Assembly (NCBI RefSeq): GCF_001570565.1
Contig: NZ_BBXE01000013.1
Location: 264,984 to 328,983, forward strand
Direction of reading: 5' to 3'
Source: Herbidospora yilanensis
GTDB taxonomy: Bacteria > Actinomycetota > Actinomycetes > Streptosporangiales > Streptosporangiaceae
DNA: 64,000 bases
The translations under genes and the position numbers were made by a program. Below the pieces are notes generated by a model. It was not told the DNA's origin. It saw only the letters and a program-made list of their open reading frames with translations, and did no database searches. Of the stretch, positions 1 to 64,000 are shown piece after piece; within the stretch, counting starts at the first letter, position 1, and the number at the start of each line of letters is the position of its first letter.

Positions 1-1899
1 GTGCTCCAGGTGGACGGCGGCGTCCTCGTGGGCGAACTGGCCGGAGGCGTGCCGCGCGGCGGCGCGGGCGTAGGTGATGGCCTTGGCCGCCATCCCCGAG
101 ATGACCAGGCCCTCGCGGTAGTGGTAGGCCAGCTCGCCCGGCTGGGTGCCCCGGCCTTCGAGCACGGCCGCGACCCTGGCGTGCATCCGGCGGCGGCGCA
201 ATGGGGCCAGGCCGTCGCGCAGCACGTCGCGCACGATGTCGTGACTGAAGGTGTAACTCAGCGACCGCTCGGTCAGCAGCCGGGCCTGCACCGCGGCGTC
301 GAGCACGTCGAGCACCTGGTCCTGCGGCAGGTCGAGCACGTCGAGCAGCACGCCCAACTCGGTCTCCCGGCCGATCAGGGCGGCGGCGCTCAGCACGTCG
401 TGGGCGCCCAGCGGCAGCGCGGCCAGCCGCCCGCGCAGCACCTCGGCCATCGCGCCCGGAGTGTCGCCCAGGCCGAGGAAGAACGGGTTGCCGCCGGTCC
501 GCCGCAGCTCCACCCCGGCCCGCAGCGGGTCGCCGCCCGAGCGGGCCAGGTATTCGGCCACCGCCTCCTCGGGCAGCCCGCCCAGGGTCACGCCCTCGAC
601 GTGGGACAGGCGGCGCAGCGCCGCCAGCACGCGGGCCAGCGGCTCACCGACCTCGGTGTCCCGGTACGTCGCCAGCACGGTCAGCCCCGGGCACGACCGC
701 GTGGTGGCCAGGAAGTCGAGCAGGCGCAGCGAGGAGGGGTCGGCCCACTGGAGGTCGTCGAGCACGACCACCGTCGGACCGGCCGCGTTGACCAGGCGGG
801 CGACGGCCTCGTACATGGGGAACTCGCCGGTGGCGGCGGTGATCTCGGCGAGCTCGCCGTCGCGGCCGGTCAGTTCGCGCAGCGCCGTCACCCACGGCCA
901 GAACGGCGGCGCGCCTCCCCCGTCCCAGCACCGCCCCACGACCACCCGCGCGCCGGTCGCGCGATGGGCGGCGGCCTCCACCAGGCTGGTCTTGCCGATG
1001 CCGGGCTCCCCGGCGACCAGCACGACCCGGTGCCCCGGCGCCTCGACGGCGGCGGCCAGCCGGGCCAGTTCGGCCGCGCGGCCCAGGATCTCCGCCTCCG
1101 GGGGCGGGGCGGCCAGGCGTACCGGAGCCGACGGGGAGAGCGCGGCGTCCTGGGCGAGGATGCGCGCCTCCAGCTCGCGGGTGCGCGGCTCGGGGTCGAG
1201 ACCGAGCTCGTCGACGAGCATCCGCCGCCCCTCGGCGAGCAGGGCCAGCGCGTCGGCCTGGCGGCCCGCCTGGTAGAGGGCGTGCGCGGCGTGTCTCCTG
1301 ACACGTTCTCTCGTCGGATACGCCGCCACCAGCCGCACCAGCTCCGGCACCAGCTCGGAGCCCCGGCCGAGGGCGAGGTCGGCCTCGTTGGCCTCCTCGA
1401 CGACGGTGAGCCGCAGCTCGTCGAGCGCGACGCGTTCCTCGCGCGCCCAGGGGAGGTTCTCGAACCCGGTCAGCGCGTCGCCGCGCCACTCGCTCAGGGC
1501 CAGCCGGAACTCCCGGGCCGCTTTCCCGGCGTCGCCCGCCGCGAGCAGCCGCCGCCCCTCGTCGACCCGCCCGGCCACCCGGCGCAGGTCGACGTCGCCG
1601 TCGGGGATGTCGAGGGCGTAGCCGCCGGCCCGCCCGACCAGGACGGCCGCGGCCCCCCGGCGCGACCGGCCCGGTTCGAGCACCCGCCGCAACTTCGAGA
1701 TGTACGCCTGGACGGTGTTGACCGCGCTGGTCGGCGGCTCCTCGTCCCACAGGGCGTCGATGATGCGCGTCACGGTCACCGGACGGGGTGAGGCCAGCAG
1801 GCAGAGCGCCAGCACCGACCGCTGTTGGAGCGGTCCGATGTCAAGGGCGACGCCGTCCGCGCCGATCACCGCGATGGGCCCGAGCACCCGGAATTCCAT
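1..1899 (-). CDS. SARP/AfsR-family transcriptional regulator (OmpR-type winged-helix + BTAD + NB-ARC P-loop ATPase); C-terminus runs off the window
   Basis: Reverse complement of 1799-1899 translates MEFRVLGPIAVIGADGVALDIGPLQQRSVLALCLLASPRPVTVTRIIDALWDE, a typical SARP N-terminus. Reverse complement of ~960-1060 gives VVLVAGEPGIGKTSLVEAAAHR (Walker A). The gene is absent from the ORF track, and the listed + ORF 1..1791 is its antisense shadow. Confidence 0.85.
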   Translation of the reverse strand, partial: MEFRVLGPIAVIGADGVALDIGPLQQRSVLALCLLASPRPVTVTRIIDALWDEEPPTSAVNTVQAYISKLRRVLEPGRSRRGAAAVLVGRAGGYALDIPDGDVDLRRVAGRVDEGRRLLAAGDAGKAAREFRLALSEWRGDALTGFENLPWAREERVALDELRLTVVEEANEADLALGRGSELVPELVRLVAAYPTRERVRRHAAHALYQAGRQADALALLAEGRRMLVDELGLDPEPRTRELEARILAQDAALSPSAPVRLAAPPPEAEILGRAAELARLAAAVEAPGHRVVLVAGEPGIGKTSLVEAAAHRATGARVVVGRCWDGGGAPPFWPWVTALRELTGRDGELAEITAATGEFPMYEAVARLVNAAGPTVVVLDDLQWADPSSLRLLDFLATTRSCPGLTVLATYRDTEVGEPLARVLAALRRLSHVEGVTLGGLPEEAVAEYLARSGGDPLRAGVELRRTGGNPFFLGLGDTPGAMAEVLRGRLAALPLGAHDVLSAAALIGRETELGVLLDVLDLPQDQVLDVLDAAVQARLLTERSLSYTFSHDIVRDVLRDGLAPLRRRRMHARVAAVLEGRGTQPGELAYHYREGLVISGMAAKAITYARAAARHASGQFAHEDAAVHLEH

Positions 1900-1923
1900 T
1901 GGGGGATGCTACCGAAAAAAGGG

Positions 1924-3207
1924 TTAATGTCCGGCTCTGCGCAACAACCGGCGTGCCGGTCGAGGACCGGTGGTGCGCAACCAGATCTGGATGGCCGCGC
2001 CGCCCAGCGGCGACCGGTCGACCTTGAGGTGGCCGCCCGTCGACTCGGCCAGCCGGCGGGCGATGTCGAGCCCGAGACCGGTCGACCCCGCGCCGCTGTG
2101 GCCGCGCTTCAGCGCGCCCGCCGGATCGTCGATGCCGGGCCCCGCGTCGGCGATGAGGATGCCGACCATGCCGGACCCCTGGTGGAGGGTGACGGTGAAC
2201 GCGGTCCGTTCGGGGGTGTGCCGGAACACGTTGCCGAGGGTGGCGTCGATGACGGCGCTCAGATCGGCCGCCGCGACGGGGACCTTGGCGGGCTCCTCGG
2301 TGCCGTACAGATCCCACGGCCTGGCCTGGTCCTCGGCCAGCGCCGACCAGAAGGCGAGCCGCTCCTTCAGCACCGCGGCGGCGTCGCAGCCCTGCACCGG
2401 GCGGGAGGGCCGGCGTGCGGTCTCGATGATGGCGTCCACCTCGCGTTCGAGCCGGTCGACCTGCTCGGCGGCCGGGCCGTGGGTGCCGACGTGGAGGCGC
2501 AGGGCGGTGAGCGGGGTGCGCAGCCGGTGGGACAGGTCGGCCGCCAGTTCCCGCTCGGCCGCGAGCAGCCCGGCGACCTGGTCGGCCATGGTGTTGAAGG
2601 CCTGCCCGGCGGCGACCAGCTCGGGCGGCCCGGCGGGGGTGATGCGGACCGACAGGTCCCCGGCGCCGAGCGCGCCCGCGGCCTCGCCCAGGGACCGGGT
2701 CGCCTTCACCATCCGGGATCCGAGCCGGTCGGCCACCCCCACCGAGCCCGCGACCAGGGCGACGGCCACCCCGGTGAGGACCGCCCAGGAGGCGGCGACT
2801 CCCTCGCTGAGGGCGGCGTCGGGCACGTACACCTCGATGACCGCCCTTCTCCCCCGGTCGAGCGCGACCGGGCGGAGCACCGCGAACCCGCCCGCGACCT
2901 TGATGGTCTCGGCCCGCACGGTGGCGAGGTCGACGCCGCCGACCCGCGACACGCCGACCGAGGCCCCGTCGAGGTGGACGGCCAGCCGGCTCGCGCCCCC
3001 GGCGGCGGTGCTGGCCAGCGCCGGTTCGAGGCGGCCGGGATCGGTGGTGACGACGAGCGCCGGGACGATCATGCTGGCCTGTCGTTCGGCGTCGTTGAGC
3101 GCCCGGCTCTCGGCGGCCTGCTTGACGGCGGCGGCCAGCGGGATCAGGAACGCGAGCGCCACCATCGCCGTCACGGCCACGGCGACGAGCGCCAAGCTCC
3201 GGCGCAT
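1924..3207 (-). CDS. sensor histidine kinase (TM + HAMP + HisKA + HATPase_c)
   Basis: Real start MRRSLALVAVAVTAMVALAFL (ATG at 3205-3207, complement), inside the longer 1924..4362 ORF. H-box LSHRLRTPLTAL and G-box GLGLDIARRLAESTGGHL are present. The start overlaps the stop of the upstream response regulator by 1 nt. Confidence 0.85.
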   Translation of the reverse strand: MRRSLALVAVAVTAMVALAFLIPLAAAVKQAAESRALNDAERQASMIVPALVVTTDPGRLEPALASTAAGGASRLAVHLDGASVGVSRVGGVDLATVRAETIKVAGGFAVLRPVALDRGRRAVIEVYVPDAALSEGVAASWAVLTGVAVALVAGSVGVADRLGSRMVKATRSLGEAAGALGAGDLSVRITPAGPPELVAAGQAFNTMADQVAGLLAAERELAADLSHRLRTPLTALRLHVGTHGPAAEQVDRLEREVDAIIETARRPSRPVQGCDAAAVLKERLAFWSALAEDQARPWDLYGTEEPAKVPVAAADLSAVIDATLGNVFRHTPERTAFTVTLHQGSGMVGILIADAGPGIDDPAGALKRGHSGAGSTGLGLDIARRLAESTGGHLKVDRSPLGGAAIQIWLRTTGPRPARRLLRRAGH

Positions 3208-3887
3208 CAGACGCCGGGCGCGCTGAGCCGGACGCCGACCCCCCGCACCGTGTGGATGTACCGGGGACTCGACGCGCTCTCGCCGAGCTTGCGCCGCAAC
3301 CACGACAGGTGCACGTCGATCGTCTGGTCGTCGCCGTACGACTGCCGCCACACCTCGGTCAGCAGTTCCTTCCGCGAGACCACCCGGTCGGGCCGCGCCC
3401 CCAGATAGGCCAGCAGGTCGAACTCCCGGCGGGTCAGCTCCAGCGGTCTCCCGTCGAGCGCCGCCTCGCGCCGCGCCGGGTCGACGGTCAGCCCGCCGAT
3501 CCGGATCGGCGCCGTCGCCGGGGCGGTCCGCGCCCGCCGCAGCACCGCCTCGATGCGGGCGTTGAGATGGTCGCCGGAGAACGGCTTGACGAGATAGTCG
3601 TCGGCGCCGTCCCGCAGCAGCCGCACGATCTCGGCCTCGTCGTCGCGGGCCGTGGCGATGATGACCGGCACGTCGGAGATGGCCCGCAACATCTTCAGCG
3701 CCTCGGCCCCGTCGAGGTCGGGTAAGCCCAGGTCGAGCACGACCACGTCGGGCGGGAAGTGCGCGATGTCGCGCAGCGCGTCGAGAGCGCCGCCCGCGCT
3801 GCGCACGGCGTGGCTGCGGCCCCCCAGATCGCGGATGATCGCCGACCGGACGAACTCGTCGTCCTCCACCACCAGAACCGTCGCCAT
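3207..3887 (-). CDS. OmpR-family response regulator (REC + winged-helix)
   Basis: MATVLVVEDDEFVRSAI...DLGLPDLDG...TRREFDLLAYL...IHTVRGVGVRL; ATG at 3885-3887 (complement). Confidence 0.9.
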   Translation of the reverse strand: MATVLVVEDDEFVRSAIIRDLGGRSHAVRSAGGALDALRDIAHFPPDVVVLDLGLPDLDGAEALKMLRAISDVPVIIATARDDEAEIVRLLRDGADDYLVKPFSGDHLNARIEAVLRRARTAPATAPIRIGGLTVDPARREAALDGRPLELTRREFDLLAYLGARPDRVVSRKELLTEVWRQSYGDDQTIDVHLSWLRRKLGESASSPRYIHTVRGVGVRLSAPGV

Positions 3888-3893
3888 GGCCCC

Positions 3894-3910
3894 ACACGTT
3901 ACGACACGTT
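3894..3910. promoter_or_regulatory. direct repeat ACACGTT-N3-ACACGTT in the RR/hypothetical divergent promoter
   Basis: Two exact ACACGTT copies with 10-bp periodicity, immediately upstream of the response-regulator start. This is the typical geometry of an OmpR-family binding site. Confidence 0.3.
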
Positions 3911-3940
3911 TCGATGGTCTTTCGGGGATAATGCCGCCAT

Positions 3941-4477
3941 ATGCGTGCGATCGGGTACACCGTGGCGTGGTGCGGGGCCACCGCCCTCGCCGTCGGAGTG
4001 GCCTGGTTCGGCGTGAGCGGCGTCCTGCGCACGGCTCTCGGCGACGGAGAGCCGCTGACCCCGCTGGTGGTCGCGGCCCCGAACCTGGTGTCGGGCGTCC
4101 AGCGCGAACCTCCCCCCGCACCGGACGAGAAGGCGGCGCCACCTCCCGCTCCGAGCACGACGCCCACCCCGGCCCCCCGGCCCAGGAAGAAGCCCACCGC
4201 GAGCAGCCGCCCGACGCCCACGCGGAAGAGCCCGGTCCCCTCTCCGGCCGCGGCGGAGAGACTGCACACCTTCACCCTCAAGGGCGGCCGGGCGACGGTG
4301 GCCGTCGGGGAGGGCGACTGCCGGATCGTGTCGGCCACCCCGGCGGAGGGCTGGGAGCTCAAGACGTGGACGGAGCCCTACTGGCTGCGCGTCACGTTCC
4401 TGAAGGACGGCCGGGAGTCGTCGGCCTTCTGCACGTGGAACACGTTGCCCCCGAGGCTCGACACCTACGAGACGTGA
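3941..4477 (+). CDS. hypothetical membrane-anchored protein with a Pro-rich linker
   Basis: N-terminal hydrophobic segment, PPPAPSTTPTPAPRP linker and a C-terminal globular part; GC3-rich codons. Confidence 0.6.
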   Translation: MRAIGYTVAWCGATALAVGVAWFGVSGVLRTALGDGEPLTPLVVAAPNLVSGVQREPPPAPDEKAAPPPAPSTTPTPAPRPRKKPTASSRPTPTRKSPVPSPAAAERLHTFTLKGGRATVAVGEGDCRIVSATPAEGWELKTWTEPYWLRVTFLKDGRESSAFCTWNTLPPRLDTYET

Positions 4478-4503
4478 AAGGGGGCGGCTCGGCCGCCCCC
4501 TTT
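4478..4503. terminator. bidirectional intrinsic terminator
   Basis: AAGGGGGCGGC-tcg-GCCGCCCCCTT followed by TTT, between convergent genes ending at 4477 (+) and 4515 (-). Confidence 0.6.
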
Positions 4504-4514
4504 CGCCTGAATCG

Positions 4515-5180
4515 CTACTTGAGCGACTTCTGGTACTTCTGCAGTTCCTTCAGGTGCTTCCGGCCCGACTCGATGATCGCGTTGGCCATCTGGATCCCGG
4601 GCCCGAACTCGCCGCCGGCCGTCTCCTCCTCGGCCAGGGCCAGCGCCCCCTTCTGGTGCTCGATCATCAACGCCACGAAGCGCTCGTCGAAGGCGGCCCC
4701 GGCCGACCCGGCCAGGTCGGCCATGTCCTTGTCCGAGATGAGCCCCGGCATCGGCTTCCCGCGCTCAAGCGGCTCCACCGCCCACTCCGACAACCATGCC
4801 TTCAACGTCTGCACCTCGGGCTCGCGCGCCGCCCGGATCTCGGCGGCGAAGTCGCGCACCCACTGGTCGCCGGCGGCGGTCGCGGCCAGCCCGGTCAGGT
4901 CGTAGGCCTGGAGGTTGTGGGTGATCAACGTCGAGGCGAAGGTCTTGTCCGTCTCGTTGGGCGCGGCGTCGGCGACGACGGCCGGCTCCTCGGTGGGCGT
5001 CGGCTCCTCGGCCGCCTCGGTCGCCTGGGGCTCCTGCGACGCCGTCACGGTGGGGATGGCGTCGGGGGTGGTAGGGGCGGCCGGGGGCGGCGTGGCGGCG
5101 GTGCCGCTCCCGGAGGAGCACCCGGAGATCAGGGCCACGGCCGCGAGGGCGGGCAGGGCGATCCGGCGGAAGGTCGTCAT
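4515..5180 (-). CDS. DUF305-family lipoprotein
   Basis: MTTFRRIALPALAAVALISGCSSG lipobox; MIEHQKGALALA motif typical of DUF305. Start chosen at the internal Met of the 4515..5261 ORF. Confidence 0.75.
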   Translation of the reverse strand: MTTFRRIALPALAAVALISGCSSGSGTAATPPPAAPTTPDAIPTVTASQEPQATEAAEEPTPTEEPAVVADAAPNETDKTFASTLITHNLQAYDLTGLAATAAGDQWVRDFAAEIRAAREPEVQTLKAWLSEWAVEPLERGKPMPGLISDKDMADLAGSAGAAFDERFVALMIEHQKGALALAEEETAGGEFGPGIQMANAIIESGRKHLKELQKYQKSLK

Positions 5181-5414
5181 GGGGCGAGACCCTACCGAAA
5201 CCCACATAAGGGAGTGTTCAGCTAAAGGGCGAAGGGCCACAGACCGCCTGAATCGTGCCACTCAGCGAACTCTCCTAACTCTTTCGGTCAAACCATGGTG
5301 CGCTTCCGGAGCACGTGTTCTAACCTGCGACCATGCGCAAGTGGCCCGAAAATCGATGAAAGGTTTCATCCACTCGAAACCTCTGTTGACACGCACGAAA
5401 CAGTGATACGTTCT

Positions 5415-5428
5415 TGGGAGCGCTCCCA
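5415..5428. promoter_or_regulatory. CebR-type LacI-family operator TGGGAGCGCTCCCA (perfect 14-bp palindrome; 16 bp with the T/A flanks)
   Basis: Perfect palindrome 38 bp upstream of the LacI-family gene start. It is identical to the published Streptomyces CebR box consensus. Confidence 0.55.
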
Positions 5429-5466
5429 AGCCGCCGCGTGACACAATTCGGGCCTGAGGAGACCGG

Positions 5467-6471
5467 ATGGCCGATCTTCCCACCCTCGCAGAGGTAGCCG
5501 CCGCTGCTGGCGTCTCCCCGGCAACCGCTTCCCGAGTCCTGACGGGCTCGGTCAGAGTGACAACAAGCACCAGGCGACAGGTCCACGACGCCATGTCGCG
5601 CCTGGGGTACGTCCGCCGGAGAGCCCCCCGGGGTTCCACCGCGCGCCGTACGGACCAGATCGTCGCCGCAGTGGTCTGCGAACAGACGCCTCGGTTGTTC
5701 ACCGAGCCGTACTACGCACGACTGTTGTCGGCCGCCGAAGAGGTCTTCGCCGGCCACGGGGTACCCCTCGTGGTCATGACGGCCACTCCGGCGACCGCCG
5801 CGATCGCCGCTCCGCCACTGGTGGCGGGGGCCGTCGACGGGGTGCTGCTGATCGGGGCGCGGGCCCGCCACCCGCTCGCCGTGACGCTCGCCGCCTCGGG
5901 GATCCCGGTCCGCAGTGCCGGGCGTCCACCGGACGGCGTGGACCTCCCCTACGTCGACATGGACAATCGCGACGGTGGCCGCCAGGCCGCCGAACACCTG
6001 CTGCTGGGCAACCGCAGGGTGATCGCCACGATCGCCGGGCCGCCGACTCTCCCGGCGGCCAGGGACCGGCTCGACGGGTTCCGGGAGACCCTCCGCGACG
6101 CGGGGGTCACCGACATGCCCGTCGCGTACGGCGACTTCACCCACGCCTCGGGCGCGCACGCCATGCAATGGCTGCTGCAACGCGCACCCAGGCTGGACGC
6201 GGTGTTCGCCGCGTCCGACGTGATGGCGGCCGGCGCGATCCAGGCGCTGCGGCGGGCCGGGCGCAAGGTGCCCGACGACGTCGCGGTGGTCGGGTTCGAC
6301 GACGCCCCCATCGCCCGGCACACCTCGCCGACGCTCACCACGGTCCGCCAGCCCGTAGAGGAACAGGCGGCCCTGGCCGCCCGGATGCTCCTCATGGCCC
6401 TCGCCGAAGGCGAGTCGCCCAAGGGGAACCCCGTCCTGCCCACGGAACTGATCGTCCGTGAATCGACCTGA
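5467..6471 (+). CDS. LacI-family transcriptional regulator (CebR-like)
   Basis: N-terminal HTH LAEVAAAAGVSPATASRVL plus a periplasmic-binding-fold sugar-binding domain. Confidence 0.9.
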   Translation: MADLPTLAEVAAAAGVSPATASRVLTGSVRVTTSTRRQVHDAMSRLGYVRRRAPRGSTARRTDQIVAAVVCEQTPRLFTEPYYARLLSAAEEVFAGHGVPLVVMTATPATAAIAAPPLVAGAVDGVLLIGARARHPLAVTLAASGIPVRSAGRPPDGVDLPYVDMDNRDGGRQAAEHLLLGNRRVIATIAGPPTLPAARDRLDGFRETLRDAGVTDMPVAYGDFTHASGAHAMQWLLQRAPRLDAVFAASDVMAAGAIQALRRAGRKVPDDVAVVGFDDAPIARHTSPTLTTVRQPVEEQAALAARMLLMALAEGESPKGNPVLPTELIVREST

Positions 6472-7897
6472 GCTGGCCGAAGGCGATGTCCTGACCCGTC
6501 GCTATCTGCTCCAGGAGCGGATAGCGACGGGCGGCATGTCGGTCATCTGGAAGGCGTTCGACCAGTCTCTCCAGCGGACCGTCGCCATCAAGCTGCTCGA
6601 CTCGTCCCTCGACGGCGACAACCCCGGCCGGGAACTCATCCGCCGGGAGGCCAGGGCGACGGCCCGGCTGATCCACCCCGACGCCATCGAGGTCTACGAC
6701 TACGGCGAGACCGTCACCCCCCGGGGACGCCTCGCCGCCTACGTCGTCATGCGCCTCCTGGAGGGCAGGTCCCTGGCCGACCGCCTGGCCGAGGGCCCGC
6801 TCCCCTGGGAGGAGGCCGCGGCCACGGCCGCCCGCCTGGCCCTGGTGCTCGCCGCCGCCCACGAACGCGGCATCGTGCACCGCGACGTGACGCCGGAGAA
6901 CGTCCTCCTCACCCCGGAGGGCGCCAAGCTGCTCGACTTCGGCATCGCCGCGTTCGCCGGCGAGGCCGACGACGAGCTGGTCAAGGACTTCGGCACGCCG
7001 CCATACGTGGCCCCGGAACGCCTCAGGGAGTTGCCCGCCGCCCCCGCGGTCGACGTCTACTCCCTGGGCGTCCTCCTGTACGAGATGCTCAAGGGCCGCC
7101 CGCCCTATCCCGAGACGACCTGGGAGGGCATCGAACAGGCCCGCCGCGACGGCCCGCCCCCGGGCCCCGACGGCGTGCCCGGCCTCCCTTCCGAGATCGC
7201 CGCCCTCTGCCGCCGCTGTCTGTCGCCCGACCCGACGGAACGCCCGAGCGCGCGTGAGGTCGCCGCCGCCCTGATGCCCGGAGAGGCCGAACGCGAGCCC
7301 GGCTGGGTCAAGTGGGGAGCCGCGGTGGCCGGGGTGCTGGCGCTCGGCGTCCTGCTCGTCCAGCAGCCGGGCACCCCGGCCGGCCTGGCCGCCGACATCA
7401 GCCTGAGCGTGACCCCCACCAGCCAGGCCACCGCCCGCACCCCCGCCGACCGCAGCGTCCCGGTGCTGGACCCGGCCCCCGAGGCGGCCGAACCCAGGGC
7501 CACCGACGCGGGCTCACCCCCGATCACGGAGGACGAGCCGGAGCCGCCGCCGAAGAGCCCGCCGCCCCGGCCGACCCCGCGTCCCGGGTCGACGCTGGGC
7601 CCCATCCCGCTGGCCAGCCCCGCCCCCGGCGTCCCGACCGTGAAGGAGGCGGCGGCGGAGTTCGACCGTCTGGTGGCCGAGGGCGGCAAGGCGGGCCACA
7701 TCATCGGCTACGCGGCCGACGACCTGCGGCTGGAACTGCGCAACATGATCGCCAACGACGACGCCGGCGCGATCGGGAACCTGCGGACGAAACTCGACGA
7801 CCGCCTGAGGGAGGAGGTCCTCACCCCGGCCTTCAAGACCCGCCTGGAAGGGGCCCTCGACCGTTTGGCGGCGGCCTTCGCCGCGAAGGGCGCCTGA
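6458..7897 (+). CDS. membrane Ser/Thr protein kinase with Pro-rich linker and C-terminal extracytoplasmic domain
   Basis: Gly-loop IATGGMSVIW, VAIK, HRDVTPENVLL and DFG motifs; a TM segment WGAAVAGVLALGVLLV; GTG start overlapping the LacI stop by 14 nt. Confidence 0.85.
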   Translation: MNRPELAEGDVLTRRYLLQERIATGGMSVIWKAFDQSLQRTVAIKLLDSSLDGDNPGRELIRREARATARLIHPDAIEVYDYGETVTPRGRLAAYVVMRLLEGRSLADRLAEGPLPWEEAAATAARLALVLAAAHERGIVHRDVTPENVLLTPEGAKLLDFGIAAFAGEADDELVKDFGTPPYVAPERLRELPAAPAVDVYSLGVLLYEMLKGRPPYPETTWEGIEQARRDGPPPGPDGVPGLPSEIAALCRRCLSPDPTERPSAREVAAALMPGEAEREPGWVKWGAAVAGVLALGVLLVQQPGTPAGLAADISLSVTPTSQATARTPADRSVPVLDPAPEAAEPRATDAGSPPITEDEPEPPPKSPPPRPTPRPGSTLGPIPLASPAPGVPTVKEAAAEFDRLVAEGGKAGHIIGYAADDLRLELRNMIANDDAGAIGNLRTKLDDRLREEVLTPAFKTRLEGALDRLAAAFAAKGA

Positions 7898-7899
7898 GC

Positions 7900-7930
7900 G
7901 ACGCCCCACAGAACAGTCCTCGGGCGTCTT
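7900..7930 (+). terminator. weak hairpin terminator after the kinase gene
   Basis: GACGCCC-15 nt loop-GGGCGTC followed by TT. Confidence 0.35.
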
Positions 7931-8193
7931 CCACCTACGTTGCCGCGCTCTCAGAAAATGTCAGCCCCACCCGGGAGGCTCACTCCCCTGGGGCGGGCGG
8001 GCCGTTTCAATCGCCGGCCGCCCTTCATCCGGGCCGCGCTCCAAAAGCCCCCGCAAGCCCTCCGGAGTCCACTCCGTGGAACACCCGCTGGCGGACCTCG
8101 GTCCTGACCCGGCAGAGTAAAGCCAGATCGTGCGGGCCCCCGCACGTGTCCGCACGATCCGCGATTCCCTCCGCGCAAAACGCGCGATATCCC

Positions 8194-8226
8194 GTGGGAG
8201 CGCTCCCGTCAATGGGAGCGCTCCCA
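8194..8226. promoter_or_regulatory. two tandem CebR-type boxes (gTGGGAGCGCTCCCg and TGGGAGCGCTCCCA)
   Basis: 13/14 and 14/14 matches to the palindrome found at 5415, spaced 18 bp centre to centre, ~120 bp upstream of mscL. Confidence 0.55.
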
Positions 8227-8347
8227 GAATAAGCGTGTGTTTCATGCCCGTATCGCCTCGGTTGCCGGACCCACCCTTCACCTTCCCGCAAGCCTGCCGA
8301 ATCTTTCGTACGGATTCTGCGCCTTTCATTGGGTAGCCTGCGGGCCC

Positions 8348-8773
8348 ATGAGCGGATTCAAAAAATTCCTCCTCCGCGGCAACATCGTGGAGCTGGCGGT
8401 CGCCGTGGTCATCGGCGCCGCCTTCGGCGGTCTCGTCCAGGCCGTGGTCGCCGACTTCATCACTCCCCTGGTCAAGGCCATCACCGGCGGCGCCGAGCAG
8501 AGCTTCGGCGAGCTCAAGTTCACCGTCAACGGCAGCGACTTCGCCTACGGCCACTTCCTCAACACCCTGTTGAGCTTCGTGATCATCTCGGCGGTCGTCT
8601 ACTGGCTGGTGGTCACCCCCATGACCCGGCTGGTCGCCATGTTCGAGAAGGACAAGGTCGCCACAGAGAAGAAGTGCCCGGAATGTCTGAGCGACGTACC
8701 CGTCGAGGCCCGCAGGTGTGCCTTCTGCACGAGTGACCTGACCCCGGCGGCGGCCGAGCGGCCGGCCATGTAA
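8348..8773 (+). CDS. mscL: large-conductance mechanosensitive channel MscL with C-terminal CxxC...CxxC tail
   Basis: MSGFKKFLLRGNIVELAVAVVIGAAFGGLV is the canonical MscL N-terminus and TM1. The C-terminus carries KKCPECLSDVPVEARRCAFCTSD. Confidence 0.85.
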   Translation: MSGFKKFLLRGNIVELAVAVVIGAAFGGLVQAVVADFITPLVKAITGGAEQSFGELKFTVNGSDFAYGHFLNTLLSFVIISAVVYWLVVTPMTRLVAMFEKDKVATEKKCPECLSDVPVEARRCAFCTSDLTPAAAERPAM

Positions 8774-8884
8774 GAGTTCGGGCATAAGGCCGGCGTAAAA
8801 GTTGTAAGCGGCGTGAAAGGCCGCCGCAAGTGGGCTTCCCTAGTGTCCCGTCTCGTCAAAGACAACTAGGAAGGCACTCTCCCA

Positions 8885-9253
8885 ATGAAGACCGCTCGCC
8901 TCATCCTCGTCGCCGGTGCGACCTCCCTCCTCATGGGCGTCGCCGCGTGTGGCGGTGGCTCGAACACGACCGAGGTCTGCAACGAGGCCATGAAGGCGTT
9001 CACCGACTACAGCACCAAGGTCGGCCAGGCCGCCGGAAACCTCGACGGGATCAACACCGAGACCCAGGCCCTCGCCACCCAGCTGAAGGGCCTGGCCGAC
9101 AAGGCCGACGGCGACCTCAAGTCGTCGCTCACCAAGATGGCCGACACGTGGGCCGCCCTCAAGATCGACCCGGCGAACCCCTCGGCGATCACGGAGTTCG
9201 CCACCAAGACCTCCGAGGCCACCCAGGAACTCGGCGTCGCCTGCGCCGGCTGA
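8885..9253 (+). CDS. small secreted lipoprotein, hypothetical
   Basis: Signal peptide and lipobox LLMGVAACGGG; RBS AGGAAGG upstream; GC3-rich. Confidence 0.7.
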   Translation: MKTARLILVAGATSLLMGVAACGGGSNTTEVCNEAMKAFTDYSTKVGQAAGNLDGINTETQALATQLKGLADKADGDLKSSLTKMADTWAALKIDPANPSAITEFATKTSEATQELGVACAG

Positions 9254-9477
9254 CGCCCACCCGCACCGCCGGGCCGCCACGACGGCCCGGCGGGGAACAA
9301 CCTTCTCTCCGTTACGGCTCCGCCCACCCCGGCACCGCCCGCCGCCCCCCTCCTGACCGCCCCCGGCGCCAACCGGCCGCGCACCCCCACCCCGCAACGC
9401 CTGCCCGACAAGAGGCCGAGCGATCCGGGGAGATCAGCCCGCCCACGAGCAGGCCCGGCCGGAGAAGACCGCGCCGC

Positions 9478-9725
9478 GGCCGAAGACCAAGAGGGAACGG
9501 CGTCAGGGCCCAAGACCCACCCGGAACGACATCGGGACCGAAGACCAGCAGGCGACCATGCCGGAGCCGAAAGCCCACAGGACACGGCGTCGGGCCGAAG
9601 ACCCACGGGCAACCCCCTCGGGGCCTGGAACGGCATCGGGACCGAAGACCGGCAGGCGACCGCGTCGGGGCCGAAGCCCACAGGGAACGACGTCGGGGCG
9701 CCCAAGGCCAGAACCGGCCACGTCC
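9478..9725. repeat. degenerate tandem repeats (~28-30 bp unit, often paired to ~57-58 bp) inside a long T-depleted non-coding stretch
   Basis: Motifs GGAACGRCRTCGGG (at 9495, 9523, 9581, 9627, 9684) and CCGAAGACC (at 9479, 9537, 9594, 9643, with the variant CCGAAGCCC at 9671) recur with 28/46-58 bp spacing. Confidence 0.6.
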
Positions 9726-10627
9726 CACCGCCGAGGGCCCACGGGACCACGGCGAGCCACCGAGATTTACGAGAGGGCCTGCCCCGGACCACCCTCATGT
9801 GGCCGCGAAGGCCAGGGCACGTGTCCGCGAGAGAACAGGTCGGGCCGCGCCAGATTCAGCGGCCACGCGAGTCCGCCGGCCGCAACTCCAGGGCCAGGCG
9901 AACGATAAATCGGTCATTCAGTCAAAAACCGCCAGAAAAGGCTCTCGTAGGAGCTCGTCCAGCGATAACGCAGTCCCACCAGCCAAAACCCGGCAGGAAC
10001 AGATCCGGCCGGACGACCAGCCGGCGGGTGGAACCCAACCGGCAGGCCGTCGGCCGCACTCACATAGGTCAACCCGAGATCGCCGTACCCAAGAAACAGG
10101 GACGGCGATCTCGTGGTTTTCCGGACAATCAGGCTGAGGGATCCAGACCGGGGTGGCATTCCCTGGTGACCCCGTCGACTCGGCGCGACGACGGGAGGGA
10201 CCGAACCGAATCCACCAGGAGACGGAATAGCGGGGGGAGGGGGAGGGAGCCCGGTTCTGGAGGAACCGTCACCCGGGATACATCGGGACGTTCTGTAGGA
10301 GAAACCACAGATGTCCTACATGTTTCGGGACGATAGATGGGACTTATGATTTTTGTCAACAGAAGTCTGCCGACCGACGAGATTAATTCCCCCGTCCAGG
10401 CCCATGTGACGTTGCACAAACCTGTATCTGCCAGCGAGAACACGCTCTCACGAGGCACGGGAACGGTCCGGCCTGGGATCACAATCAGCGTTGAGGCCCG
10501 TTGACCCTCCTCATATCCCGTAGTAACAATGTCATCGATCAGCTCAAGGGCGGTGGCAGCCCGCGGGTCGACACAGAGTCACAGAGACGTGATCGGCGCA
10601 CGCGTCCCTCACCGAAGAGGAGTAAGC

Positions 10628-11791
10628 GTGAGCGACACGCATGCCCAAGACGACTCCCTCCGCCGCAAGCTGCGCCTGAACCGGCGCCAGTTCATGGCGG
10701 CCACCACTGGCGTGGCCGCGGCCACGGCGCTGCCGCTCGCTCTGCCCGGAGCCGCCATGGCCGATGACACCGTCCCCACGGCAGATCCCGCGCTGCCCGA
10801 CGACCGCAGCGCCCTGGTTCCCGCCTCGCAGCGAGGCATCATCCTCTACACCGTCCGTGACGCCACGGGCCGTGACCCCCTCGTCAACGACGCCCCCTCG
10901 GGCTTCCGCGAGGTGCTCCAGACCCTGTCGACGTTCGGTTACAAGCAGATCGAGTTCGCGGGCTACACCCAGCACGCGAACGCCGAAGGCGGCCGTTCCC
11001 TCGAGTCCGTCGCCGGCGCCCAGCTGCTGCGCTCCTGGCTCGACGAGTACGGCCTGCGGGCCCAGGGCAACCACGGCTTCATCCCCTCGTCGTGGCCGCT
11101 CAGCCAGGCCGACATCGACCGGTTCAAGCTGCACCTCGAAATCGCCAACACCCTCGGTATGCAGCACGTCGGCACCGGGTCCGACCCGACCGGCAGCAAC
11201 TACAAGGCCGACTGGGACGTCGCCATCGCCAAGTGGCACGCCCTGGGCGAGCTGGCGACCGCCGCCGGTCTGAAGCTGTACACGCACAACCACGACGCCG
11301 CGTACAACTTCCTGCTCGACAGCGGGCCGCTGGACGCGCTCGGCCGGCCGACCCGTTCGTCCGGCATCCGCAAGCTGGAGTACTTCCTCAGCCAGACGGA
11401 CAAGCACCTGGTCTTCCTGGAGATGGACCTGTACTGGGCGCACGTCGCGCAGTACAAGTACAGCAACTACACGGCGGCCGACGGCTCGGTCCAGCAGAAC
11501 ATCTTCAAGCCGTTCGAGCTGATCCGCGCCAACCAGAAGCGCTACCCGCTGTTCCACATCAAGGACGGCAAGAGCAACCCGGCCGTGCCGAACGGCTACG
11601 AGTTCGCCACGCTGGGCCAGGGCAACATCGACTACCGCGAGTTCTTCGAGATGGTGAAGATCCGCGACAAGCACCACCCGATGATCGAGCAGGACAACGC
11701 GCCGGGCGCCGACCCGATGCAGTCGCTGAACCTCGCCCAGCTCGCCTGGCTCAACTGGGCCGCCATGCGTGAAGACCGGTACTACGAGTAA
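10628..11791 (+). CDS. Tat-secreted sugar phosphate isomerase/epimerase (xylose isomerase-like TIM barrel) family protein
   Basis: GTG start after a GAGGAG RBS; twin-arginine signal RRQFMAATTGVAAATALPLALPGAAMA; the remainder matches the TIM-barrel AP-endonuclease-2/xylose-isomerase-like fold family. Confidence 0.75.
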   Translation: MSDTHAQDDSLRRKLRLNRRQFMAATTGVAAATALPLALPGAAMADDTVPTADPALPDDRSALVPASQRGIILYTVRDATGRDPLVNDAPSGFREVLQTLSTFGYKQIEFAGYTQHANAEGGRSLESVAGAQLLRSWLDEYGLRAQGNHGFIPSSWPLSQADIDRFKLHLEIANTLGMQHVGTGSDPTGSNYKADWDVAIAKWHALGELATAAGLKLYTHNHDAAYNFLLDSGPLDALGRPTRSSGIRKLEYFLSQTDKHLVFLEMDLYWAHVAQYKYSNYTAADGSVQQNIFKPFELIRANQKRYPLFHIKDGKSNPAVPNGYEFATLGQGNIDYREFFEMVKIRDKHHPMIEQDNAPGADPMQSLNLAQLAWLNWAAMREDRYYE

Positions 11792-11964
11792 CCGCTGAGC
11801 GAGACGCGGACGGCCGAAGGCCGGCTGTGGCTCGCGCTCTGAATCTGCCTCGAAACACCGCCACAGGCCAGTTTCTCACCGGACCGCCGCGCGGATCCGC
11901 CGTTGCCCCGGCGGGCACGGCGGTCCGGTCACCGATACTCCTCGTCCAAGGAGAAGTACCTTCC

Positions 11965-14900
11965 ATGCAGCGTACCCGAAGGGCGCTGGGGGTCCTCGTG
12001 ACCACCCTGGCGCTTCCGTTAGGCATGCTCGGCGTCCCGGCGCAGGCCGCCGACGACCCGGCCGTCACCTGGTCGAACTACGAGAAGATCACCCTCACCA
12101 AGAACGTCGGCGAGCCCGTCGACATGGCCGTGCTCCCCGACCTCCGCGTGCTGCACACCGCGCGTAACGGCGACATCCGGCTGACCGACCCGTCGACCGG
12201 CGTCACCAAGATCATCAACACGATCCCGGTGTACAACAACTCCGAGGACGGTCTCCAGACCGTCGAGATCGACCCCGACTTCGCGACCAACAAGTGGGTG
12301 TACCTCTACTACGCCCCCCGCACGATGACCCCGCCCTACGTCGAGACCACCCCGACCGGCTCGGCGCCCAACACGCTGCCGGCGGGGCAGACCGACGCCT
12401 ACTGGGACCAGTGGAAGGGCTACAACCAGCTCTCCCGGTTCAAGTGGGACGGCGAGAAGCTCGACCTGACGACCGAGCAGGTCATCATCAAGGTCGAGAC
12501 CCAGCGCGGCCAGTGCTGCCACGTCGCCGGCGACGTCGACTGGGACGCCGACGGCAACCTCTACCTCGGCACGGGCGACAACACCCCCGCCTCCGCCCCC
12601 GGCGCCAACGGCTACGCGCCGAACAACGACGCCCCCGGCGTGAACCCGGGCATGGACACCCGTCGCGGCGCCGGCAACAGCAACGACCTGCGGGGCAAGA
12701 TCCTGCGCATCAAGGTCGCGGCCGACGGTTCGTACACGATCCCGCCGGGGAACCTGTTCCCGCCCGGCACGGAGAAGACCCGTCCGGAGATCTTCGTGAC
12801 CGGCGTGCGGAACCCGTTCCGCCTCGACGTCGACCCGTCGACCGGCACCCTCTCGTGGGCCGACTACGGCCCCGACGCCGGCGCGCCCAACCCCGACCGC
12901 GGCCCGATGGGCTACGTCGAGTGGAACACCACGCCGACGAACAAGCCGATCAACGCGGGCTGGCCGTACTGCACCGGCAACAACTTCAACTACAACAACT
13001 GGAACTTCGCGACCAACACCCCGCGTGAGTTCTTCGACTGCGCCGCCGGCCCGATCAGCGGCTCGCGGCACAACACGGGTCTGGCCCAGTTGCCGCCGGC
13101 CGTCCCGGCCGACCTCTACTACGGCGACAACAACACCCACCAGCCCGCCGAGTGGGCCGGTCTGACGGACTTCGAGCCCGCCGGTGGCCAGGGCCCCATG
13201 GGCGGCCCGATCTACCACTACGACGCCTCGAACCCGTCGACCTACAAGTTCCCCGAGTACTGGGACGGCAAGGCGTTCTTCGCCGAGTTCTCGCAGGACT
13301 ACCTGGCGGCCTTCACCGTCGCCGGCCCCGACGGCCCCGTGACGAAGATCGAGCACTTCTTCCCGAACCGGGCGCTCAACCAGGCGGCCATGCCGATCAC
13401 CGACAGCCCGATCGACATCGAGTTCGGCCCCGACGGCGCGCTCTACGTCCTCGACTACGGCGACGGCTTCTTCCGCGCGAACCCCGACGCCGGTCTCTAC
13501 CGGATCGACTACTCGCCGGACAACAAGACCCCGCAGGCCAAGATCAAGGTCGACAAGGCGTCGGCCAGCCAGCCGCCGCTGACCGTGAACTTCGACGGCA
13601 CGGGCTCCCGTGACCCCGAGGGCGACGCCCTCGCCTACGAGTGGGACGTCGACGGCGACGGCACCTTCGACAAGACCGGCGCCCAGGTCAGCCACACCTA
13701 CACCCAGACGGGTCTGTACTTCGCCCGGCTGAAGGTCACCGACGCCGGCGGCCGCTCGGCGCTGACGTCGATCGAGATCTCGGTCGGCAACACCGCCCCC
13801 GAGGTGTCGGTCAACAACCCGCCGAACGGTGGCTTCTTCGACTGGGGCCAGGCCATCCCGTTCAACCTGTCGGCCACCGACGCCGAGGACGGCCCGAACG
13901 CGGTCTGCTCCCGGATGCAGTGGAACTTCGGTCTCGGCCACGACTTCCACGCCCACCCGGAGACCCTGGGCACGGGCTGCACCGGCGCCTGGCCTACCCC
14001 GGCCAACGCCCCCGAGCACGGTGAGACCGAGAACATCTACGGCGTCATCGTGATCTCCTACCGGGACAACGGCGCCAACGGCCTCCCGCCCGCGCTGGGC
14101 GAGGCCAGCGTCATCCTCAACCCCAAGCTCCAGCAGGCCGAGCACGCCGACATCATCAACGGCGCGGTCGACACCGACGACCCGAACGCCTCGGGCCTCG
14201 GCAAGATCACCTCGCTTGACCCGGGCGACTCCATCGCGTGGGACCCGATCAACTTCGCCGGCATCGACAGCGTGAAGGTCCGCGCCTCCGGCGCCGGCAC
14301 CCTGGCGCTGCGCTGGAACTCGGCCACGGCCACGCCGTTCGCCAGCGTCACCATCCCGGCCGGAGCCGGCTGGCAGGAGGTCACCCAGTCGCTGGCCAAC
14401 GCCCCGACGGGCACCGGCCAGCTCTACGTCACCTCCACCGGCGGCGTCGAGGTGGACTCGTTCACCTACGTCGGCGGCGGCGTCGCCGACACCACCGCCC
14501 CGACCGTGACCGCGACGCCGAACCCGGCGCCGAACGCCAACGGGTGGAACGACGGCAACGTCAGCGTCACCGTCGCGGCGACCGACAACGGCACCGTCTC
14601 CAGCCGCCAGTACTCCACCAACGGCGGCCAGACCTGGGCCAACGCCAACAACCCGGTCAACATCACCGCCGAGGGCGTGACCACGTTCCTCTACCGGGCC
14701 ACCGACTCGGGCGGCAACGTCTCCCCGGTCGGCACGCTCACGGTGCGGATCGACAAGACCAACCCGACGGCCGCGGTCACCGGGGTCACCGCCACCGAGT
14801 ACGGCACCGGCGACGTCGTCACCCCCGTGGTGACCGGCACCGACGCCCACTCGGGGGTCGACACCACGACCGCCACGATCGACGGCGCCCCGATCACCCC

Positions 14901-15264
14901 GGGCCAGCCGTTCGAGTTGTGGAAGTTGTCGCTCGGCGAGCACACGCTCGTCGGCACGGTGAAGGACAAGGCCGGCCGCACCGCGACCGCCCAGGTCACG
15001 TTCACGGTGACGACGTCGTACGAGGACCTGGAGACGCTGATCCCCAGGCTCCGCGACGCCGGCAAGATCACCGCCAACGGCGCCACGGCGCTGCTGAACC
15101 ACCTGCGCGACGCGCAGCACAGCCTCAGCCTGAACAAGCCGAACGCGGCCAGGTCGGAGCTGAACGGCTTCATCCGCACGCTGTCCCAGCGTGACTACGT
15201 CAAGGACGCGGAAGTCCGCGCGGCGCTCGAAAGGGACGCCAACCAGCTTCTCTCCGAGATCTAG
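11965..15264 (+). CDS. secreted PQQ-dependent sugar dehydrogenase (glucose/sorbosone dehydrogenase beta-propeller) fused to PKD, carbohydrate-binding-like, Ig-like and FIMAH domains
   Basis: Signal peptide MQRTRRALGVLVTTLALPLGMLGVPAQA. Propeller motifs include GQCCHVAGDVDWDADGNLYLGTGDN and VRNPFRLDVDPSTG, followed by a PKD unit VNFDGTGSRDPEGDALAYEWDVDGDG. The C-terminal segment LETLIPRLRDAGKITANGATALLNHLRDAQ is FIMAH-like. Confidence 0.8.
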   Translation: MQRTRRALGVLVTTLALPLGMLGVPAQAADDPAVTWSNYEKITLTKNVGEPVDMAVLPDLRVLHTARNGDIRLTDPSTGVTKIINTIPVYNNSEDGLQTVEIDPDFATNKWVYLYYAPRTMTPPYVETTPTGSAPNTLPAGQTDAYWDQWKGYNQLSRFKWDGEKLDLTTEQVIIKVETQRGQCCHVAGDVDWDADGNLYLGTGDNTPASAPGANGYAPNNDAPGVNPGMDTRRGAGNSNDLRGKILRIKVAADGSYTIPPGNLFPPGTEKTRPEIFVTGVRNPFRLDVDPSTGTLSWADYGPDAGAPNPDRGPMGYVEWNTTPTNKPINAGWPYCTGNNFNYNNWNFATNTPREFFDCAAGPISGSRHNTGLAQLPPAVPADLYYGDNNTHQPAEWAGLTDFEPAGGQGPMGGPIYHYDASNPSTYKFPEYWDGKAFFAEFSQDYLAAFTVAGPDGPVTKIEHFFPNRALNQAAMPITDSPIDIEFGPDGALYVLDYGDGFFRANPDAGLYRIDYSPDNKTPQAKIKVDKASASQPPLTVNFDGTGSRDPEGDALAYEWDVDGDGTFDKTGAQVSHTYTQTGLYFARLKVTDAGGRSALTSIEISVGNTAPEVSVNNPPNGGFFDWGQAIPFNLSATDAEDGPNAVCSRMQWNFGLGHDFHAHPETLGTGCTGAWPTPANAPEHGETENIYGVIVISYRDNGANGLPPALGEASVILNPKLQQAEHADIINGAVDTDDPNASGLGKITSLDPGDSIAWDPINFAGIDSVKVRASGAGTLALRWNSATATPFASVTIPAGAGWQEVTQSLANAPTGTGQLYVTSTGGVEVDSFTYVGGGVADTTAPTVTATPNPAPNANGWNDGNVSVTVAATDNGTVSSRQYSTNGGQTWANANNPVNITAEGVTTFLYRATDSGGNVSPVGTLTVRIDKTNPTAAVTGVTATEYGTGDVVTPVVTGTDAHSGVDTTTATIDGAPITPGQPFELWKLSLGEHTLVGTVKDKAGRTATAQVTFTVTTSYEDLETLIPRLRDAGKITANGATALLNHLRDAQHSLSLNKPNAARSELNGFIRTLSQRDYVKDAEVRAALERDANQLLSEI

Positions 15265-15284
15265 CCGGTAACTCGCAGGAAGAA

Positions 15285-15317
15285 GGTGGGGAGGCCCCCG
15301 TGGCCCCCCACCTTTTT
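15285..15317 (+). terminator. intrinsic terminator
   Basis: GGTGGGGAGGCC-cccgt-GGCCCCCCACC followed by TTTTT, 20 bp after the dehydrogenase stop. Confidence 0.65.
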
Positions 15318-15377
15318 CCATTCCGGCAGGCGGCGGAAAGGCGGACAAGCGCCTTTCCACCACCTGTGCGGCACTAT

Positions 15378-15590
15378 TTACAGGTCGAATTCGCCGCCCT
15401 TCACCCCGTGGACGAACGCGTCCCATTCGCCCGGGGTGAACGCGAGGATGGGCCCGGTCGGATTCTTGGAGTCGCGCAGCGCGATGGCGTGGCCCATCAG
15501 GGCCACCTCCACGCACTGGTCCCCCTGACTGTTGGACTTCTCGGCCTTGCGCCATGTCGCGGCCGAGACGTCGAGGTCGGTGAACTTCAC
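15378..15590 (-). CDS. DUF397 domain protein
   Basis: VKFTDLDVSAATWRKAEKSNSQGDQCVEVALMGHAIALRDSKNPTGPILAFTPGEWDAFVHGVKGGEFDL is a canonical DUF397 sequence. GTG start overlapping the upstream stop (GTGA). Confidence 0.75.
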   Translation of the reverse strand: MKFTDLDVSAATWRKAEKSNSQGDQCVEVALMGHAIALRDSKNPTGPILAFTPGEWDAFVHGVKGGEFDL

Positions 15591-16432
15591 GAGGTCATCT
15601 CCTTCTCTGCGGATTCGAGTACTTCCAACGACCGTTCCGGGCTGAGTGCCGCGGCCCGTAAGTGGTCGAAGATGTGGGCGCAGCGCCTGAGCTGGTCGGG
15701 AGCCTCCAGGTAGAGTTCGCCGCCCGGGTTCTCGAGCAGCACGACCTCCCCGTCGGCGGGCCCGGCGAAGCTGAGGATGCTGAACGGACTGCCCATGCCG
15801 AGATAGGCGCCACCACGCAGAGAGAGCACCTGGATCGTGATGTTGGGGCGGTTGGCCAGTTCGTGCAGGTGGCGGAGTTGCTGGGCCATCACCTGCGGGC
15901 CGCCGACGCGGCGCCAGACGACTCCCTCGTCGAGCACCACCCACATCGCGAAGTCTGGCTGGTCGAGTTTGCGCTGCCGCTGAAGCCGCAGGGCGACCCG
16001 GCGGCCGGTGGCCTTCGGGGTCTCCTCCAGAGCGGCGCTGATGACGGCCCGCGCGTAGTCGGCGGTCTGGAGGAGTCCGGGGATGACCACCGATTCGTAG
16101 TTGCGCACCGACACGGCCTCCCATTCGAGCCCCACATAGGGCCCGGGGAGGACGTCACCGTAGGCGTGCCACCAGCCTCGGTCCCCCGCGTCACGGGCGA
16201 GGGCGACCAGGGCGGCCCGGTGGGCGGGGTCGGCATCGTACAGTTCGAGCAGGTCACGAAGGGTTCTGGCGCGGGGGCGGGTGAGCCCGGTCTCGATGCG
16301 GTAGACGGTGGAGAACGCGACACCGAGGTGGCTCGCGACCTCTTCGCGGCTGTAGCCGGATTCGGTGCGCAGGCGGGTCAGCTCACCGGCGAGGCGGCGT
16401 AACCGGATCGTCGGCAGTCGCCCAGTTCCCAT
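15587..16432 (-). CDS. XRE-family HTH regulator with DUF5753 (Scr1-type), partner of DUF397
   Basis: LAGELTRLRTESGYSREEVASHLGVAFSTVYRIETG HTH; start at MGTGRLPT (ATG 16430-16432, complement). Confidence 0.8.
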   Translation of the reverse strand: MGTGRLPTIRLRRLAGELTRLRTESGYSREEVASHLGVAFSTVYRIETGLTRPRARTLRDLLELYDADPAHRAALVALARDAGDRGWWHAYGDVLPGPYVGLEWEAVSVRNYESVVIPGLLQTADYARAVISAALEETPKATGRRVALRLQRQRKLDQPDFAMWVVLDEGVVWRRVGGPQVMAQQLRHLHELANRPNITIQVLSLRGGAYLGMGSPFSILSFAGPADGEVVLLENPGGELYLEAPDQLRRCAHIFDHLRAAALSPERSLEVLESAEKEMTS

Positions 16433-16585
16433 TTTACGAATTACCCCCAGCCGATTTCCTGGTAATGCCGGTGTCACGAAGTCTGCCACGCCGCGTTAGG
16501 GACTCCAGGTAATGCGGATTAGTGATGGTGGACATTTCTGCACCGCCGGAGAATCCCACGTCCTTCTTGGGGTAGCTGGCCTTGC

Positions 16586-18019
16586 ATGAAGCAGATCACG
16601 ACTGACATTCCCGCGCGGTTAGACCGACTGCCATGGTCGCGTTTCCACTGGCTCGTGCTGCTCGGGCTGGGCACCGTGTGGGTGCTCGACGGTCTCGAGG
16701 TCACCATCGTCGGAGTGATCGGGCCCCGGCTGACGAGCGACACCGGCGGGCTGAACCTGACCGACTCAGAAGTGGGCCTCGCGGCGGGCGTCTACGTGCT
16801 CGGCGCGTGCCTCGGCGCGCTCTTCTTCGGCCACCTGACCGACCGGTTCGGGCGGAAGAAGTTGTTCCTGGCGACGCTGGCCCTCTACCTGGCCGCCACG
16901 GTGGCGACGGCGTTCTCGTTCGAGCCCTGGTACTTCTTCCTGTGCCGGTTCTTCACCGGCGCCGGAATCGGGGGTGAGTACGCCGCCATCAACTCGGCCA
17001 TCGACGAGCTGATCCCGGCCCGGCTCCGGGGCCGGATCGACCTGATCATCAACGGTTCCTACTGGCTGGGCACGGTCTTCGGCGCGCTGGTGGCCATCCC
17101 GCTGCTCAACCCGGAGCTGCTGCCCGAGGACGTCGGGTGGCGTGTGCTGTTCGGGCTGGGCGCGATCCTGGGCATCGGCATCCTGCTGATCCGCAGGCTG
17201 GTGCCGGAGAGCCCGCGCTGGTTGTTCATCCACGGCAAGGACGAGGAGGCCGAGAGGATCGTCGCCGGCATCGAGCGGTCGGTGCACCGGGAGCTGCCGA
17301 AGGCCGACCGGCGGATCACGGTCAACCAGCGGGACCACACCCCGCTGTCGGAGGTCGCGATGACGCTGGTGCGGCGTTATCCGCGGCGTACCGTCGTCGG
17401 GTTGTCGCTGTTCGTCGGCCAGGCGTTCCTCTACAACTCGATCTTCTTCACCTACGCCCTGGTGCTGGCCACCTTCTTCGGGGTGCCCGACGGCTCGACC
17501 CCCTGGTATCTGATCCCGATCGCGATCGGGAACTTCCTGGGGCCGCTGCTGCTGGGCCACTTCTTCGACTCCATCGGCCGTCGGCCGTTGATCGCGGGCA
17601 CCTACGTGTTGTCGGGCCTGTTGCTCGTCGGCACGGCCCTGCTGTTCGACGCCGGGGTCCTCGACGCGACGACGCTGACCGTCTGCTGGATGGTGGTCTT
17701 CTTCTTCGCCTCGGCGGGGGCCTCGTCGGCCTACCTGACGGTGTCGGAGATCTTCCCGATGGAGACGAGGGCGCTGGCGATCGCGCTGTTCTACGCGGTC
17801 GGCACCGGCCTCGGCGGCATCATCGGGCCGGTGCTGTTCGGCCGGCTGGTGGAGAGCCAGCAGGTCGGGCAGGTGACGGTGGGCTACCTGATCGGGGCGG
17901 GGCTGATGGTCGCCGCCGGTCTGGTGCAGTGGTTCCTGGGCGTCGAGGCGGCCCGGCGGTCCCTGGAGGACATCGCCGAGCCGCTCAGCGCTCAGACCGT
18001 CGACCGCGCCCAGGCGTAG
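16586..18019 (+). CDS. MFS transporter
   Basis: Twelve predicted TM segments and the MFS signature GHLTDRFGRKKLF. Confidence 0.85.
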   Translation: MKQITTDIPARLDRLPWSRFHWLVLLGLGTVWVLDGLEVTIVGVIGPRLTSDTGGLNLTDSEVGLAAGVYVLGACLGALFFGHLTDRFGRKKLFLATLALYLAATVATAFSFEPWYFFLCRFFTGAGIGGEYAAINSAIDELIPARLRGRIDLIINGSYWLGTVFGALVAIPLLNPELLPEDVGWRVLFGLGAILGIGILLIRRLVPESPRWLFIHGKDEEAERIVAGIERSVHRELPKADRRITVNQRDHTPLSEVAMTLVRRYPRRTVVGLSLFVGQAFLYNSIFFTYALVLATFFGVPDGSTPWYLIPIAIGNFLGPLLLGHFFDSIGRRPLIAGTYVLSGLLLVGTALLFDAGVLDATTLTVCWMVVFFFASAGASSAYLTVSEIFPMETRALAIALFYAVGTGLGGIIGPVLFGRLVESQQVGQVTVGYLIGAGLMVAAGLVQWFLGVEAARRSLEDIAEPLSAQTVDRAQA

Positions 18020-19548
18020 TCGGCCTTGCCGTTGGCGTGCCGTCTCACCTGGGCGGCTCTGATGAACTCCTTCGGCACCTTGAACCCGGCGAGCCGGGCG
18101 GCGCACGCGTTCTTGAGCGCGGCGTCGTCCGGTTCCCCGGGTTCCCGCGTCTGTACGACGGCCACGACCTCCTGCCCCCACCTCTCGCTGGGCCGCCCGA
18201 CCACCAGGGCGTCGACCACGCCCTCGACCTCGCGCAGGACGCCCTCCACCTCCTCCGCGAAGACCTTCTCCCCCGCCGTGTTGATGACGGTGGCCTCCCG
18301 GCCGCGCAGGTCGACGGTGCCGTCCGCCCGCCAGACCGCCCGGTCGCCGGGGATGGCGTATCTGACCCCGTCCACCGTGCGGAAGGTGCGGGCGGTCTTC
18401 TCGGGGTCGCCCAGGTAGCCGAGCGGGATCGGGCCCGAGCGGGCCAGCCAGCCCTCCTCCGGGTCGCCGGGGGACAGGACGCGGGTCTGGTCGGCGCTCA
18501 GCACGACCGTCCACGGGCCGGCCTCGAAGCTGCCGCCGTCCATGCGCACGGCCGAGTTGCCGGTCTCGGAGGAGCCGAGGGTGTCGACGGTCCGCACGCC
18601 CGGGATCAGCTCGGCCAGGCGGGCGCGCAGGGCCTCTCCCAGGAAGGCCCCGCTCGTGCCGATCATGCCGAGCCTCAGGTCGTACACCCGGCTCTGGAGC
18701 TCTTCCACCAGGGGTCGGGCGAAGGCGTCGCCGACGATGACCGTGCCGGTGACGCGCTCGCGTTCGAGGGTGGCCAGCAGGCTCGGGCCGTCGAAGCGGT
18801 CGACGCGGTCGGCGATGACGACGGTCGAGCCCAGGCACCAGCCGTTGAGGGTGAACCAGACGCCGGTGCCGTGCATGAGGGGCGCGGCGGGGAGGATGCG
18901 GCGGCGGCTGGCGGCGGCGTGCTCGACCAGGGCGGCCAGCGACGGGAACGGCGAGCCGTCTCTGCGGCGCACGCCCACCGGGCCGTCGAGCAGGTCGCCG
19001 ATCCGCCAGACGACGCCTTTGGGCATGCCGGTCGTGCCGCCGGTGTAGATGACGTGGTGGTCGTCGGGCGACGGGGTCGCCGGCACCGGTTCGGGCGACG
19101 CGGCGGCCAGCGCCTCCTCGTAGGGGAGGGCTCCGGGCGCCAGGGGGTGGCCCGAGTCGTCCGCGACCTGGAGCAGGAGGGCCGACGGCGGCGCCACCTT
19201 CGCGACGAGCGGCGCGAAGGCGGCGTGGAAGACGACGACGGCCGGTCCGGCGTCGGCGAACAGGTAGGCCAGTTCGTCGGCCGTGTAGCGGTAGTTGACG
19301 TTGAACGGGGTCACCCGGGCCTTGTGGGCGCCGAGCAGGGCCTCCAGGTATTCGGGGCCGTTGTGCAGGTAGACGGCCATCCGCGCGCCGGGGCCGAGCC
19401 CTCGCGCGTGCAGCAGGTTGCCGAGCCGCCGGGTGCGCTCGGTCGTCTCCCGCCACGAACAGCGCCGGTCGCGCCACACCAGGCACTCCCGGTCGGGAAC
19501 CGCCGCCGCGATCGCCTCATGCAGCGTGGCCAGGTCGAACTGGGTCAC
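17992..19548 (-). CDS. AMP-dependent acyl-CoA synthetase/ligase
   Basis: YTGGTTGMPKGV AMP-binding motif and overall FadD-like architecture. Confidence 0.85.
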   Translation of the reverse strand: MTQFDLATLHEAIAAAVPDRECLVWRDRRCSWRETTERTRRLGNLLHARGLGPGARMAVYLHNGPEYLEALLGAHKARVTPFNVNYRYTADELAYLFADAGPAVVVFHAAFAPLVAKVAPPSALLLQVADDSGHPLAPGALPYEEALAAASPEPVPATPSPDDHHVIYTGGTTGMPKGVVWRIGDLLDGPVGVRRRDGSPFPSLAALVEHAAASRRRILPAAPLMHGTGVWFTLNGWCLGSTVVIADRVDRFDGPSLLATLERERVTGTVIVGDAFARPLVEELQSRVYDLRLGMIGTSGAFLGEALRARLAELIPGVRTVDTLGSSETGNSAVRMDGGSFEAGPWTVVLSADQTRVLSPGDPEEGWLARSGPIPLGYLGDPEKTARTFRTVDGVRYAIPGDRAVWRADGTVDLRGREATVINTAGEKVFAEEVEGVLREVEGVVDALVVGRPSERWGQEVVAVVQTREPGEPDDAALKNACAARLAGFKVPKEFIRAAQVRRHANGKADYAWARSTV

Positions 19549-19692
19549 CGGACGCCCTCCAGAACAATAGTCCAGAACAATCGTCGGCGACCATTCTCAC
19601 ACAAACCGCATGTGTGATTACTTTCGCCCATATGGGTATGAATGTCACCGATGACACACATAGCGTCATCAGAGCCACTTTCGGGGGAAAAT

Positions 19693-19929
19693 ATGGCTGA
19701 AATGCCTCAGAAGCGCCAGCCCAAGGTCTCGGGCAAGGCCAAGCGCGCCACCATCAAGGACCAGCGTGCGGCCAAGCAGGAGAAGCGTGAGGGCGGCGAC
19801 GGCCGTCCCGAGCGTGAGGGCATGGGGGGCGGTTCGATGGGCAACCGCATGGGCAGCGGGGAGCGCCAGCAGCCGGGGCACTCCACGCAGCAGCAGCATC
19901 AGCAGCGCCAGGGTGGTCAGCACCACTGA
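19693..19929 (+). CDS. small hydrophilic Lys/Gln-rich protein, hypothetical
   Basis: MAEMPQKRQPKVSGKAKRATIKDQRAAKQEKREGG...QQQHQQRQGGQHH; RBS GGGGGAAAAT; GC3-rich; followed by a hairpin. Confidence 0.5.
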   Translation: MAEMPQKRQPKVSGKAKRATIKDQRAAKQEKREGGDGRPEREGMGGGSMGNRMGSGERQQPGHSTQQQHQQRQGGQHH

Positions 19930-19956
19930 CCCGCATAGTGGGGGTCTGAGGTGAAG

Positions 19957-20003
19957 GCTCGGGGAAGGGGGCGACCCGTTCCCCGAGCCTGTTCTGCTTT
20001 CTC
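19957..20003 (+). terminator. hairpin terminator
   Basis: GCTCGGGGAA-12 nt-TTCCCCGAGC followed by a T-rich CTGTTCTGCTTTCTC. Confidence 0.5.
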
Positions 20004-20015
20004 AGGGAGGGACGG

Positions 20016-23000
20016 ATGGCCGGCTATCTGCGCTTTCCCACCATCTTCCGCGACGTGGTGGTGTTCGCCGCCGAAGACGACCTCTGGATGGTCCACGCCG
20101 ACGGCGGCCGGGCCTTCCGGCTGACCGCCGGGGTCGCCGAGGCCGCCTACCCGCGCCTGTCCCCCGACGGCACCCAGATCGCCTTCGTCGGCCGCGAGGA
20201 GGGGCCCGAGGAGGTGTACGTCATGCCCGCCGACGGCGGCGCCGCCGAACGCCTCACCTTTCACGGCGCCGACTGCCAGGTCACCGGCTGGGATCCGCAC
20301 GGCGCGATCGTCTACACCAGCGACGAGGGCCAGCCCTTCCACGGCTACCGCTGGCTGCACCGGGTCGTCCCGGGAGGCGTGCCGGAGCCGCTGCCGTACG
20401 GCCCCGCCTCCGCCATCACCTACGGCCCCGGCGGCATCGTGCTCGGCCGCAACACCTCCGACCCGGCCCGCTGGAAGCGCTACCGGGGCGGCACGGTCGG
20501 CGACCTGTGGATCGGCGCGCGGCGGTTCCGCCGCCTGATCGCCCTGCCGGGCAACCTCGCCTCGCCCTGCTGGGTCGGCGACCGCGTCTTCTTCCTGTCC
20601 GACCACGAGGGCGTCGGCAACGTCTACTCGTGCTCCCCCGACGGCGGCGACCTGCGCCGGCACACCGACCACAACGACTACTACGCCCGCAACCTGTCCT
20701 CCGACGGGCGGCGGCTGGTCTACCACTGCGGCGCCGAACTGTTCCTGCTCGACCCCGGCGCCGACGAGCCGCGCCGCGTCGACGTGCGGCTCGGCAGTTC
20801 GCTGACCCAGCGCAACCGCCGGTTCGTGCCGGCGGCGGGCTTCCTCGACAGCGCGACCCTCAGCCCCGACGGCTCCCGGCTGGCCGTCACGACCCGGGGC
20901 AAGGCCTTCTCGTTCGCCTGCTGGGAGGGGCCCGTGCTCCAGCACGGCGAGCCCGACGGCGTCCGCTACCGGTTCCTGACCTGGCTCGACGACGACGGCG
21001 AACGGCTGGTCGCGGCGGCCAGCGACGACGGCGACCGCGAGGTGCTGGTCGTGTTGTCCCACGACGGTCCGGTCCGGCTCGACGACGCCGACACCGGGCG
21101 GATCACCGAACTGGAGGTCTCCCCCGGGGGCGACCGGATCGCCGTCACCAACCACCGCAACGAGCTCCTGGTCGTCGAACTGCACGACGACGGGGCGACG
21201 GTGACCGAGGTGGAGGCCAGCCCGTTCGGCGCGATCGAGGACCCGGCGTGGTCGCCCGACGGGACCTGGCTGGCCTACGCGTGCCCGGTGGCCCGGCAGA
21301 CCACGATCATCAAGCTGTTCAACGCCGAGACCGGCGAGATCGCCCCCGCGACCGACCCCGTGCTGGTCGACCGGCGGCCCGCCTTCGACCCCGAGGGCCG
21401 CTACCTGTACTTCATCGGGCAGCGGGTGTTCAACCCGGTCTACGACGAGCTCCAGTTCGACCTGGGTTTCCCGATGGGCACCCGCCCCTACGCCGTCGCG
21501 CTGCGCGAGGGCATCGGGTCGCCCTTCGTGCCGGAGCCCCGGCCGCTCGACCACGAGGACTCCGAGGAGCCCGACTTCGAGATCCACACCGAGGGGCTGA
21601 CCCGCCGGATCGTGGCCTTCCCCGTCGACGAGAACCGCTACCAGCGGATCGCCGGGCTCAAGGGCAAGGTCATCTACACGACGACCCCGGTGGTCGGCGA
21701 CCACGGGTCCACCCTGCACTGCTACGAGTACGCCAAGCAGAAGGCCGAGGAGCTCGTCTCCGACCTGGCCGACTTCAGCCTCGGCCGCGACCACTCGACC
21801 CTGCTCTACCGGTCGGGCGACCGGCTGCGCGTCATCAAGGCCGGGGAGTCGCCGTCGGAGGACGACGAGACCGACCGCAACGACGGCTGGATCGACCTCG
21901 ACCGCGTGAAGGTGTCGGTCGCGCCCGAGGCGGAGTGGCGGCAGATGTTCCGCGAGGCGTGGCGGCTCCAGCGCGAGAACTTCTGGGACGAGGACATGGC
22001 CGGCATCGACTGGGACGGCGTCTACGCCCGCTACCTGCCGCTGGTCGACCGGGTCGGCACCCGGGGCGAGTTCTCCGACCTGCTGTGGGAGCTGCTCGGC
22101 GAACTCGGCACCTCCCACGCCTTCGAGTCAGGCGGCGAATACCGCGACCGCCCCCACTACTGGCAGGGCAAACTCGGCGTCGACTGGCTGTACGAGGACG
22201 GCCGCTACATCATCGGCCGCATCGTCACCGGCGACCCCTGGGACCCGCTCGCGACCTCGCCGCTGAACCGCCTCGGGGTCGACGTGGCCCCCGGCGACGT
22301 CGTGGCCGCCATCAACGGGATGCCCGTCGGCCCGGACGCCTCACCCGGGCGGCTGCTGGTGAACCTCGCCGACGAGGAGGTCGAGCTGACCATCGAGCGC
22401 GACGACGAATACCACCTCGTGGTCGTCCGGGCCCTGTGCGACGAGCAGCCGGCCCGCTACCGCGACTGGGTCGACGCCAACCGCCGCCTCGTCCACGAGC
22501 ACACCTCCGGCCGGGTCGGCTACGTCCACGTCCCCGACATGGGCCCGGAGGGCTTCGCCGAGTTCCACCGGGGCTTCCTGACCGAGTACGACCGCGAGGC
22601 CCTCATCGTCGACGTGCGCTTCAACGGCGGGGGGAACGTGTCGGCGCTGCTGCTGGAGAAGTTGTCGCGGCGGCGGCTCGGCTACGACTTCCCGCGCTGG
22701 GGCGTGCCGGCGCCCTACCCCGACGAGTCGCCCCGCGGCCCCATCGTGGGCCTCACGAACGAGTGGGCCGGGTCCGACGGCGACATCTTCTGCCACACCT
22801 TCAAACTGCTCGGGCTGGGCACGCTGGTCGGGCGGCGCACGTGGGGCGGGGTCGTCGGGGTCTGGCCCCGCCACCGCCTGGCCGACGGGACGCTGACCAC
22901 GCAGCCCGAGTTCTCCTTCGCCTTCGACGACGTCGGCTGGCGGGTGGAGAACTACGGCGCCGACCCCGACGTGGAGGTCGACATCACCCCGCAGGAGTAC

Positions 23001-23183
23001 GCGATGGGGGTCGACGCCCAGTTGGAGCGGGCCGTCGAGATCGCCCTCGACCACCTCGACCGGACCCCCGCCCACACCGCCAACCCGGCCGACCGCCCCC
23101 GCCGGGTGGTGCCCACACTGCCGCCCCGGGTGGCCGCCTGGCGGGAAAGCGACGATCGCCGTGGTCGGGGTCGGCTAGCGTAG
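20016..23183 (+). CDS. tricorn protease homolog (S41-family, beta-propellers + PDZ + peptidase)
   Basis: About 1055 aa with N-terminal propeller repeats, a PDZ segment ([12 protein letters not shown]), and a C-terminal S41 core ([15 protein letters not shown]...RRTWGGVVG). Confidence 0.85.
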
Positions 23184-23188
23184 GCCGG

Positions 23189-24073
23189 GTGCCGCGCCTG
23201 CTACTCGTATCCCTGCTCTTGGTGACCGCCTGCTCTCCCGCGCCCGGTGGCGACGCGGCCGTCGGGAAGACGACGGTCGTGAAGACGGCCGTCGAGAAGG
23301 CGGCCCCGGCGAAGACCGCGCCGAAGCCGGTCAGCGTGCCCTCCGGTGTCACGACCGGCTATGTCGTGTACGACCGCGTCCAGAAGAAGATCACGGTCAG
23401 CAGGAACCCCCACAAACGATTCCGGTCCGCCTCCGTCGTGAAGCTGATGATCGCCATCGACCACCTGGAGCGGGTGCGGAAGCCCGACCTGGCCCTGCTC
23501 AAGCCGATGCTGCGGGTCAGCGACGACAACGCGGCGACGAGGCTCTGGTCGCTCGGCGGCCAGGGGAAGATCATCCAGCGGGTCGCGAAGAAGCTGAGGC
23601 TGACCGACTCGGGGCCGCCCCCGGCCGGCAAGCCCGGCTTCTGGGGCTACACCGCGATCAGCGCGCTCGACATCGCCAAGGTCTACCGCTACATCCTCGA
23701 AGAGGCCTCGCCCGCGGTCCGGAACACGATCATGGGCCACCTGCGGCAGGCCGGGCCCTGCGGCAGCGACGGCTTCGACCAATACTTCGGCATCCCACGC
23801 GGCGTCGCCCGGCCGTGGGCGGTGAAGCAGGGCTGGTCGGGCTACGGCTCGGTCCCGCCGGTCCGCTGCACGGGCAACGGCTCGACGGCCTTCTACCAGG
23901 CGCCGGCCCCGGTCGACTTCCGCAACGCCGTGCTGCACACCACCGGCGTCGTCGGCGCGGGCGACCGCTACATCGAGGTCGTCCTGACCACCCAGACCTC
24001 CCGCTGGTCCGACTCCGTCACGAAGATCACCCGGCTGGCCCGGGACGTCCACCGGGCGGCCCTCGCCCGATGA
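23189..24073 (+). CDS. lipoprotein, class-A beta-lactamase-related serine hydrolase fold
   Basis: Lipobox LLVTACSP; KRFRSASVVKL (SxxK), SDDN (SDN-like) and KQG (KTG-like) motifs; GTG start 6 bp after the tricorn stop. Confidence 0.55.
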   Translation: MPRLLLVSLLLVTACSPAPGGDAAVGKTTVVKTAVEKAAPAKTAPKPVSVPSGVTTGYVVYDRVQKKITVSRNPHKRFRSASVVKLMIAIDHLERVRKPDLALLKPMLRVSDDNAATRLWSLGGQGKIIQRVAKKLRLTDSGPPPAGKPGFWGYTAISALDIAKVYRYILEEASPAVRNTIMGHLRQAGPCGSDGFDQYFGIPRGVARPWAVKQGWSGYGSVPPVRCTGNGSTAFYQAPAPVDFRNAVLHTTGVVGAGDRYIEVVLTTQTSRWSDSVTKITRLARDVHRAALAR

Positions 24074-25104
24074 GACTGGGACGACGGGTCGCCGAGGCGG
24101 CCGAGATCGCGCTGGCGACCCGCAAATACGTGACGGTCGTCGACGTGCTGACGGGCCTGCGCTGGGTCCACCACCGCCACGTCGAAAGCTGGCGGCAGGG
24201 CCGGGCGGGCTCCCTGGAGGAACTCGCCGCCGTCGACGCCGCCCGCATGACCGACGCGGCGGCGCTGCTGGCCGAATGGGCGGGCGACAAGGGCCTGATC
24301 GCCGGAGAGACCGCCTACGTCTCCGGCAGCCGCGACCGCTCGGCGCTGCGCTTCACCCGCGACGGCTCCGAGGAGCAGGAGCGGAACTTCCACCGGCAGT
24401 GGATCAGCCCCGCGATGTCCGAGACGCGCCGCCGCCGCCTGGCCGAGACCCAGAACCGCCCGCCCGACCTGCGGGTACTGGTCTCCCAGGAGCCGTGGCG
24501 CTGCGCCGGCTGCCGCGACACCGGCCCCTACCTCATCATGGAAGACGCCTCGCCTCACTGCCTGACCTGCGCCGACATGGACCATCTGGTGATGCTCCCG
24601 GCCGGTAACGCGGCCCTCAGCCGCCGCGCCAAGAAGGAGAGCGGCCTGTCGGCCGTCGTCGTCGAATACAACCCGCGCCGCAAACGCTTCGAACGACGCG
24701 GCGTCCTCGTCGAGGAGGCCGCGCTCGCCCGCGCCGAGGAACTCTGCCTGGAAGACGAGGAACTCCGCGCCCGCCGCCGCGACCGCGACGCCGAACGCCG
24801 CGCCTGCCAGGACGTCGAGTTCCAGGCCCGGATGGCGGCCGAGATCCGGCGCCTGTTCCCGGGCTGCCCCCGCGCCGACGAGATCGCCGCCCACGCGGCG
24901 GTGCGCGGCAGCGGCCGTGTCGGACGCACGTCGGCGGCGAAGGTCCTCGACGAGTCGGCGATCACGCTGGCCGTGGTGGCGTCGGTCCGCCACAAGGACA
25001 CGGCCTACGACGAACTGCTGATGAAGGGCGTGCCCCGGATGACGGCCCGTGCCCAGATCAGGGACCGGATCGAGGCGGTCCTGGAGTCGTGGCGGGAGGG
25101 CTGA
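24070..25104 (+). CDS. DUF2293-like hypothetical protein
   Basis: MRLGRRVAEAAEIALATRKYVTVVDVLTGLRWV...; CxxC pairs (CAGCRD, CLTCAD); the start overlaps the upstream stop (ATGA). Confidence 0.5.
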   Translation: MRLGRRVAEAAEIALATRKYVTVVDVLTGLRWVHHRHVESWRQGRAGSLEELAAVDAARMTDAAALLAEWAGDKGLIAGETAYVSGSRDRSALRFTRDGSEEQERNFHRQWISPAMSETRRRRLAETQNRPPDLRVLVSQEPWRCAGCRDTGPYLIMEDASPHCLTCADMDHLVMLPAGNAALSRRAKKESGLSAVVVEYNPRRKRFERRGVLVEEAALARAEELCLEDEELRARRRDRDAERRACQDVEFQARMAAEIRRLFPGCPRADEIAAHAAVRGSGRVGRTSAAKVLDESAITLAVVASVRHKDTAYDELLMKGVPRMTARAQIRDRIEAVLESWREG

Positions 25105-25297
25105 GCCCGGCTCGGTGAGCGTTCGGGCGCCGGGCCTCGCGGTCGGCGCTGACGGTCCGCCTGCCGGTCACGAGCCGCCTCGTCCCCTGACCGAGCCGCC
25201 AAGGCTCCCGCCGTGACCGGTCGAGCCTGGTCTGCTCCGGAGCTGACCGGTCAGACGGACCTGACCCCGTCAGACCTGGGGGGAGGGCGCTCGTGCG

Positions 25298-26257
25298 TCA
25301 GCCTGCTCCGGACCTGACCCGGTCGAGCGCCTGTTCGGCCTCGGCGGCCAGGGTGGCGACGAGGTCCTCGGCCGAGGGGAGATCGCCGATGAGGTCGACG
25401 GCCTCCCCGGCCCAGACGGCGGGCGGGACGGCGCCGCTCGCCATGTCGTCCTTGGCGACCTGCCTGGTCTCCCCCGTGAGCTCGGCCTCTCTGCCGTGCC
25501 ATCGGTCGATGTACGGGTGGGCGAGACTCCGGCCGTCGTACTTCTCCGGCCAGTCGACGCCCTTGACGATGTCGAGCACGCTGCTGCGCTCGGTCTGCCC
25601 ACCCTGACTCTCGACGATGGCCGCGGTGATCGCGGGATCGACGATCGCCTCGGCGGTGGCCTGGAAGCGGGTGCCCAGCAGGGCCCCGGCCGCCCCGAGC
25701 ACCAGCGCGGCGGCCACCCCGCGCCCGTCGGCGATCCCCCCGGCCGCCAGCACCGGCGTATCGCCCGCCAGGTCGACGACGGTGGGCACGAACGGCAACG
25801 TCGAGCGGCCCCTCCGCGCGCCGTGGCCGCCGCTCTCGGTGCCCTGGACCACGATGACGTCGGCCCCGGCGTCCAAGGCCTGCTTCGCCTCGGTCAGGTC
25901 GGTGACCTGGATCATCAGCAGTGCCCCCGCCCGCCTGATCGGCTGCAGGAACGGGGTCGGGTCGCCGAACGACAACAGCACCGCCGCCGGGCCGAACTCC
26001 AGGGCGTATTCGACCCCGGCCACGTCGGCCGCCCAGCACACGAACCCGACGCCCCACGGTTCCCGGGTGCTGTGGGCGACGATCGGCAACTCCCGTTCGA
26101 GCCAGTCGCGGACCCCGAATCCGCCGCCCACGAACCCGAACCCGCCACCGCGCGACACGGCCGCCGCCAGCTCCCCACCGGCCGAGAAGGCCATGGGCGC
26201 GGACACGATCGGCTGCCGCACCCCGACCAACCTGGTGAAACTCGTCGTCAATGCCAT
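25298..26257 (-). CDS. nitronate monooxygenase (NMO, 2-nitropropane dioxygenase family)
   Basis: MALTTSFTRLVGVRQPIVSAPMA...GGIADGRGVAAAL matches the FMN TIM-barrel NMO family. Confidence 0.8.
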   Translation of the reverse strand: MALTTSFTRLVGVRQPIVSAPMAFSAGGELAAAVSRGGGFGFVGGGFGVRDWLERELPIVAHSTREPWGVGFVCWAADVAGVEYALEFGPAAVLLSFGDPTPFLQPIRRAGALLMIQVTDLTEAKQALDAGADVIVVQGTESGGHGARRGRSTLPFVPTVVDLAGDTPVLAAGGIADGRGVAAALVLGAAGALLGTRFQATAEAIVDPAITAAIVESQGGQTERSSVLDIVKGVDWPEKYDGRSLAHPYIDRWHGREAELTGETRQVAKDDMASGAVPPAVWAGEAVDLIGDLPSAEDLVATLAAEAEQALDRVRSGAG

Positions 26258-26277
26258 GTGATCATCATGACCCGGCG

Positions 26278-29200
26278 TCATTCGGGTACCGAGTAGCGCT
26301 CCTCGATCGGTTCTCCGCCGCGCCTTCCGTCGTTGAGGGAGGTGATCGCGCCGCTGAGGCGGTCGGCCAGGTGGGTGATGGCGGAGACGGTTCGGGTCGT
26401 CGGGTCGTCGTCGTCGCCGCCCATCGCCTTCGCCCGGCGGTAGGCCGCCTTCACCTCCTCCCACCGGACCTTCTGCTCGTCCGTCAGCACCCCCCGCAGT
26501 TCCGCCAGCTTGAGCAGGTTCGCCTCCGCGCCGGAGGTGAGGGTCTGCGCCTCACCCAGGTAGTGGTCGTCGATGACGCCCTCCAGCTCGGCGTCGGTCA
26601 GCACCGGCACCACCCGCTGGGCGAGCTTGTTCATGTTCCGGTACGACCCCTGCAGCAGGAACGGCGGCTCGGTCCGGCTGGCGTCGGATTGGGCGGCCGA
26701 GGCGATGTAGGCCCGGTTGTTGGCCAGCACCACCTCCTGCAGCCGCAACATCTTCCGCAACACGCTGAGGATCTGGTCGAGTTCGACCGTGCTGTAGGGA
26801 TGCGAGAGCTGGTCGGCGCTGCCCTCGCCGCGCGCCAGCCGCACCAGCTTCTCGACCTCCCCGTGGTCGGACACCGGAGCCAGCACCGAGTTCGCCGTCA
26901 GCGCGTTCTCGATGTAACTCAACGCGAAAAGGTCGTCCTTGCCGCTCAGCACCTCGCCCAGGTTCCACACGTCGGCGCGGTTGGCCAGCATGTCGGGCAC
27001 CCGGAACACCTGGCCCGACTCGGTGTACGGGTTGCCGGCCATGCAGACCGCGAAGCGTTTGCCCCGCAGGTCATACGTCCGGGCCGTGCCGTTCCACACG
27101 CCTTCCATCCGCCGCTGCGCGTCGCACAGGGAGATGAACTTCTGCAAGAGCTCAGGGGAGGTGTGCTGGATGTCGTCCAGGTAGAGGAGCACGTTGCTGC
27201 CCATCTCCAGGGCGAAGGAGATCTTCTCCACCTCCGACCGGGAGGTCGCGTCGGGGGCGTCGGCGGGGTCGACCGAGGTCACCTCGTGCCCGAGGGCGGG
27301 ACCGTTGACCTTGACGAAGACCAGGCCCAGGCGGCTGGCGACGTACTCCATCAGGGTCGTCTTGCCGTATCCGGGCGGGGAGATCAGCAGCAGCAGGCCC
27401 ATCCCGTGGTCGAGCTGCTTGGCCAGGTTGTCGCCGATCAGCGGCAGGTACACCTGGTCGATCAGGGCGTTCCGGACGAAGGAGTCCATGACCTTGGGGC
27501 GGTATTCGTCCAGGCGCAGGCGTTTCTTCTCGGCGGCGACCAGTTCGGCGCGGCGGCGCTGGTAGTCCCGGTACGCCGGGACCCGCTCCGCCCGGAAGAT
27601 CCTGGTCCGGGCGAGGAACTCGTCGAGCCGGATCTCCATCGACCGCCCCCGGATGCGGGGGTGCGCGCCGAGCAGCCCTTCGACGACGCCGTCCAGCGTG
27701 GCGGCCGACTCGTAGCGCGGCAGGTCGCACAGCAGGAGCGAGACGACTTCCGGCGAGACCTCACCCTTGCCGAAGGCGGCCAGCCAGGCCCGCGCGAGCT
27801 GGATGCGGGCGGGCAGGTCCAGTGTCGACAGTTCGGCGGTGAACGCGGCGAAACGTTCGGGTCCGAGGGCTTCGCGGAAGGCGTCGAGGAAGGACCGGGC
27901 CGCCGTGGAGGTGACGAATCCCGCTGGCGGGGAGGCGAGTTCCTCGATCAGGTAGTCGGCGGCGAGGGAGGCGGGTCCGTCGAGACAACCATGGGCCTCG
28001 ATCGCCGAAGCGAGCTCCTCGGCCAGCGTGTTCAGCGCCTCGGTGCCACCGCCGAACAGTTCCCTGGCCCGAGTGAGGGACTGGGCCCTGATCTCCCACG
28101 TCGCCGAGGGGTTGCCGTGCGCCCAGAAGAACTGCGCCGTCGCGCGTGCCGACGGCAGGTGGCGCAGCAGGCCGGCCGAGGCGTGCAGGCGGGTCACGAC
28201 GTCGAGGATGCGCACGGTGTCGTGGTCGTGCACGCCGCGCTCGTAGCCCTCGTCGTAGCGTGACTCCGCGGCCCGTCGCACGGCCTCCGCGGGATCCCCT
28301 TCGACGGGGAACAACGACGCCGCCAGATATTCGGCCCGGTAGACCTCCGTCGTCTCCGACACGAGCAGTTGGTCCCAGAAGTGCCGGGTGTCGTCGAAGC
28401 CGGTCACGGGGGCGCGGTAGTCGGTGCCGGTGACGGCGAACGACAACGATCCCTCGTGGGGCACCAGGGTCAGGTCGAGCGGCTGGGTGTTGACGGCGAA
28501 CCGGTGGCGGCCCAGTTTGACCGTGTCGCCGTCGAACAGGTCGGTGCGGTCCTTGAGGGCGCGGCCGGCCTCCTGGCGGGCGGCGCGCACCCGGCCGTCG
28601 AGTTCGTCGGCGCGGACCGGATCGCCGAGTTCCCGCAGGTCGGCCGCCACCGCGCGGAGCTTCGCCACCATCGGGTCGGCGGCGAAGTAGGCGTTGACCT
28701 CGTCCAGCGAGGCCAGCGTCGCGGAGCGGCGGCGCACCGTGCCGAGGATGCGGTCGGCCGACTCGGCGAGGCGGTCGGCCCGCCGCGCCCGGTCGTCGAG
28801 GAGGGTCTGCTTGCGGGCCGAGAAGGCCTCGTAGACCTCTTCGCGTTTGCGTTCGAGCTGTGCGAGGAAGTCGTCGAACTCGCCGAAGCGCGACTCCAGG
28901 CCTTCGATCTGGAGCAGCAGCCGGCCGAGGCGCTCGTCGCACTTCTCGGGGGTGTCGGCGCCGGTCAGCCCGGCCGTCACGGCCTGGCCGAGGAGGCCGA
29001 ACTCGGCGGCGAACTCGGCCCGGCCCTCGGCGTCGAGCAGTTCGCGCCGCCGCGCGTCGAGGGTGGCGCGCACGCGGTTGATCTCGGCGAGGACCGCGCC
29101 GACCTTCTCCAGGATGACGGTACGGGCGGTCGCCTCGACCTCCAGCGTGCCGACCACCTCGATCAGCGCCTCCAGCCCGTCGGACTGGGCGGCCAGCCGC

Positions 29201-30999
29201 TCCGACAGCGGCGCCGAGAGGGCCACGGTCGTGATCGCCTCGGCCTCCTCCGCGAGCGCGGAGACCGTGGCGTGGAAACCGGCGAACGCGTCGTCGCGTT
29301 GCAGGTCGGCGACCACCTGGGCGGCGGTCTCGGTCACCTGCCGCGCCACGGCCGAGGCGAGCGCGTCGAGGGCCGGGAGGTCGGCGTACCGGCGTTCGCG
29401 CAGTGTCACCAGGTGGCCCTGGGTCTGCCGCAGTTCGGCCAGCCGGGTGACGCCGGTCGAGCGGATCCCGGTGAAGCGGTCGCGGGCCTCGGCCACCGCC
29501 CGGGCGGCGTCCTCGGTCAGGCGCTGCACGTTCTCGAACTCGTCGAGCACCTGCTCCGCCGTCGCCCGCAGGGCCGCCAGCGGCTCGGCGAGGTCGTGTT
29601 CGCCGAGCCAGTGGTAGGCGTCGGAGATGCGGTCGCAGCCGGCGATCAGCGCCTCGAAGACGGCCTGCGCGGGCGCCATCTCGCCGACCATCCGGGCCAC
29701 CGACAGGCAGTCGGAGATGCCCCTGACCAGCTCCCCGTTGCCGATGCGCTCCAGCGGGCCGGTGCCGACCGGGGTGGCCGACTCGACCGCGAACGGGGTG
29801 TCCCACACCTGCATCGGGTGCACCCGCGACGGCTCGTCGGAGGTCCCCCGGAACACCACCAGCGTGCCGTCGTCGAACAACGAGTAGCCGTGACACGGCA
29901 GCGGGTTGGCGACCTCCTTGCGGATCACGTTGTACGGAAGCAGGAGGTATCGCCCCTCCTCCCGCGCGTGGAAGACGTAGAGCACGTCCTCCTCGCCCTG
30001 GATGGCCCGCTCGAACTCCAGCGCCGCCACGTCGGTCTCGAACGTCTTGGCCACGCCGGTCGTCAGGTAGTAGCCGCCGGGGAAGATGACCCCCTGGTCC
30101 TCGGGGAGCCGCCGGCAGGCCTGCCCGATCCCGTCGAGCCTGGTCACGCTCCTGGTACGGGTGTTGAAGACCAGGTAACGCCAGTCGGTCTCCTTGTAGG
30201 GCCGGATCTTGAGCAGGATCAGCGGCCCGACCCGCGCGTGGAACACGTCGGCGTCGGCGAGGCTCTGGAGCCGCTCGGTGACCGGTTCGGAGTAGACGCC
30301 CTCCCCCGACTCGGTGTTGTTCTCGACCTTGATGGTCAGGTCGCCGCCGACGGTCTCGACGAACAACTCGCCGCCGATGGAGATGTGCGGGTGCCGCCCG
30401 AGCACGTGGTCGTCGCGGGTGGTCTCGACCCACTCGAAGTCGTGGGAGGGCGGCAGGACGTGGTCGCGCTCGCCCCGCGAGTCGAGATAGGACAACGCGC
30501 CGTCGGCCGCCATCGTCCAGCGCAGCACCCGGACGTCCTGCGGCCCGGTCTGGAAGATCGCCAGGAGCTTGCCCTCGATCTTCCGCAGTTGCAGCAGCCG
30601 GGTGTCCTTGTAGTAGCGGTAGAGCTCGGCGAAGTCCTTCTCGAAGGCCGGGTCGCCGAGCACGCTCTCCGAGCCCGAGAAGGTGAAGGCGTCGCCGTCG
30701 CGGGAGAAGCGGTGGAAGGAGAAGACGTCGGAGACGCTGGTCCGCGGGCGCAGGCCGATGAACACGTTGTAGCCGAAGATCATGGTGTCGCCGGCGGAGA
30801 CCACGTCCCGGGGCACGCAGTTGTTCTCGGTGCGGATGCGCTCGGTTCCCACCAGCCGCATCTCCGAGCCGCCGAACACCGCGAGGCGCCGGGTGTTGAG
30901 CTCCCCGGCCCGGCCGGCCAGTTCCTTGGCCTGCTCGGCCAGCCGGGCGCGGAGGATCTCGTAGGTGCCGGCGTCGAGCCCGGTCATCCCCAGGGTCAC
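26278..30999 (-). CDS. giant (~1570 aa) flotillin-associated protein with extended central coiled-coil-like region and C-terminal AAA (MoxR/AAA_5-like) ATPase domain
   Basis: Walker A LLLISPPGYGKTTLMEY and Walker B VLLYLDDIQH; a long Ala/Glu/Arg/Leu-rich central region; GTG start overlapping the flotillin stop (GTGA). Confidence 0.8.
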   Translation of the reverse strand: MTLGMTGLDAGTYEILRARLAEQAKELAGRAGELNTRRLAVFGGSEMRLVGTERIRTENNCVPRDVVSAGDTMIFGYNVFIGLRPRTSVSDVFSFHRFSRDGDAFTFSGSESVLGDPAFEKDFAELYRYYKDTRLLQLRKIEGKLLAIFQTGPQDVRVLRWTMAADGALSYLDSRGERDHVLPPSHDFEWVETTRDDHVLGRHPHISIGGELFVETVGGDLTIKVENNTESGEGVYSEPVTERLQSLADADVFHARVGPLILLKIRPYKETDWRYLVFNTRTRSVTRLDGIGQACRRLPEDQGVIFPGGYYLTTGVAKTFETDVAALEFERAIQGEEDVLYVFHAREEGRYLLLPYNVIRKEVANPLPCHGYSLFDDGTLVVFRGTSDEPSRVHPMQVWDTPFAVESATPVGTGPLERIGNGELVRGISDCLSVARMVGEMAPAQAVFEALIAGCDRISDAYHWLGEHDLAEPLAALRATAEQVLDEFENVQRLTEDAARAVAEARDRFTGIRSTGVTRLAELRQTQGHLVTLRERRYADLPALDALASAVARQVTETAAQVVADLQRDDAFAGFHATVSALAEEAEAITTVALSAPLSERLAAQSDGLEALIEVVGTLEVEATARTVILEKVGAVLAEINRVRATLDARRRELLDAEGRAEFAAEFGLLGQAVTAGLTGADTPEKCDERLGRLLLQIEGLESRFGEFDDFLAQLERKREEVYEAFSARKQTLLDDRARRADRLAESADRILGTVRRRSATLASLDEVNAYFAADPMVAKLRAVAADLRELGDPVRADELDGRVRAARQEAGRALKDRTDLFDGDTVKLGRHRFAVNTQPLDLTLVPHEGSLSFAVTGTDYRAPVTGFDDTRHFWDQLLVSETTEVYRAEYLAASLFPVEGDPAEAVRRAAESRYDEGYERGVHDHDTVRILDVVTRLHASAGLLRHLPSARATAQFFWAHGNPSATWEIRAQSLTRARELFGGGTEALNTLAEELASAIEAHGCLDGPASLAADYLIEELASPPAGFVTSTAARSFLDAFREALGPERFAAFTAELSTLDLPARIQLARAWLAAFGKGEVSPEVVSLLLCDLPRYESAATLDGVVEGLLGAHPRIRGRSMEIRLDEFLARTRIFRAERVPAYRDYQRRRAELVAAEKKRLRLDEYRPKVMDSFVRNALIDQVYLPLIGDNLAKQLDHGMGLLLLISPPGYGKTTLMEYVASRLGLVFVKVNGPALGHEVTSVDPADAPDATSRSEVEKISFALEMGSNVLLYLDDIQHTSPELLQKFISLCDAQRRMEGVWNGTARTYDLRGKRFAVCMAGNPYTESGQVFRVPDMLANRADVWNLGEVLSGKDDLFALSYIENALTANSVLAPVSDHGEVEKLVRLARGEGSADQLSHPYSTVELDQILSVLRKMLRLQEVVLANNRAYIASAAQSDASRTEPPFLLQGSYRNMNKLAQRVVPVLTDAELEGVIDDHYLGEAQTLTSGAEANLLKLAELRGVLTDEQKVRWEEVKAAYRRAKAMGGDDDDPTTRTVSAITHLADRLSGAITSLNDGRRGGEPIEERYSVPE

Positions 31000-33005
31000 T
31001 TCTCGACCGGGGTGATCGCCGGGCCGCCGCCGTTCTTCATGAGGGTGGCGAGGAACGCCGACACGGTCATGTCACGGACGGCGCCCGAGTCGACCCCGGA
31101 CACGATCTTGGCGAGGTCGGCGCTGAGACTGGCGTCGCCGTTCAGGTAGGGGTCGGCGAGGGTGCGGGCCACCTCGGAGTTGTCGACGAAGCCGTCGATG
31201 CTCTTGCCCATGGTCACCGCGCCGACGAGCTTGTCGAAGAAGACGCTGTCGCCGCCGACGATGTCGATGTTGGCCTTCGACAGACCGGCCGACAGGACCT
31301 CGGCCTGCGCCTCGGCGACCCTGCGGTGCACCTCGACCCCGGCCAGGCGGATCTCCTTCTCGGCCTCCAGCCGCAGGCGGTACTCCTCGTGGACGCGGCT
31401 CGCGTCGGACATCGCGGCCAGCGCGGCGGCCTTCTCGGTGAGACCCTCGGCCTCGGCCTTCAGCTTCTCGCCGACCATCATCGCGGCGGCCACGGCCTTG
31501 GCCTGCTCGCCGTCGGCCTCGGCCTTCAGCCGCTCGCGGGTGCCCTCGGCCGACGCCATGGCCTTCTCGCGTTCGACGATCGCCTCGGCCTTGCCGACCT
31601 TCTCGATCGCGGCGGCCGTGCGCTCCTTGACCTGCACCTCGGCCAGGCCCGTCGCGGCGGCCTCGGCCTGCACGCCCTCGGCGAGGCGGATCTTGGCGCG
31701 GGCGTCGAGCTCGGCGGCCTGCTGGCGCGACTCGGCCAGCACCAGCGCCTCACGCGCCCTGAACTTCGACGCGGCCTCGGCGGCCTCGGCGGCCTTGATG
31801 TCCTTGACCAGGTTCTCCTGCGCCTCGGCCTCGGCGGCGATGATGACCGACTGGCGGGTGCGCTCGGCCTCCTCGACGACGCGCAGGCGCTTGATCTGCT
31901 CCTCCTGCTCGGCCACCGTCTTCTCGACCGCGATGCGCTCGCGCATGACCTCGGCGATCGAGCGCTTCTCGACCTCCAGTTCCTTCTCCTTGGCGATGCG
32001 CGACAACTCGGTCTCCCGCTCCCGGGCGATGACCTCCAGCAGGCGGTCCTTCTCGATGCGCTCGCTCTCGATGGCGATCACGCGCTCGCGGTTCTTCTCG
32101 GCGACGGCGACCTCGCGGGCCTTGTTCTCGCTCTGGACGCCGATCTGCTCGTCGGTCTTGATCGCGGCGGCCTGGGCCTTGAGGCGCTCCTCGGCGCGGA
32201 CCCGGGAGATCTCCGCCTCCTCGCGGGCCCGCATGGTCTCGACCTCGCGCTTCTGCTTGATCTCGGCGTCGGCCTGGCGGCGCTCCAGTTCGAGGATGGC
32301 CTCCCGGGCGTCGACGTTCTGCCGGGTGATCTCCTTCTCCTCGTTGCGCTGGAACTCGTTGGTCCGCACGTGCTCGATCGCGGTCAGCTCGGTGATCTTC
32401 CGGATGCCCTGGGCGTCGAGGATGTTGGCCGGGTCGAGCTTGGACAGCGGCGTCTGCTCCAGGTAGTCGATGGCCGCGTCCTCCAGCGAGTAGCCGTTGA
32501 GGTCGGTGCCGATGACGCGGATGATCTGGTCGCGGAACTCGTCGCGCTGGGTGTAGAGGTCGACGAAGTCGAGTTGCTTGCCGACGGTCTTGAGCGCCTC
32601 GGAGAACTTGGCGTTGAACAGGGCCTGGAGGGTCGACTCGTCGCTGGCCCGGGCGGTGCCGATGGCCTGGGCGACCTTCACGACGTCCTCGGCGGTCTTG
32701 TTCACCCGCACGAAGAAGGTGATCTTGATGTCGGCGCGGATGTTGTCACGGCAGATCAGGCCCTCGTGGCCGGACCGCTCGATCTCGATGGTCTTCACCG
32801 AGATGTCCATGAACTCGGCCTTGTGCAGCACCGGTAAGACCACGGCGCCGGTGAAGGTGACGTCGACCCGGCGCACCTTCGACACGATCAGGGCCTTGCC
32901 CTGCTCGACCTTGCGGAACAACCGGCTGACCACGATCACCAGTGCGATGACGACGATCAGGACGACCGCGATGAGTATGCCGGCTCCCGCCGAGATGACG
33001 TCCAT
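30996..33005 (-). CDS. flotillin-family protein (SPFH/Band-7 domain + long EA-rich coiled coil)
   Basis: N-terminal TM, an SPFH core, and the characteristic AEAEAQ/EAAEA flotillin repeats. Confidence 0.9.
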   Translation of the reverse strand: MDVISAGAGILIAVVLIVVIALVIVVSRLFRKVEQGKALIVSKVRRVDVTFTGAVVLPVLHKAEFMDISVKTIEIERSGHEGLICRDNIRADIKITFFVRVNKTAEDVVKVAQAIGTARASDESTLQALFNAKFSEALKTVGKQLDFVDLYTQRDEFRDQIIRVIGTDLNGYSLEDAAIDYLEQTPLSKLDPANILDAQGIRKITELTAIEHVRTNEFQRNEEKEITRQNVDAREAILELERRQADAEIKQKREVETMRAREEAEISRVRAEERLKAQAAAIKTDEQIGVQSENKAREVAVAEKNRERVIAIESERIEKDRLLEVIARERETELSRIAKEKELEVEKRSIAEVMRERIAVEKTVAEQEEQIKRLRVVEEAERTRQSVIIAAEAEAQENLVKDIKAAEAAEAASKFRAREALVLAESRQQAAELDARAKIRLAEGVQAEAAATGLAEVQVKERTAAAIEKVGKAEAIVEREKAMASAEGTRERLKAEADGEQAKAVAAAMMVGEKLKAEAEGLTEKAAALAAMSDASRVHEEYRLRLEAEKEIRLAGVEVHRRVAEAQAEVLSAGLSKANIDIVGGDSVFFDKLVGAVTMGKSIDGFVDNSEVARTLADPYLNGDASLSADLAKIVSGVDSGAVRDMTVSAFLATLMKNGGGPAITPVEK

Positions 33006-33007
33006 GA

Positions 33008-33517
33008 CTACAGGCCCCCTTCGTAAGGCATGACCCAGAAGAACTCGCCTTCCGCGTCATATTGGAAGATCAGCGCGGCCCCGCCCGCGCGGAAGACGTC
33101 GACGCCGGTCTGGCGCACCTGGATGACCGAGGTCGAGCCGTCGACGGCGCGGATCTCGGCCTGACCGAAGTCGGTGGAGACCGACTGGGTTCTGATGACG
33201 CAGATCTGCCCGACGAAGTCGTGCCGTGAGGGCACCTTCTCGGGCGCGGGCGTGAGGCGGCGTACCAGGAACGCGGCCCCGAGGCCCAGGACGAGCGCGG
33301 CGGCCAGGACCACCCAGCCGAGCGCCGGAAACAGCACGGATCCGGCCAGCGCGGCGAACCACCCCGTGGCCACGAACCCGGAGACCTCGGCCGCGGGCAG
33401 ACCGTCGAGGTCGACCACGCCGAAGGCCACGAGCAGCCAGAACCCGATGACGACGATCAGCGCGAAGCTGAACAGGACAGCCGGGAAGCCTAATGCGGCG
33501 TCCACGAAATCGCGCAA
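33008..33517 (-). CDS. NfeD-like membrane protein (YuaF-type, TM + C-terminal OB-fold)
   Basis: Three or four TM helices followed by a beta-rich C-terminal domain; a 2-nt gap to the flotillin start with a GAAGGGGG RBS. Confidence 0.65.
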   Translation of the reverse strand: MRDFVDAALGFPAVLFSFALIVVIGFWLLVAFGVVDLDGLPAAEVSGFVATGWFAALAGSVLFPALGWVVLAAALVLGLGAAFLVRRLTPAPEKVPSRHDFVGQICVIRTQSVSTDFGQAEIRAVDGSTSVIQVRQTGVDVFRAGGAALIFQYDAEGEFFWVMPYEGGL

Positions 33518-33601
33518 CTTCTATCCCCTTTACGGCATTTGCGCCGTCCCCTCTTGCAAACGTGGAATCTATCAGCGCGGTTCCGCAGGGAATAGGGTTA
33601 T

Positions 33602-34216
33602 TTATGCCGTACGCCCCCGCCGCGCGACGGCCCAAACCCCCAGCGCCGCCAGCGCGGCGATCTCCGTGAACACCAGCCCGCGCTCGACCGCCCCGAGCCC
33701 GACCGGCATGGCCCGCCACCAGGGGATCCCGTCGCGGGCGGCGGTGTAGCCGACCAGCACGATCCCGGCGATCCACCCGACGGCCCCGAACCCGAGCGCC
33801 GCCGCCACCTTCGCCATCGTGTCGCGCCACGGCCGGGCCAGCAGCAGCACGGCGACCGGCAGGCAGACGAAGGCCACCACGCTGCCGACGCGGTGCACCG
33901 AGCCGGAGAACGACGGCCCGACGGACCAGTCGTGCTTGGGGAAGGTCGCCACGACCAGCAGCCCGAGGCTCCACCCGGCCAGGGCGACCAGGCCCAGCGG
34001 CCGGGCCCGGCGCTGCGCGGCGAGGGTCGCCCCGATGCCGAGCGACCCCAGCGCGATCAGCGCCACCGAGACGCCGAACAACCAGGCGTGCTCGCCCAGT
34101 TGGTGTTCGCTGATCGTCCGGCGGGCCAGGTCGATGCCCGAGGAGAACTCCAGGGTCAGGATGGCGGCCGCGGCCACGGTGATGGCACCGAGACCGGCCT
34201 GGGCGGGAACGCGCAT
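33602..34216 (-). CDS. DUF998-type multi-pass membrane protein
   Basis: Six predicted TM helices; start chosen at MRVPAQAGLGAITVAAA. Confidence 0.55.
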   Translation of the reverse strand: MRVPAQAGLGAITVAAAAILTLEFSSGIDLARRTISEHQLGEHAWLFGVSVALIALGSLGIGATLAAQRRARPLGLVALAGWSLGLLVVATFPKHDWSVGPSFSGSVHRVGSVVAFVCLPVAVLLLARPWRDTMAKVAAALGFGAVGWIAGIVLVGYTAARDGIPWWRAMPVGLGAVERGLVFTEIAALAALGVWAVARRGRTA

Positions 34217-34234
34217 GCTCTCTAAAATGCCACC

Positions 34235-34678
34235 ATGCTCGTGGTGCAGCGGGTGCTGACTCGCTGGTCCAAGGCCGGTCGCGGTGCGGCCGCGGCCACG
34301 CTGCGGGGGTCGCTGCCGGATCGGGTGCCGCTGCCGGCCTGCACGGGAGACGCCGTCTTCCACGACGTGGTGCTCTCACCGCGCGCCGAGACGCTCCGGG
34401 AGCTGACCCTGCCCGCGACGGTGGCCGGCCTGCGCATCCGGCCCGGCGGCCGGGTGTCCCGGGCCCCCGTGCTCGCCTCCCATCCACGCGACCGGCGTCC
34501 GGTCGACCTGTTCACCCTGGCCCCCGGCCAGCGGGCGCGTTACCGGGCCAACTTCCGCTTCAGCGGATACGGCCTGGAGTGGCACTACGAACAGTGGACG
34601 GTCACACTGGCCCACGACGTCGGCCTGGAAGGCGCGTTCGACCACGAGGTCGACGACCGGGTCAGGCTCTATCCCTGA
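34235..34678 (+). CDS. hypothetical protein
   Basis: GC3-biased ORF divergent from the DUF998 gene; no recognisable motif. Confidence 0.4.
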   Translation: MLVVQRVLTRWSKAGRGAAAATLRGSLPDRVPLPACTGDAVFHDVVLSPRAETLRELTLPATVAGLRIRPGGRVSRAPVLASHPRDRRPVDLFTLAPGQRARYRANFRFSGYGLEWHYEQWTVTLAHDVGLEGAFDHEVDDRVRLYP

Positions 34679-35120
34679 GGGTCTTCAGGGCGCGGTCGGC
34701 GTGGTCGGTCATCATGACCTCGTTGTGGATGACGTCGAGGACGCGGAAGTCGGTGCCGATGACGAAGGTGATCCGCCGGGTGACGAACGGCCCCACGGCG
34801 ACCGAACGGCGCACCCCCATCTGCTTGGCCACCAGACCGTCCTCGTCGGACAGCAGCGGGTAGTCGAGCCGGTTGGCCTCGGCGAACATCTTCTGCCGTT
34901 TCACCTTGTCCTTGCTGATCCCGACGCGGACCGCTCCAGCGGATTTGAATTCGGCGGCCAGGTCACGGAAGTGACAGGTCTCGGCGGTGCACCCGGAGGT
35001 CATCGCCGCCGGATAGAAGAAGAGCACCACGGGCCCTTCCTTGAGGAACTCGCTCAGGCGACGGGTCTCCCCGTTCTCGTCCGGAAGCGCGAAGTCCGCG
35101 ACGAGTTCACCGATATTCAT
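34662..35120 (-). CDS. bcp: thiol peroxidase Bcp (AhpC/TSA family peroxiredoxin)
   Basis: FYPAAMTSGCTAETC contains the peroxidatic Cys motif. Confidence 0.85.
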   Translation of the reverse strand: MNIGELVADFALPDENGETRRLSEFLKEGPVVLFFYPAAMTSGCTAETCHFRDLAAEFKSAGAVRVGISKDKVKRQKMFAEANRLDYPLLSDEDGLVAKQMGVRRSVAVGPFVTRRITFVIGTDFRVLDVIHNEVMMTDHADRALKTLRDRA

Positions 35121-35736
35121 GCCTCACTTTCTACCAGTGCGGGGTGTCGGGAATCATCCGCCCGAACCACCACATCCGCCCAATCCTGCGGCCGGACCTC
35201 CTCGGCGTACCGCTCGAAGGCGGGCAGGGTCCATTTCTCCTCGGTACGCCGCTCCAACGCCTTCTTCGACAGGCTCAGGTGGACGGAGAAGTCGATCGGC
35301 AACCCCTGCCCGAGGAGCAGCGGCCCGTCGAGGACGACGACGGCGTTCTCCGGGAGGACCTGGTAGGGCGCGCGGGTGGCCCGGTCTCTGACCGGGTCCC
35401 ACAACGAGGGGACGACCCGGCCGGTGCCGCCCGGTTCGAGCGGCTGGAGGACCTCCCGCGTCAGGCCCTTCACGTCGAGCCAGCCGTCGTAGTAGGAGTC
35501 GGGGTCCTGCCTGCCGAACTCGTAGCGGAGCGACGCGGCTCTGAGGAAGTCGCGGGCCGACACCCTGAGGACGTGCCGGTGGACCCTCAGCCGCGCCGCG
35601 ATCCGGTCGGCCAGCTCCCCCGGCCGGGCCGCGTCGGCACCGTCGACGGCCACTCGCACCCACCCGGGCCGTTCGGAGATCGTCTCGGCCAGTTCCGTGA
35701 CGAGCCCCTCGACGGAGACCGGTCGTACACCCATCA
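35117..35736 (-). CDS. uridine-kinase-like P-loop NTPase family protein (degenerate Walker A)
   Basis: VAVDGADAARPGELADRIAARL at the P-loop position; the stop overlaps the bcp start. Confidence 0.55.
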
Positions 35737-35789
35737 GGCCATCATGCCCCGGTGGGGAAGTCTGCTGACAATATGGGGGCAGTACCCCC

Positions 35790-38102
35790 ATGTATGGGGG
35801 GAACCTCCCCCCAATACTGCTGGACGTGAGCGATTCGGCCGACCTTCCGCAGTTCCCCGGTGTCCTGGACACCGTGCGCGCCTGGCTCTCCTCCGCCGAT
35901 CCCCGGCCCCTCGTGCTGACCGGGCCGCCCGGCAGCGGCACCGCGGCGTTGCTGGCCCGGCTCGGCGAGCACCTCGCCGGAGAGCCGTCCGTCGTCGTCC
36001 GCGACGACCTCTGCGACGACCCCGCCCGGTTGCCGGCGCGGCCGGGTCTCCGCGTGATCACCCGGGCCCGCCGCCGGCACGACGGGCTGCTCTCCCTTCC
36101 GGTGCGGCCCCTGCGCGGCCACGGCCCCGACAGCGAGGTGGTCCGGTACTTCCTGCGGTGCCTGCGCCGCCACGACCCGACCGCCGTCGTCGCGGCCGAG
36201 GACCTGTCCCAGGTGAGCGAGGTCTGCGCGGCCTCGTTCGGGCTGTCCGCCGACGTCGACCTGCTGGCCGGGCTGGTCGCCCGCTACGGCCTGGCGGCCG
36301 TGCGCGACGCGGTCGCCGAGGACCACCAGCGCACCCGGCTGGCCGGGCTGCTCGGCGACGCCCACGGCCACCACGACCTGAGCGGCGACGAGATGGTCGT
36401 GCTGGCCTCGATCCTGGCGCTGCCGGGCGGGGCGAGCGAGAACGTGCTGCGCCACTCGTTGCCGCGGTGCGACATCGGCGGGCTGACCGCCTCCCTGGTC
36501 GAGCGCGGCCTGGTGGTGCGCGCCGAGCCCCGGCGCTGGCACCTGCGGGTGAGCGGCTTCCCGGCGGCGAGCTGGTGCGCCGCGCGGCCGGAGGTGTCGC
36601 TCGACGCGATCCGCCAGGCGCAGGCCGACTACCTGTCGGGCCAGGTCGCGCGGCTGGCCGCGGGTGTCTTCACCGACCACCAGCGGGCCGTGTTCGCCGA
36701 GTTCGACCACGAGCGGCGCAACCTCAACGCCGCCGTCGCCGAACTCGTCGGCGGCGGCCGGTACGCCCAGGCCGTCGCCCTCATGCGGGACGCCCTGCCG
36801 TTGCTGGCCCGCACCTCCGGCGTGGCCGGGCTGCTGCCGCACCTGCTGCCGGTCATCCGCAGGTACGCGCCCGCGACCCCGGCCGAACGGCACACGTTGT
36901 CGCGGCTGGCCGTGCGGGTGTTCGCGGCCGGAGGGGAACAGGAGGCCGCCGCCGTCTGCTTCGACGCGCTGCCGGAGACCGACCCGGACGTGCCGCTGCT
37001 GGCGGCCCTCGTGCACGCCGTGCCCGACCCGGAGGAGCTGGCCGCCTGCGTGCGGACCGCCCGCGAACAGGGCGACGCGGTCCGGCTGGGCGAGTCGGTC
37101 GGCGAGTACGTCGCCTGCCTGGCCCGGCTGCGCCGGTTCGACCGCGCCGACGCCGAATGCCGTACCGCCCTGTTCGAGGCGATGTGCGGCGGGGACGACC
37201 ACGCCGCGGCCTCGTTGCTGCTCTGGCGCGCGGCCGCCGCCACCGCCCTGGCCACCGGCGACAGCCGCCTGTACGTCGAACGGGCCCTCGCCAAGCTGCT
37301 GCCCCTCGGCCCGGCGGCGGCCATGTCGGCCATCGCCGCCGTGGTCGACGGACGCCACCAGCGCGACCTCCAGCAGAGCGCCGTCGACCTGGCGATGGTC
37401 GCCGGGTCGCTCGGCCGGGCCTGCGCGGCCGAGACGGAGCGTCCGGTCGAGGTCGGCGGGCTGCTGACCGGGCGCATCGGCGTCCGGCCGCTGCGCCGCT
37501 GGGTGACGGCGGGAGAGGGGGTCGACCTCGCCGACCTGCTGTGCGAGATCCTCCAGCGCAGGTTCGGCGACGACCCGGCCGCCCCCCGGCCGGTGCCGCA
37601 GGGCTCCGTCGACCCGAGGGTGCTGCGGGAACGGTCGCGGCTGACCGCCCGCGAGTCGGAGGTCGCCGGGCTGGTCGCGACCGGCCTGACGAACAAGCAG
37701 ATCGCCCGCCGGTTGCGCATCTCCGAGTGGACGGTGGTCAACCACCTGCGCCAGGTGATGCGCAAGCTCGACTGCGCCTCCCGGGTCCAGGTCGCCCGCT
37801 GGGTGCACGATCTGGAGGCCGGGTCAGCCCGTCTCGAACCGGCCGACGGCGACGGTGTGCAGCAGGGCCGGGTCGACCAGCGAGGCGAAGTCGGCCGTGA
37901 CGAGGTCGGCGTCCAGCGCGGCCAGCAGCCCGAGGTGCCGGTCGACGTACTCCGGGGGGTCGATGCCGCACGAGAGGAGTTCCGCGTACTGCTGGGTCAC
38001 GGCCAGGGTGGACTCGTACAGTTCGGGCGCGGCGGCGAGCATGCGGTCCCTGACCCGCGTGACCAGCCCCCCGTCGACGTCACCCTCGCGGAGCTGCGTT
38101 AA
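35790..38102 (+). CDS. LAL-type (large ATP-binding LuxR) transcriptional regulator
   Basis: N-terminal P-loop LVLTGPPGSGTAALLARL; C-terminal LuxR HTH ESEVAGLVATGLTNKQIARRLRISEWTVVNHLRQVMRKL. The first in-frame stop falls ~280 nt inside the convergent M16 gene. Confidence 0.75.
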   Translation: MYGGNLPPILLDVSDSADLPQFPGVLDTVRAWLSSADPRPLVLTGPPGSGTAALLARLGEHLAGEPSVVVRDDLCDDPARLPARPGLRVITRARRRHDGLLSLPVRPLRGHGPDSEVVRYFLRCLRRHDPTAVVAAEDLSQVSEVCAASFGLSADVDLLAGLVARYGLAAVRDAVAEDHQRTRLAGLLGDAHGHHDLSGDEMVVLASILALPGGASENVLRHSLPRCDIGGLTASLVERGLVVRAEPRRWHLRVSGFPAASWCAARPEVSLDAIRQAQADYLSGQVARLAAGVFTDHQRAVFAEFDHERRNLNAAVAELVGGGRYAQAVALMRDALPLLARTSGVAGLLPHLLPVIRRYAPATPAERHTLSRLAVRVFAAGGEQEAAAVCFDALPETDPDVPLLAALVHAVPDPEELAACVRTAREQGDAVRLGESVGEYVACLARLRRFDRADAECRTALFEAMCGGDDHAAASLLLWRAAAATALATGDSRLYVERALAKLLPLGPAAAMSAIAAVVDGRHQRDLQQSAVDLAMVAGSLGRACAAETERPVEVGGLLTGRIGVRPLRRWVTAGEGVDLADLLCEILQRRFGDDPAAPRPVPQGSVDPRVLRERSRLTARESEVAGLVATGLTNKQIARRLRISEWTVVNHLRQVMRKLDCASRVQVARWVHDLEAGSARLEPADGDGVQQGRVDQRGEVGRDEVGVQRGQQPEVPVDVLRGVDAAREEFRVLLGHGQGGLVQFGRGGEHAVPDPRDQPPVDVTLAELR

Positions 38103-39089
38103 CACCCGGGTGATCGCCTCGGCGGCGGCGGGGGCGCGGCCGGCGTCCACGAAGCCGCTGACGATGAACACCCCGCCGGAGAAGAACGGCATGAACCGGG
38201 CCTCGATGCCGTAGCTGGCCCCCATCCGGCCGCGCAGTTCGCGGTTGAGCAGGGAGTCGGGGCCGCCGCCGAGCAGTTCGCCCGCGACCCGGGCCGACGG
38301 CCAGCGCGGGTCGAGCCGGTCGACCGCGAAGCCGCCCAGCACGAGCCGGGTCTGGGGGCCGCCCCGGCCCGGCCGGTGCGTGCGGCCGGGCGTGTCCGCC
38401 GGGAGCGGCGGGACGTCGGCGAGGGGCAGGTCGTCCCCGGCGGGCACGCCGGCGAACGCCTTCGCGGCGGCGTCGGCGGCGCCGGTCCCGGCCAGGTCGC
38501 CGGCCACGACCAGGGTCATCCGGGCGGCGCCGGGCACGACGGCGGCGACGTCGTCCAGGGTCAGCGTGCGCCAGACCGCCTCGGTGCCGCCGAGCGGGCG
38601 GCCGTACCGGGAGCCGGGGGCCAGCACCGACTCGTGCACGAGTTTGTTGCCGAGCGCGATCGGGTCGTCGGACTCCATGGCCCGTTCGGCCACGACCTGG
38701 CGGCGCAGCGCCTCGAACGAGCGGGCCGTCGGCGTGAAGGGGTGCACCATCGCGGCCATCGCCTCGAACAACCGGGGCAGTTCGGCGGCCGGGCAGTCGC
38801 CCATGACGATCGGGCCCCGGTGCCCGCACCGCGTGGTGACCATCCCGCCCGCCAGGGCGAGGTCGCCGACGGTCCCGTCGCGGTGGTGCGGCGCGTCGGC
38901 GTTGAGCAGCGCCGCGTACGCCGCCACCACCCCCTCGGTCTCCGGGCGTTCGACCGCCGTGGTCGGCAGCAGGATCGACAGGGCGGCGGTGGCGACGTGC
39001 CGTCCGGGCATGTCGGCGAGCAGCACCCGCAGGCCGTTGTCCAGCGTGAACGTCTCCGGCTGCGGGAAACGCCAGGTCACAGGATCCAT
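37824..39089 (-). CDS. M16-family peptidase, non-catalytic-type subunit (no HxxEH)
   Basis: Start at MDPVTWRFPQPETFTLDNGLRVLL; M16 fold without the zinc motif; overlaps the start of the upstream M16 partner. Confidence 0.75.
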   Translation of the reverse strand: MDPVTWRFPQPETFTLDNGLRVLLADMPGRHVATAALSILLPTTAVERPETEGVVAAYAALLNADAPHHRDGTVGDLALAGGMVTTRCGHRGPIVMGDCPAAELPRLFEAMAAMVHPFTPTARSFEALRRQVVAERAMESDDPIALGNKLVHESVLAPGSRYGRPLGGTEAVWRTLTLDDVAAVVPGAARMTLVVAGDLAGTGAADAAAKAFAGVPAGDDLPLADVPPLPADTPGRTHRPGRGGPQTRLVLGGFAVDRLDPRWPSARVAGELLGGGPDSLLNRELRGRMGASYGIEARFMPFFSGGVFIVSGFVDAGRAPAAAEAITRVLTQLREGDVDGGLVTRVRDRMLAAAPELYESTLAVTQQYAELLSCGIDPPEYVDRHLGLLAALDADLVTADFASLVDPALLHTVAVGRFETG

Positions 39090-40258
39090 GAGGGTTCTCC
39101 GGCGGCGTGGAAGGCGACGACCGACGGCCGTGCCATCGGCCCGGCGGCCAGCGCGGCCACCTCGGCGTTGGTGACCCGGCGGACGGCGTCGAGCCGCGTG
39201 GTGACCCCGGCGGCGTCGCCCGACCAGGCGTGTTCCCGGCACAACTCCTCGGCGAGTGTGCGGGCGGCCCCGAGGGCCCCGAGTTGTTCCCTGATGCGCA
39301 GGGCCTTGGCGGCGGCCAGCACGTCGGGCGGCAGCCCGTCGCGGGCCACGGCGGCCAGACGGGCGGCGACGTCCCGTTCGAGCGCGGCCAGGTCGGCCGA
39401 GGCCGGGACCGACAGCTTGACCAGGCCGATCGACGGGCCGAGCGCGCACCGGGCGTGCTGGCCGAGCGCGCCGAGCAGGCCGGGCCGCGAGCCGAGCACC
39501 GACCAGGGGGCGCTGGCCAGCGCCGCCATCACCACCTCGGCGGCGGCCGATCCCGGCGGCAGGGCGAAGGTCAGCCGCACCATGGACGTCGGCTGGCCCT
39601 CCTCGACGTCCTCCCGCGCGCCCAGCGGCTCCCCGGTGACCGGCGGCGGGGCCGGCCGGCCCGAGGGAAACCCGGCCAGGTGGTTCCCGGCGATCTCCAC
39701 GGCCGCGTCGGGGTCGGCCGCGCCGACGACCGACACGACCAGCCGGTCGGCGCCGTAGTGGGCCTCCACGAACGTGGCCACGTCGTCGGGCGTCACGGCG
39801 GCGACCTCGGCGGGGTCGCCGACCGGCGGGCGGCCCGCCGGGTGGTCGCGCCCGAATAACAACCGCAGGCCGCGCCGCAGCCCCGACCCGAACCGGCCGG
39901 GTTCGTCGCGTTCGCGGATCTCCTCCAGCACGATCCGGCGGTGTCCCGCCAGCACGTCCCCGGTCACGCCGCGCCGGCCGCGCCGCACCCGGTCGCCGGC
40001 CTCGGCCAGCATCGCCGGGAGGGTGACCGCCGGGCCGGTCGCCACGTAGTTCGTGGACTCGTAGCCGGTGGTGGCCTGCGCCGAGCCGTTCTCGGACATG
40101 ACGTGCTCGACCACGTGAGCCAGGCCCGACCTGCCGATGGGGTCGTGCAGGGAGCCCGCGCCGTGCCAGGCGTTGACCGCGACGAAGCCGAGCCCCGGGT
40201 CGGGCCGCACGACCAGGGTCGCGCCGCCCGGCAGCCGGCGGGTGACCAGCCCGTCCAT
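39077..40258 (-). CDS. M16-family zinc peptidase, catalytic subunit (HVVEH)
   Basis: Start at MDGLVTRRLPGGATLVV; HxxEH motif in GLAHVVEHVMSENGS. Confidence 0.8.
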   Translation of the reverse strand: MDGLVTRRLPGGATLVVRPDPGLGFVAVNAWHGAGSLHDPIGRSGLAHVVEHVMSENGSAQATTGYESTNYVATGPAVTLPAMLAEAGDRVRRGRRGVTGDVLAGHRRIVLEEIRERDEPGRFGSGLRRGLRLLFGRDHPAGRPPVGDPAEVAAVTPDDVATFVEAHYGADRLVVSVVGAADPDAAVEIAGNHLAGFPSGRPAPPPVTGEPLGAREDVEEGQPTSMVRLTFALPPGSAAAEVVMAALASAPWSVLGSRPGLLGALGQHARCALGPSIGLVKLSVPASADLAALERDVAARLAAVARDGLPPDVLAAAKALRIREQLGALGAARTLAEELCREHAWSGDAAGVTTRLDAVRRVTNAEVAALAAGPMARPSVVAFHAAGEPSWIL

Positions 40259-41994
40259 CACGCGCCCACGGGGGCGGGGGCCGCCTGGGCGTGCACGAAC
40301 GCCTGGTAGGCGGGGCTGGCCGACGACAACGTGCCGTGGTCGCCCACGGCGGTGACGCGGCCGGCGTCGACGACCACGATCGTGCCGGCCGCGGCGACCG
40401 TCGACAGGCGGTGGGTGACCATCACCACGGCCCGGTCGCGGCCCAGGTCGGCGAGCAGGTCGGTGAGCCGCCGTTCGTTGACGCCGTCCATGTGCGCGGT
40501 CGGTTCGTCGAGCAGCAGGATCTCGGCGTCGGTCAGCAGGGCGCGGGCGATGGACAGGCGCTGCTCCTCGCCGCCGGACATCTGGTCGCCCGCGCCGAGC
40601 ACCGCGTCCAGCCCGGCGGGCAGGGCGCGCACGGCCTGCTCCAGGCCGACGTCGCGCAGCGCGGTCCACAACTCGTCGTCGGACGGGGCGTCCGACCGGC
40701 CCAGCGTCAGGTTCTCGCGCACGGTCATGGACAGGATCGCCGACCCCTGCTCGACCAGGGCGACCCGGCGGCGGGCCTCGGCTGTCGGCCACTCGTGGAG
40801 GGGCGCGCCGAGGAGCTCCACCCGCCCGGCGTCGGTCTCGACGAAGCCCTCCACCACGTTGAGCAGAGTCGACTTGCCCGCTCCCGACGGTCCGACGATC
40901 GCCAGCACCCCGGTGCGCGGCACCTCAAGAGACACCCCGTCGAGCACCGGCTTGCCGCCGAGCGACACCACGACGTCCGAGAGCCGCAGCGCCGGCGCGC
41001 CCGGCGTCACCTCGGGCGCGCGGGCCGCCCCGGCCGGTTCGGTCTCCGCGCCGAGCACCTCGTCGACCCGCCGCGCGGCGGCCTTGCCGACCGCGATCCT
41101 GCCCGCGCCCTGCGCCAGCGCCATCAGCGGGTTGACGAGCTGGAACAGGTACATCAGGAAGGCGATGAACGCCGTGGTCTCCAGCGCGCCCGAGGCCAGG
41201 CGCACCCCGCCCACGGCGAGCACGCCGATGATGGCGACCTGCTGGCCCAGGCCCATCAGCGGGCTGATCGCCGCCTGGGCCCGCGCCGAGCGCACCGCCG
41301 ACGCCGCCGCCTCGCCGATCTCGTTCTCCAGCGGGGCGATGGCCCGGTCCTCCGCCCGGTACGCCTTGACCGTCGTCACCATCGTGAACACCGACTGCGC
41401 GGCCTGGGCCAGCCGGCCGAGCGCGGCCTGCTGCGCCTCGGCCGCCCGGCGCATGCCCGCCAGGAAGGCCCTGATGGCGATCGCGGCCACGACGAACGTG
41501 CCGACCGTCACGGCCAGCATCACCCAGTCGAGGATGCCCATCACGATCAGGTACGCCGTCACCATCACCGCCGAGACCGGCATGACCGTGACGCCCGTGT
41601 CGGTGATCGCGCGCATCTGGGCGGCGTCGGGCCCCATCCGGGAGACCACCTCGCCCACGCCGATCCGCCGGATCACCGGCACCCGCAGGCGCACCGCCCG
41701 GCGCACCACGGCCAGGCGCACGTCCTCGATGGCCCGTTCCCCGGCCGCGCTCAGCAGGTAGGACGACCAGCCTCCGGCGAACGCCCCGGCCAGCACGATC
41801 ACGACGAGCTGCGCCACCGGCCAGACGACGTCCCCGCCCGTCCCGCCGATCACGCCCAGGATGCGGGCGATCAGCAGCGGCGTGACGATCCCGGCCGCGG
41901 CCGAGACCAGGGCGAGCACCACCGAGGCGGCCAGCCGGCCCCGCCGCGCCCTAACCGACCGGGACAACAACCCGAGTGTCGGCGACTCCGCCAT
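40258..41994 (-). CDS. ABC exporter, fused permease + ATP-binding domains
   Basis: Six TM helices N-terminal; Walker A GPSGAGKST, signature MSGGEEQRLSIARAL, Walker B ILLLDEPT. Confidence 0.85.
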   Translation of the reverse strand: MAESPTLGLLSRSVRARRGRLAASVVLALVSAAAGIVTPLLIARILGVIGGTGGDVVWPVAQLVVIVLAGAFAGGWSSYLLSAAGERAIEDVRLAVVRRAVRLRVPVIRRIGVGEVVSRMGPDAAQMRAITDTGVTVMPVSAVMVTAYLIVMGILDWVMLAVTVGTFVVAAIAIRAFLAGMRRAAEAQQAALGRLAQAAQSVFTMVTTVKAYRAEDRAIAPLENEIGEAAASAVRSARAQAAISPLMGLGQQVAIIGVLAVGGVRLASGALETTAFIAFLMYLFQLVNPLMALAQGAGRIAVGKAAARRVDEVLGAETEPAGAARAPEVTPGAPALRLSDVVVSLGGKPVLDGVSLEVPRTGVLAIVGPSGAGKSTLLNVVEGFVETDAGRVELLGAPLHEWPTAEARRRVALVEQGSAILSMTVRENLTLGRSDAPSDDELWTALRDVGLEQAVRALPAGLDAVLGAGDQMSGGEEQRLSIARALLTDAEILLLDEPTAHMDGVNERRLTDLLADLGRDRAVVMVTHRLSTVAAAGTIVVVDAGRVTAVGDHGTLSSASPAYQAFVHAQAAPAPVGA

Positions 41995-42970
41995 CGGACC
42001 CTCCCCTCGCGCGCACGGCGGCGAAGATCTCGCGCAGGTCGCGCATGCACTCGTCCTGGCCGTACATGTTGTTGACCGAGCTGGGGTTGACGACCACCTC
42101 GTCCACCCCCAGGTCGTGGTACTTGGCGATCTCGTCGGCGATGTGGTCGGGGTCGCCGTAGACGTACACCCCGGCCTGGACGAGTTCCCTGGCGCCCGAC
42201 ACCGGGTCGGAGGCGTCCACGTCGAGGCCCGCCCTGCGCAGCATGTCGGTGTAGTGGGGGGCCGACAGGTGGCTGATGCTGCCGTACTGGGCCAGCAGGT
42301 TGGCCGACCGGCCGGGCCGGGCGACGGCCGCGTGCACGACCGACACGATGCGCGGCGGCGGCTGCACCCCGGCCGCGCCCTGCGCGACGGCCGGCATGAC
42401 GACGTCCTCGATGTACTTGAGCGGCGTCAGCCACGTCATCGCGAGGTCGCCGCAGCGGCCGGTGACCCGGGCCATGGCGGGCCGCAGCACCCCCGCGCCG
42501 ATCTCCACCGGCGGGCAGTCCATCGGCGGCAGCGCGGCGTCGACGGTGAAGTGCTCTCCCTTGTGCCGCACGTGCTCGTTGCGGGCCAGCCGGCGGGCGA
42601 CGTCGATGAACTCGCCGACGATCGCGGCCGGTCTGGCGTACGGCTCGCCGCGCAACTGCGTCACGTACTGCGGGTAGGCGGCGCCGTAGCCGATCGCCAC
42701 CGGTTGTCCCATGAGCCGGGCCAGCGACCGGGCCTGCAACGCCGCGTCGTACGGGTGGCGCAGCACGATCAGCCCGACGGCCATGCCGATCGAGATCCGG
42801 CAGCCCGTCCCGGCCAGGTAGGCGACCGCCGGGTGGGACTCGATCCGCAACGACTGCCCGAGCCACAACCGCGCCGCGCCGATCTCCTCGGTCAGCCGGC
42901 CGTACGGGACGATCGTGTCCGGGTCGGTCGGCTGGTGCGGGAACATGAACGACACCTTGCGCGAGCTCAC
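41951..42970 (-). CDS. LLM-class (luciferase-like) flavin/F420-dependent oxidoreductase
   Basis: TIM-barrel LLM family signature (FPHQPTDPDTIVPYGRLTEEIGAARLWLGQSLRIESH...); GTG start overlapping the upstream stop (GTGA). Confidence 0.75.
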   Translation of the reverse strand: MSSRKVSFMFPHQPTDPDTIVPYGRLTEEIGAARLWLGQSLRIESHPAVAYLAGTGCRISIGMAVGLIVLRHPYDAALQARSLARLMGQPVAIGYGAAYPQYVTQLRGEPYARPAAIVGEFIDVARRLARNEHVRHKGEHFTVDAALPPMDCPPVEIGAGVLRPAMARVTGRCGDLAMTWLTPLKYIEDVVMPAVAQGAAGVQPPPRIVSVVHAAVARPGRSANLLAQYGSISHLSAPHYTDMLRRAGLDVDASDPVSGARELVQAGVYVYGDPDHIADEIAKYHDLGVDEVVVNPSSVNNMYGQDECMRDLREIFAAVRARGGSDGGVADTRVVVPVG

Positions 42971-43938
42971 GACGCCACCTCCACCAGCGGGCTGTCGGCG
43001 TTGCGGTGCGGCGCGAGCGGGTCGGCGTTCGCCTCGGCGAGCGCCTCGGCGACGGCCTCGGCCAGGTCGCGGCCGTCGAACAGGTGCCGCGCCACGCCGT
43101 CGGCGACCGCCATCGTGCGGTGCTGGCCCAGGCTCATGCGGTCCCATCCGGGCCGGGTGTCGCGCGGCTCCCAGCCGTACGCGACGCCGTCGGCGATCGG
43201 GCTGGTCATCACCGAGTGGGCCGGGTTCAGGCCGGGCAGGTTCCGCACCGCCGCGACGAGGCCGCCCACGGCGTGCCACGACTCCTCGGTCAGGTAGACG
43301 ACGATCGCGTCCCGCCTCGGATACTGGTCGGCCTTCGCCAGCACCTTCGCCCGGTAGGTCGCCCCGGCGCCCTCCAGCCGACTCAGCACCGCGTGCCACA
43401 CGGCGGGCGCCATCGACGGCTCGTCGACGTGCAGGTAGATCCGCAGCATGTGGCCGCCGGCCCCGTGGCCGCCCGCCGAGCCGTTGACCAGGAAGAACCC
43501 GGGAGAGAGCGTCGGCCTGATCGCGGGCAGCTCCAGCGTGGTGCGGGTGCCGATCTCCGGCAGCGGCGTCGGGCTCTCGCCCCCGGGGATGCGCAGGCGC
43601 ACCCGGCCGACGTCGAAGAGCACGTGCCGGCCGAGCGGGCCGTCGATCATGGCCGACCGAACGACCGCCGGGGTGCGGCTGGTGCGGTGGGGGGTGGCCT
43701 CCCGCAGGAGGTCCTCGAAGTCGTAGTCGCGGCGCGGGTCCCACTCGCCGGTCCTGACGGCCGAGCCGCTGTGCCAGTGGCGGTAGAGCACCGGCCCGAG
43801 GTCCTGGCGCAACCGGGTGCGGTTGTCGCCCGTGACCGTCTCGTCCCCGACGGTCACCGACCGGGTGTCGGGGTCGAGGCGCAGGTCGCCGAGCAGGTGG
43901 TCGAGCCGGTCGAGGAGACCCTGGTGGGCGATGGTCAT
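42967..43938 (-). CDS. hypothetical ~320-aa protein, candidate HopA1-like phospho-Ser/Thr lyase partner of the kinase
   Basis: No motif I can name with certainty. Assignment is from tight coupling (2-nt gap, GGAGAG RBS) to the APH-like kinase, and from its size and context matching kinase + HopA1-like pairs in class V lanthipeptide and thioamitide clusters. Confidence 0.45.
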   Translation of the reverse strand: MTIAHQGLLDRLDHLLGDLRLDPDTRSVTVGDETVTGDNRTRLRQDLGPVLYRHWHSGSAVRTGEWDPRRDYDFEDLLREATPHRTSRTPAVVRSAMIDGPLGRHVLFDVGRVRLRIPGGESPTPLPEIGTRTTLELPAIRPTLSPGFFLVNGSAGGHGAGGHMLRIYLHVDEPSMAPAVWHAVLSRLEGAGATYRAKVLAKADQYPRRDAIVVYLTEESWHAVGGLVAAVRNLPGLNPAHSVMTSPIADGVAYGWEPRDTRPGWDRMSLGQHRTMAVADGVARHLFDGRDLAEAVAEALAEANADPLAPHRNADSPLVEVAS

Positions 43939-43940
43939 GA

Positions 43941-45046
43941 TCAGTTCTCTCCAAGGCCGATGGTGGGGGCGAACTTCTCCGGCGTCGTGAGCGCGTTGCG
44001 GCCGATCCCGGCCATGCCGCGCTCCACCGCGCTGAGCCGCGCGCCGTGCACGGCGCCCGCGAGCAGCCGGTCGAAGAAGTGCCACCCGATGTAGCCGGTG
44101 GCCCGCACGGCCAGGCCCTCGTCCGGCTCGGCGACCTCCCGGTAGCCCTGCCAGAAGCGGCGGATGTGCTCGCGCACGGCCGACAGGTGCCGGTCGCCCG
44201 CGGCGACGATCGCCTCGTGGGCGGCGCCCGGCGACAGGCCCGTGTCCAGGTCGAGCTCGCGGAACATGCGCGCCACCGCGTGGTGCACGAACTCGCCCGC
44301 GAAGGCCCCGACGTCCCGGGCCGGGTCGTGGTGCCGGAACTCCTCCCAGTCGATGACGTACAGGTCGTCGCCGGAGCACAGGAACTGGTCCAGGCGCAGG
44401 TCGCCGTGGGTGACGGTGGCGGGGGCGGCGGCCGAGACCCGGTGCAGCGCGGCGAGCGCCTCGACCAGCACCTTGTCGTGCTGGAGCAGCGCCCACGCCT
44501 CGACCTCGCCGCCGCTGCAGTTGGCGTAGTCCTCGGGGCTCAGCGCGTAGAAGGCGTTGGCCCGGCGGTCGTCGGCCGACTCGGGCAGGTCCTCGGCGCG
44601 CGGCAGCGAGTGCACCTCGCCCAGCACCCGGCCCATCCGGTGGGCCAGCTCGACGTCGAGCTCCCCGGCCGCCAGCAGGTCGGAGGCGGCGCGGGAGTCC
44701 GGCACGTACTCGAAGACCAGCAGGCATTCGCCGGCGTCGGCGCCGTGGAAGGCCGGCACCCGCAGCTCGGCCGTCGCACGGCCGGCGATCAGCCGCTGGA
44801 AGGCCAGCACCCGGTCCATCCGGGCGGCGGCGTGCGCGCGGTCCCCCCGCAGGCGCTTGACGAACAGGTCGGGTCCCTCGGCGGTCGGCACCAGCCAGTT
44901 GTCGTTGCGGCCGAGGAAGCCGCGCATGCCCTCCACGATGGGCGTGGCCCCGCTGAGCGAGGCGACCGCCTGGACGAACTCCTCCGGGCGCGACACCGGC
45001 CGGGCCGCGACCAGCCGGGTCGTCTGTGTTTCCTCTTTCACGTCCA
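43941..45046 (-). CDS. aminoglycoside-phosphotransferase (APH)-fold kinase, candidate RiPP Ser/Thr kinase
   Basis: HGDLRLDQFL catalytic loop and IDWEEF motif of the APH/choline-kinase fold; divergent from the precursor array. Confidence 0.8.
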
Positions 45047-45104
45047 TGCGCCGAAATCTATGGACGCGGAAAGGCCCCGCGACATCCCAGGAAAGCACCG
45101 GCAG

Positions 45105-45125
45105 CAGGCATATGGCAGATGCCTG
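45105..45125. promoter_or_regulatory. inverted repeat CAGGCAT-N7-ATGCCTG in the divergent promoter between the kinase operon and the precursor array
   Basis: 7-bp perfect arms; the spacer ATGGCAG recurs as a direct repeat at 45153-45159. Confidence 0.3.
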
Positions 45126-45246
45126 ACAGATCCTTGCCGGCCGGTGTTCCCGAATGGCAGTCGGCCGGTGACGCGGGCGCGCAAATCCTCGTCATTTCGC
45201 CAGGACCGGCGGCCTAGTTTCCTTTGTTCCGAAGGAAGGAGATCTC

Positions 45247-45387
45247 ATGTCCAGCGAACTCATCGCGGGATACGCGAACTACGCCAGCACCGAATCGGTC
45301 CTGAGCGAGAACACGACCGCCGAGTGGTGGCCGATCACGTCGTACACCGTCACGCTCTCCACGACGACCACCTCGATCTGGATCTGA
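45247..45387 (+). CDS. candidate RiPP precursor peptide A (46 aa)
   Basis: MSSELIAGYANYASTESVLSENTTAEWWPITSYTVTLSTTTTSIWI; RBS GAAGGAG 7 nt upstream; not in the ORF track. Confidence 0.7.
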   Translation: MSSELIAGYANYASTESVLSENTTAEWWPITSYTVTLSTTTTSIWI

Positions 45388-45397
45388 GGGGCGCGCC

Positions 45398-45538
45398 GTG
45401 TCCGAGCTGATCGCGGGTTACGCCAATTACGCCAGCACCGAGGCGGTGCTCCAGGAACGTTCCGAGGCCGGCCGCTGGATCGAGTGGACCCTCTGGTTCA
45501 CCGTCACCATCTCCGTCACCCCCACCTCCTCCCTCTGA
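45398..45538 (+). CDS. candidate RiPP precursor peptide B (46 aa, GTG start)
   Basis: VSELIAGYANYASTEAVLQERSEAGRWIEWTLWFTVTISVTPTSSL; GAGGGG upstream. Confidence 0.65.
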   Translation: MSELIAGYANYASTEAVLQERSEAGRWIEWTLWFTVTISVTPTSSL

Positions 45539-45559
45539 ACCTGCTGAGAAAGGAAGACC

Positions 45560-45709
45560 ATGTCCGAGCTGATCGCCGGTTACGCCAACTACGCCTCCAC
45601 CGAGGCCATCCTCCAGGAGCGGCAGCTCGCCGCCCGTGAGCCCGAGACCGGCCTGTTCACGCTCACCATCACGATCTCGCTGACCATCACGGTCACGATC
45701 AGCCTCTGA
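45560..45709 (+). CDS. candidate RiPP precursor peptide C (49 aa)
   Basis: MSELIAGYANYASTEAILQERQLAAREPETGLFTLTITISLTITVTISL; RBS AAAGGAAG. Confidence 0.7.
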   Translation: MSELIAGYANYASTEAILQERQLAAREPETGLFTLTITISLTITVTISL

Positions 45710-45722
45710 CCAGGAGGTCCCG

Positions 45723-45872
45723 ATGCACGAGCTCGTCGCCGGATACGCGAACTATGCCTCGGCCGAGGCGATCCTGCGGGAACAGGCCGCCGGGCGTGTT
45801 CTCGAAGCGGGTCTCTTCTTCTCGGTGACCTTCAGCTTCACCCACAGCAATTCCATCTCCTTCTCCATCTGA
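45723..45872 (+). CDS. candidate RiPP precursor peptide D (49 aa)
   Basis: MHELVAGYANYASAEAILREQAAGRVLEAGLFFSVTFSFTHSNSISFSI; RBS CAGGAGG. Confidence 0.7.
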   Translation: MHELVAGYANYASAEAILREQAAGRVLEAGLFFSVTFSFTHSNSISFSI

Positions 45873-45890
45873 CCGAAAGGAAACGGGCGA

Positions 45891-46046
45891 ATGAACGACC
45901 TCATCGCCGGATACGCCAACTACGCCTCCACCGAGGCCATCCTGCACGAGCGGCAGATCGCGAGCCGCGACGCCGAATCGATCAGCGCGACCGTGACGGT
46001 CACCTGGACCCTCACCGTCTCCTGGTCCTACTCCTGGTCCTACTAG
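45891..46046 (+). CDS. candidate RiPP precursor peptide E (51 aa)
   Basis: MNDLIAGYANYASTEAILHERQIASRDAESISATVTVTWTLTVSWSYSWSY; RBS AAAGGAAACGGG; the stop overlaps the stop of the convergent LAL regulator. Confidence 0.7.
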   Translation: MNDLIAGYANYASTEAILHERQIASRDAESISATVTVTWTLTVSWSYSWSY

Positions 46047-48979
46047 GAATCGCGCAGCACCGCGGCGTGGTCCCCCAGCGCCCCCCGGTTGGAAAGCCCG
46101 GTCTTGGCCAGCAGGCTGGCCACGTGCTTCTCCACCGTCCGCGGTGAGATGAAAAGTCGTCGGCCGATCTCGACGTTGCCGAGCCGTTCGGCGAGCAACA
46201 TCAGAACCTGGTGCTCGCGCACGGTCACGCCGAGGTTGCGCAGTTCGCCGGGCACCCCCTCCCGCCCGGGCCGACGGTACGACACCGCCGCCCCCGCCTG
46301 GCGCAGCAACGTGCGGCAGGCCGCCGTCACCGCCGTCACGCCCGCCTCGTGGAAGTGGTCCTCGGCCGCCCGCAACCACACCACCGGCTCGCCCCATCCG
46401 TCGGCCAGCGCGGCCTCCGCGACCAGCCGCGCCCCCAGGTGCGCCGCCTGCGGGAACGGCTCCCCGGCCGCCCGCGCCTCCGCCATCGTCCGCCCGGCCG
46501 CCGCGTGCTCGCCCCGCCCGCCCAGCAACACCGCGCGGGCGAGCAGCAGGAAGTGCCGGTTCCACCGCAGTTCGGCGGCCGGCTGGGCGTGCACGGCCGC
46601 CCAGTCGTCGAGGGTGAGCTCGCCGGCGAGCGCGCCCAGCAGCACGGCCAGGCCGTAGCGGCCCGTCATGTAGTAGAGCGTGGGATGTTCGTCCTCCCAC
46701 GCGCGTGCCCTGGCGAGCAACTCCGCCGCCTGGTCGCGGTCCTCCTCCAGCAGGGCGCAGAACGCCTGGCAGAGGCCGTACACGACCGGGGTGTGCAGGC
46801 TCTGCTCACCGCCCCACCTGCGGAAATCGGCCAGGGCGTGCTCCATGGCCTCGCGCCGCCCCTGGTGGGCGGCCAGTGTCGCCTGCGCCATCAGCAGATA
46901 CTGGGTGTAGGCCGTGTGCCCCAGCCGGATCGTGGTCTCGACGCACGCGGCGGCGGTCTCGGCGGCGCTCTTGTACTCCGCCCGCAGCACCCGCGTCATC
47001 ACCAGGGACGCCTCCGCGCTGTGCACCAGGCTGATCGCGCCCGCCTGGGTGGCCGCCCGCAGCACCTCCTCAAGCGGATCGCTCTCCCCGGTACGCATGT
47101 TGTGGTTGGCCGCCAGCCGGTACATCGCCCGCAACCGCCACAGGCTCAGCCCGTGCACCTCGGCGATGGCCTTCATCCGGGTCAGGCACCGGTCGGGCTC
47201 GCCGAACCCGTGCACCCTGGTCAGCATGGCCAGCCGCTCCCACGCCTGGCAGGCCACCTCGGGCAGCGGCAGCCGCTCGGCCACCTCGGCGGCGCGTCGC
47301 GACAGCGCCTCGGCGGCGGCCATCTCGGCCGGCCCGGCTTCGTTGACGCCGTGGTCGGGGAACAACAACTGCGCCTCGATCACGTCGATCGCGGCGCCGC
47401 GCGCCTCGTCGGGCAGGCTCTCCAGCGACCGCCGCACGGCCGCCACGTGGGCGCGCCCGGCGGGCAACTCGCCGATCTCGGCGGCCACCCACGCCAGCTT
47501 GGTGCGCAGGTCGACCTCCTGCCACAGCCCCATCGACAGGTCGTCGGACGCGCACTCCCTGGCCAGCTCCAGCGCCCGGTCGGCCCGGCCGCCCTCGGTC
47601 AGCGCGTGCAGCAACCGCTGGAGCGTGTGGGCCCGCGCCGGGGCGGGGCCGCCCTCCTGGAGCCGGTCGGCCCGTTCGAGCAGGGTCGCCGCGACGTCGG
47701 CGGCGCCGCCGTTCAGGTAACGTTCGCCCGCCTCGGCCAGCAACGCCCCGGCCGTGTGGACCTCACCGGCCGTCAGCCGCAGGCTCGCGGCGATCTGGAG
47801 CCACTCGTCCGGGAGCCCCGGATACAGGCGTTCGACCGACCGGGCCGCCTGGCGGGCCAGCCGGGCCCGCTCCGCCGGGATCAGCTCCGCCGACAACGCC
47901 TCGGCGGTCAGGGCGTGGCGGAAGGCGTACCATTCCCCGGCCGGTTCGTCGGGCACGACGAGCCGCGCCGTGGTGGCCGCCCGCAGGATCGCCTCGACCC
48001 CCCGGTCGTCGAGGCCGGAGACGTCCTGGATGACCGGCACCGGGAAGCGGTTCCCGAACACCGCCCCGGTCAGCAGCAGCTCGTGCGCCGCCGGCACGAG
48101 CGTCGCCATGCGCGCCGCGATCCCGCGCGCCGCCGAGTTCGGCCCCCGCGCGCCCGGGTCGTCTTTCAGGGCGTCGACGAACTCCTCGACCAAATACGGC
48201 ACGCCGTCCGTCTCGGCCACGAGGCGGTCCATCACTCCGTCCGGCAGCACGTCCGGCAACTCGTCCGGCCGTGCCAGGCAGGCCGCGACGAGCCGGCGGG
48301 TCTCGTCGGGCGACAGCGGCGGCAACTCGACGACCTCCGCCACCTGGCGGCGGGCGCAGTCGTCGGCCACGGTCCGCGCCGGGCCGGCGTGCCCGCGCAG
48401 GTTCACCAGGAGCAACGCCGGCACGTCGGCGAGGTTGTCGGCCAGGTATTCGACCACGCCCAGCGTGCCCGCGTCGGCGTCGTGCAGGTCCTCCAGCACC
48501 AGCACGCCGCCGCGCGACTCCCGTCCGAGAACGGTCAGGAGCCGCAACACGGCCTCGGCGAGGATGACCGCCGACTCCAGCCGCCGCGCGCCCCCCTCCT
48601 CCCGCCACTCGGGCACCAGCGTCGTCAACGCAGGGAGATAGGGCCGCAACAGCGGATCGTCGGGCGGCCTGCGCGACCGGGCGAGCGAGAACAACGCCTC
48701 GCTCAGCGGCTTGAACGGGATGTCCGCGCTGACCGCGCTACCCCGCCCGCGCAGGCTCACCAGCCCCAGGTCACCGGCCCGCCGGAGCACCTCCGACGTC
48801 AACCGGGACTTCCCGATGCCGGGATCGCCGACCAGGAAGACGGTCTTCCCGCGACCGTCCCCGACCTGCTCCAGACACCTGTCGAACAGCGCTTTCTCGG
48901 GTTCCCGCCCGATCAGGACCGGCGACCTGGACACGTTACTTGTGCGACACCGAGACGGGGTTGACGGGGTCGCCCTCAA
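46043..48979 (-). CDS. LAL-type (large ATP-binding LuxR) transcriptional regulator
   Basis: N-terminal P-loop VFLVGDPGIGKSRLTSEVL; C-terminal LuxR HTH REHQVLMLLAERLGNVEIGRRLFISPRTVEKHVASLLAKTG. Confidence 0.85.
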   Translation of the reverse strand: MRATPSTPSRCRTSNVSRSPVLIGREPEKALFDRCLEQVGDGRGKTVFLVGDPGIGKSRLTSEVLRRAGDLGLVSLRGRGSAVSADIPFKPLSEALFSLARSRRPPDDPLLRPYLPALTTLVPEWREEGGARRLESAVILAEAVLRLLTVLGRESRGGVLVLEDLHDADAGTLGVVEYLADNLADVPALLLVNLRGHAGPARTVADDCARRQVAEVVELPPLSPDETRRLVAACLARPDELPDVLPDGVMDRLVAETDGVPYLVEEFVDALKDDPGARGPNSAARGIAARMATLVPAAHELLLTGAVFGNRFPVPVIQDVSGLDDRGVEAILRAATTARLVVPDEPAGEWYAFRHALTAEALSAELIPAERARLARQAARSVERLYPGLPDEWLQIAASLRLTAGEVHTAGALLAEAGERYLNGGAADVAATLLERADRLQEGGPAPARAHTLQRLLHALTEGGRADRALELARECASDDLSMGLWQEVDLRTKLAWVAAEIGELPAGRAHVAAVRRSLESLPDEARGAAIDVIEAQLLFPDHGVNEAGPAEMAAAEALSRRAAEVAERLPLPEVACQAWERLAMLTRVHGFGEPDRCLTRMKAIAEVHGLSLWRLRAMYRLAANHNMRTGESDPLEEVLRAATQAGAISLVHSAEASLVMTRVLRAEYKSAAETAAACVETTIRLGHTAYTQYLLMAQATLAAHQGRREAMEHALADFRRWGGEQSLHTPVVYGLCQAFCALLEEDRDQAAELLARARAWEDEHPTLYYMTGRYGLAVLLGALAGELTLDDWAAVHAQPAAELRWNRHFLLLARAVLLGGRGEHAAAGRTMAEARAAGEPFPQAAHLGARLVAEAALADGWGEPVVWLRAAEDHFHEAGVTAVTAACRTLLRQAGAAVSYRRPGREGVPGELRNLGVTVREHQVLMLLAERLGNVEIGRRLFISPRTVEKHVASLLAKTGLSNRGALGDHAAVLRDS

Positions 48980-49136
48980 GTCCGAGCGCGATGGTCGCGC
49001 CCGCGGCGGTGTCGGGCGACTTAAGGATCAGGGTCGCGCCCGCGGTCAGCCCCGCCAGCACGAGCGCCCGGGTGAGCGGCCTGATGTTGGCCAGCCGCGC
49101 GCCGGCCGCGAGCACCGGATTCTGCTCAGTGTTCAT
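48936..49136 (-). CDS. small (66 aa) hydrophobic protein translationally coupled to the LanM-like gene
   Basis: MNTEQNPVLAAGARLANIRPLTRALVLAGLTAGATLILKSPDTAAGATIALGLEGDPVNPVSVSHK; GC3-rich; the start overlaps the lanM-like stop (ATGA); no Cys. Confidence 0.55.
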   Translation of the reverse strand: MNTEQNPVLAAGARLANIRPLTRALVLAGLTAGATLILKSPDTAAGATIALGLEGDPVNPVSVSHK

Positions 49137-51634
49137 CTGTTCTTCGTCGCCTCTCGAAAGGGGTGCAGCAACAGCACCGATGGAATCTGTCCGGGCGCGG
49201 CCAGCCGCAGCAGACCGTGCCCGATCCCGGCCAGCCCGAGGAGCAGGCCGGGTGTGGAGACGTGGCCGGGAGTGGCGCATCGTGCTCCGTGGCGGCGCAG
49301 GGACGCGAGCACCGAAGGGCCCTCACGTTCCTGGAGTTCGGGCACTCCGAGCCTGCCCACACGTCCGTGGCACAGGCTGTCGTCGGGCAGGAGCACGCTG
49401 GGCGGGGCCGTCCGGCGGGTCAGCAGCCCGCCGCACCAGGTGTGGCCCTCGACCGGGCCGATCGGGACGTCGAGCCCGTACCGGCCGAGCGCCCAGGCGA
49501 TGCCGGCCCGTCCGAACGCGAAGCCGTCGGGCAGATCCGGCGGCAGGTCCCGGCCGGTCAGCAGGTCGGCGCAGGCCGCCGCGACCGTCTCCGCCCCGAT
49601 GGCGAGCATCGCCGCCAGGCACCCGGCCAGCCCGTCGTGCACGTCGAGGGCGCTGCGCTCGGAGATCGTCGCCTCGGCCAGCTCGACCGCCCGGCCGGAC
49701 CACGCGAGCACCTCCGCGTCGCCGAGCAGGTGCCCGATCTGGGCCAGGCCGTAGGCCATGCCGCCCAGCCCGCCGAACCCGCCGCACCCCACGATCTCGG
49801 CCAGCAGCGGTTCGGCGGCCAGGGCGTCCAGCAGCGCGGGCGACGGGGAGAGGGCCTGCCGCGCGGTCTCCAGGAAGTCGCCGCGCCCGGTGACCGTGCC
49901 GGCCTGGGCCAGGAACAGCGCCACGCCGAGATAGCCGGAGGCCAGACCGCCGCCCAGGGGCATGACGGCGAGGCCGCCCTCGTCGTCGGCCTCCAGCCCC
50001 AGCCAGTTGACGGCCGCGCCCCGGCGGTGCGCGCTCGCGAGCAGTTCATCGGCGATCTTGACGGCCGCCGCCAGATAATCTCCGGTCTCGGCTTCGGACG
50101 GCTGATCGGGGCGTGGCGGATCGCCATCGACCCCCTTCGGGTCATGGCTTGGGGCCCCCGCCCGCGTTGCCAGTGACGCGCGAATGATCCACTCCTGCTT
50201 GCCCCGGTCGGCAGGCCCCAGCCCCGTCAGCTTCTCGCCCACCGATTCACGGCCCGTGCGGGCCAACTTCCACGGCACCCCGATGCCGTCCCCAGCGTAG
50301 ATCGTAAGGGAATCCGGCGATGTCCAGAAATAGGGGACATCGCATGAATTTATGCCCTCTGCCTCGAACGGCGCCGCCGCCCGCTGGAGGGCATCGTGCC
50401 CCGACAGCTCCATGAGCAGGGAAAGTGCGCGCTTACCTGAGTCGTCAAGGGCGGATTCCCATAACAGCTCGGAATAGATTCGGGTGGGCCGCAGAAGCAG
50501 TCGCACCCGCATGGGCCCGAACCGGGGGAACAACAACCGGTCCAGGTCGTGCCGCCCCTCCGCGATGGCGTCATAGGCCGCGCGAAAGCCACCGACCAGG
50601 TCGTCCACGTACGCGGCGGGGTCGGCAGGCCGCCCGTCGAGCCGGGGACGATTGGCGGCCCCCGCGAACGGACGCGGCCCGCGCACCGGCCGCATCAGAT
50701 CGGTGTCGCGGTCCTCCCACACGATCCCCGAATAGGCGTGCACCCCTGGGTCGCCGCCCAGCGCCGAGACGTCCTGGACCGCCTGGTCGCCGATCAGCAA
50801 CCTGGGCAGAATCGCGGTCCGGTCGACCGAACGCACGAGCGCGTCGTGGGCCGGATCGGCCGCGTCCGCGCTCAGCACAGGGTGGAACAGCGTCTCGGCG
50901 TCGACGACGACGGGCTGGTCGCCGGCCGCGACGACGTTCTCGAAATGGAGGTCGATCGTGTCCAGCGCGTGCGCCAGCGCGAGCAGCGCCCCCATCCGGC
51001 GATGGAACCGCGCCACCTCCGCCGCGGACGCGCAGGGCCGCGCCTCGGCGAACTCGACCCAGCCGTGCTCCTCACGGGCGACGACCCGGAGCGTACGCAG
51101 CCCGAGGCCGGGCACCCGGCCGTTCAGCCAGCCGATCGCGGCGTTCAGGCACAGATGCGCCTCGACCGGTCGCGGCCGGTAGACGACCCGGGCCCCCGAG
51201 GCGAACCGCACCACCGAGACCGACCGGCCACCGGAATGCGGATCACCGGCGGCCGAGAACGCCACCGGCCCTCCCGCTTCTCCCGGCATCAGGCCGCGCA
51301 CGGCCCTCTCGTCCCGCCGGAACCGGTCCAGCAACTCCATCGCGTGGCGTAACGCCAGGTCGGCCAGGTCGGCCACGGCCGGGTCCGGCTCACGCGCGGC
51401 CCGCCGGGCGAAGCCGGCGTACCTCTCCTCCGGCGTCGCCCCCGGCAACTCGCCCCGATCTCCGGCCTCGGCCAGCCGTACGGCCAGCGCCGGCGCGGCC
51501 CGCTCCGACAACCGGCCCACGAGATCCGCCGCGAAGGCCTCGGCGAACGCGGCCGCTCCGGGATACGCGGCCACCAGCCGGTCGGCGGCACGGCGGGCGA
51601 CGGGTTCGACGACGGCGGAGAAAGGGTGCGTCAC
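49133..51634 (-). CDS. LanM-like class II lanthipeptide synthetase homologue (DUF4135 dehydratase-like + LanC-like cyclase domains), short form (~833 aa)
   Basis: N-terminal kinase-like DLHFENVVAAGDQPVVVDAETLF; C-terminal LanC-like motifs HTWCGG, LCHGRVG, GLAGIGHGLL. Confidence 0.75.
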   Translation of the reverse strand: MTHPFSAVVEPVARRAADRLVAAYPGAAAFAEAFAADLVGRLSERAAPALAVRLAEAGDRGELPGATPEERYAGFARRAAREPDPAVADLADLALRHAMELLDRFRRDERAVRGLMPGEAGGPVAFSAAGDPHSGGRSVSVVRFASGARVVYRPRPVEAHLCLNAAIGWLNGRVPGLGLRTLRVVAREEHGWVEFAEARPCASAAEVARFHRRMGALLALAHALDTIDLHFENVVAAGDQPVVVDAETLFHPVLSADAADPAHDALVRSVDRTAILPRLLIGDQAVQDVSALGGDPGVHAYSGIVWEDRDTDLMRPVRGPRPFAGAANRPRLDGRPADPAAYVDDLVGGFRAAYDAIAEGRHDLDRLLFPRFGPMRVRLLLRPTRIYSELLWESALDDSGKRALSLLMELSGHDALQRAAAPFEAEGINSCDVPYFWTSPDSLTIYAGDGIGVPWKLARTGRESVGEKLTGLGPADRGKQEWIIRASLATRAGAPSHDPKGVDGDPPRPDQPSEAETGDYLAAAVKIADELLASAHRRGAAVNWLGLEADDEGGLAVMPLGGGLASGYLGVALFLAQAGTVTGRGDFLETARQALSPSPALLDALAAEPLLAEIVGCGGFGGLGGMAYGLAQIGHLLGDAEVLAWSGRAVELAEATISERSALDVHDGLAGCLAAMLAIGAETVAAACADLLTGRDLPPDLPDGFAFGRAGIAWALGRYGLDVPIGPVEGHTWCGGLLTRRTAPPSVLLPDDSLCHGRVGRLGVPELQEREGPSVLASLRRHGARCATPGHVSTPGLLLGLAGIGHGLLRLAAPGQIPSVLLLHPFREATKNR

Positions 51635-51694
51635 GCCCGCGATTATGTCGACCTGAAGTCCCGGAATGTCCCGGTCGTGCCCGGGAACCCGGGT

Positions 51695-52126
51695 TCACTT
51701 CCGGGGAGTCTCCTTGGGACCGGTGATGGGCACCCGCGTGGCCGACTCCTTCTTGGTCTCGCCCAGCTTGACGGTGACCTCCAGGATCCCCTTGTCGTAG
51801 ACGGCGGTGACCTCTTCCTCCATCGCCGTCGGCGGCAGCGCCACGGAGCGGGTCAGGCTGCCGTACCTGAACTCGCTGTGCTCCGCGTCCGACTCCTCGC
51901 GGTGCCGTTCGGCGTGTACGGTCAGAATCCCGTCGGCCACCGTGACCTCGACGTCCTTCTCCGGGTCGACGCCGGGCAGTTCGGCCCGCAGGACGTATTC
52001 GCCGTCCCGCATGACGTCCTCGAACCGTACGGGCTGCTGCATCGCCCGCAAGCCCAGGAACGGGTTCTCGAACAGATCGAAGATGTCGGGCAGCAGTGCC
52101 TTCTCCCGGCGCATGAGCGTGCTCAT
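51695..52126 (-). CDS. Hsp20/alpha-crystallin small heat-shock protein
   Basis: ACD core ...YVLRAELPGVDPEKDVEVTVADGILTVHAER...GILEVTVK. Confidence 0.85.
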   Translation of the reverse strand: MSTLMRREKALLPDIFDLFENPFLGLRAMQQPVRFEDVMRDGEYVLRAELPGVDPEKDVEVTVADGILTVHAERHREESDAEHSEFRYGSLTRSVALPPTAMEEEVTAVYDKGILEVTVKLGETKKESATRVPITGPKETPRK

Positions 52127-52307
52127 GGCCCACCTCCACGCTTTGCGCGTCGATTGCCGCGGGCGTATCGCCCGCTACCCCTCCAGCCTGCGGAAACACC
52201 CGTCCAGGCGGTAGGGCCTTTGGTCCCGGCGACAGGTGACGAGGGGCGACCCCCCCAGCCTTTGAGGTGGATTCACCGTCCGGACAGGGGCGATCTACAG
52301 TGGGCGG

Positions 52308-53171
52308 ATGGGCATGGTGAAGACGGTCGGGCTGGTCCTGCATCCGCGCCGCGACTCCAAAGAGGCCATCGACACGATCATCGAATGGGCTCGCGGACGC
52401 GGCGTGACGGTGCTCGGGCTGCCCGAGGAGGTCGGGCGGATCGACTGCAGCGCCCTGCCCGTCGGCCCCGCCGAACTGGCCGCGCGGTCCGACCTGATGG
52501 TCAGCCTCGGCGGCGACGGGACCATGCTCCGGACGATGCGGCTGATCGCCGGCCTGCCGACGCCGGTGCTCGGGGTCAACCTGGGCAAACTGGGCTTCCT
52601 CGCCGAGATCGACGTCGAGGAGCTGCCCCCGGCGCTGACGGCCATCGACGCCCACGAACACTTCGTCGAGGCGCGCATGGCCGTCCGGACGCTGCTGCCC
52701 GACCACGGCGAGGTGCTGGCGTTCAACGACATCGCCCTGGTCCGGCACCCCGGCGACGGGATGGCGGCCGTGGCGGTCTCGGTGGCGGGCCATCCGTTCG
52801 TACGGCTGGCGGCCGACGCGGTGATCGTGGCGACCTCGACCGGGTCGACGGCCTACAGCTTCTCGGCCGGGGGGCCGATCGTCTCGCCCAACGTCGAGGG
52901 GTTCCTCGTGGTGCCGGCGGCGGCACACTCGACGTTCAACCGGGCACTGGTGTTGTCGGCCGACGAGGAGGTGACGCTGGAGGTGCTGCCGACCAGCGGG
53001 CACATCGCGGTCGAGGTCGACGGGACGATCGCCGGGCACCTGTCTCCCGGGCACCGGATCACCGTGACGGCGGTCCGGGCGGCGGCCCGGGTGGTGCGGT
53101 TCGGGGCGACCTCCTTCTACGAGCGGGCCCGGCGGAAACTGCGCGTCAACGGGAGCGCCGAGGTCGACTAG
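52308..53171 (+). CDS. nadK: NAD(+) kinase
   Basis: GGDGTML motif and overall PpnK architecture. Confidence 0.9.
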   Translation: MGMVKTVGLVLHPRRDSKEAIDTIIEWARGRGVTVLGLPEEVGRIDCSALPVGPAELAARSDLMVSLGGDGTMLRTMRLIAGLPTPVLGVNLGKLGFLAEIDVEELPPALTAIDAHEHFVEARMAVRTLLPDHGEVLAFNDIALVRHPGDGMAAVAVSVAGHPFVRLAADAVIVATSTGSTAYSFSAGGPIVSPNVEGFLVVPAAAHSTFNRALVLSADEEVTLEVLPTSGHIAVEVDGTIAGHLSPGHRITVTAVRAAARVVRFGATSFYERARRKLRVNGSAEVD

Positions 53172-54391
53172 CGCGTCACGTCGGCGAGCCGGGCCAGCAG
53201 GTGGCGGCGTTCCGGCTCGCTGCCGACCAGCTCCAGGGCCTCGCGGAACGCCCCCGCCGCCTCGGCCGGACGGCCCAGCCGGCGCAGCAGCTCGCCCCGG
53301 GCGGCCGGATAGACGTGCAGGCCGCGCAGCCGGGGCTCCCCCGCCAGGGCGTCGAGCAGGGCCAGGCCCGCCTCCGGGCCGTCGCGCATGGCGACGGCGA
53401 CCGCGCGGTTGAGGTCGACCACCGGCGACGGGGCCAGCGACCGGAGGACGTCATACAGGCTGACGATCTGGGGCCAGTCGGTGGGCTCCTCGTCGTGCAG
53501 GGCGGCGATGGCGGCCTGCACGCCGTAGGGGCCGGGCGGGCCGCCGGTCAGCGCGGTGACGACCAGGGGCTCGCCTTCGTCGATCATGGCGCGGTCCCAC
53601 CGGGAGCGGTCCTGGTCTTCGAGGAGGACCAGCCCGCCGTCGGGGCCGGTGCGGGCGGCGCGGCGGGCGTGGGTGAGCAGCATCAGCGCCAGCAGGCCGG
53701 TGGCCTCGCGTTCCCCCGGCAGAAGTCGGTGCAGGATGCGGGCCAGGCGCAGCGCCTCCTCGGCCAGGTCGTGGCGGACGAGGTCGGGGCCGGCGCTGGC
53801 GGCGTAGCCCTCGGTGAAGATCGAGTAGATCGCCTGGAGCACGCCGGGCAGGCGGGCCGGGAGCTCGTGGGGTTCCGGCACGCGGAAGGGGATCCGCGCC
53901 ACGCTGATCTTCTTCTTGGCCCTGACCAGGCGTTTGGCCATGGTCTCCACCGGCACCAGGTAGGCCCGCGCCACCTCGGCGGTGGTCAGGCCGGCCAGGT
54001 AGCGCAGCGTCAGCGCGCCCCGGTCGGCCTCGGGGAGAGCGGGGTGGGCGAAGGTGAAGAACAGGCGCAGCCGCTCGTCGGGCAGGGTGCCCTCGAAGAC
54101 CGGCGGCCCCGTCCGGTCCACCTCCACCTGGAGCAGGGCCAGCCGGGCGGCGTAGGTCCTGTCGCGGCGCAGCCGGTCGACGGCGCGGCGGCGGGCGGTG
54201 GTCATCAGCCAGGCCCCCGGGCTGGCCGGGACTCCGTCGGCGGGCCAGTGGACGAGGGCCGCCTCGATCGCCTCGGAGGTCACCTCTTCGGCCAGGTCGA
54301 GGTCGCCGAACCGCCGGACGAGCGCGGCCAGCAACCGGCCGCGCTCCTCGCGGAAGATCGCCTCGACCGACGCGTTGACGTCGCCGGTCAT
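53168..54391 (-). CDS. ECF-type sigma-70 factor with long C-terminal TPR-like extension
   Basis: Sigma region 2/4 motifs (FREERGRLLAAL...; LTTAEVARAYLVPVETMAKRL) plus ~230 aa of helical repeats. This subfamily is usually next to YCII-like genes. Confidence 0.8.
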   Translation of the reverse strand: MTGDVNASVEAIFREERGRLLAALVRRFGDLDLAEEVTSEAIEAALVHWPADGVPASPGAWLMTTARRRAVDRLRRDRTYAARLALLQVEVDRTGPPVFEGTLPDERLRLFFTFAHPALPEADRGALTLRYLAGLTTAEVARAYLVPVETMAKRLVRAKKKISVARIPFRVPEPHELPARLPGVLQAIYSIFTEGYAASAGPDLVRHDLAEEALRLARILHRLLPGEREATGLLALMLLTHARRAARTGPDGGLVLLEDQDRSRWDRAMIDEGEPLVVTALTGGPPGPYGVQAAIAALHDEEPTDWPQIVSLYDVLRSLAPSPVVDLNRAVAVAMRDGPEAGLALLDALAGEPRLRGLHVYPAARGELLRRLGRPAEAAGAFREALELVGSEPERRHLLARLADVTR

Positions 54392-54396
54392 GGAGG

Positions 54397-54723
54397 TCAG
54401 GTGTACTCGATGATCGGCCGCACCACCATCGAGCCGCCGTGCCGGGCGCCGGGGCAGCGGGCCGCCCAGTCGGTGGCGGCGTCGAGGTCGGGCACGTCGA
54501 TGATGTAGTAGCCGCCGAGCACCTCACGGGCCTCGGCGTAGGGGCCGTCGGTGACGACCTTCTCGCCGTCGGCGGAGATGTGGACGGCGGTCGACAGGGA
54601 CGGCTCCCCCAGCGGGTTGCCGTCGACGTGGACGCCGGCGTCGCGCAGCGACTTGTCGTAGTCGCCCCACTCCTGCGGAGTGCAGGCGTCGCTCGCGCCG
54701 TGGATCAGCAACATGTACTTCAT
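54397..54723 (-). CDS. YCII-related (DGPF) domain protein
   Basis: MKYMLLIHGAS...VTDGPYAEAREVLGGYYIIDVPDLDAATDWAARCP. Confidence 0.7.
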   Translation of the reverse strand: MKYMLLIHGASDACTPQEWGDYDKSLRDAGVHVDGNPLGEPSLSTAVHISADGEKVVTDGPYAEAREVLGGYYIIDVPDLDAATDWAARCPGARHGGSMVVRPIIEYT

Positions 54724-55043
54724 CAGAACTGCTCGCATTCCCGCAGCACGACCGCGCCGCCCTCCCACGAGCCGGGGCAGCGGGCCGCCCAGTCGAGGGC
54801 GGTCTCCCTGTCGGGGACGTCGAGGACGTAGTAGCCGCCGAGCACCTCCCGGCTCTCGGCGAACGGGCCGTCGGTCACGACCCGCTCGGCGCCGTCGACG
54901 CGGACGGTGGTGGCCTGGGCGATGTCGGTCAGGGACTCGCCGGAGACGTAGACGCCGGCTTCCTTGACCGACTTGTCGTAGTCCATCCAGGCCGCGAAGT
55001 CGCCCGCCGCGCCGCCGCTGTAGATCAAGAGCATGTATTTCAT
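54723..55043 (-). CDS. YCII-related (DGPF) domain protein, paralogue
   Basis: MKYMLLIYSGG...VTDGPFAESREVLGGYYVLDVPDRETALDWAARCP; 1-nt overlap with the downstream paralogue. Confidence 0.7.
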   Translation of the reverse strand: MKYMLLIYSGGAAGDFAAWMDYDKSVKEAGVYVSGESLTDIAQATTVRVDGAERVVTDGPFAESREVLGGYYVLDVPDRETALDWAARCPGSWEGGAVVLRECEQF

Positions 55044-55134
55044 CGAGCCGACGCTCCTTGGTTCTTGTGGTCTGACGGGATGACGACGAACGGGTCCTCT
55101 TCAGATGGACACCGGAGCCGGGAAAATATTCCGC

Positions 55135-56364
55135 ATGCTCATCGTGCACAACGCCGCCCTCCGCGGCCGCCCGGGCCGGTGGTCGCTGACCGCCGAGCGG
55201 GGCCGCATCACCTCGATCGGCCCCGATTCCGGCACGACCCCCGCCGCCCCCGCCCTCGACGCCGAGGGCAACCTGGTCACCGAGCCCTTCGTCGACGCCC
55301 ACCTCCACCTCTGCAAGGTCCACACGCTCGACCTGGCGGGCGGGGGGCCGCTGGCGGCGTACACGAAGGGGACCATGGGCGCGGCCATGGACGCCATCGA
55401 CGGCGCCTCGGCCGTGAAGGCCGGCCAGACCGAGGAGGCCGTCACCGAACGCGCCCGGTCGGCCCTGGTCGAGTCGGTCCGCCACGGGGTGCGGGCGGTG
55501 CAGGCCTTCGCCGACGTCGACCCGGTGGCCGGGCTGACCGGGGTGCGGGCCCTGCTGGCGCTGAAGGAGGAGTTCCGGGAGTTCGTGGACGTCAGGGTCG
55601 TCGCCTTCCCCCAGGACGGCCTGCTGAAGGCCCCCGGCACCGAGGAGCTCGTCGAGCGGGCGGTCGGCCTCGGCGCCGACGTGGTCGGCGGGATCCCGTG
55701 GATCGAGTTCACCGACGCCGACGCCGCCGAGCACGTGAGGCGCATGGTCGCGCTGGCGAAGCGCACCGGCAGGCGGGTCGCGATGCTCGTCGACGACGCG
55801 GGCGACCCCGGCCTGCGCACCACCGAGACCCTGGCCGCCGAGCTCCTCGCGCAGGACATGACCGGCCGGGCGAGCGCCCAGCACGCCCGCGCGATGGCCC
55901 TCTACCCCGAGCCCTACCTGCGCCGGCTGACCGGGCTGCTCGCCAAGGCGGGCCTCGGGCTGGTCAGCGACCCGCACACCGGCCCGCTCCACCTGCCGGT
56001 CCTCCCCCTGACCGACGCCGGGATCCCGGTCGCGCTGGGCCAGGACGACATCGAGGACGCCTACTACCCGTTCGGCCGCCACAACCTCCTGGAGGTCGCC
56101 TTCCTGGCCGCGCACCTCCTCGGCCCGGACCGCCTCGACGACCTGTACGACATGGTCACCACCACCGCCGCCCAGGTGATCGGCCGGGAGTCCGGCGGTT
56201 TGAAGGAGGGCGCCGCGGCCGACTTCGTCGTCCTCGACGGCACGACGATCAGGGAGGCGCTGACCCGCCACAACCCGCCCCGGCACGTCGTCGTGGGCGG
56301 CCGGGTGATCGCCTCGACGAAGTCCCGGACCCACTTTCCCGCGTTCCCCGGAAAATCGGCGTAA
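55135..56364 (+). CDS. amidohydrolase-superfamily protein (cytosine-deaminase-like)
   Basis: Metal-binding HxH (FVDAHLHL), followed by the TIM-barrel amidohydrolase pattern; an alternative start at 55105. Confidence 0.7.
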   Translation: MLIVHNAALRGRPGRWSLTAERGRITSIGPDSGTTPAAPALDAEGNLVTEPFVDAHLHLCKVHTLDLAGGGPLAAYTKGTMGAAMDAIDGASAVKAGQTEEAVTERARSALVESVRHGVRAVQAFADVDPVAGLTGVRALLALKEEFREFVDVRVVAFPQDGLLKAPGTEELVERAVGLGADVVGGIPWIEFTDADAAEHVRRMVALAKRTGRRVAMLVDDAGDPGLRTTETLAAELLAQDMTGRASAQHARAMALYPEPYLRRLTGLLAKAGLGLVSDPHTGPLHLPVLPLTDAGIPVALGQDDIEDAYYPFGRHNLLEVAFLAAHLLGPDRLDDLYDMVTTTAAQVIGRESGGLKEGAAADFVVLDGTTIREALTRHNPPRHVVVGGRVIASTKSRTHFPAFPGKSA

Positions 56365-56447
56365 CCCCCTTTATGGTGAGGTCTCGGTGCGGAGTGACGC
56401 GTGTACGGACGGTCACCGCAAGAGACCTTTCCCCTGATGGAGGCCCC

Positions 56448-56825
56448 GTGCAGGCGGACGACCTGGCCGGGCTGGCGACCGACGAGCGGTTCCGCCTGCT
56501 CAAAACACGCTTCCGGCGACTGGCGCTGACGATCGTTGGAGCGTTCCTCGGCTGGTATTTCCTCTACATCGCCCTGTCGGCGTTCGCCCGCGACTTCATG
56601 GCCATGCCCGCGATCGGCAACGTCAACGTCGCGCTGCTGCTCGGGGTGCTCCAGTTCGTCTCGACGTTCGCGCTGGCCTGGCGCTACACCCGGTACGCCC
56701 GGCGGAAGCTCGACCCGCTGTCGGCCGAGCTGCGCGACGAGGCCGGTCAGCGCCAGGCCGAACGCGAACGGGAACGCCGCATCCTGGCCGAGCGCCACCG
56801 CATCGAGAACTGGACGCGCCGATGA
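56448..56825 (+). CDS. DUF485 membrane protein (ActP partner)
   Basis: GTG start after GGAGG; two TM helices; a 4-nt overlap with the downstream SSS symporter. This is the usual DUF485-ActP pair. Confidence 0.7.
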   Translation: MQADDLAGLATDERFRLLKTRFRRLALTIVGAFLGWYFLYIALSAFARDFMAMPAIGNVNVALLLGVLQFVSTFALAWRYTRYARRKLDPLSAELRDEAGQRQAERERERRILAERHRIENWTRR

Positions 56826-58468
56826 CCATCGGGCTGTTCGCCGTCTTCATCGTGATCACCCTCGGGGTGACGATCTGGGCCCGCGTCAACACCAGGGGCA
56901 CCGACGACTTCTACGCCGGCGGCCGGGCGTTCTCCGGCGCGCAGAACGGCCTGGCCCTCGCCGGCGACTACATGTCGGCGGCCTCGTTCCTGGGCATCGC
57001 CGGCATCATCGCGTTGTCGGGCTACGACGGGTTCCTCTACTCGATCGGCTTCCTGGTGGCGTGGCTGCTGACGCTGCTGCTGGTCGAGCTGATGCGCAAC
57101 GCCGGCCGGTTCACCATGGCCGACGTGTTGTCCTACCGGGTGGGCAGGCGGCCGATGGTGCGCACCGCCGCCGCCGTCTCGACGGTGACCGTGTCGGTGT
57201 TCTACCTGGTCGCGCAGATGGTCGGCGCGGGCGCGCTGGTCTCGCTGCTGCTCGGCATCCACCCGGGCGAGACGTTCATGGGCATCTCGCCGGAGGCCGC
57301 CCAGGTCATCACGATCCTGGTCGTCGGCATGATGATGATCTTCTACGTCAGCTACGGCGGCATGAAGGGCACCACCTGGGTGCAGATCATCAAGGCCGTG
57401 CTGCTGATGGCCGGGACCACCGCGCTGACCGTCCTGGTGCTCAGCAGGTTCGGCTTCAACCTGAGCGAGATGCTGGGCGCGGCCGACGCCCGCAGCGGCC
57501 GGCCCGGCGAGTTCCTCAACCCCGGCCAGCGCTACGCCAAGGACGCCGACGGCATCGTCGGCAAACTCGACTTCGCCAGCCTGGCGGTCGCGCTGGTGCT
57601 CGGCACCGCCGGGCTGCCGCACATCGTCGGCCGGTTCTTCACCGTCCCCGACGCACGCGCCGCCCGCACGTCGGTGAACTGGGCGATCGGCCTGGTCGGC
57701 GCCTTCTACCTGATGACCCTCGCGCTCGGATTCGGGGCGACCGCGCTGGTCGGCCAGGAGGCCATCACCGCCCAGGACCCGTCGGGCAACACGGCGGCGC
57801 TGCAACTCGCGCAGGCGGTCGGCGCGTCGGTGGCCGGCCCGGTCGGCGGCGAGATCCTGCTCGCCTTCATCGGCGCGGTGGCGTTCGCGACGATCCTCGC
57901 CGTGGTGTCCGGGCTGGTGCTGGCGTCGTCGACGTCGCTGGCCCACGACTTCTTCGGGCACGTGCTGATGTTCGGCAAGCCGAAGGAGTCGCAGGAGGTC
58001 GCGGTGGCCCGCTTCTCCGCGTTCGTCATCGGCGTGTTCGCGGTCTTCCTGGCCGTGCTGGTACGCGATATGAACGTGGCGTTCCTGGTCGCGCTGGCCT
58101 TCGCGATGGCCGCCTCGGCGAACCTGCCCGCGATCGTGTTGTCGTTGTTCTGGCGGCGCTTCAACTCGACCGGGGTGGTGTGCGGGATCTACGGCGGACT
58201 GCTGGGCTCGATCGCGCTCGTGGCGCTGTCACCGGTGGTGTCGGGCGGCCCGAGGTCGCTGCTGCCGCCGCCGGTCGACTTCCACGTGTTCCCGCTGGAG
58301 AACCCGGGTCTGGTGTCGATCCCGTTCGCGTTCCTGTGCGCGGTCGCCGGGACGCTGCTGAGCGGGGAGAAGTCGGATCCGGGCCGCTACTCGGAACTGT
58401 CGGTGCGCGCCCTCACCGGCGCCGGGGCCCACGGGCAGCCCGCGAAGAATGTCGGTGGTGCTCGTTAG
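56822..58468 (+). CDS. actP: cation/acetate symporter ActP (SSS family)
   Basis: Thirteen or fourteen TM helices with solute:sodium symporter family motifs. Confidence 0.85.
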   Translation: MTIGLFAVFIVITLGVTIWARVNTRGTDDFYAGGRAFSGAQNGLALAGDYMSAASFLGIAGIIALSGYDGFLYSIGFLVAWLLTLLLVELMRNAGRFTMADVLSYRVGRRPMVRTAAAVSTVTVSVFYLVAQMVGAGALVSLLLGIHPGETFMGISPEAAQVITILVVGMMMIFYVSYGGMKGTTWVQIIKAVLLMAGTTALTVLVLSRFGFNLSEMLGAADARSGRPGEFLNPGQRYAKDADGIVGKLDFASLAVALVLGTAGLPHIVGRFFTVPDARAARTSVNWAIGLVGAFYLMTLALGFGATALVGQEAITAQDPSGNTAALQLAQAVGASVAGPVGGEILLAFIGAVAFATILAVVSGLVLASSTSLAHDFFGHVLMFGKPKESQEVAVARFSAFVIGVFAVFLAVLVRDMNVAFLVALAFAMAASANLPAIVLSLFWRRFNSTGVVCGIYGGLLGSIALVALSPVVSGGPRSLLPPPVDFHVFPLENPGLVSIPFAFLCAVAGTLLSGEKSDPGRYSELSVRALTGAGAHGQPAKNVGGAR

Positions 58469-58477
58469 CGTGGCCGC

Positions 58478-58984
58478 ATGGGCGTTCCCGGACGATTGAC
58501 CATGGCGGTCGACGCGCTCGATCTGAAGCCCGACGCGTGGGTGCTGGAGATCGGGTGTGGTCGTGGGGGCGCCGCGCGGCTGGTGCTGGAGAGGCTGACG
58601 ACCGGCCGTTATCTCGGCGTCGACCGGTCGGAGACCGCCATCAGGGCCGCGCGGGAGAAGGTGCCGGAGGGCGACTTCCGGTGTGCGGCGCTGGAGCGCC
58701 TGTCGGTCGAGGGCGAGTTCGACGTCATCTTCGCGGTCAACGTCAACCACTTCTGGGTGCGCGACCCGGCCGCCGAGATGGAGCGGCTGCTGGCTCTGCT
58801 GGCGCCGGGCGGCTCGCTCACGCTCGTCTACGAGACGCCCGGCGAGCGGTCGGCCGAGCTCGGCGGGCGATTGTCCGAGGTGTTCGCCCGCCACGGCCTC
58901 CGGCCCGAGGTGAGCGTGCTCGGGCCGAAGGTGTTCGCGGTGGCGGGTCAGTCGCCCAGGGCCTCCCAGACCTCCCACAGATGA
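58478..58984 (+). CDS. class I SAM-dependent methyltransferase
   Basis: Motif I VLEIGCGRGG. Confidence 0.75.
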   Translation: MGVPGRLTMAVDALDLKPDAWVLEIGCGRGGAARLVLERLTTGRYLGVDRSETAIRAAREKVPEGDFRCAALERLSVEGEFDVIFAVNVNHFWVRDPAAEMERLLALLAPGGSLTLVYETPGERSAELGGRLSEVFARHGLRPEVSVLGPKVFAVAGQSPRASQTSHR

Positions 58985-59685
58985 CCGCTGACCGGCTGGT
59001 AGTAGACCTTCACCGTCACCGGGCCCGCGTGCCTGATGGCGTTGCGGAACGCCGTCGCGCTGCACGGCTTGGTGCCGATGCCGGCCTCCTCGTTGGGCAC
59101 GTTCGCGGTCCAGCCGTCGGAGCAGCTCTTCGTCACGCGGTTGAAACCGAGGTGGGTGTAGCGGAGCTTCACGGCGGCCCTGCCGGGGCGCTTGAACAAC
59201 ACCGTCCGGTCGTCGACGCGCTTCATCGAGCCGTAGGCGGTGACCGGGTTGGTCGGGACGGCGAGGAACTCGGCGACGGTGGTCAGCGACGGCGTGATGG
59301 TGATCTTCACCGGGGCGGGGCCGAGGCTGAGCACGAACTTGAGGTCGAGGGCGTCGCAGTCGGTGGTGCCCAGTCCCTTCTTGTCCTGCCTGATCCGGCC
59401 CTCGGTCTCCTTGAGGTCACATGCGGTGGTGATGCGGCGGAAGCGCACGCCGTCGGTGAAGATCCGGCGTTCCTTCGCGCCGGCGACGGTGGTCAGTTTG
59501 TAGCGGCGCACGCCGTGCTGCGTCACGAGCCTGGCCTTGGCGGGCGTGATGCGCAGGTGGTTGGAACCGTCCGCCCAGGCGTAGCCGTAGATGGTCTGTG
59601 TCTTCGCGGTGGCGGCGGCGGGTGTGGCCATGAGCGTGCTCGCGGCCAAGACGGTCACGGCGGCGGCGATCAGCGGGCGGGTCAT
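58948..59685 (-). CDS. secreted hypothetical protein
   Basis: Signal peptide MTRPLIAAAVTVLAASTLMATPAAATA; four Cys; GC3-rich. Confidence 0.55.
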   Translation of the reverse strand: MTRPLIAAAVTVLAASTLMATPAAATAKTQTIYGYAWADGSNHLRITPAKARLVTQHGVRRYKLTTVAGAKERRIFTDGVRFRRITTACDLKETEGRIRQDKKGLGTTDCDALDLKFVLSLGPAPVKITITPSLTTVAEFLAVPTNPVTAYGSMKRVDDRTVLFKRPGRAAVKLRYTHLGFNRVTKSCSDGWTANVPNEEAGIGTKPCSATAFRNAIRHAGPVTVKVYYQPVSGHLWEVWEALGD

Positions 59686-59842
59686 TCGGTTTCCCCCGGG
59701 GGTGGTCGGTTCGTGCTGAAAAACGTCTCTCGGGGAGTGGGACTCGCCGATGACGGTGAAAGTTCATGGCCCTCGACGGTCGTGACGCAACTGGAATCGC
59801 CCATGGGGGCGGGATGTTCTAGCAATTCGTGGAGGTAACGAG

Positions 59843-60652
59843 ATGTTCACACTGATGGCCGTGCACGCCCATCCCGACGACGAGGTGATGGGAACGGGCG
59901 GCACGTTCGCCCACTACGCCGCCCAGGGCGTGCGTACGGTGCTGGTGACGTGCACCAACGGAGAGCAGGGAGACGGGCCCGACGGGGTGAAACCGGGCCA
60001 GCCGGGCCACGACGACGAGGCGGTGGCGAAGGTCCGGCTGGCGGAGCTGCGCGAGTCGGCCGCCCATCTGGGCATCTCCGACGTGGAGCTGCTCGGCTAC
60101 CGCGACTCGGGCATGGACGGCTGGGACGGCAACGGCCACGAGCGCGCGTTCGCCAACGTCCCGGTCGACGAGGCGGCCGGGCGGCTGGCCGAGCTGATGC
60201 GGACCTACCGGCCGCAGGTGGTGCTGACCTACGACGAGAACGGCGGCTACGGCCACCCCGACCACATCCAGGCCCACCGGGTGGCGGCGCGGGCGGTCGA
60301 GCTGAGCGGCGTACCGGCGAAGTTCTACTACACCGCCACCCCGCGAAGCTGGATGAAGGACATGTACGACGGCATGGTCGCCGCCGGCATGGAGACCGAG
60401 GGCTGGGACGAGTACGAGAGCTGGACCACCCCCGACGAGAAGATCAGCGCGATCCTCGACACCTCGCCCTACGTCGAGCACAAGATCAAGGCGATCACCG
60501 CCCACGGCAGCCAGGGCGACAGCGCGTTCTTCCTGAGCCTGCCGCCCGACGTGCAGCGGAGCATGTTCTCGGGTGAGGCCTACACGCTGGTCAGGTCGAC
60601 GGTCCCGGCCGCCGAAGGGGTCGAGGACGACCTGTTCCGCGGGCTGCGTTAG
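59843..60652 (+). CDS. PIG-L family deacetylase/amidase (MshB/Mca-like, mycothiol pathway type)
   Basis: AHPDDE zinc-binding motif at the N-terminus. Confidence 0.8.
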   Translation: MFTLMAVHAHPDDEVMGTGGTFAHYAAQGVRTVLVTCTNGEQGDGPDGVKPGQPGHDDEAVAKVRLAELRESAAHLGISDVELLGYRDSGMDGWDGNGHERAFANVPVDEAAGRLAELMRTYRPQVVLTYDENGGYGHPDHIQAHRVAARAVELSGVPAKFYYTATPRSWMKDMYDGMVAAGMETEGWDEYESWTTPDEKISAILDTSPYVEHKIKAITAHGSQGDSAFFLSLPPDVQRSMFSGEAYTLVRSTVPAAEGVEDDLFRGLR

Positions 60653-61182
60653 GACGTGCGGCGGGCGCGCTCGGCGTCGACGTTGAGCGCCGCCCGCACC
60701 CCCGCCGGATCGGGCGCCACGCCGGTCCGGCGGATGGTCTCCGAGGTGATCTTCCCCGCCTGGAAGACCTTCGTGGCCTGCACGACCGTCTCCGAGCCGA
60801 AGTAGAAGGCGATGGCGACCGTCATGAACTGGCGCAGCGTGTCCCAGAACTCCTTGCGGTCGTCGAGCGGGCCGATGACGAACGCGTAGGTGTTCAGCAG
60901 CAGCCACGCCACGAACAGCGCGCCCGCGAGGGCCACCCGCATCTTCCTGACCGACGCGTAGAGGCCGAAGAACGCCACGATGCCGGTCAGCGTGACCGTC
61001 GCGCCGACGATCCACTGCTCGGTGAGCGTGGTCGGCACCGTGAGCAGGATCCACGACGTGGCGACCAGCGCGGTCAGCAGGAATCCGGTGAACACCAGGC
61101 CGCGTACCGAGACCTCCTCCGCGTCCCGCTTGTCGGTCAGGGAGAACATCGCGGGGCGCGGCGGCTGCACCGGCTCGGCCAT
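60649..61182 (-). CDS. hypothetical integral membrane protein
   Basis: Four predicted TM helices. Confidence 0.5.
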   Translation of the reverse strand: MAEPVQPPRPAMFSLTDKRDAEEVSVRGLVFTGFLLTALVATSWILLTVPTTLTEQWIVGATVTLTGIVAFFGLYASVRKMRVALAGALFVAWLLLNTYAFVIGPLDDRKEFWDTLRQFMTVAIAFYFGSETVVQATKVFQAGKITSETIRRTGVAPDPAGVRAALNVDAERARRTS

Positions 61183-61238
61183 ATGGAACGCTCCTGGGCG
61201 CGTCGATGATCAGGACAGCCCAGTGTCCGGTGAGCCGG

Positions 61239-63308
61239 TTAACCCGTGGTTACCACTTTGAATCGGCCGGGCAACCGATCGATCTCGGCGGCCCCGGCGG
61301 CGTCGACCGATACGGACACCGGCGTGCCGGCGACCACGAACCCGTCAGCGGTGACCGCGCCGAGGGGCGCGCCGGCCATCGGGCGCAGGTCGACCGTGCC
61401 GCCCGGCACGTCGGGGTAGAGGCCGACCGCCGCGTGGGCGATGACCACGGCGGCCGCCGCCGACCAGGCCTGCGGGCGGCAGGAGGCCGGGTAGGGCACC
61501 GGGCGGCCGACCGCGTCGCGGGCGTCGCCGGACAGCAGTTCGGGCAGCCGGTTCTCGAAAGGCTCGGCCGCGGCGAGCAGCCCCTCGGCGAGGACGGCGG
61601 CCTCGGCGCCGAAGCCGTCGCGGGCCAGGCCGGCGATGACGACGGCGGTGTCGTGGGGCCAGACCGAGCCGCAGTGGTAGGACAGCGGGCTGAAGCCCTT
61701 GTCGGCCGACGACATCGTGCGCAGGCCGAACCCGGCCGACATCTCGGGTGCGGCGAGGAAGGAGGCTACCCGGGCCGACTCCTCGTGGTTGAGGATGCCG
61801 GTCCCGAGCAGGTGGCCGATGTTGCTGGTCAGCGCATCGACCGGCCGCTTGTCGCGGTCGAGCGCGAGAGCGGGGTAGCCGCCCTCGACCCAGAACCGCT
61901 CGCGGAATCGGTGGGCCATCGCGGCGGCGTACGCGCGCCAGACGTCGGCGCCGGGGCGGCCGAAGGCGTCCAGGATCGCGGCGCCCTTGACGGCGGCCTC
62001 GTAGGCGTAACCCTGGACCTCGGCCAGGGCGATGGGCGGTTCGGCCAGGCTTCCGTCGTGGAACCTGACCGAGTCGCCGGAGTCCTTCCAGCCCTGGTTG
62101 GCCAGGCCGCGCCCGCTGGCGTCGATGTACTCCAGGAAGCCGTCGCCGTCGGGGTCGGCGTCGGTGGCCAGCCAGCTCAGGGCCGCCTCCATGGCCGGGA
62201 GCAGCGCCTCGACCTCCCCGTCGGGCAGGCCCCAGCGCCAGGCGTCGTGCAGCAGGCTGATCCACAGCGGGGTGGCGTCGATCGTGCCGTAGTAGGCGGC
62301 CGGGAGCCGCAGCCCGTTCACGGGCACCACGAACTCGCCCCTGCGGAGCTCGTGCATGATCTTGCCGGGGGCCTCGCCGGTCAGCGGGTCGTTCCTGACG
62401 CCCTGGCGGCGGGCCAGCACCCGCAGGGTGCCGCGCGCCAGCTCGGTGCCGAGCGGCAGCAGCATGCGGGCGGCCCACAGGCTGTCGCGGCCGAACACGG
62501 TCAGGAACCACGGCACGCCCGCCCCCAGGAAGGTGTCGGCGGGATGGCCGGTCTCGGTGAGGCGCAGGCCTTGGAGGTCGTCGAGACTCTGGGACAACAG
62601 ACGGCTCAGCCTTCTGTCCGTGACCGTCAAGGACGGACGCGTCCACTCGACCGGGCCCGGCGGCGCGGCCACGACGGCGGCCGGGTCGGTCACCATCACG
62701 CGCCAGCACAACGTCTTGGTCTCACCGGGTTCGAGGGTCACCTCCCAGCGCAGTTCACGCCCGTGCACCTCGGCCCCCTCGCCGGTCATCGCCACGGTGG
62801 TGCCGCCCGACGCCCAGGTCAGCTCGCCCGCGACCGGGGTCACCGGTTCGGCGACGTGGCCCGACTTGACGGTCTCGATGGCGGCCAGGTCGCAGTTCAC
62901 CCGCATCGCCACGGTCATGGCCACGGGCATGGTGGCGGTCGAGGCGATGGTGATCTCCTCGGCCATGCCGTACGCGCGGATCTCGCGCAGCCGGTCGACG
63001 CGGACCACCGGGTCGGGCTGCACGTCGCCGAGCCAGCGCGCCAGCGAGGTGAACCGGCTGCGGCCGGGGCCGGCGGCGGCGTGCGCGATCGGCTCGGCCT
63101 CCCGGCCGTCGATCAGCAAGACCGCCTCCGAGACCACCCGCCGGTCGGCGTGGAAGGTCCCCTGCACCCCGGCCGCCCGTATCTGGCCGTCGGCGCCGCT
63201 GAGCGCGCTCGTGGGCGCCATGACGGTGCTGACCAGGTCGTGCAGGAGCGGCTGCAGCCGGACGTCGGCGGCGGAGGGGGAGTCGGCAGGCACGCGGTGG
63301 TCCTTCAC
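61239..63308 (-). CDS. amylo-alpha-1,6-glucosidase / glycogen-debranching-enzyme-type (alpha/alpha)6-barrel glycoside hydrolase
   Basis: GDE_N-like N-terminal beta domain and a C-terminal (alpha/alpha)6 barrel (...GWKDSGDSVRFHDG...EVQGYAYEA...). Confidence 0.7.
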   Translation of the reverse strand: MKDHRVPADSPSAADVRLQPLLHDLVSTVMAPTSALSGADGQIRAAGVQGTFHADRRVVSEAVLLIDGREAEPIAHAAAGPGRSRFTSLARWLGDVQPDPVVRVDRLREIRAYGMAEEITIASTATMPVAMTVAMRVNCDLAAIETVKSGHVAEPVTPVAGELTWASGGTTVAMTGEGAEVHGRELRWEVTLEPGETKTLCWRVMVTDPAAVVAAPPGPVEWTRPSLTVTDRRLSRLLSQSLDDLQGLRLTETGHPADTFLGAGVPWFLTVFGRDSLWAARMLLPLGTELARGTLRVLARRQGVRNDPLTGEAPGKIMHELRRGEFVVPVNGLRLPAAYYGTIDATPLWISLLHDAWRWGLPDGEVEALLPAMEAALSWLATDADPDGDGFLEYIDASGRGLANQGWKDSGDSVRFHDGSLAEPPIALAEVQGYAYEAAVKGAAILDAFGRPGADVWRAYAAAMAHRFRERFWVEGGYPALALDRDKRPVDALTSNIGHLLGTGILNHEESARVASFLAAPEMSAGFGLRTMSSADKGFSPLSYHCGSVWPHDTAVVIAGLARDGFGAEAAVLAEGLLAAAEPFENRLPELLSGDARDAVGRPVPYPASCRPQAWSAAAAVVIAHAAVGLYPDVPGGTVDLRPMAGAPLGAVTADGFVVAGTPVSVSVDAAGAAEIDRLPGRFKVVTTG

Positions 63309-63366
63309 GAAGTTGTGTCTTGACAGATCAAGAGCAGGGGTGCAGATTGCGAAACAATTCTCTAAC

Positions 63367-63408
63367 TTGAACGATCAAATCATGCATTACTTCCGTTTGA
63401 TCGTTCAA
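63367..63408. promoter_or_regulatory. inverted repeat TTGAACGATCAAA-N16-TTTGATCGTTCAA between the divergent GH gene and the LacI gene
   Basis: 13-bp arms that are exact reverse complements; a LacI-type operator candidate. Confidence 0.4.
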
Positions 63409-63427
63409 CCCCCCGAAAGGTGCACAG

Positions 63428-64000
63428 ATGGCCGACAAGGTGACGATCGCCGACGTGGCGCGCGCTGCCGGTGTATCTCGCCAGACGGTCTCCAACGCGC
63501 TGAACACCCCCGAGGTGGTCCGTGAGGAGACCCGGCGCCGGGTCCTCGACGTCGTCGAGGAGCTCGGCTACCGGGTCAACCAGGCGGCCCGCCAGATGCG
63601 GACCGGCCGGTCCCGGTTGATCGCCGCCCGCATCGACCCCGAGCAGGACGGCATCAACGGCTCGGTCGGCGACCGGTTCCTGCACGGCCTCACCGAGACG
63701 GCCGCCCGCGAGGGCTACCGGGTGCTGCTCTACACCGCCGACGGCGACGACGCCGAGACCGCCGCCTTCGACGACCTGCTCGGCGCGTACGAACCCGACG
63801 CCTTCGTGCTGATGGCCACCCACCACGGCGACCGGCGCACGAGCTGGCTGGCCGAGCGGGGTGTGCCGTTCGTCACCTTCGGCCGGGCGTGGAGCGAGCC
63901 GGACGCCCCCCACTGCTGGGTCGACGTCGACGGCGCCGCCGGCACCGAGGCCGCCACCCGGCACCTGCTCTCCCGGGGCCACCGCCGGATCGGCTTCCTC
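63428..64000 (+). CDS. LacI-family transcriptional regulator (3' end beyond window)
   Basis: MADKVTIADVARAAGVSRQTVSNALN HTH; not listed in the ORF track. Confidence 0.85.
   Translation, partial: MADKVTIADVARAAGVSRQTVSNALNTPEVVREETRRRVLDVVEELGYRVNQAARQMRTGRSRLIAARIDPEQDGINGSVGDRFLHGLTETAAREGYRVLLYTADGDDAETAAFDDLLGAYEPDAFVLMATHHGDRRTSWLAERGVPFVTFGRAWSEPDAPHCWVDVDGAAGTEAATRHLLSRGHRRIGFL

Follow-up and report, generated by a model that had tools for sequence, protein, structure and literature searches.

Cysteine-free, alternating precursors in Herbidospora yilanensis: a probable derivative of class V lanthipeptide biosynthesis leading to linear peptides with D-residues

Introduction

What product is made when enzymes of the lanthipeptide type are encoded next to precursors that have no Cys, and in which Ser/Thr and hydrophobic residues alternate? 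The question is raised by a cluster in Herbidospora yilanensis, the core of which covers about 10 kb. The rest of the 64-kb window (the whole stretch of DNA that was analysed) contributed no further biosynthetic genes. We consider that the cluster probably encodes an offshoot of class V lanthipeptide (lanthidin) biosynthesis, a RiPP pathway in which dehydration, reduction, proteolysis and export have been kept, thioether and AviCys formation have been lost, and the products are linear peptides with D-residues.

Organization of the cluster

Open reading frames with their translations, together with profile searches, placed each gene of the original prediction (kinase, a protein of about 320 aa, LLM oxidoreductase, ABC transporter, M16 pair, precursors and a convergent arm) where it had been put. 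Five tandem precursor genes on the plus strand (45247-46046) diverge from a minus-strand biosynthetic operon, which comprises the kinase, the lyase, the oxidoreductase, the exporter and the peptidase pair. A second set of minus-strand genes converges on the array. The features are as follows.

35790-38102, plus: LuxR-family regulator with GerE HTH, 770 aa (Pfam GerE, 2e-18)
37824-39089, minus: M16B peptidase subunit without HxxEH, non-catalytic partner, 421 aa (Pfam Peptidase_M16_C, 1.5e-17)
39077-40261, minus: M16B peptidase subunit with HVVEH zinc motif, presumed leader peptidase, about 394 aa (Pfam Peptidase_M16_C, 6e-11)
40258-41994, minus: ABC half-transporter (TMD+NBD), presumed exporter, start codon uncertain (ABC_membrane, 8.6e-31; ABC_tran, 4.8e-31)
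41951-42970, minus: LLM-family F420-type oxidoreductase, candidate LanJC dehydroamino-acid reductase (Bac_luciferase)
42967-43938, minus: HopA1/LxmY(CaoY)-type phospho-Ser/Thr lyase, 323 aa (Pfam HopA1, PDB 9dk1_B)
43941-45047, minus: LxmK-type (APH-fold) peptide Ser/Thr kinase, 368 aa (NCBIfam NF038156, PDB 9dk1_A)
45048-45246, no strand: divergent intergenic region between kinase operon and precursor array; promoters presumed by position only
45247-45387, plus: precursor 1, ending ...ENTTAEWWPITSYTVTLSTTTTSIWI, no Cys (GC3 0.91; leader HMM 47 bits)
45398-45538, plus: precursor 2 (GTG start), ending ...RWIEWTLWFTVTISVTPTSSL, no Cys (open reading frame)
45560-45709, plus: precursor 3, ending ...EPETGLFTLTITISLTITVTISL, no Cys (strict alternation over 17 residues)
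45723-45872, plus: precursor 4, ending ...LEAGLFFSVTFSFTHSNSISFSI, no Cys (NCBIfam LxmA_leader 23.5 bits, cutoff 25)
45891-46046, plus: precursor 5, ending ...RDAESISATVTVTWTLTVSWSYSWSY, no Cys, aromatic-rich C-terminus (strict alternation over 23 residues)
46043-48934, minus: LAL-type regulator, AAA_16 + LuxR HTH (Pfam AAA_16, 1.5e-21; GerE, 5.7e-10)
48936-49136, minus: 66-aa ORF with conserved hydrophobic segment TRALVLAGLT..ATLxL[KR]SP (55-95% identity in loci L004-L006)
49133-51634, minus: LanM-like protein, 833 aa (TIGR03897, 459 bits, cutoff 304)

A ribosome-binding site, AGGAAGGAG, precedes the start of precursor 1, and GC3 of the five precursor ORFs is 0.82-0.96. Precursor 2 matches a precursor annotated from H. 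yilanensis (P0008) once its GTG start is read as Met. The ATG of the HopA1 gene lies 2 nt past the kinase stop, and the GTG start of the LLM gene overlaps the HopA1 stop (GTGA), by which the two are translationally coupled.

The same kinase-lyase-LLM order (K-X-LLM) accompanies alternating precursors at 11 related loci from at least seven genera (Herbidospora, Sphaerimonospora, Rhizohabitans, Embleya, Streptomyces, Micromonospora and Flexivirga, and one MAG). The LuxR-family regulator at the left, convergent with the M16 genes, has homologs beside the operon in loci L004-L009 (46-94% identity) and L011 (31%), and GerE genes also adjoin it in loci L023 and L024. The LAL regulator is present only in L004-L006 among the comparison loci. 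It is the LuxR-family gene, not the LAL gene, that travels with the conserved cluster. The span of 37824-51634 given originally is right as to its genes, but its left edge leaves the conserved regulator outside.

The export and proteolysis genes are also widely shared. The ABC half-transporter, which has no C39 peptidase domain, is 59-97% identical in loci L004-L008 and L010, and 49% in L011. The HVVEH subunit, which gives a weak additional match to Pfam Peptidase_M16, is conserved in L004-L008, L010 and L024, and the subunit without HxxEH in L004-L008 and L010.

Leader and core of the precursors

The five precursors have in common the leader xELIAGYANYASTEAILQER, which carries the class V motif L-x-x-G-Y-x-x-Y (here ELIAGYANYASTEAILQE), the motif recognised by CaoK (PMC9486802). 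The sole NCBIfam match of the leaders is LxmA_leader (NF038146), at 15-23.5 bits and thus under the 25-bit cutoff (positive controls, 31-54). The leader of the Cys-free family is a distinct and nearly invariant subtype.

The substrates had been described as free of Cys. This is so for all five precursors of the window and for 38 of the 39 of the family, one Flexivirga gene being the exception. The longest strict Ser/Thr alternation averages 15.3 residues over the 39 precursors vs. 4.8 in composition-preserving shuffles, and for 27 of the 39 the observed alternation was reached by at most 1 of 2000 shuffles. The alternation of Ser/Thr with hydrophobic residues is not a chance arrangement. Counted from the C-terminus, Ser/Thr stands at the even positions -2 to -16 in 28-37 of the 39 precursors, and there are essentially no Asn, Gln, Asp or Lys at even core positions. 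Such near-exclusive use of Ser/Thr agrees with sites of modification better than with a mere preference for polar residues. Aromatics are enriched at -1, -3, -5 and -7 across the family, and Thr outnumbers Ser in the cores (158 vs. 131). The predicted cores are roughly 16-22 residues long, and some contain irregular stretches (TTTT runs, Pro, Asn or His). The core pattern is kept where the leader has diverged (loci L011 and L023).

The precursors carry the annotation 'hypothetical protein', and a published survey of class V precursors retained only Cys-containing ORFs (PMC9486802). Such annotation, leader scores under the LxmA_leader cutoff and the Cys-only filter explain why the family has been overlooked. 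A literature search, thin on subscription journals, found no paper describing a Cys-free alternating family, and full-text searching found no relevant paper for its leader sequences or for distant class V precursors, and linked none of the distant loci to a named compound.

The kinase and the lyase

The kinase had been predicted to be APH-like. The Pfam search gave no significant APH match (only TCAD9, at E=0.0037), yet the protein is of LxmK type: it scores 364 bits against the NCBIfam LxmK equivalog NF038156 (cutoff 315) and matches PDB 9dk1_A at E=9.6e-55. The 9DK1 entry is the crystal structure of LxmKY (PMC12141560). The motifs HGDLRLDQFL and VIDWEEF are present in the translation, and K64, H214-D216-R218-D220-Q221 and D233-E235-E236 (catalytic loop, Mg binding) are invariant in an alignment of 21 homologs.

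The neighboring protein of about 320 aa had been called HopA1-like without confirmation from motifs; the assignment is now secure. It matches Pfam HopA1 (PF17914) at E=6.5e-41 and the LxmY chain of the same structure (9dk1_B, 'Lyase') at E=9.9e-41. Its R166, K198, R208 and Y215 have the spacing of CaoY R187, K219, R229 and Y236 and are invariant across 21 homologs. Elimination by CaoY is impaired when R187, K219 or R229 is mutated (PMC9486802). The LxmKY/CaoKY system dehydrates its substrates repeatedly, CaoA eight-fold (PMC9486802). The Ser/Thr residues of the precursors are very probably dehydrated by this kinase/lyase (K/X) pair.

The oxidoreductase and the extent of reduction

The third enzyme matches Pfam Bac_luciferase (PF00296) at E=1.3e-32. 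Its top 10 NCBIfam matches are all F420 LLM families, led by TIGR03564 MSMEG_4879 (1e-28), with scores below the curated full-length cutoff of every NCBIfam F420 subfamily, TIGR03564 included. F420-dependent Mer enzymes are its best PDB matches. A domain of the MSMEG_4879 family was reported for LxmJ and Cao12 (PMC8068269). The LanJC-type reading of the original prediction also withstood comparison with alkanesulfonate and F420-glucose-6-phosphate enzymes, since the protein groups with neither.

The LLM protein, 74-82% identical between genera, is better conserved than any other enzyme of the set. Its more distant relatives, at 42-49% identity, belong to lanthipeptide clusters of classes V and I. 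All four relatives sampled come from clusters of lanthipeptide type (two K-X-LLM loci, one class V, one class I), and in six further class V loci, of the Cys-containing kind, K/X is accompanied by an LLM homolog of 42-46% identity. The LLMs of the Cys-free loci form a cluster of their own: they share at least 55% identity with one another and no more than 53% with the others. Homology at 42-49% to the LLMs of lanthipeptide clusters suggests F420H2 as the cofactor and dehydro residues as the substrates.

LanJC reductases are known to produce both D-Ala, as in the case of LxmJ (PMC8068269), and D-Abu: knockout of MatR1, which makes D-Abu, leaves Dhb, hence members of the family can reduce Dhb (PMC11162475). 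Substrate fitness for LanJC depends on hydrophobic residues at -2 to +2 (PMC13348032), and each Ser/Thr of the present cores sits in such favored surroundings. Reduction of at least some dehydro residues to D-residues by the LLM enzyme is likely. That D-residues occupy most Ser/Thr positions is possible, though we lean somewhat against it.

How far reduction would go is the point on which the main rival reading turns. The K/X pair might dehydrate the alternating Ser/Thr and the LLM enzyme reduce only one or a few, leaving linear, rigid chains rich in Dha/Dhb. The characterised class V peptides are indeed all hydrogenated only in part: lexapeptide has a single D-Ala, rosin A1 has two LanJC reductions after nine dehydrations and sistertide A1 five among 11 (PMC8068269, PMC12291118, PMC11162475). 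LxmJ moreover left Dhb unreduced in an S28T variant (PMC8068269), and in the present cores Thr is commoner than Ser. Yet in the known compounds Cys addition also uses up dehydro residues, which is impossible in these cores; the LLM gene is always present, and encodes the most conserved enzyme; all sites have the hydrophobic -1/+1 context favored by LanJC (PMC13348032); and MatR1 demonstrates Dhb reduction within the family (PMC11162475). We regard largely polydehydrated products as unlikely, and prefer a pathway in which reduction makes the products D-residue peptides.

Co-loss of cyclase, decarboxylase and Cys

Lanthionine formation had been declared impossible in this system from the absence of Cys. 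The enzymes make the case stronger. With the cyclase candidate and LanD of locus L025 as tblastn queries, both were detected in 7/7 of the Cys-containing class V loci sampled and in 0/12 of the Cys-free loci, the window among them; neither a class V cyclase (LxmX/RosX-type) nor a LanD decarboxylase for AviCys was found in the window or in any Cys-free locus. The core Cys from which lanthionine or methyllanthionine would define a lanthipeptide product is absent from the precursors of the window. Without Cys, cyclase or LanD, neither lanthionine nor AviCys is possible in the Cys-free family.

Might the cores then be left mostly unmodified, or modified sparsely, and self-assemble as amphipathic beta-strands with a Ser/Thr face, forming layers that are surface-active or amyloid-like, in the manner of a morphogenetic surfactant? 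Strict alternation of polar and hydrophobic residues is the classic signature of such strands. Thr and Val/Ile are strong beta-formers and favor beta structure. The presence of several paralogous precursors at each locus would also suit a structural material. The polar positions, however, are almost exclusively Ser/Thr, the sole residues on which K/X can act, and each array comes with a conserved, dedicated set of kinase, lyase and reductase. LxmKY/CaoKY, as noted, dehydrate many times (PMC9486802). This makes unmodified strands very improbable, and we retain the modified, linear D-residue products.

An accessory arm with a LanM-like protein

The original prediction counted the convergent genes (LanM-like, 66-aa ORF, LAL) as part of the system. 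This part of it did not hold: the arm is limited to two genera, Herbidospora and Sphaerimonospora, and 8 of the 11 related loci lack it. The DUF4135 dehydratase domain of the LanM-like protein (PF13575, E=6.3e-86) looks intact, the protein matches LicM2 at 1e-49, and its DLHFENVVA...VVDAETLF motifs align to those of LicM2. A complete LanC-like cyclase domain, with the GxAHG His and the Cys/Cys/His zinc ligands, is not present. The LANC_like match is partial (profile positions 4-120 of 350), the domain being shortened; the Herbidospora copies have several deletions in it, although the WCxG and LCHG ligands are kept. Alignment with a canonical LanM shows GFAFG in place of GFAHG in 4/4 orthologs, a change to Phe of the His that we take, by comparison with NisC, to be catalytic.

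The confinement of the arm to two genera, together with Phe for the conserved His in the cyclase motif, marks it as a lineage-specific accessory module. A core dehydratase role for the LanM-like enzyme was rejected on its phylogenetic distribution. That it is nevertheless the principal dehydratase in this organism, with K/X/LLM in another role, would agree with the intact-looking DUF4135, the gene position directly downstream of the array and a His to Phe change fitting a Cys-free substrate, but it is the most improbable of the readings considered, given the 8/11 loci that have the same precursors and K-X-LLM without it, its 49-50% identity between Herbidospora and Sphaerimonospora against 73-80% for K/X/LLM, and leaders that bear the motif recognised by CaoK (PMC9486802).

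The 66-aa ORF has no Pfam or NCBIfam match. A role as substrate of the LanM-like enzyme was considered; the ORF lacks Cys, contains little Ser/Thr and has a conserved hydrophobic stretch that resembles a membrane anchor or a signal. The additional LanM-like enzyme in the H. yilanensis genome hints at extra or different chemistry there.

Relation to known systems

The closest relatives are the class V lanthipeptides or lanthidins (lexapeptide, cacaoidin, pristinin A3, massatides, sistertides and rosins). They share with the present cluster the LxmK-type kinase and HopA1/LxmY-type lyase with the same catalytic residues, the F420-type LLM reductase, the M16B pair, the ABC exporter, a LuxR regulator, the L-x-x-G-Y-x-x-Y motif of the leader and actinomycete hosts (PMC9486802, PMC12291118). 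The differences are those set out above: Cys-free (38/39), strictly alternating cores, no class V cyclase or LanD, a leader subtype under the LxmA_leader cutoff and LLMs in a cluster of their own.

Three other systems offer more distant comparisons. Bsj-alpha, of the Bacillus cereus two-component lantibiotic bicereucin, is made in Firmicutes, where a class II LanM works with a LanJB of FMN type, and acts with a lanthionine-containing partner peptide. It is said to have several D-residues from dehydration plus hydrogenation, and we know of no strict alternation in it. It is reported to have no cysteines, like the present family, and not to be a lanthipeptide (PMC10125368).

A functional analogy is proposed between the Cys-free alternating family and the polytheonamides, whose enzymes have no homologs in the window. 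Polytheonamides (proteusins) are ribosomal peptides with alternating D/L residues that form a beta-helical membrane channel. They differ in that a radical-SAM epimerase acts directly on L-residues, with no dehydration or reduction, and in their NHLP-type leader, 48-residue core and many other modifications.

Gramicidin A has about 15 residues, is uncharged and has a D-residue at every second position, with L-Trp at 9, 11, 13 and 15, i.e., at -7, -5, -3 and -1. The Cys-free family is similar in having Ser/Thr at -2, -4, -6 and so on and aromatics enriched at the same odd positions. The linear gramicidins of Brevibacillus are, in contrast, made by an NRPS with epimerisation domains, bear N-formyl and C-ethanolamine caps and contain D-Leu/D-Val, against the small D-Ala/D-Abu predicted here. 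The H. yilanensis cluster shows no sign of capping enzymes.

Proposed pathway and its implications

We propose that the leader recruits the LxmK-type kinase and LxmY-type lyase, which would phosphorylate the Ser/Thr at every second position and then eliminate phosphate to give Dha/Dhb. With no Cys and no cyclase, the dehydro residues would escape ring formation, and the LanJC-type, F420H2-dependent LLM enzyme would reduce some or all of them to D-Ala/D-Abu. The M16B heterodimer would then remove the leader, and the ABC transporter would export the product. The predicted product is linear, uncharged and very hydrophobic, with D- or residual dehydro residues at -2, -4, -6 and so on, L-Val/Ile/Leu/Trp/Tyr/Phe between them and aromatics toward the C-terminal end.

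A bolder version is that the products are ribosomal analogues of gramicidin A: strictly D/L peptides of 16-22 residues, essentially all Ser/Thr converted to D-Ala/D-Abu, L-Trp/Tyr at -1, -3, -5 and -7, active as beta-helical membrane channels. We put this forward tentatively, as the less probable outcome. If true, the D/L beta-helix architecture would have been reached by a third, independent biosynthetic route, the other two being epimerisation by NRPS (gramicidin) and by radical-SAM enzymes (polytheonamides). Should the predicted pathway be right, dehydration followed by hydrogenation would be a genetically simple way of making a D/L-alternating backbone ribosomally, with each D-position set by a Ser or Thr codon. 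It would offer a programmable route to membrane-active peptides of the gramicidin or polytheonamide kind and to protease-resistant D-rich peptides, and its LanJC enzymes, perhaps unusually processive and able to act on Dhb, would be useful in peptide engineering. For the family itself, it would mean that a lanthipeptide pathway has become a non-lanthipeptide one through the joint loss of cyclase, decarboxylase and Cys.

Organization of the cluster

Genes in the window, whose GC content is about 0.70-0.77, were called from third-position GC and translation. All six genes of the operon originally predicted (kinase, ~320-aa protein, LLM oxidoreductase, ABC exporter and M16 pair) are present on the minus strand, divergent from a tandem array of precursor genes. 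The predicted span of 37824-51634 was too short, as it left out a conserved 770-aa LuxR-family regulator.

Features of the cluster in the window
35790-38102: LuxR-family regulator, 770 aa, a member of the cluster
37824-39089, minus strand: second M16 peptidase gene, without the HVVEH zinc motif
39077-40261, minus strand: M16 peptidase gene with the HVVEH zinc motif
40258-41994, minus strand: ABC half-transporter
41951-42970, minus strand: LLM oxidoreductase, joined to the HopA1 gene by a GTGA start/stop overlap
42967-43938, minus strand: HopA1 protein (~320 aa), starting 2 nt past the kinase stop
43941-45047, minus strand: kinase, in the minus-strand operon
45247-46046, plus strand: tandem array of five precursor genes, each 46-51 codons long, divergent from the kinase operon
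46043-48934: LAL regulator, convergent with the precursor genes
48936-49136: 66-codon ORF, convergent with the precursor genes
49133-51634: LanM-like gene, convergent with the precursor genes

The ABC transporter, by its annotated ATG, begins 44 nt inside the LLM gene at its 3' end (41951-41994); unless this overlap is genuine, the true start lies further downstream. Genes on either flank have no relation to the cluster: Hsp20, NAD kinase and a sigma factor lie at one end, and peroxiredoxin and DUF998 at the opposite one. No cluster-related genes were found among the more distant genes of the window either. These include a large, conserved-looking pair at 26278-33056 (minus strand): a 1597-aa protein that carries the domains DUF3686 ('ATPase involved in DNA repair'), DUF7902 and AAA_5, directly downstream of, and slightly overlapping, a 686-aa ORF that has no Pfam match.

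The dehydratase pair and the reductase candidate

The kinase scores as an LxmK equivalog in NCBIfam (364 bits against a cutoff of 315) and, in the PDB, hits chain A of 9DK1 (9.6e-55). LxmK is the kinase subunit of a class V lanthionine synthetase, and 9DK1 is the co-crystal of the LxmK-LxmY lexapeptide dehydratase (PMC12141560). In an alignment of 21 homologs, some of the Cys-free family and some of classical class V clusters, the VK, HxDxRxDQ and IDWEE motifs of the kinase are invariant. The assignment of the ~320-aa protein as HopA1-like, tentative at first, now stands on Pfam (HopA1, 6.5e-41), on chain B of 9DK1, annotated 'Lyase' (9.9e-41), and on four residues, R166, K198, R208 and Y215, invariant in the same alignment. 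Their spacing (32/10/7) is that of R187, K219, R229 and Y236 of CaoY, where phosphate elimination is lost in R187A and K219A and inefficient in R229Q (PMC9486802).

The third enzyme has the luciferase-like fold (Pfam, 1.3e-32). Its NCBIfam matches are mostly F420-dependent LLM families, with TIGR03564 (MSMEG_4879 family) at the top (1e-28), and it falls below the full-length cutoff of every one, TIGR03564 included. An MSMEG_4879-family domain has also been reported for cacaoidin Cao12 and for LxmJ, with which LanJC conversion of Dha into D-Ala was first demonstrated (PMC8068269). The LLM is the most conserved of the enzymes across genera (74-82% identity, against 62-70% for the kinase and 61-65% for the lyase). 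The LLMs from Cys-free loci form a cluster of their own, with at least 55% identity among themselves and at most 53% to others, and the next relatives (42-49%) lie inside class V clusters and one class I LanB/LanC cluster. Such grouping with lanthipeptide-cluster LLMs is the pattern expected for a LanJC, and favors rather than weakens the original proposal of that role; it runs counter to the outcome named beforehand as refuting, kinship with unrelated alkanesulfonate or F420-glucose-6-phosphate enzymes. A second LLM elsewhere in a Herbidospora yilanensis genome (P0111), 48% identical to that of the window, probably marks another lanthipeptide-type cluster.

Precursor cores and leaders

Both features first ascribed to the substrates, absence of Cys and Ser/Thr at every other position, hold across the family: 38 of the 39 precursors are Cys-free, and Ser/Thr occupies positions -2, -4, ... 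-16 from the C-terminus in 28-37 of the 39 and position -1 in none. Odd core positions hold Val/Ile/Leu/Ala or aromatic residues. Only from about -18 upstream do charged residues become frequent, which suggests cores of about 16-22 residues. Asn, Gln, Asp and Lys are almost absent from the polar phase, which argues that the Ser/Thr residues are enzyme substrates and not a mere polar face. The leaders score 15-23.5 bits against the NCBIfam LxmA_leader cutoff of 25; positive controls reach 31-54 bits. At two loci (L011 and L023) the leaders have diverged (MAADLMAGYVAYTNAPDILAEA...) and the core pattern is retained, so the core is the more deeply conserved feature.

Aromatic residues stand at -1, -3, -5 and -7 in 15, 17, 13 and 13 of the 39 peptides, and dwindle toward the N-terminus. 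In gramicidin A, a peptide of 15 residues, the even positions carry D-residues and L-Trp stands at 9, 11, 13 and 15, the same register as the Ser/Thr and aromatic positions here. The parallel is closer than the original prediction had it, yet it remains an analogy.

Loss of Cys and of the cyclization genes

More distant kinase/lyase loci (36-46% identity) keep the leader motif L-x-x-G-Y-x-x-Y and have Cys-containing cores, most of which end in Cys (L013-L016, L018, L019 and L025). All seven encode LanD, a flavoprotein, as well as a protein of ~300 aa taken to be a candidate class V cyclase. Neither was found in the window or any Cys-free locus. Cys has thus been lost along with the two enzymes for thioether/AviCys formation. 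Every Cys-free locus retains kinase, lyase and LLM, and most of them retain peptidases and exporter. The exception to the Cys-free rule is a Flexivirga precursor (L024, 5572-5721) ending in ...TVTTICSCTL, with two Cys; its locus has no cyclase or LanD.

Related loci

Relatives of the precursors are few, falling into 14 clusters at 90% identity in a 5.8-billion-protein database. A genome scan with the kinase alignment, together with context look-ups, yielded 11 loci with identical kinase-lyase-LLM order beside 1-6 tandem precursors, in Herbidospora solisilvae, two Sphaerimonospora, Rhizohabitans, Embleya, Streptomyces sp. HPF1205 and NBC_01190, Micromonospora sp. DT228, Flexivirga sp. B27 and one MAG. 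The ABC exporter, M16 pair and 770-aa-type LuxR regulator accompany most of them. In Embleya, the MAG, Micromonospora and Flexivirga, a TetR regulator and a conserved ~118-aa protein adjoin the arrays (L001 10731-11683; L010 8015-8835; L023 3720-4631; L024 3873-4603); the window lacks this pair, and the LanM/orf66/LAL module occupies that side. The Micromonospora locus (L023) has further genes of note on both sides (1-3420, 15665-16960): a canonical class II lanthipeptide set (999-aa LanM, Cys-rich 62-aa precursor and C39-ABC transporter) on one flank, and a YcaO gene with a 59-aa ORF on the opposite one.

Precursor 2 matches a protein annotated from H. yilanensis, and the window cluster and that of H. 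solisilvae (L004) share 89-97% protein identity throughout. The precursor array is rearranged between them, with five genes at 45247-46046 in the window against six at 8832-9798 in L004, and two genes in swapped order. In window precursor 4, a leader of the type belonging to the absent sixth gene is joined to the core of another gene, a mosaic that suggests recombination within the array. Two decayed precursor-like ORFs (L002 10521-10667, L007 9579-9695), one with a degenerate leader and a non-alternating core and the other with a leader and no core, point to gene birth and death within arrays.

The LanM arm

The LanM-like gene, 66-aa ORF and LAL regulator had been described as one of two arms of the cluster. 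The module was found only in Herbidospora and Sphaerimonospora, and is therefore a lineage-specific accessory outside the conserved system.

Orthologs in the LanM arm
LanM-like gene: window 49133-51634; L004 3280-5775; L005 3031-5709; L006 2994-5693
66-aa ORF: window 48936-49136; L004 5775-5972; L005 5783-5941; L006 5768-5911

Across the two genera, the LanM-like protein, which adjoins the Cys-free precursors, shows only 49-50% identity. It aligns well with LicM2 over the DUF4135 domain, DLHFEN...D.E motifs included, and has a shortened LanC-like domain, which in the Herbidospora copies carries several deletions. GFAHG has become GFAFG in all four orthologs, and the WCxG and LCHG zinc ligands are kept. 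Lying between the LanM-like and LAL regulator genes, the 66-aa ORF shows 55-95% conservation in the two genera and has a hydrophobic segment (TRALVLAGLT..ATLxL[KR]SP), a C-terminal P[VI]SVS motif, no Cys and no family match in Pfam or NCBIfam. Its product may act as a membrane protein, as an immunity protein or as a peptide substrate. Together with the LanM-like protein, it could add or alter chemistry in Herbidospora yilanensis.

Proposed pathway and product

The best-supported reading of the gene content is a class V-derived pathway pared to four steps, in which core Ser/Thr would be dehydrated, the dehydrated residues hydrogenated, the leader removed and the product exported. In precursor 3, for instance, the core offers 8 sites. 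Among known reductases, LxmJ makes D-Ala but does not reduce Dhb in an S28T variant (PMC8068269), MatR1 converts Dhb to D-Abu, with Dhb remaining in the knockout (PMC11162475), and RosJ carries out two reductions (PMC12291118). Substrate fitness for LanJC is set by hydrophobic residues at -2 to +2, with Ala/Phe/Ile/Val preferred at -1 (review, PMC13348032), and every site in the Cys-free cores fits this pattern. Multi-site dehydration is highly probable, and formation of at least some D-residues likely. Against complete reduction, hydrogenation in the characterized class V peptides is only partial and Thr outnumbers Ser here; D-residues at most Ser/Thr positions are somewhat less likely than not.

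Neither these leaders nor Cys-free class V-type clusters are described in the literature searched, whose coverage is incomplete. Closest in precedent is bicereucin Bsj-alpha, reported to lack Cys (PMC10125368). Its D-residues derive from dehydration, by class II machinery unrelated to the enzymes of the Cys-free family. A survey of class V precursors kept only ORFs 'containing Cys and Ser/Thr' (PMC9486802), and would thus have excluded this family. The interpretation of gene functions in the cluster is supported, and the product structure is a prediction. The enzymology is known; what is new is the substrate architecture, the co-loss of the cyclization genes and the predicted type of product.

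Follow-up and report, generated by a model that had tools for sequence, protein, structure and literature searches.

The closest described systems are the class Va lanthipeptides, which comprise lexapeptide, cacaoidin, pristinin A3, the triantimycins and the rosins. Their clusters share with the locus described here an LxmK-type Ser/Thr kinase, an LxmY/HopA1 lyase and an LLM-class reductase (the F420H2-dependent LanJC, matched here by a probable F420H2 enzyme), as well as M16B peptidase(s), ABC transporter(s), a LuxR regulator, actinomycete hosts, multiple precursors and a leader of the L-x3-Y-x2-Y...E type (PMC9486802, PMC11186320, PMC12291118). In vitro, CaoK/CaoY carry out eight successive dehydrations (PMC9486802), and LxmJ, RosJ and Cao12 are F420H2 LLMs that yield D-Ala (PMC8498797, PMC8068269, PMC12291118).

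The linaridins (cypemycin, salinipeptins) are linear, Dhb-rich, lanthionine-free RiPPs of actinomycetes, traits that they would share with the peptides considered here. Some linaridins contain D-residues; they are made by unrelated LinH/LinL-type enzymes from precursors with an unrelated leader and non-periodic cores, whereas the present cluster uses a LanK/LanY pair. One bicereucin peptide lacks Cys and contains several D-residues. Bicereucin, carnolysin and lactocin S (LanM with LanJA/JB) differ from the present system, however, in their dehydratase (LanM), in the class of their reductase (Zn/NADPH or flavin) and in their Firmicutes hosts; their D-residues are scattered instead of recurring with every other residue, and the partner peptide is a genuine lanthipeptide. 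Gramicidin A is a 15-mer of alternating L and D hydrophobic residues with L-Trp at positions 9, 11, 13 and 15, that is, at -7, -5, -3 and -1 from the C-terminus. In the polytheonamides and aeronamide (proteusins), which are ribosomal, D/L alternation underlies a hydrophobic beta-helix through which monovalent cations pass (PMC9060474). The proteusins use a radical-SAM epimerase that acts on any residue type, an NHLP-type leader, 49-residue cores and extensive C- and N-methylation.

In a 64-kb window (the whole stretch of DNA analysed) of Herbidospora yilanensis, we describe a cluster that represents the class V lanthipeptide toolkit minus cyclase, decarboxylase and Cys. Unlike class Va, it has no LanX, LanD or N-methyltransferase, and its cores are periodic, (S/T-X)n, rather than irregular. 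We judge it probable that its five small ORFs are LanA-like precursors of a Cys-free class V offshoot, whose products are D/L-alternating, reduced and membrane-active.

The precursor array

The array (45247-46046, + strand) contains five ORFs of 46-51 aa with a conserved leader and cores devoid of Cys; their coordinates and translations were verified. The array and the adjoining intergenic region are composed as follows.

45099..45246, no strand: intergenic region of 148 nt from which the kinase operon and the array diverge, GC down to about 0.63, presumed promoters
45247..45387, + strand: precursor A1, 46 aa, ATG start, MSSELIAGYANYASTESVLSENTTAEWWPITSYTVTLSTTTTSIWI, Shine-Dalgarno sequence GGAAGGAG, GC3 0.91
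45398..45538, + strand: precursor A2, 46 aa, GTG start, MSELIAGYANYASTEAVLQERSEAGRWIEWTLWFTVTISVTPTSSL, identical to P0001 (Herbidospora yilanensis)
45560..45709, + strand: precursor A3, 49 aa, ...REPETGLFTLTITISLTITVTISL
45723..45872, + strand: precursor A4, 49 aa, ...VLEAGLFFSVTFSFTHSNSISFSI, identical to P0004
45891..46046, + strand: precursor A5, 51 aa, ...RDAESISATVTVTWTLTVSWSYSWSY, identical to P0003

A first-pass annotation of this DNA had proposed five tandem small ORFs, each with its own Shine-Dalgarno sequence and GC3 bias, and this description is confirmed. A purine-rich Shine-Dalgarno sequence is located 5-10 nt 5' of each ORF (in the order A1 to A5: GGAAGGAG, GAGGGG, AAAGGAAG, CAGGAGG and AAAGGAAA), and the in-frame GC3 of the five ORFs ranges from 0.82 to 0.96. 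The same annotation had noted that none of the peptides contains Cys, as is borne out by translation (zero Cys residues in the five). It had also called the ORFs unannotated, which holds for its ORF track only, since public Herbidospora genomes label identical or near-identical peptides "hypothetical protein". For A1, Herbidospora sp. NBRC 101105 has an annotated orthologue of 93% identity. The A3 core recurs with the same residues in H. solisilvae (L007, 6569-6718), and the A5 orthologue of H. solisilvae is an identical protein encoded with two synonymous changes. A5 and the convergent LAL gene overlap at their stop codons.

Among the five leaders, codon differences are synonymous in 58 cases versus 22 non-synonymous, 63 of the 93 base differences fall at codon position 3, and the Ser codons alternate between the AGC and TCC/TCG families. 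The frames of the array are under purifying selection at the codon level, and the five ORFs are real precursor genes.

Pfam profiles gave zero matches to the five peptides, even at E<=10, and an Rfam scan of the array region gave one miRNA match at chance level and hence no RNA family. In the divergent intergenic region, a scan with a sigma-70-like consensus, which is uninformative for actinomycete promoters, yielded no site; the two terminator-like hits both lie within flanking genes and are at chance level.

Leader peptides and their relation to LxmA

Alignment of the five leaders shows 16 invariant columns, in accordance with the shared N-terminal leader that had been noted originally. The leader had also been ascribed to no named family. 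This stands insofar as it remains below the cutoff of the NCBIfam model for the LxmA leader (NF038146); nevertheless, 41 of 44 family members match that model weakly, all of them sub-threshold, the best score being 23.5 bits against a cutoff of 25 (A4, the highest of the five). The spacing L-x3-Y-x2-Y ... E-hydrophobic, known from type-A leaders of class V (PMC9486802), is present in the leader as well. These sub-threshold matches and this spacing suggest that the leader belongs to the class V leader family as a divergent branch. In a sister subfamily the leader is divergent (ADLMAGYVAY...) and the core is still Cys-free and alternating, which indicates that the alternating pattern itself is conserved.

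Proteusin membership was considered and rejected: Pfam and NCBIfam searches revealed no NHLP/Nif11 signature in the leaders, and no radical-SAM gene occurs in the window cluster.

The divergent enzyme operon and neighbouring genes

A six-gene operon, encoding an LxmK-type kinase, an LxmY/HopA1 lyase, an F420-type LLM, an ABC exporter and an M16B pair, diverges from the array. Together with the neighbouring genes, its components are listed below.

43941..45098, - strand: LanK, LxmK-type Ser/Thr kinase (APH fold), NCBIfam NF038156 363.9 bits vs cutoff 315
42967..43938, - strand: LanY, HopA1-family phosphoSer/Thr lyase, PF17914 6.6e-41, full-length model covered
41951..42970, - strand: LLM-class reductase, probably F420H2-dependent (LanJC-like), PF00296 1e-32
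40258..41994, - strand: ABC exporter, fused TMD-NBD, without C39 peptidase domain, PF00664 and PF00005, kept in most loci
39077..40261, - strand: M16B peptidase, active subunit (HVVEH), PF05193 and weak PF00675, HxxEH at residue 49
37824..39089, - strand: M16B peptidase, non-catalytic partner, PF05193, HxxEH motif absent
35790..38102, + strand: LuxR-family regulator (about 770 aa), located at the operon's far end, PF00196
46043..48979, - strand: LAL-type regulator (AAA_16 and LuxR HTH), convergent with the array, PF13191 and PF00196
49133-51634: LanM-like gene, DUF4135 and LANC_like, WCGG and CHG motifs, 3 kb from the array

The kinase next to the array, described at first as APH-like, proved to be a bona fide LxmK-type RiPP kinase, which scores above the equivalog cutoff and matches the LxmK structure (9DK1_A) with E=1.1e-54. 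All five of the catalytic and cofactor residues named for LxmK, R49, K66, D221, Q226 and D241 (PMC12291118), are kept, as R64, K81, D233, Q238 and D250, respectively. LanY matches the LxmY lyase (9DK1_B) with E=9.9e-41. The alignments of LanK and LanY to the solved LxmK-LxmY complex span almost the full length of both proteins. The kinase and lyase genes lie 2 nt apart, and the start of the LLM gene overlaps the LanY stop (GTGA), an arrangement of translational coupling.

Of the cluster's enzymes, the LLM is conserved best, with 76-82% identity in other genera. Its top NCBIfam match is TIGR03564 (F420 MSMEG_4879 family; 100.6 bits vs cutoff 234), the family to which LxmJ and Cao12 are assigned (PMC8068269), and its closest PDB matches are F420 Mer enzymes. 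As none of the NCBIfam F420 subfamily models is matched above its curated cutoff, both the dependence on F420 and the substrate are assigned from family and context, by which the enzyme would stereospecifically reduce Dha (and Dhb) to D-Ala (and D-Abu). Homologues of about 47% identity include one within a class I lanthipeptide (LanB/LanC) cluster. The presence of the LxmY/HopA1 lyase and the F420-type LLM beside the kinase matches the mass shifts of -18 and -18+2 Da that had been suggested for the products.

No second APH-like gene or flavoprotein that might represent a LanX cyclase or a LanD decarboxylase was found in the window cluster, and the 64-kb window contains no LxmK paralogue. LanX and LanD are likewise absent among the called genes of L010, L011, L013, L014, L015, L016 and L017, and no LanC was seen in the examined clusters. 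With neither core Cys nor LanX/LanD, no Lan, MeLan or AviCys ring, the feature that defines lanthipeptides, would be formed. The original interpretation of the array as a RiPP precursor family is supported by the kinase, the lyase, the LLM, the conserved frames and the LxmA-related leader.

Periodicity of the core peptides

Periodicity was measured on 65 unique precursors aligned from the C-terminus. Examination of the alignment shows that the register of the alternation is fixed relative to the C-terminus: the register positions from -2 to -16 are 71-94% Ser/Thr, and the odd positions are hydrophobic. Aromatic residues occupy positions -1, -3, -5 and -7 in 45, 49, 37 and 31% of the precursors, respectively, and charged residues amount to no more than about 2% across the last 15 positions. 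Thr accounts for 52% of the register Ser/Thr (260 Thr versus 244 Ser). Only 3 of the 65 members contain Cys, leaving 62 without it.

The significance of the alternation was assessed with 2000 composition-preserving shuffles per peptide. The cores had been characterized as strictly alternating, a description that holds for A3, A4 and A5, in which 8, 8 and 11 consecutive alternate Ser/Thr were matched by none of the 2000 shuffles (p<0.0005). It is slightly overstated for A2 (6 alternate Ser/Thr, p=0.0045) and A1 (6, p=0.066), where register slips occur (STTTTS, TPTSSL). Family-wide, 72% of the precursors exceed their shuffles at p<0.01. Ser and Thr swap freely at the same positions between orthologues (e.g., TVTLST vs TVSLST). 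Ser also tends to occur with aromatic neighbours and Thr with beta-branched ones, a real but modest association that is confounded by sequence kinship.

Raw alternation of Ser/Thr with hydrophobic residues does form amphipathic strands, and no Pfam family matches the five peptides, so that the ORFs might be taken for unmodified small amphipathic beta-strand proteins, or even for non-coding repeats that are open by chance. We regard this as scarcely credible, given the purifying codon selection, the Shine-Dalgarno sites and high GC3, the linkage to the kinase, lyase and reductase genes, which is invariant across two orders, the relationship of the leader to LxmA and the failure of the region to match any RNA family.

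Distribution of the family and conservation of the locus

The family was found in Herbidospora, Sphaerimonospora, Streptosporangium, Rhizohabitans, Streptomyces, Embleya, Flexivirga and Micromonospora, with 24 matches among 1.84 billion representative proteins; it is conserved but rare. The check that had been proposed, for the same array beside kinase genes in related genomes, showed the frames to be conserved in orthologous loci of several genera. In every locus with visible flanks (Streptosporangiales, Streptomyces/Embleya, Micromonospora and Flexivirga), a unit of precursors, kinase, lyase and LLM is present, with 2-6 natural precursor variants per locus. The LAL regulator adjoins the array in Sphaerimonospora too, and the clusters of Rhizohabitans, Streptosporangium, Streptomyces HPF1205 and Flexivirga are each bordered by a homologue of the large LuxR protein. 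A sister locus, L016, carries a radical-SAM gene.

The LanM-like gene occupies the same position in Sphaerimonospora, and its location 3 kb from the array raises the question of whether the array feeds this enzyme, to give class II lanthipeptide-type products. Such an assignment is very improbable, and LanM was rejected as the modifying enzyme of the window peptides: thioethers are impossible in five cores that lack Cys, and LanM is missing from most orthologous loci, namely the clusters of Embleya, Streptomyces, Rhizohabitans, Flexivirga and Streptosporangium, the last of which has an array with two Cys-containing members.

The hosts also bear on the function of the products. Nearly all of them are sporulating filamentous actinomycetes, the several co-expressed variants per locus and the uncharged hydrophobic cores fit a material role, and no obvious dedicated immunity gene is located within the window. 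The peptides could accordingly be read as SapB/SapT-like morphogenetic or surface-active peptides for aerial hyphae, whose hydrophobicity serves interfacial assembly rather than an antibiotic or ionophore role. This reading is improbable, however: a complete cluster occurs in the non-mycelial Flexivirga (Micrococcales), the Embleya locus has an additional ABC ATPase/permease pair, of a kind typical for self-protection, and the family, with its 24 representatives, is rare and patchy, unlike developmental genes.

No description of a Cys-free alternating family was found in open-access full texts or bioRxiv, although a report in a subscription journal is possible; within the searched literature the family was not described before. 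In this regard, published mining of class V clusters required Cys in the C-terminal region (PMC9486802), and another pipeline was baited with K+Y+X+D (PMC12291118), so that both would have missed the array family. In an actinomycete family that is rare but phylogenetically dispersed, the class V dehydration and reduction machinery appears to have been turned to peptides that are unable to be lanthipeptides.

Proposed pathway and products

In the pathway that we propose, the leader (ELIAGYANYASTEAIL...) would recruit the LanK/LanY pair, which would iteratively phosphorylate the register Ser/Thr and eliminate phosphate to give Dha and Dhb. As there is neither Cys nor a cyclase, these residues would not be trapped as thioethers, and no lanthionine would result. 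The F420-type LLM would then hydrogenate Ser-derived Dha to D-Ala and Thr-derived Dhb, probably, to D-Abu. Removal of the leader may fall to the M16B heterodimer, which would probably cut behind the final acidic residue, some 17-22 positions before the C-terminus; export of the product would be the task of the ABC transporter. This product is predicted to be a linear, uncharged, hydrophobic 17-22-mer in which small D-residues alternate with L-residues (V/I/L/F/W/Y), with aromatics at the last four L positions.

The extent of reduction is the step at which the same enzymes could lead elsewhere. With partial or no reduction, Ser-derived Dha would become D-Ala while Thr-derived Dhb persists, and the products would be linear, rigid, Dhb-rich, linaridin-like dehydropeptides. 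LxmJ was unable to reduce Dhb in the LxmA S28T mutant (PMC8068269), and RosJ reduces only two Dha, of nine dehydrations (PMC12291118). Since Thr occupies 52% of the register positions, full D/L alternation needs an activity not yet shown for LanJC. On the other hand, cacaoidin contains D-Abu, which is attributed to the LanJC homologue Cao12 (PMC8068269, PMC9486802), the LLM is invariant and the most conserved enzyme of the cluster, and the interchange of Ser and Thr between orthologues suggests equivalent fates for the two residues. On balance we consider such Dhb-rich products unlikely.

The fully reduced, D/L-alternating products would share their design with gramicidin A and the polytheonamides, and insertion into membranes, possibly in the form of beta-helical channels, is on this ground their most likely action. 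In architecture, the predicted end product parallels that of the proteusins; unlike in theirs, its D-residues would be specified by Ser/Thr codons and arise by dehydration and reduction, in cores of 17-22 residues. The Trp positions of gramicidin A are those at which the array family concentrates Trp, Tyr and Phe, and length and lack of charge are similar. This likeness concerns product action and not family membership: gramicidin A is non-ribosomal (NRPS), N-formylated and C-terminally linked to ethanolamine, with D-Leu/Val, whereas D-Ala/Abu and a free charged N-terminus in place of the formyl cap are predicted here. A more specific proposal, which we advance only tentatively and consider somewhat doubtful, is that the peptides are ribosomal gramicidin analogues, in which all register Ser/Thr become D-Ala/D-Abu and which act as cation channels, folded into a beta-helix that Trp/Tyr residues near the C-terminus anchor at the interface. 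D/L alternation alone is no proof of a beta-helix, as epimerised aeronamide fragments lack structure in polar solvent (PMC9060474), and a regular helix would be interrupted in A1 and A2 by their register slips and Pro.

If this gramicidin-analogue reading holds, it would add a third independent route to such an architecture to the NRPS route of gramicidin and the radical-SAM epimerisation of the polytheonamides, and LanJC chemistry would extend to iterative Dhb reduction. The genetic code would then specify D,L alternation through the S/T-X repeat, and the 2-6 variants per locus would make D/L patterns simple to program genetically. Should the chemical prediction given below be borne out, such genetically encoded membrane-active D/L peptides would be useful for ionophore antibiotic discovery and for the engineering of D-residue patterns by codon choice.

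The periodic S/T-X core leads to a sharp chemical prediction, namely shifts of -18n and then +2n Da, with D-Ala and D-Abu in the product. For the predicted cores, the computed fully reduced masses are 2196.250, 1810.055, 1963.285, 2167.162 and 2348.272 Da.

Probable precursor array and biosynthetic operon

The first-pass annotation had described five tandem ORFs of 46–51 aa as candidate precursors of ribosomally synthesized peptides (RiPPs). These ORFs are real: each is preceded by its own purine-rich ribosome-binding site, in-frame GC3 is 0.82–0.96 and, as claimed, none of the five peptides contains a Cys residue. The shared leader likewise holds, with 16 invariant columns in a 5-way alignment (M..L.AGYANYAS.E..L.E...A), all but two of them within residues 1–25. 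The leader blocks are just 73–84% identical in DNA. Their codon differences comprise 58 synonymous versus 22 non-synonymous changes, codon position 3 carries 63 of the 93 base differences, and the Ser codons vary between AGC and TCC/TCG; the leaders are therefore under selection at the protein level. Divergent from the array lies a six-gene minus-strand operon, as determined by GC3 frame plot and by Pfam and NCBIfam scans, in which every junction between genes abuts or overlaps.

Features of the locus (window coordinates, strand, description)
35790–38102, +, large LuxR-type regulator, bracketing the locus
37824–39089, −, M16 peptidase without HVVEH
39077–40261, −, M16 peptidase with HVVEH
40258–41994, −, ABC exporter (Pfam/NCBIfam scans)
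41951–42970, −, LLM-class oxidoreductase (best matches all F420 subfamilies, TIGR03564 / MSMEG_4879 first)
42967–43938, −, HopA1-family lyase, LanY (6.6e-41)
43941–45098, −, LxmK-type kinase, LanK (NF038156, 363.9 bits; cutoff 315)
45247–46046, +, precursor array, five tandem ORFs of 46, 46, 49, 49 and 51 aa (spacers 10–21 nt)
46043–48979, −, large LuxR-type (LAL) regulator, convergent with the array and bracketing the locus

Almost the whole of LanK and of LanY can be aligned with the crystal structure of the LxmK-LxmY complex (9DK1-3; E=1.1e-54 and 9.9e-41, respectively). In LxmK, Arg49 and Lys66 bind ATP, Asp221 is catalytic, and Gln226 and Asp241 bind Mg (PMC12291118); all five are conserved in the window LanK, as R64, K81, D233, Q238 and D250. 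Within the 64-kb window we found no second APH-like gene (LanX, the cyclase), and genes for a flavoprotein decarboxylase (LanD) or a methyltransferase were likewise absent.

Across the array and the spacer upstream of it (window 45000–46200), GC content is 0.62–0.66, versus 0.72–0.81 in the flanking genes. A plausible cause is that the peptides are rich in Thr, Ser, Ile, Trp and Tyr; nothing seen in this stretch points to a foreign origin. The stop codon of ORF5 (TAG, +) and that of the convergent LAL regulator overlap within CTAG (46043–46046), which leaves no space for a terminator, and transcription of the array would run antisense into the regulator gene. At the other end, the plus-strand LuxR ORF extends 279 nt beyond its GerE domain and ends inside the 3' part of the M16 gene that converges on it (37824–38102). 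The Rhizohabitans counterparts (locus L014) show no such overlap; the window arrangement may reflect either real, long overlap of convergent genes or an overlooked stop codon or frameshift.

Conservation and distribution

A profile of the five peptides retrieved 51 homologues of 45–61 aa, 48 of them Cys-free, and one 26-aa fragment, from Herbidospora, Streptosporangium, Sphaerimonospora, Rhizohabitans, Streptomyces, Embleya, Flexivirga and metagenomes; those that are named are almost always annotated "hypothetical protein". The back-translated leader pattern matched nine species-representative genomes. When 1.84 billion representative proteins were searched exhaustively by HMM, just 24 matched at E≤0.001, indicating a genuine but rare family. 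The proposed check for the same array beside kinase genes in related genomes came out positive: every locus with visible flanks carries 2–6 tandem precursors with kinase, lyase and LLM genes, and usually also the ABC, M16 pair and LuxR genes. Streptomyces sp. HPF1205 has only three precursors, kinase, lyase, LLM and LuxR, which defines the minimal gene set. Among the enzymes, cross-genus identity is highest for the LLM protein (76–82%), followed by the lyase (61–74%) and the kinase (55–72%).

The frames are also conserved in the orthologous six-copy array of Herbidospora solisilvae, where the ORF5 protein is identical (its gene differs by two synonymous changes) and ORF1, ORF3 and ORF4 keep their cores unchanged. 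Taken together, the LxmK-type kinase/lyase operon, the selection and the conserved loci both support and sharpen the earlier reading, and the five ORFs are very probably precursors modified by LanK and LanY.

Several members depart from the common pattern. Compared with window 45247–46046, the H. solisilvae array (L007 6089–7058) has six copies rather than five and a swapped order of the ORF3 and ORF4 orthologues. Copies have also traded leaders: the ORF4 leader MHELVAGYANYASAEAILRE becomes MSELIAGYANYASTEAILQE there with its core unchanged. These differences between the two Herbidospora species suggest that the array undergoes recombination or gene conversion. The first array gene of Rhizohabitans arisaemae (L002 1450–1566, +) retains an intact leader with a truncated, non-alternating tail (MYGLIAGYASYASAEVILREQQVASRDDETRTGLLPSP) and is probably a decayed copy. 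Two Cys residues each occur in two Streptosporangium amethystogenes array members (L013 9506–9824) and in one Flexivirga protein (P0028), and two metagenomic or sister-type proteins (P0181, P0184) end in ...SWSWSCG(P). No cyclase is encoded near the Cys-containing members, which may bridge canonical class V lanthipeptides and the Cys-free type. In the representative-protein search, the profile also matched six separate stretches of an 825-aa protein (P0183), probably an unrelated Ser/Thr-alternating repeat protein.

Core periodicity

The cores had been described as strictly alternating. This holds for ORF3, ORF4 and ORF5, whose 8, 8 and 11 consecutive alternate Ser/Thr residues were reached by none of 2000 shuffles, and is slightly overstated for ORF2 (p=0.0045, shuffle test) and ORF1 (p=0.066), where the register slips. 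Among 65 unique precursors phased from the C-terminus, Ser/Thr occupies 71–94% of positions -2, -4 ... -16 (the register positions; 244 Ser and 260 Thr in total) and just 0–25% of positions -1, -3 ... -17, the remainder being V, I, W, L, F or Y. Aromatic residues account for 45, 49, 37 and 31% at -1, -3, -5 and -7, and for 2–22% farther in. Over the final 15 positions charged residues do not exceed about 2%; acidic ones turn up at -21/-22, the site at which many of the leaders finish. The C-terminus is [S/T]-X-stop in 48 of the 65.

Relationship to class V lanthipeptides

The leader had not been recognised as any named precursor family, and every score against NF038146 ("LxmA leader") indeed falls below the 25-bit cutoff; the sub-threshold matches of 41 of 44 members (top score 23.5 bits) nevertheless suggest a relationship. 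Class V type-A leaders end in Ala-3/Pro-2/Glu-1 and carry Leu -24, Tyr -20 and -17, and an acidic followed by a hydrophobic residue (PMC9486802). The present leaders, many of which finish in P-D/E or A-E, resemble the former and fit the latter description.

The dehydration and reduction machinery is clearly of the class V family. Set against the ros cluster (RosK, Y, D, X, P1, P2 (M16B), J and T; PMC12291118) and the stn cluster (PMC11186320), the present cluster is the class Va toolkit without X, D or cysteine; it lacks the defining class V lanthipeptide features tested. With neither thiol nor cyclase, ring formation is impossible, and without Cys, LanX and LanD neither lanthionine nor AviCys can form. 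The enzymes are known, yet the substrate logic and the predicted product class are new. Our search of the full-text literature found no description of a Cys-free alternating family; a report in a subscription journal is possible. Previous class V mining accepted only peptides whose C-terminal region contains Cys (PMC9486802) or took K+Y+X+D as its bait (PMC12291118); either approach would exclude these clusters, which may explain why our search did not find them.

Proposed modification and product

By homology to CaoK/CaoY, which perform eight successive dehydrations in vitro (PMC9486802), LanK and LanY would convert the register Ser/Thr residues to Dha/Dhb. Judged by its best NCBIfam match (TIGR03564), the LLM protein appears to belong to F420 subfamily MSMEG_4879, the family named for LxmJ and Cao12 (PMC8068269), and would reduce Dha/Dhb to D-Ala and D-Abu. 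The predicted products are [D-small / L-hydrophobic]n peptides of about 17–22 residues, whose release would fall to the M16B pair and whose export to the ABC transporter. We regard this full scheme of dehydration and reduction as reasonably likely. Its chief rival is a partly reduced, Dhb-rich product: Dhb was not reduced in the LxmJ test of an S28T mutant (PMC8068269), and Thr fills half of the register positions in this family.

Homologues of the LLM protein fall into tiers of identity, and those at 66–97% accompany the present precursors. The two loci examined at 53–62% (Streptomyces sp. NBC_01190, Micromonospora sp. DT228) represent a sister subfamily with clearly divergent leaders (ADLMAGYVAYTNAPDIL, ADLMGGYVAYASPLAI) and cores that are likewise Cys-free and alternating (SISVTVSVTYSWTATY, SISLSLSVSYSVSVSWSISWSL). 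A homologue of ~47% identity lies inside a LanB/LanC class I lanthipeptide cluster, supporting a LanJ-type role for the clade. In the NBC_01190 locus, a 663-aa radical-SAM protein (L016 4210–6201, −) adjoins two sister-subfamily precursors and could add a modification such as C-methylation or epimerisation; the window cluster has no equivalent.

An alternating D/L hydrophobic sequence gives a beta-helical cation channel in gramicidin A, where L-Trp occupies positions 9, 11, 13 and 15 of 15. These sites coincide with the aromatic-rich positions -7, -5, -3 and -1 of the present family. Polytheonamide and aeronamide are also alternating D/L hydrophobic sequences that form such channels (PMC9060474). 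That the products are true gramicidin-like channel formers is nonetheless a tentative proposal, which we consider rather doubtful. In function, they may be an ionophore or antibiotic, or alternatively a hydrophobic morphogen or surfactant.

Other genes in the window

An 833-aa LanM-like protein (49133–51634, −) contains DUF4135 (6e-86) and a partial LANC_like domain with WCGG and CHG motifs. Its gene has no adjacent Cys-containing precursor, its neighbours being the LAL regulator and an Hsp20 gene; it also stands beside LAL in two Sphaerimonospora genomes (L005, L008) and is lacking in the other genera. The protein may be a class II synthetase that is orphaned or degenerate, or else an accessory particular to these lineages. 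Between this gene and the LAL regulator lies a putative Cys-free ORF of ~66 aa (MNTEQNPVLAAGARLANIRPL...; 48936–49139, −), which fills the gap and overlaps the annotated TTG start of the regulator. Elsewhere, a 1573-aa protein (26278–30999, −) combines DUF3686 ("ATPase involved in DNA repair", 3e-204), DUF7902 and an AAA domain, and is followed by two co-oriented ORFs of 669 and 169 aa without Pfam matches (30996–33517, −); the three may constitute an uncharacterised multi-gene system separate from the RiPP cluster.

Follow-up and report, generated by a model that had tools for sequence, protein, structure and literature searches.

A stretch of 64 kb from Herbidospora yilanensis (the window) raises the question of what a LanM-like enzyme with a LanC-type cyclase domain does in a locus where no cysteine-containing substrate is apparent. 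The answer that we favour, and which on balance is probably correct, is that the enzyme acts as a dehydratase only, on a Cys-free peptide of 66 aa encoded next to it, with no formation of rings and apart from a probable class V-type pathway that lies alongside. What supports this answer is membership of the LanM family, conserved gene order, conserved residues, purifying selection and homology of the leader. The features concerned are collected in Table 1.

Table 1. Features of the LanM locus and of the neighbouring system (positions in the window)
Feature	Position	Strand	Evidence or remarks
LanM-family enzyme, 833 aa	49133..51634	−	DUF4135, LanC-like, TIGR03897, fold
Cys-free peptide, 66 aa	48936..49136	−	Translationally coupled; proposed cognate substrate of LanM
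LAL-type regulator	46043..48934	−	AAA_16 ATPase and GerE/LuxR HTH; third gene of conserved unit
Five tandem precursor genes, 46–51 aa	45247..46046	+	Leader M(S)ELIAGYANYASTEAILQER; outside LanM unit
Class V-type kinase LxmK	43941..45047	−	NF038156, 363.9 bits (cutoff 315)
HopA1-family protein, phospho-Ser/Thr lyase type	42967..43938	−	PF17914, E=5.7e-41
Luciferase-like (F420-type LLM) oxidoreductase	41951..42970	−	PF00296, E=1e-32
ABC exporter	40258-41994	−	Neighbouring system, 37824..41994
M16-type peptidase with HVVEH	39077-40252	−	Neighbouring system
Second M16-type peptidase	37824-39086	−	Neighbouring system

The lanM ORF has a GTG start codon and a GC3 of 0.88, and its product is 100 % identical to a database entry from H. 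yilanensis. That this protein carries the kinase-like dehydratase signature of LanM enzymes, as the original prediction held, was borne out by profile, sequence and fold. A helical N-terminal region is followed by a DUF4135 dehydratase domain (PF13575, residues 88–438, E=6.3e-86 with Pfam) and a shortened LanC-like domain (approximately residues 543–833; Pfam LANC_like, E=9.5e-16, the best stretch covering profile positions 4–120 of 350), with DLHFENVVAAGDQPVVVDAE at residues 228–247, WCGG at 733–736 and CHG at 755–757. With TIGR03897, the NCBIfam model for LanM, the protein reaches 458.8 bits (cutoff 304). Moreover, an AF2 model (pLDDT 92.9, pTM 0.94) has LicM2 (E=2.8e-34, TMq 0.74) and CylM (E=5.5e-29, TMq 0.67) as its top Foldseek matches, and LanCL1/2 are also amongst its structural matches. 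The Herbidospora enzyme is reduced nevertheless, its N-terminal region being ~100 aa shorter than that of the median relative, and it contains several in-frame deletions. It forms a long branch in a neighbour-joining tree, which is a rough one with some loci entered twice as 'b' duplicates of one ORF, and in which the canonical neighbouring LanMs cluster apart.

Such deletions and such a branch would be expected of a decaying pseudogene or remnant, as would the observation that lanM evolves faster than any other gene of the locus (88 % identity, vs 92–97 % for its neighbours). We rejected this explanation, which was raised alongside the original prediction and which we regard as highly improbable, because the ORF is intact at 832–833 aa in three Herbidospora species and dN/dS is ~0.3 in every domain of the protein; the confident structural model and the intact catalytic residues also stand against it. 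Individual dN/dS values were 0.34 for LanM, 0.24–0.35 for its LanC part, 0.22 for the 66 aa peptide and 0.26 for the LAL regulator, with housekeeping neighbours at 0.08–0.13 for comparison. The 833 aa protein is a genuine LanM relative that is maintained by selection.

Alignment with characterised LanMs showed that the dehydratase residues are kept, with a single exception. In CylM numbering, D252, H254, D347, H349, N352, D364 and R506 are the same in all 86 enzymes compared, and position 512 is Thr, as in CylM, or Ser throughout. The exception is the ATP-contacting Lys of CylM, K274, which is replaced by Arg in Herbidospora and likewise in 30 of the 86 relatives, whole clades amongst them. 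The dehydratase domain of the Herbidospora enzyme is most likely fully intact and is predicted to be functional.

The LanC-like domain presents a more mixed picture. The zinc-ligand motifs WCGG and CHG are present as originally described, the ligands being C734, C755 and H756, and all three, together with an adjacent Trp, are invariant in every one of the 86 enzymes, even though most of the coupled peptides contain no Cys. At the position of the catalytic acid, however, the Herbidospora enzyme has Phe707 where LicM2, CylM and LanCL2 have His in the alignment, and across the family this site (NisC H212, LanCL1 H219, CylM H835) is His in 9 of 86 relatives and mostly Arg otherwise; a canonical LanM encoded beside one of the units retains it. 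The acid His protonates the enolate, and NisC, SpaC, LctM, ProcM and LanCL1/2 are all impaired when it is mutated (PMC9934072). Furthermore, the domain measures 291 aa in Herbidospora vs a median of 349 aa, with ~58 aa of the LanC barrel deleted, and around the Zn site (residues 720–757) two outer helices are missing and the pLDDT is the lowest of the domain. The suggestion that the cyclase domain is vestigial was therefore upheld in part: the exchange of the acid His and the loss of barrel sequence speak for it, whereas the invariant ligands, and a dN/dS in the LanC part that is no worse than in the dehydratase part, speak against it. Our best reading is that the domain has been retained as a Zn-binding scaffold and has probably lost cyclisation, although a purely structural role accounts only weakly for the invariance of the ligands and the Trp. 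Loss of the acid His does not simply track loss of Cys, because six LanMs paired with Cys-containing peptides (L011, L027, L036, L055, L063 and L066) have Phe or Arg at this site. Approximately 10 % of the family peptides contain Cys, and in some members cyclisation may persist even in the absence of this residue of the enzyme.

We next turn to the genes that accompany lanM. A locus was taken to carry the unit where an ORF of 55–80 aa immediately follows lanM and is followed in turn, on the same strand, by an AAA_16/GerE regulator. The window has this arrangement at 49133-51634, 48936-49136 and 46043-48934, the start codon of the 66 aa ORF overlapping the lanM stop (ATGA; offset −3), as in many other loci, and the LAL gene beginning 1 nt past the stop of the small ORF. 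The same order was found in nearly all of 80 genome loci, from ~80 actinobacterial species, with a small ORF of 55–80 aa that usually shares its start with the lanM stop; a three-gene operon is conserved across many actinobacterial genera. It stands by itself in Actinosynnema and Kribbella, and adjoins a class II biosynthetic gene cluster in Streptosporangium, an NRPS cluster in Micromonospora and signalling genes in Nonomuraea. No dedicated LanT transporter/protease and no conserved thiol-related gene were seen within the unit, nor does a LanKC accompany lanM in the window. We found no description of the lanM–peptide–LAL unit in the literature, and it appears to be a new form of class II LanM system, previously undescribed as far as our search showed.

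The small ORF, whose GC3 is 0.94 in orthologues, specifies a peptide with a degenerate LanA-type leader, a basic and hydrophobic segment (TRALVLAGLTAGATLIL), an SPDTAAGA stretch and a PVSVSHK end. Aligned members of the family give the consensus ..HPAGE[IM]xL..G-ARARALAGLT..TTVS.., and the leader ELVRQWKNPQARSADLAHPAGEISL is common to the coupled peptides and to the genuine, Cys-rich LanAs encoded next door in Streptosporangium; both groups are weak matches to TIGR03898 (mersacidin/lichenicidin). In Herbidospora the N-terminal part of the leader that includes the HPAGE motif has been lost, with NPVLAAGARL in its place, and for this reason recognition of the leader by LanM is probably less certain there than in other genera. 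Ser and Thr make up 32 % of the last 12 aa of the peptides vs 14 % elsewhere, with at least two such residues in 76 of 78 tails, whilst Cys occurs within the last 25 aa of only nine of the 78. In 75 of 81 peptides a hydrophobic 15-mer (KD ≥ 1.5) follows two to three Arg/Lys residues, and on hydropathy and charge only, this middle portion resembles a Sec-type signal within the chain, or a membrane segment. Searches with Pfam and NCBIfam returned no match for the small ORF, and its assignment to DUF6229 ('actinopeptin'; PMC13509491) was dropped on that ground. At least 160 database clusters, including some from soil metagenomes, match the peptide family, and every one of them is unnamed. The absence of a Cys-containing substrate was confirmed within the 64 kb window, as was the lack of Cys in all six local candidate peptides (the five-member array and the 66 aa ORF); the window contains no other ORF with a LanA-type, HPAGE-like leader, and no Cys-containing Herbidospora match was present among the best 120 of a search with the peptide profile.

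From these observations we infer a substrate, a dehydration-only chemistry and an export route as follows. LanM would bind the LanA-type N-terminal region of the coupled peptide, and its kinase-like domain would phosphorylate and then eliminate Ser/Thr residues of the C-terminal tail (...PVSVSHK in Herbidospora; TTVSAPG or TTVSxK elsewhere) to yield Dha/Dhb. No lanthionine would be produced, because the peptide offers no Cys and the acid His is gone from the LanC-like domain; this domain would persist as a Zn-binding scaffold for folding or substrate handling, trimmed further in Herbidospora by the ~58 aa noted above. The internal Sec-type signal or membrane segment would take the peptide out, so that no dedicated transporter or protease would be needed; the predicted point of cleavage lies behind SPDTAAGA.

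Next to this unit lies a second system, and the original prediction had by implication placed LanM together with its peptide array, as an enzyme duplicating the kinase/lyase pair. This grouping was not supported. The kinase, HopA1, LLM and array genes have matches at just three of the 80 loci (L001 and L003 from Herbidospora, L002 from Sphaerimonospora), and the unit occurs without them in ~80 species; moreover, the leader of the coupled peptide is of class II LanA type, whereas the leaders of the array are of LxmA type, matched to LxmK, albeit as weak, sub-threshold hits to LxmA_leader. The array cores are free of Cys and alternate Ser/Thr with hydrophobic residues, an arrangement for which we likewise found no description in the literature. 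No candidate for an LxmY-type cyclase gene was seen next to LxmK and HopA1, and TIGR03564 and related models all remained below their cutoffs for the LLM oxidoreductase. As the unit is conserved in ~80 species without the kinase, HopA1 or array, the best explanation is that LxmK, HopA1, the LLM oxidoreductase, the ABC exporter and the M16 peptidases form with the array a separate, probable class V-type pathway that is no more than adjacent to the LanM unit. The array as a LanM substrate was rejected on synteny over the 80 loci and on the leader mismatch. Joint or redundant action of LanM with LxmK/HopA1 on these peptides would nonetheless accord with the distance of <3 kb between lanM and the array in Herbidospora (the window, L001 and L003) and Sphaerimonospora (L002), and the many Ser/Thr residues of the cores would leave room for two dehydratases. 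We consider it quite unlikely, given that >70 other species have the unit without array, kinase or HopA1, that the LxmA-like leader is unrelated to the HPAGE-type one, and that LxmK (with an equivalog score) and HopA1 already constitute a complete dehydratase pair.

A different role for LanM can also be sought in the chemistry of its second domain, in its substrates or in regulation. The invariant Zn ligands (C, C, H) and Trp in a family whose peptides mostly lack Cys, the purifying selection on the LanC part and the structural match to LanCL1/2, for which intermolecular thia-Michael addition is established (PMC9934072), would all suit a domain that is still catalytic and adds an outside nucleophile (a mycothiol-like thiol or a protein Cys) to Dha/Dhb, in the manner of glutathione addition by LanCL. 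We judge this unlikely: the enolate-protonating His, so sensitive to mutation in characterised enzymes, is missing in 77 of 86 relatives, the Zn-site region of the Herbidospora domain is without two outer helices and is its least confidently modelled part, and a conserved thiol-related gene is absent from the unit. Loss of the acid His also weighs against a second role that, like thiol addition, had been put forward in the original prediction, namely action in trans on an unlinked substrate; here ordinary lanthipeptides would be made from Cys-containing LanAs with an HPAGE-type leader. The Streptosporangium unit beside a canonical class II cluster, where Cys-rich LanAs share the leader motif, and the minority of coupled peptides with Cys lend this idea some substance; it is hardly probable, however, when the coupled small ORF is itself conserved and under selection, and when neither the 64 kb window nor the best 120 profile matches offered a Herbidospora peptide of the required kind. 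Finally, LanM might be mainly non-enzymatic and assist the peptide and the LAL regulator in a regulatory or chaperone-like capacity, comparable with what has been proposed for Clostridium CA_C0082 in Agr signalling. Strict linkage to the LAL gene, the location of units beside unrelated cluster types or signalling genes, and the precedent of a LanM-like quorum-sensing effector (PMC10301443) agree with such a role, but the invariant dehydratase residues, in a family to be compared with a CA_C0082 that lacks catalytic residues and Zn motif, and the conserved Ser/Thr-rich targets in the peptide tails make it rather improbable.

A broader proposal, possible yet doubtful, is that the unit works as a RiPP signalling cassette complete in itself, in which a peptide dehydrated by LanM, and either exported by Sec or anchored in the membrane, would be sensed directly or indirectly by the STAND/LAL protein; the LAL would control the unit and the adjacent clusters, and the Zn site would serve a non-cyclase function. 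The adjacent clusters under this proposal, where there are any, belong to unrelated types, namely class II, class V-like and NRPS.

Comparison with known systems places the unit enzyme closest to canonical LanMs (LicM2, CylM, LctM and ProcM; mersacidin/actagardine-type), with which it has in common the two-domain architecture and fold, the dehydratase residues, the three Zn ligands and the type of substrate leader. It differs from them in the Cys-free peptide and in the acid His, which is Phe here and mostly Arg in relatives, and the Herbidospora enzyme additionally lacks ~58 aa of barrel and, relative to the median relative, ~100 aa of N-terminal sequence. Unlike canonical class II systems, the unit has no LanT, its linkage to a LAL is obligatory, and its peptide contains an internal hydrophobic, signal-like segment. 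A precedent for dehydration alone is CcaM (LanMbC, dehydrazoles), likewise a DUF4135 enzyme, which forms dehydroamino acids without lanthionine and requires its non-cyclising C-terminal domain (PMC10676384). CcaM, however, has a class III-type cyclase domain free of Zn ligands, is leader-independent, and belongs to YcaO clusters with YcaO-installed azoles (PMC10676384), whereas the unit enzymes invariably keep the Zn ligands, their peptides conserve a leader-type region, and no YcaO gene appears among the mapped genes of the window. Clostridial CA_C0082 resembles the unit LanM in standing without the rest of a lanthipeptide cluster and in its regulatory or signalling linkage, but it follows the agr operon and has neither catalytic residues nor Zn motif (PMC10301443); the unit LanM keeps both residue sets, has its own coupled peptide and, in the window, has no agr context around it. 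With class V systems (LxmK/LxmX(HopA1)/LxmJ; lexapeptide, cacaoidin) the window neighbours share LxmK, HopA1 and an LLM oxidoreductase, and differ in Cys-free precursors and in having no visible LxmY-type cyclase gene; the 833 aa LanM is separate from them.

If the dehydratase-only reading is correct, a substantial LanM subfamily of wide taxonomic range (~80 species in one scan, at least 160 peptide clusters) would make no lanthipeptides, and would constitute a natural experiment on LanC after cyclisation, with the Zn ligands frozen and the acid His gone. The coupled peptide would be a candidate for a RiPP precursor that brings its own export signal and has a LAL regulator dedicated to it. For the window itself, two systems previously merged are told apart, and the 66 aa ORF becomes the candidate peptide of LanM. 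Precursors without Cys have been met before: the passage of Walker et al. (2020; PMC7268733) that cites Zhang et al. (2015) reports that some LanM-associated precursors in actinobacterial surveys lacked Cys and were left out of lanthipeptide counts, a case that concerns clusters with both LanM and LanKC. Genome-mining tools either annotate loci such as the present one as clusters for class II lanthipeptides or, for want of Cys, set them aside, and a product class would thereby be overlooked.

The gene map of the window was drawn by GC3 framing, which was clear, and the base composition is of the high-GC, actinomycete type. The 833-aa protein, identical (100 %) to a Herbidospora yilanensis database entry, scored 458.8 bits against the NCBIfam LanM model TIGR03897 (cutoff 304). 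Pfam placed DUF4135 at residues 88-438 (E=6.3e-86) and LANC_like with E=9.5e-16, the best stretch of the latter being limited to positions 4-120 of a 350-position profile. Among solved structures LicM2 and CylM came closest in sequence, and these were also the top Foldseek matches (TMq 0.74 and 0.67, respectively) of a confident AlphaFold2 model (pLDDT 92.9, pTM 0.94; 91 sequences as input). Model score, residues and fold thus identify the protein as a LanM, in agreement with the original prediction from its motifs. Two functional hallmarks of a lanthipeptide synthetase are nevertheless missing: the active-site acid His and a Cys-bearing substrate, translation confirming that all six local peptides (five in the array plus the 66-aa ORF) lack Cys.

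Features of the lanM unit, the adjoining system and nearby genes (window coordinates)
Feature	Position	Strand	Remarks
LanM	49133-51634	-	833 aa; carries DLHFENVVAAGDQPVVVDAE, WCGG, CHG
66-aa ORF	48936-49136	-	Cys-free; ATG overlaps LanM stop (ATGA)
LAL regulator	starts 1 nt past 66-aa ORF stop	-	963 aa; AAA_16 and GerE domains
Five-peptide array	45247-46046	+	tandem precursor genes, no Cys
LxmK-type kinase	43941-45047	-	NF038156, 363.9 bits (cutoff 315); operon divergent from array
HopA1-family protein	42967-43938	-	E=5.7e-41
LLM	41951-42970	-	luciferase-like F420-type oxidoreductase
ABC exporter, two M16 peptidases			same system as array
Hsp20	51695-52126	-	
LuxR-type regulator ORF	35790-38102	+	HTH at residues 617-671
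M16 gene	37824-39086	-	convergent with LuxR-type ORF

On the minus strand, lanM, the 66-aa ORF and the LAL regulator follow one another in a tightly coupled, conserved operon. When one genome was scanned for each species, 80 loci came up, and nearly all have the order lanM, small ORF, LAL gene. The entire arrangement, array and kinase/lyase genes included, is common to the H. cretacea and Sphaerimonospora orthologues, and among the 80 loci matches to the kinase, HopA1, LLM and array were confined to Herbidospora and Sphaerimonospora. Elsewhere the unit stands alone amid unrelated genes (Actinosynnema and Kribbella), or adjoins a canonical class II cluster (Streptosporangium, L083), an NRPS cluster (Micromonospora peucetia, L087) or BTAD/NB-ARC-S8-GAF-guanylate cyclase signalling genes (Nonomuraea, L086). 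As the unit recurs across loci without kinase/lyase genes, we assign the 833-aa protein to this conserved unit; its proximity to the kinase/lyase pathway is lineage-specific. The earlier view that it duplicates the kinase/lyase pair was therefore not borne out, the unit being kept elsewhere without kinase, HopA1 or array, whilst the puzzle of a LanM with no Cys-containing substrate proved real and extends to a whole subfamily of LanMs. There are hints that the unit is a portable regulatory cassette. Neighbours compared at L083, L084, L085, L086 and L087 were diverse, some of these loci having nothing relevant nearby. In H. yilanensis an Hsp20 gene separates the NAD kinase gene from lanM; in H. 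cretacea it is absent at that spot and the NAD kinase-lanM gap is 76 nt. The 60 nt that separate the Hsp20 stop codon from the GTG of lanM hold a GC-rich palindrome, AACCCGGGTTCCCGGG (∼51665-51695), that could be a terminator or operator.

The small ORFs downstream of lanM align as one family, with an acidic N-terminal part bearing a [D/N]HPAGE[I/M]xL motif, a basic stretch, a hydrophobic segment (G-ARARALAGLT...) and a short Ser/Thr-rich C-terminal tail (TTVSAPG or TTVSxK; PVSVSHK in Herbidospora). In Streptosporangium, the genuine, Cys-rich LanAs of the adjoining class II cluster bear this leader too (ELVRQWKNPQARSADLAHPAGEISL...VGG), and the mersacidin/lichenicidin LanA model gave sub-threshold matches for both kinds of peptide. 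Judged by sequence, the small ORF encodes a LanA-type peptide, and its product, formerly just one of six candidates, would be the LanM's own substrate. At least two Ser/Thr lie within the last 12 residues in 76 of 78 unique peptides (S+T content 32 % in the tail, 14 % elsewhere), and only nine of the 78 have Cys within the last 25. In 75/81 peptides, 2-3 Arg/Lys precede a 15-residue segment whose mean hydropathy is 1.5 or more, which by hydropathy and charge is signal-peptide-like; the tail after it has a median of 14 aa, and in Streptosporangiaceae SPDTAA[HG]A follows it. In the protein collection the family amounts to at least 160 clusters; named entries are nearly all labelled 'hypothetical', and none carries a Pfam domain. 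The Herbidospora peptide is shortened at its N-terminus, and NPVLAAGARL replaces the NPAGSIMIRL of relatives.

Residues were surveyed in 86 enzymes from lanM-peptide-LAL loci. The dehydratase site is intact, with equivalents of CylM D252, H254, D347, H349, N352, D364 and R506 invariant in 86/86 and T512 conserved as T or S. At the ATP-contacting K274 site 56 enzymes have Lys and 30 Arg, the latter across whole clades (Lentzea, Streptosporangiaceae) and in our protein (R153); Arg may be tolerated there or mark a changed nucleotide contact. W283, C284, C330 and H331 (NisC numbering), including the Zn ligands, are likewise invariant. The acid His, which protonates the enolate and whose mutation is deleterious in NisC, SpaC, LctM, ProcM and LanCL1/2 (PMC9934072), is present in nine enzymes only; 52 have Arg instead, and 14 have Phe, our protein among them (Phe707). 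The position was set by profile alignment (family GFaFGaaG vs LicM2 GFSHG, CylM GFGHG and LanCL2 GAAHG), and canonical LanMs next door retain the His. The few LanMs whose partner peptides bear Cys also have F or R here, so that loss of the acid His does not track loss of Cys. In this alignment the Zn ligands and dehydratase residues of our protein are intact (with Arg at K274), and the acid His is lost. Among sampled members, the L037 and L061 LanMs keep this His and the related L074 has Ser; the peptides of all three have Cys-free tails and no strongly hydrophobic segment (maximum 15-mer hydropathy 0.5-1.2). Sequence features point to sub-types within the family (L037, L058, L061, L074 and relatives).

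Compared with 89 relatives, the Herbidospora LanM is trimmed, with 130 aa ahead of the GDxH motif (median 228) and a LanC-like part of 291 aa (median 349) whose deletions flank the WC and CH motifs. In the AlphaFold2 model inner helices 4 and 5 are not followed by their outer helices, and residues 720-757 are mostly coil, with the lowest confidence within this domain. The enzyme is nonetheless held by purifying selection: dN/dS was 0.32-0.38 for the whole LanM (LanC-like part 0.24-0.35, DUF4135 part 0.33-0.41), 0.22 for the 66-aa peptide, 0.26 for the LAL regulator and 0.08-0.13 for housekeeping neighbours. These values, with intact ORFs of 832-833 aa in three Herbidospora species, rule out a pseudogene.

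We infer that the LanM binds the leader-type region of the coupled peptide and dehydrates Ser/Thr in its tail, and that no thioether would be formed on it. The LanC-like domain, stabilised by Zn, would be kept as a scaffold that aids folding or the handling of the substrate; a precedent is CcaM of the dehydrazoles, which still needs its non-cyclising C-terminal domain (PMC10676384). Through its hydrophobic segment the peptide may be exported by Sec or inserted into the membrane; if so, this would explain a unit without transporter or protease. The LAL protein would regulate the unit and possibly genes next to it as well. That the Zn site is invariant is the fact that this scheme, our preferred reading, explains least well, and it sustains the alternative that the LanC-like domain adds an external thiol, which we consider improbable. 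The protein also differs from known systems: CcaM/LanMbC has no Zn ligands, is YcaO-dependent and leader-independent, whilst in clostridial CA_C0082 the catalytic residues are absent, as is the Zn motif, and the context is agr. A passage in Walker et al. 2020 (PMC7268733), citing Zhang et al. 2015, mentions LanM-associated precursors without Cys in LanM+LanKC clusters. No description of the lanM-peptide-LAL unit was found in full-text literature searches, a coverage that does not extend to Zhang et al. 2015.

Past the LAL gene lies a second, differently organised system. Its array cores strictly alternate Ser/Thr with a hydrophobic residue (e.g. TLTITISLTITVTISL, ATVTVTWTLTVSWSYSWSY), as seen also in the Sphaerimonospora orthologue (L002 16156-16815; SITITITITITITI); no literature description of such an array was found, nor an LxmY-type cyclase gene among the system's genes. 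In lexapeptide, the reduction of Dha to D-Ala is the work of an enzyme of this F420-type LLM kind. Together, array, LxmK/HopA1 and LLM could make poly-dehydro peptides or, by analogy with gramicidin, D-Abu/D-Ala alternating with L-residues. Finally, the LuxR-type regulator ORF overlaps the convergent M16 gene by ∼280 nt; GC3 framing switches near 37750, inside this ORF, and its tail is therefore probably noncoding.
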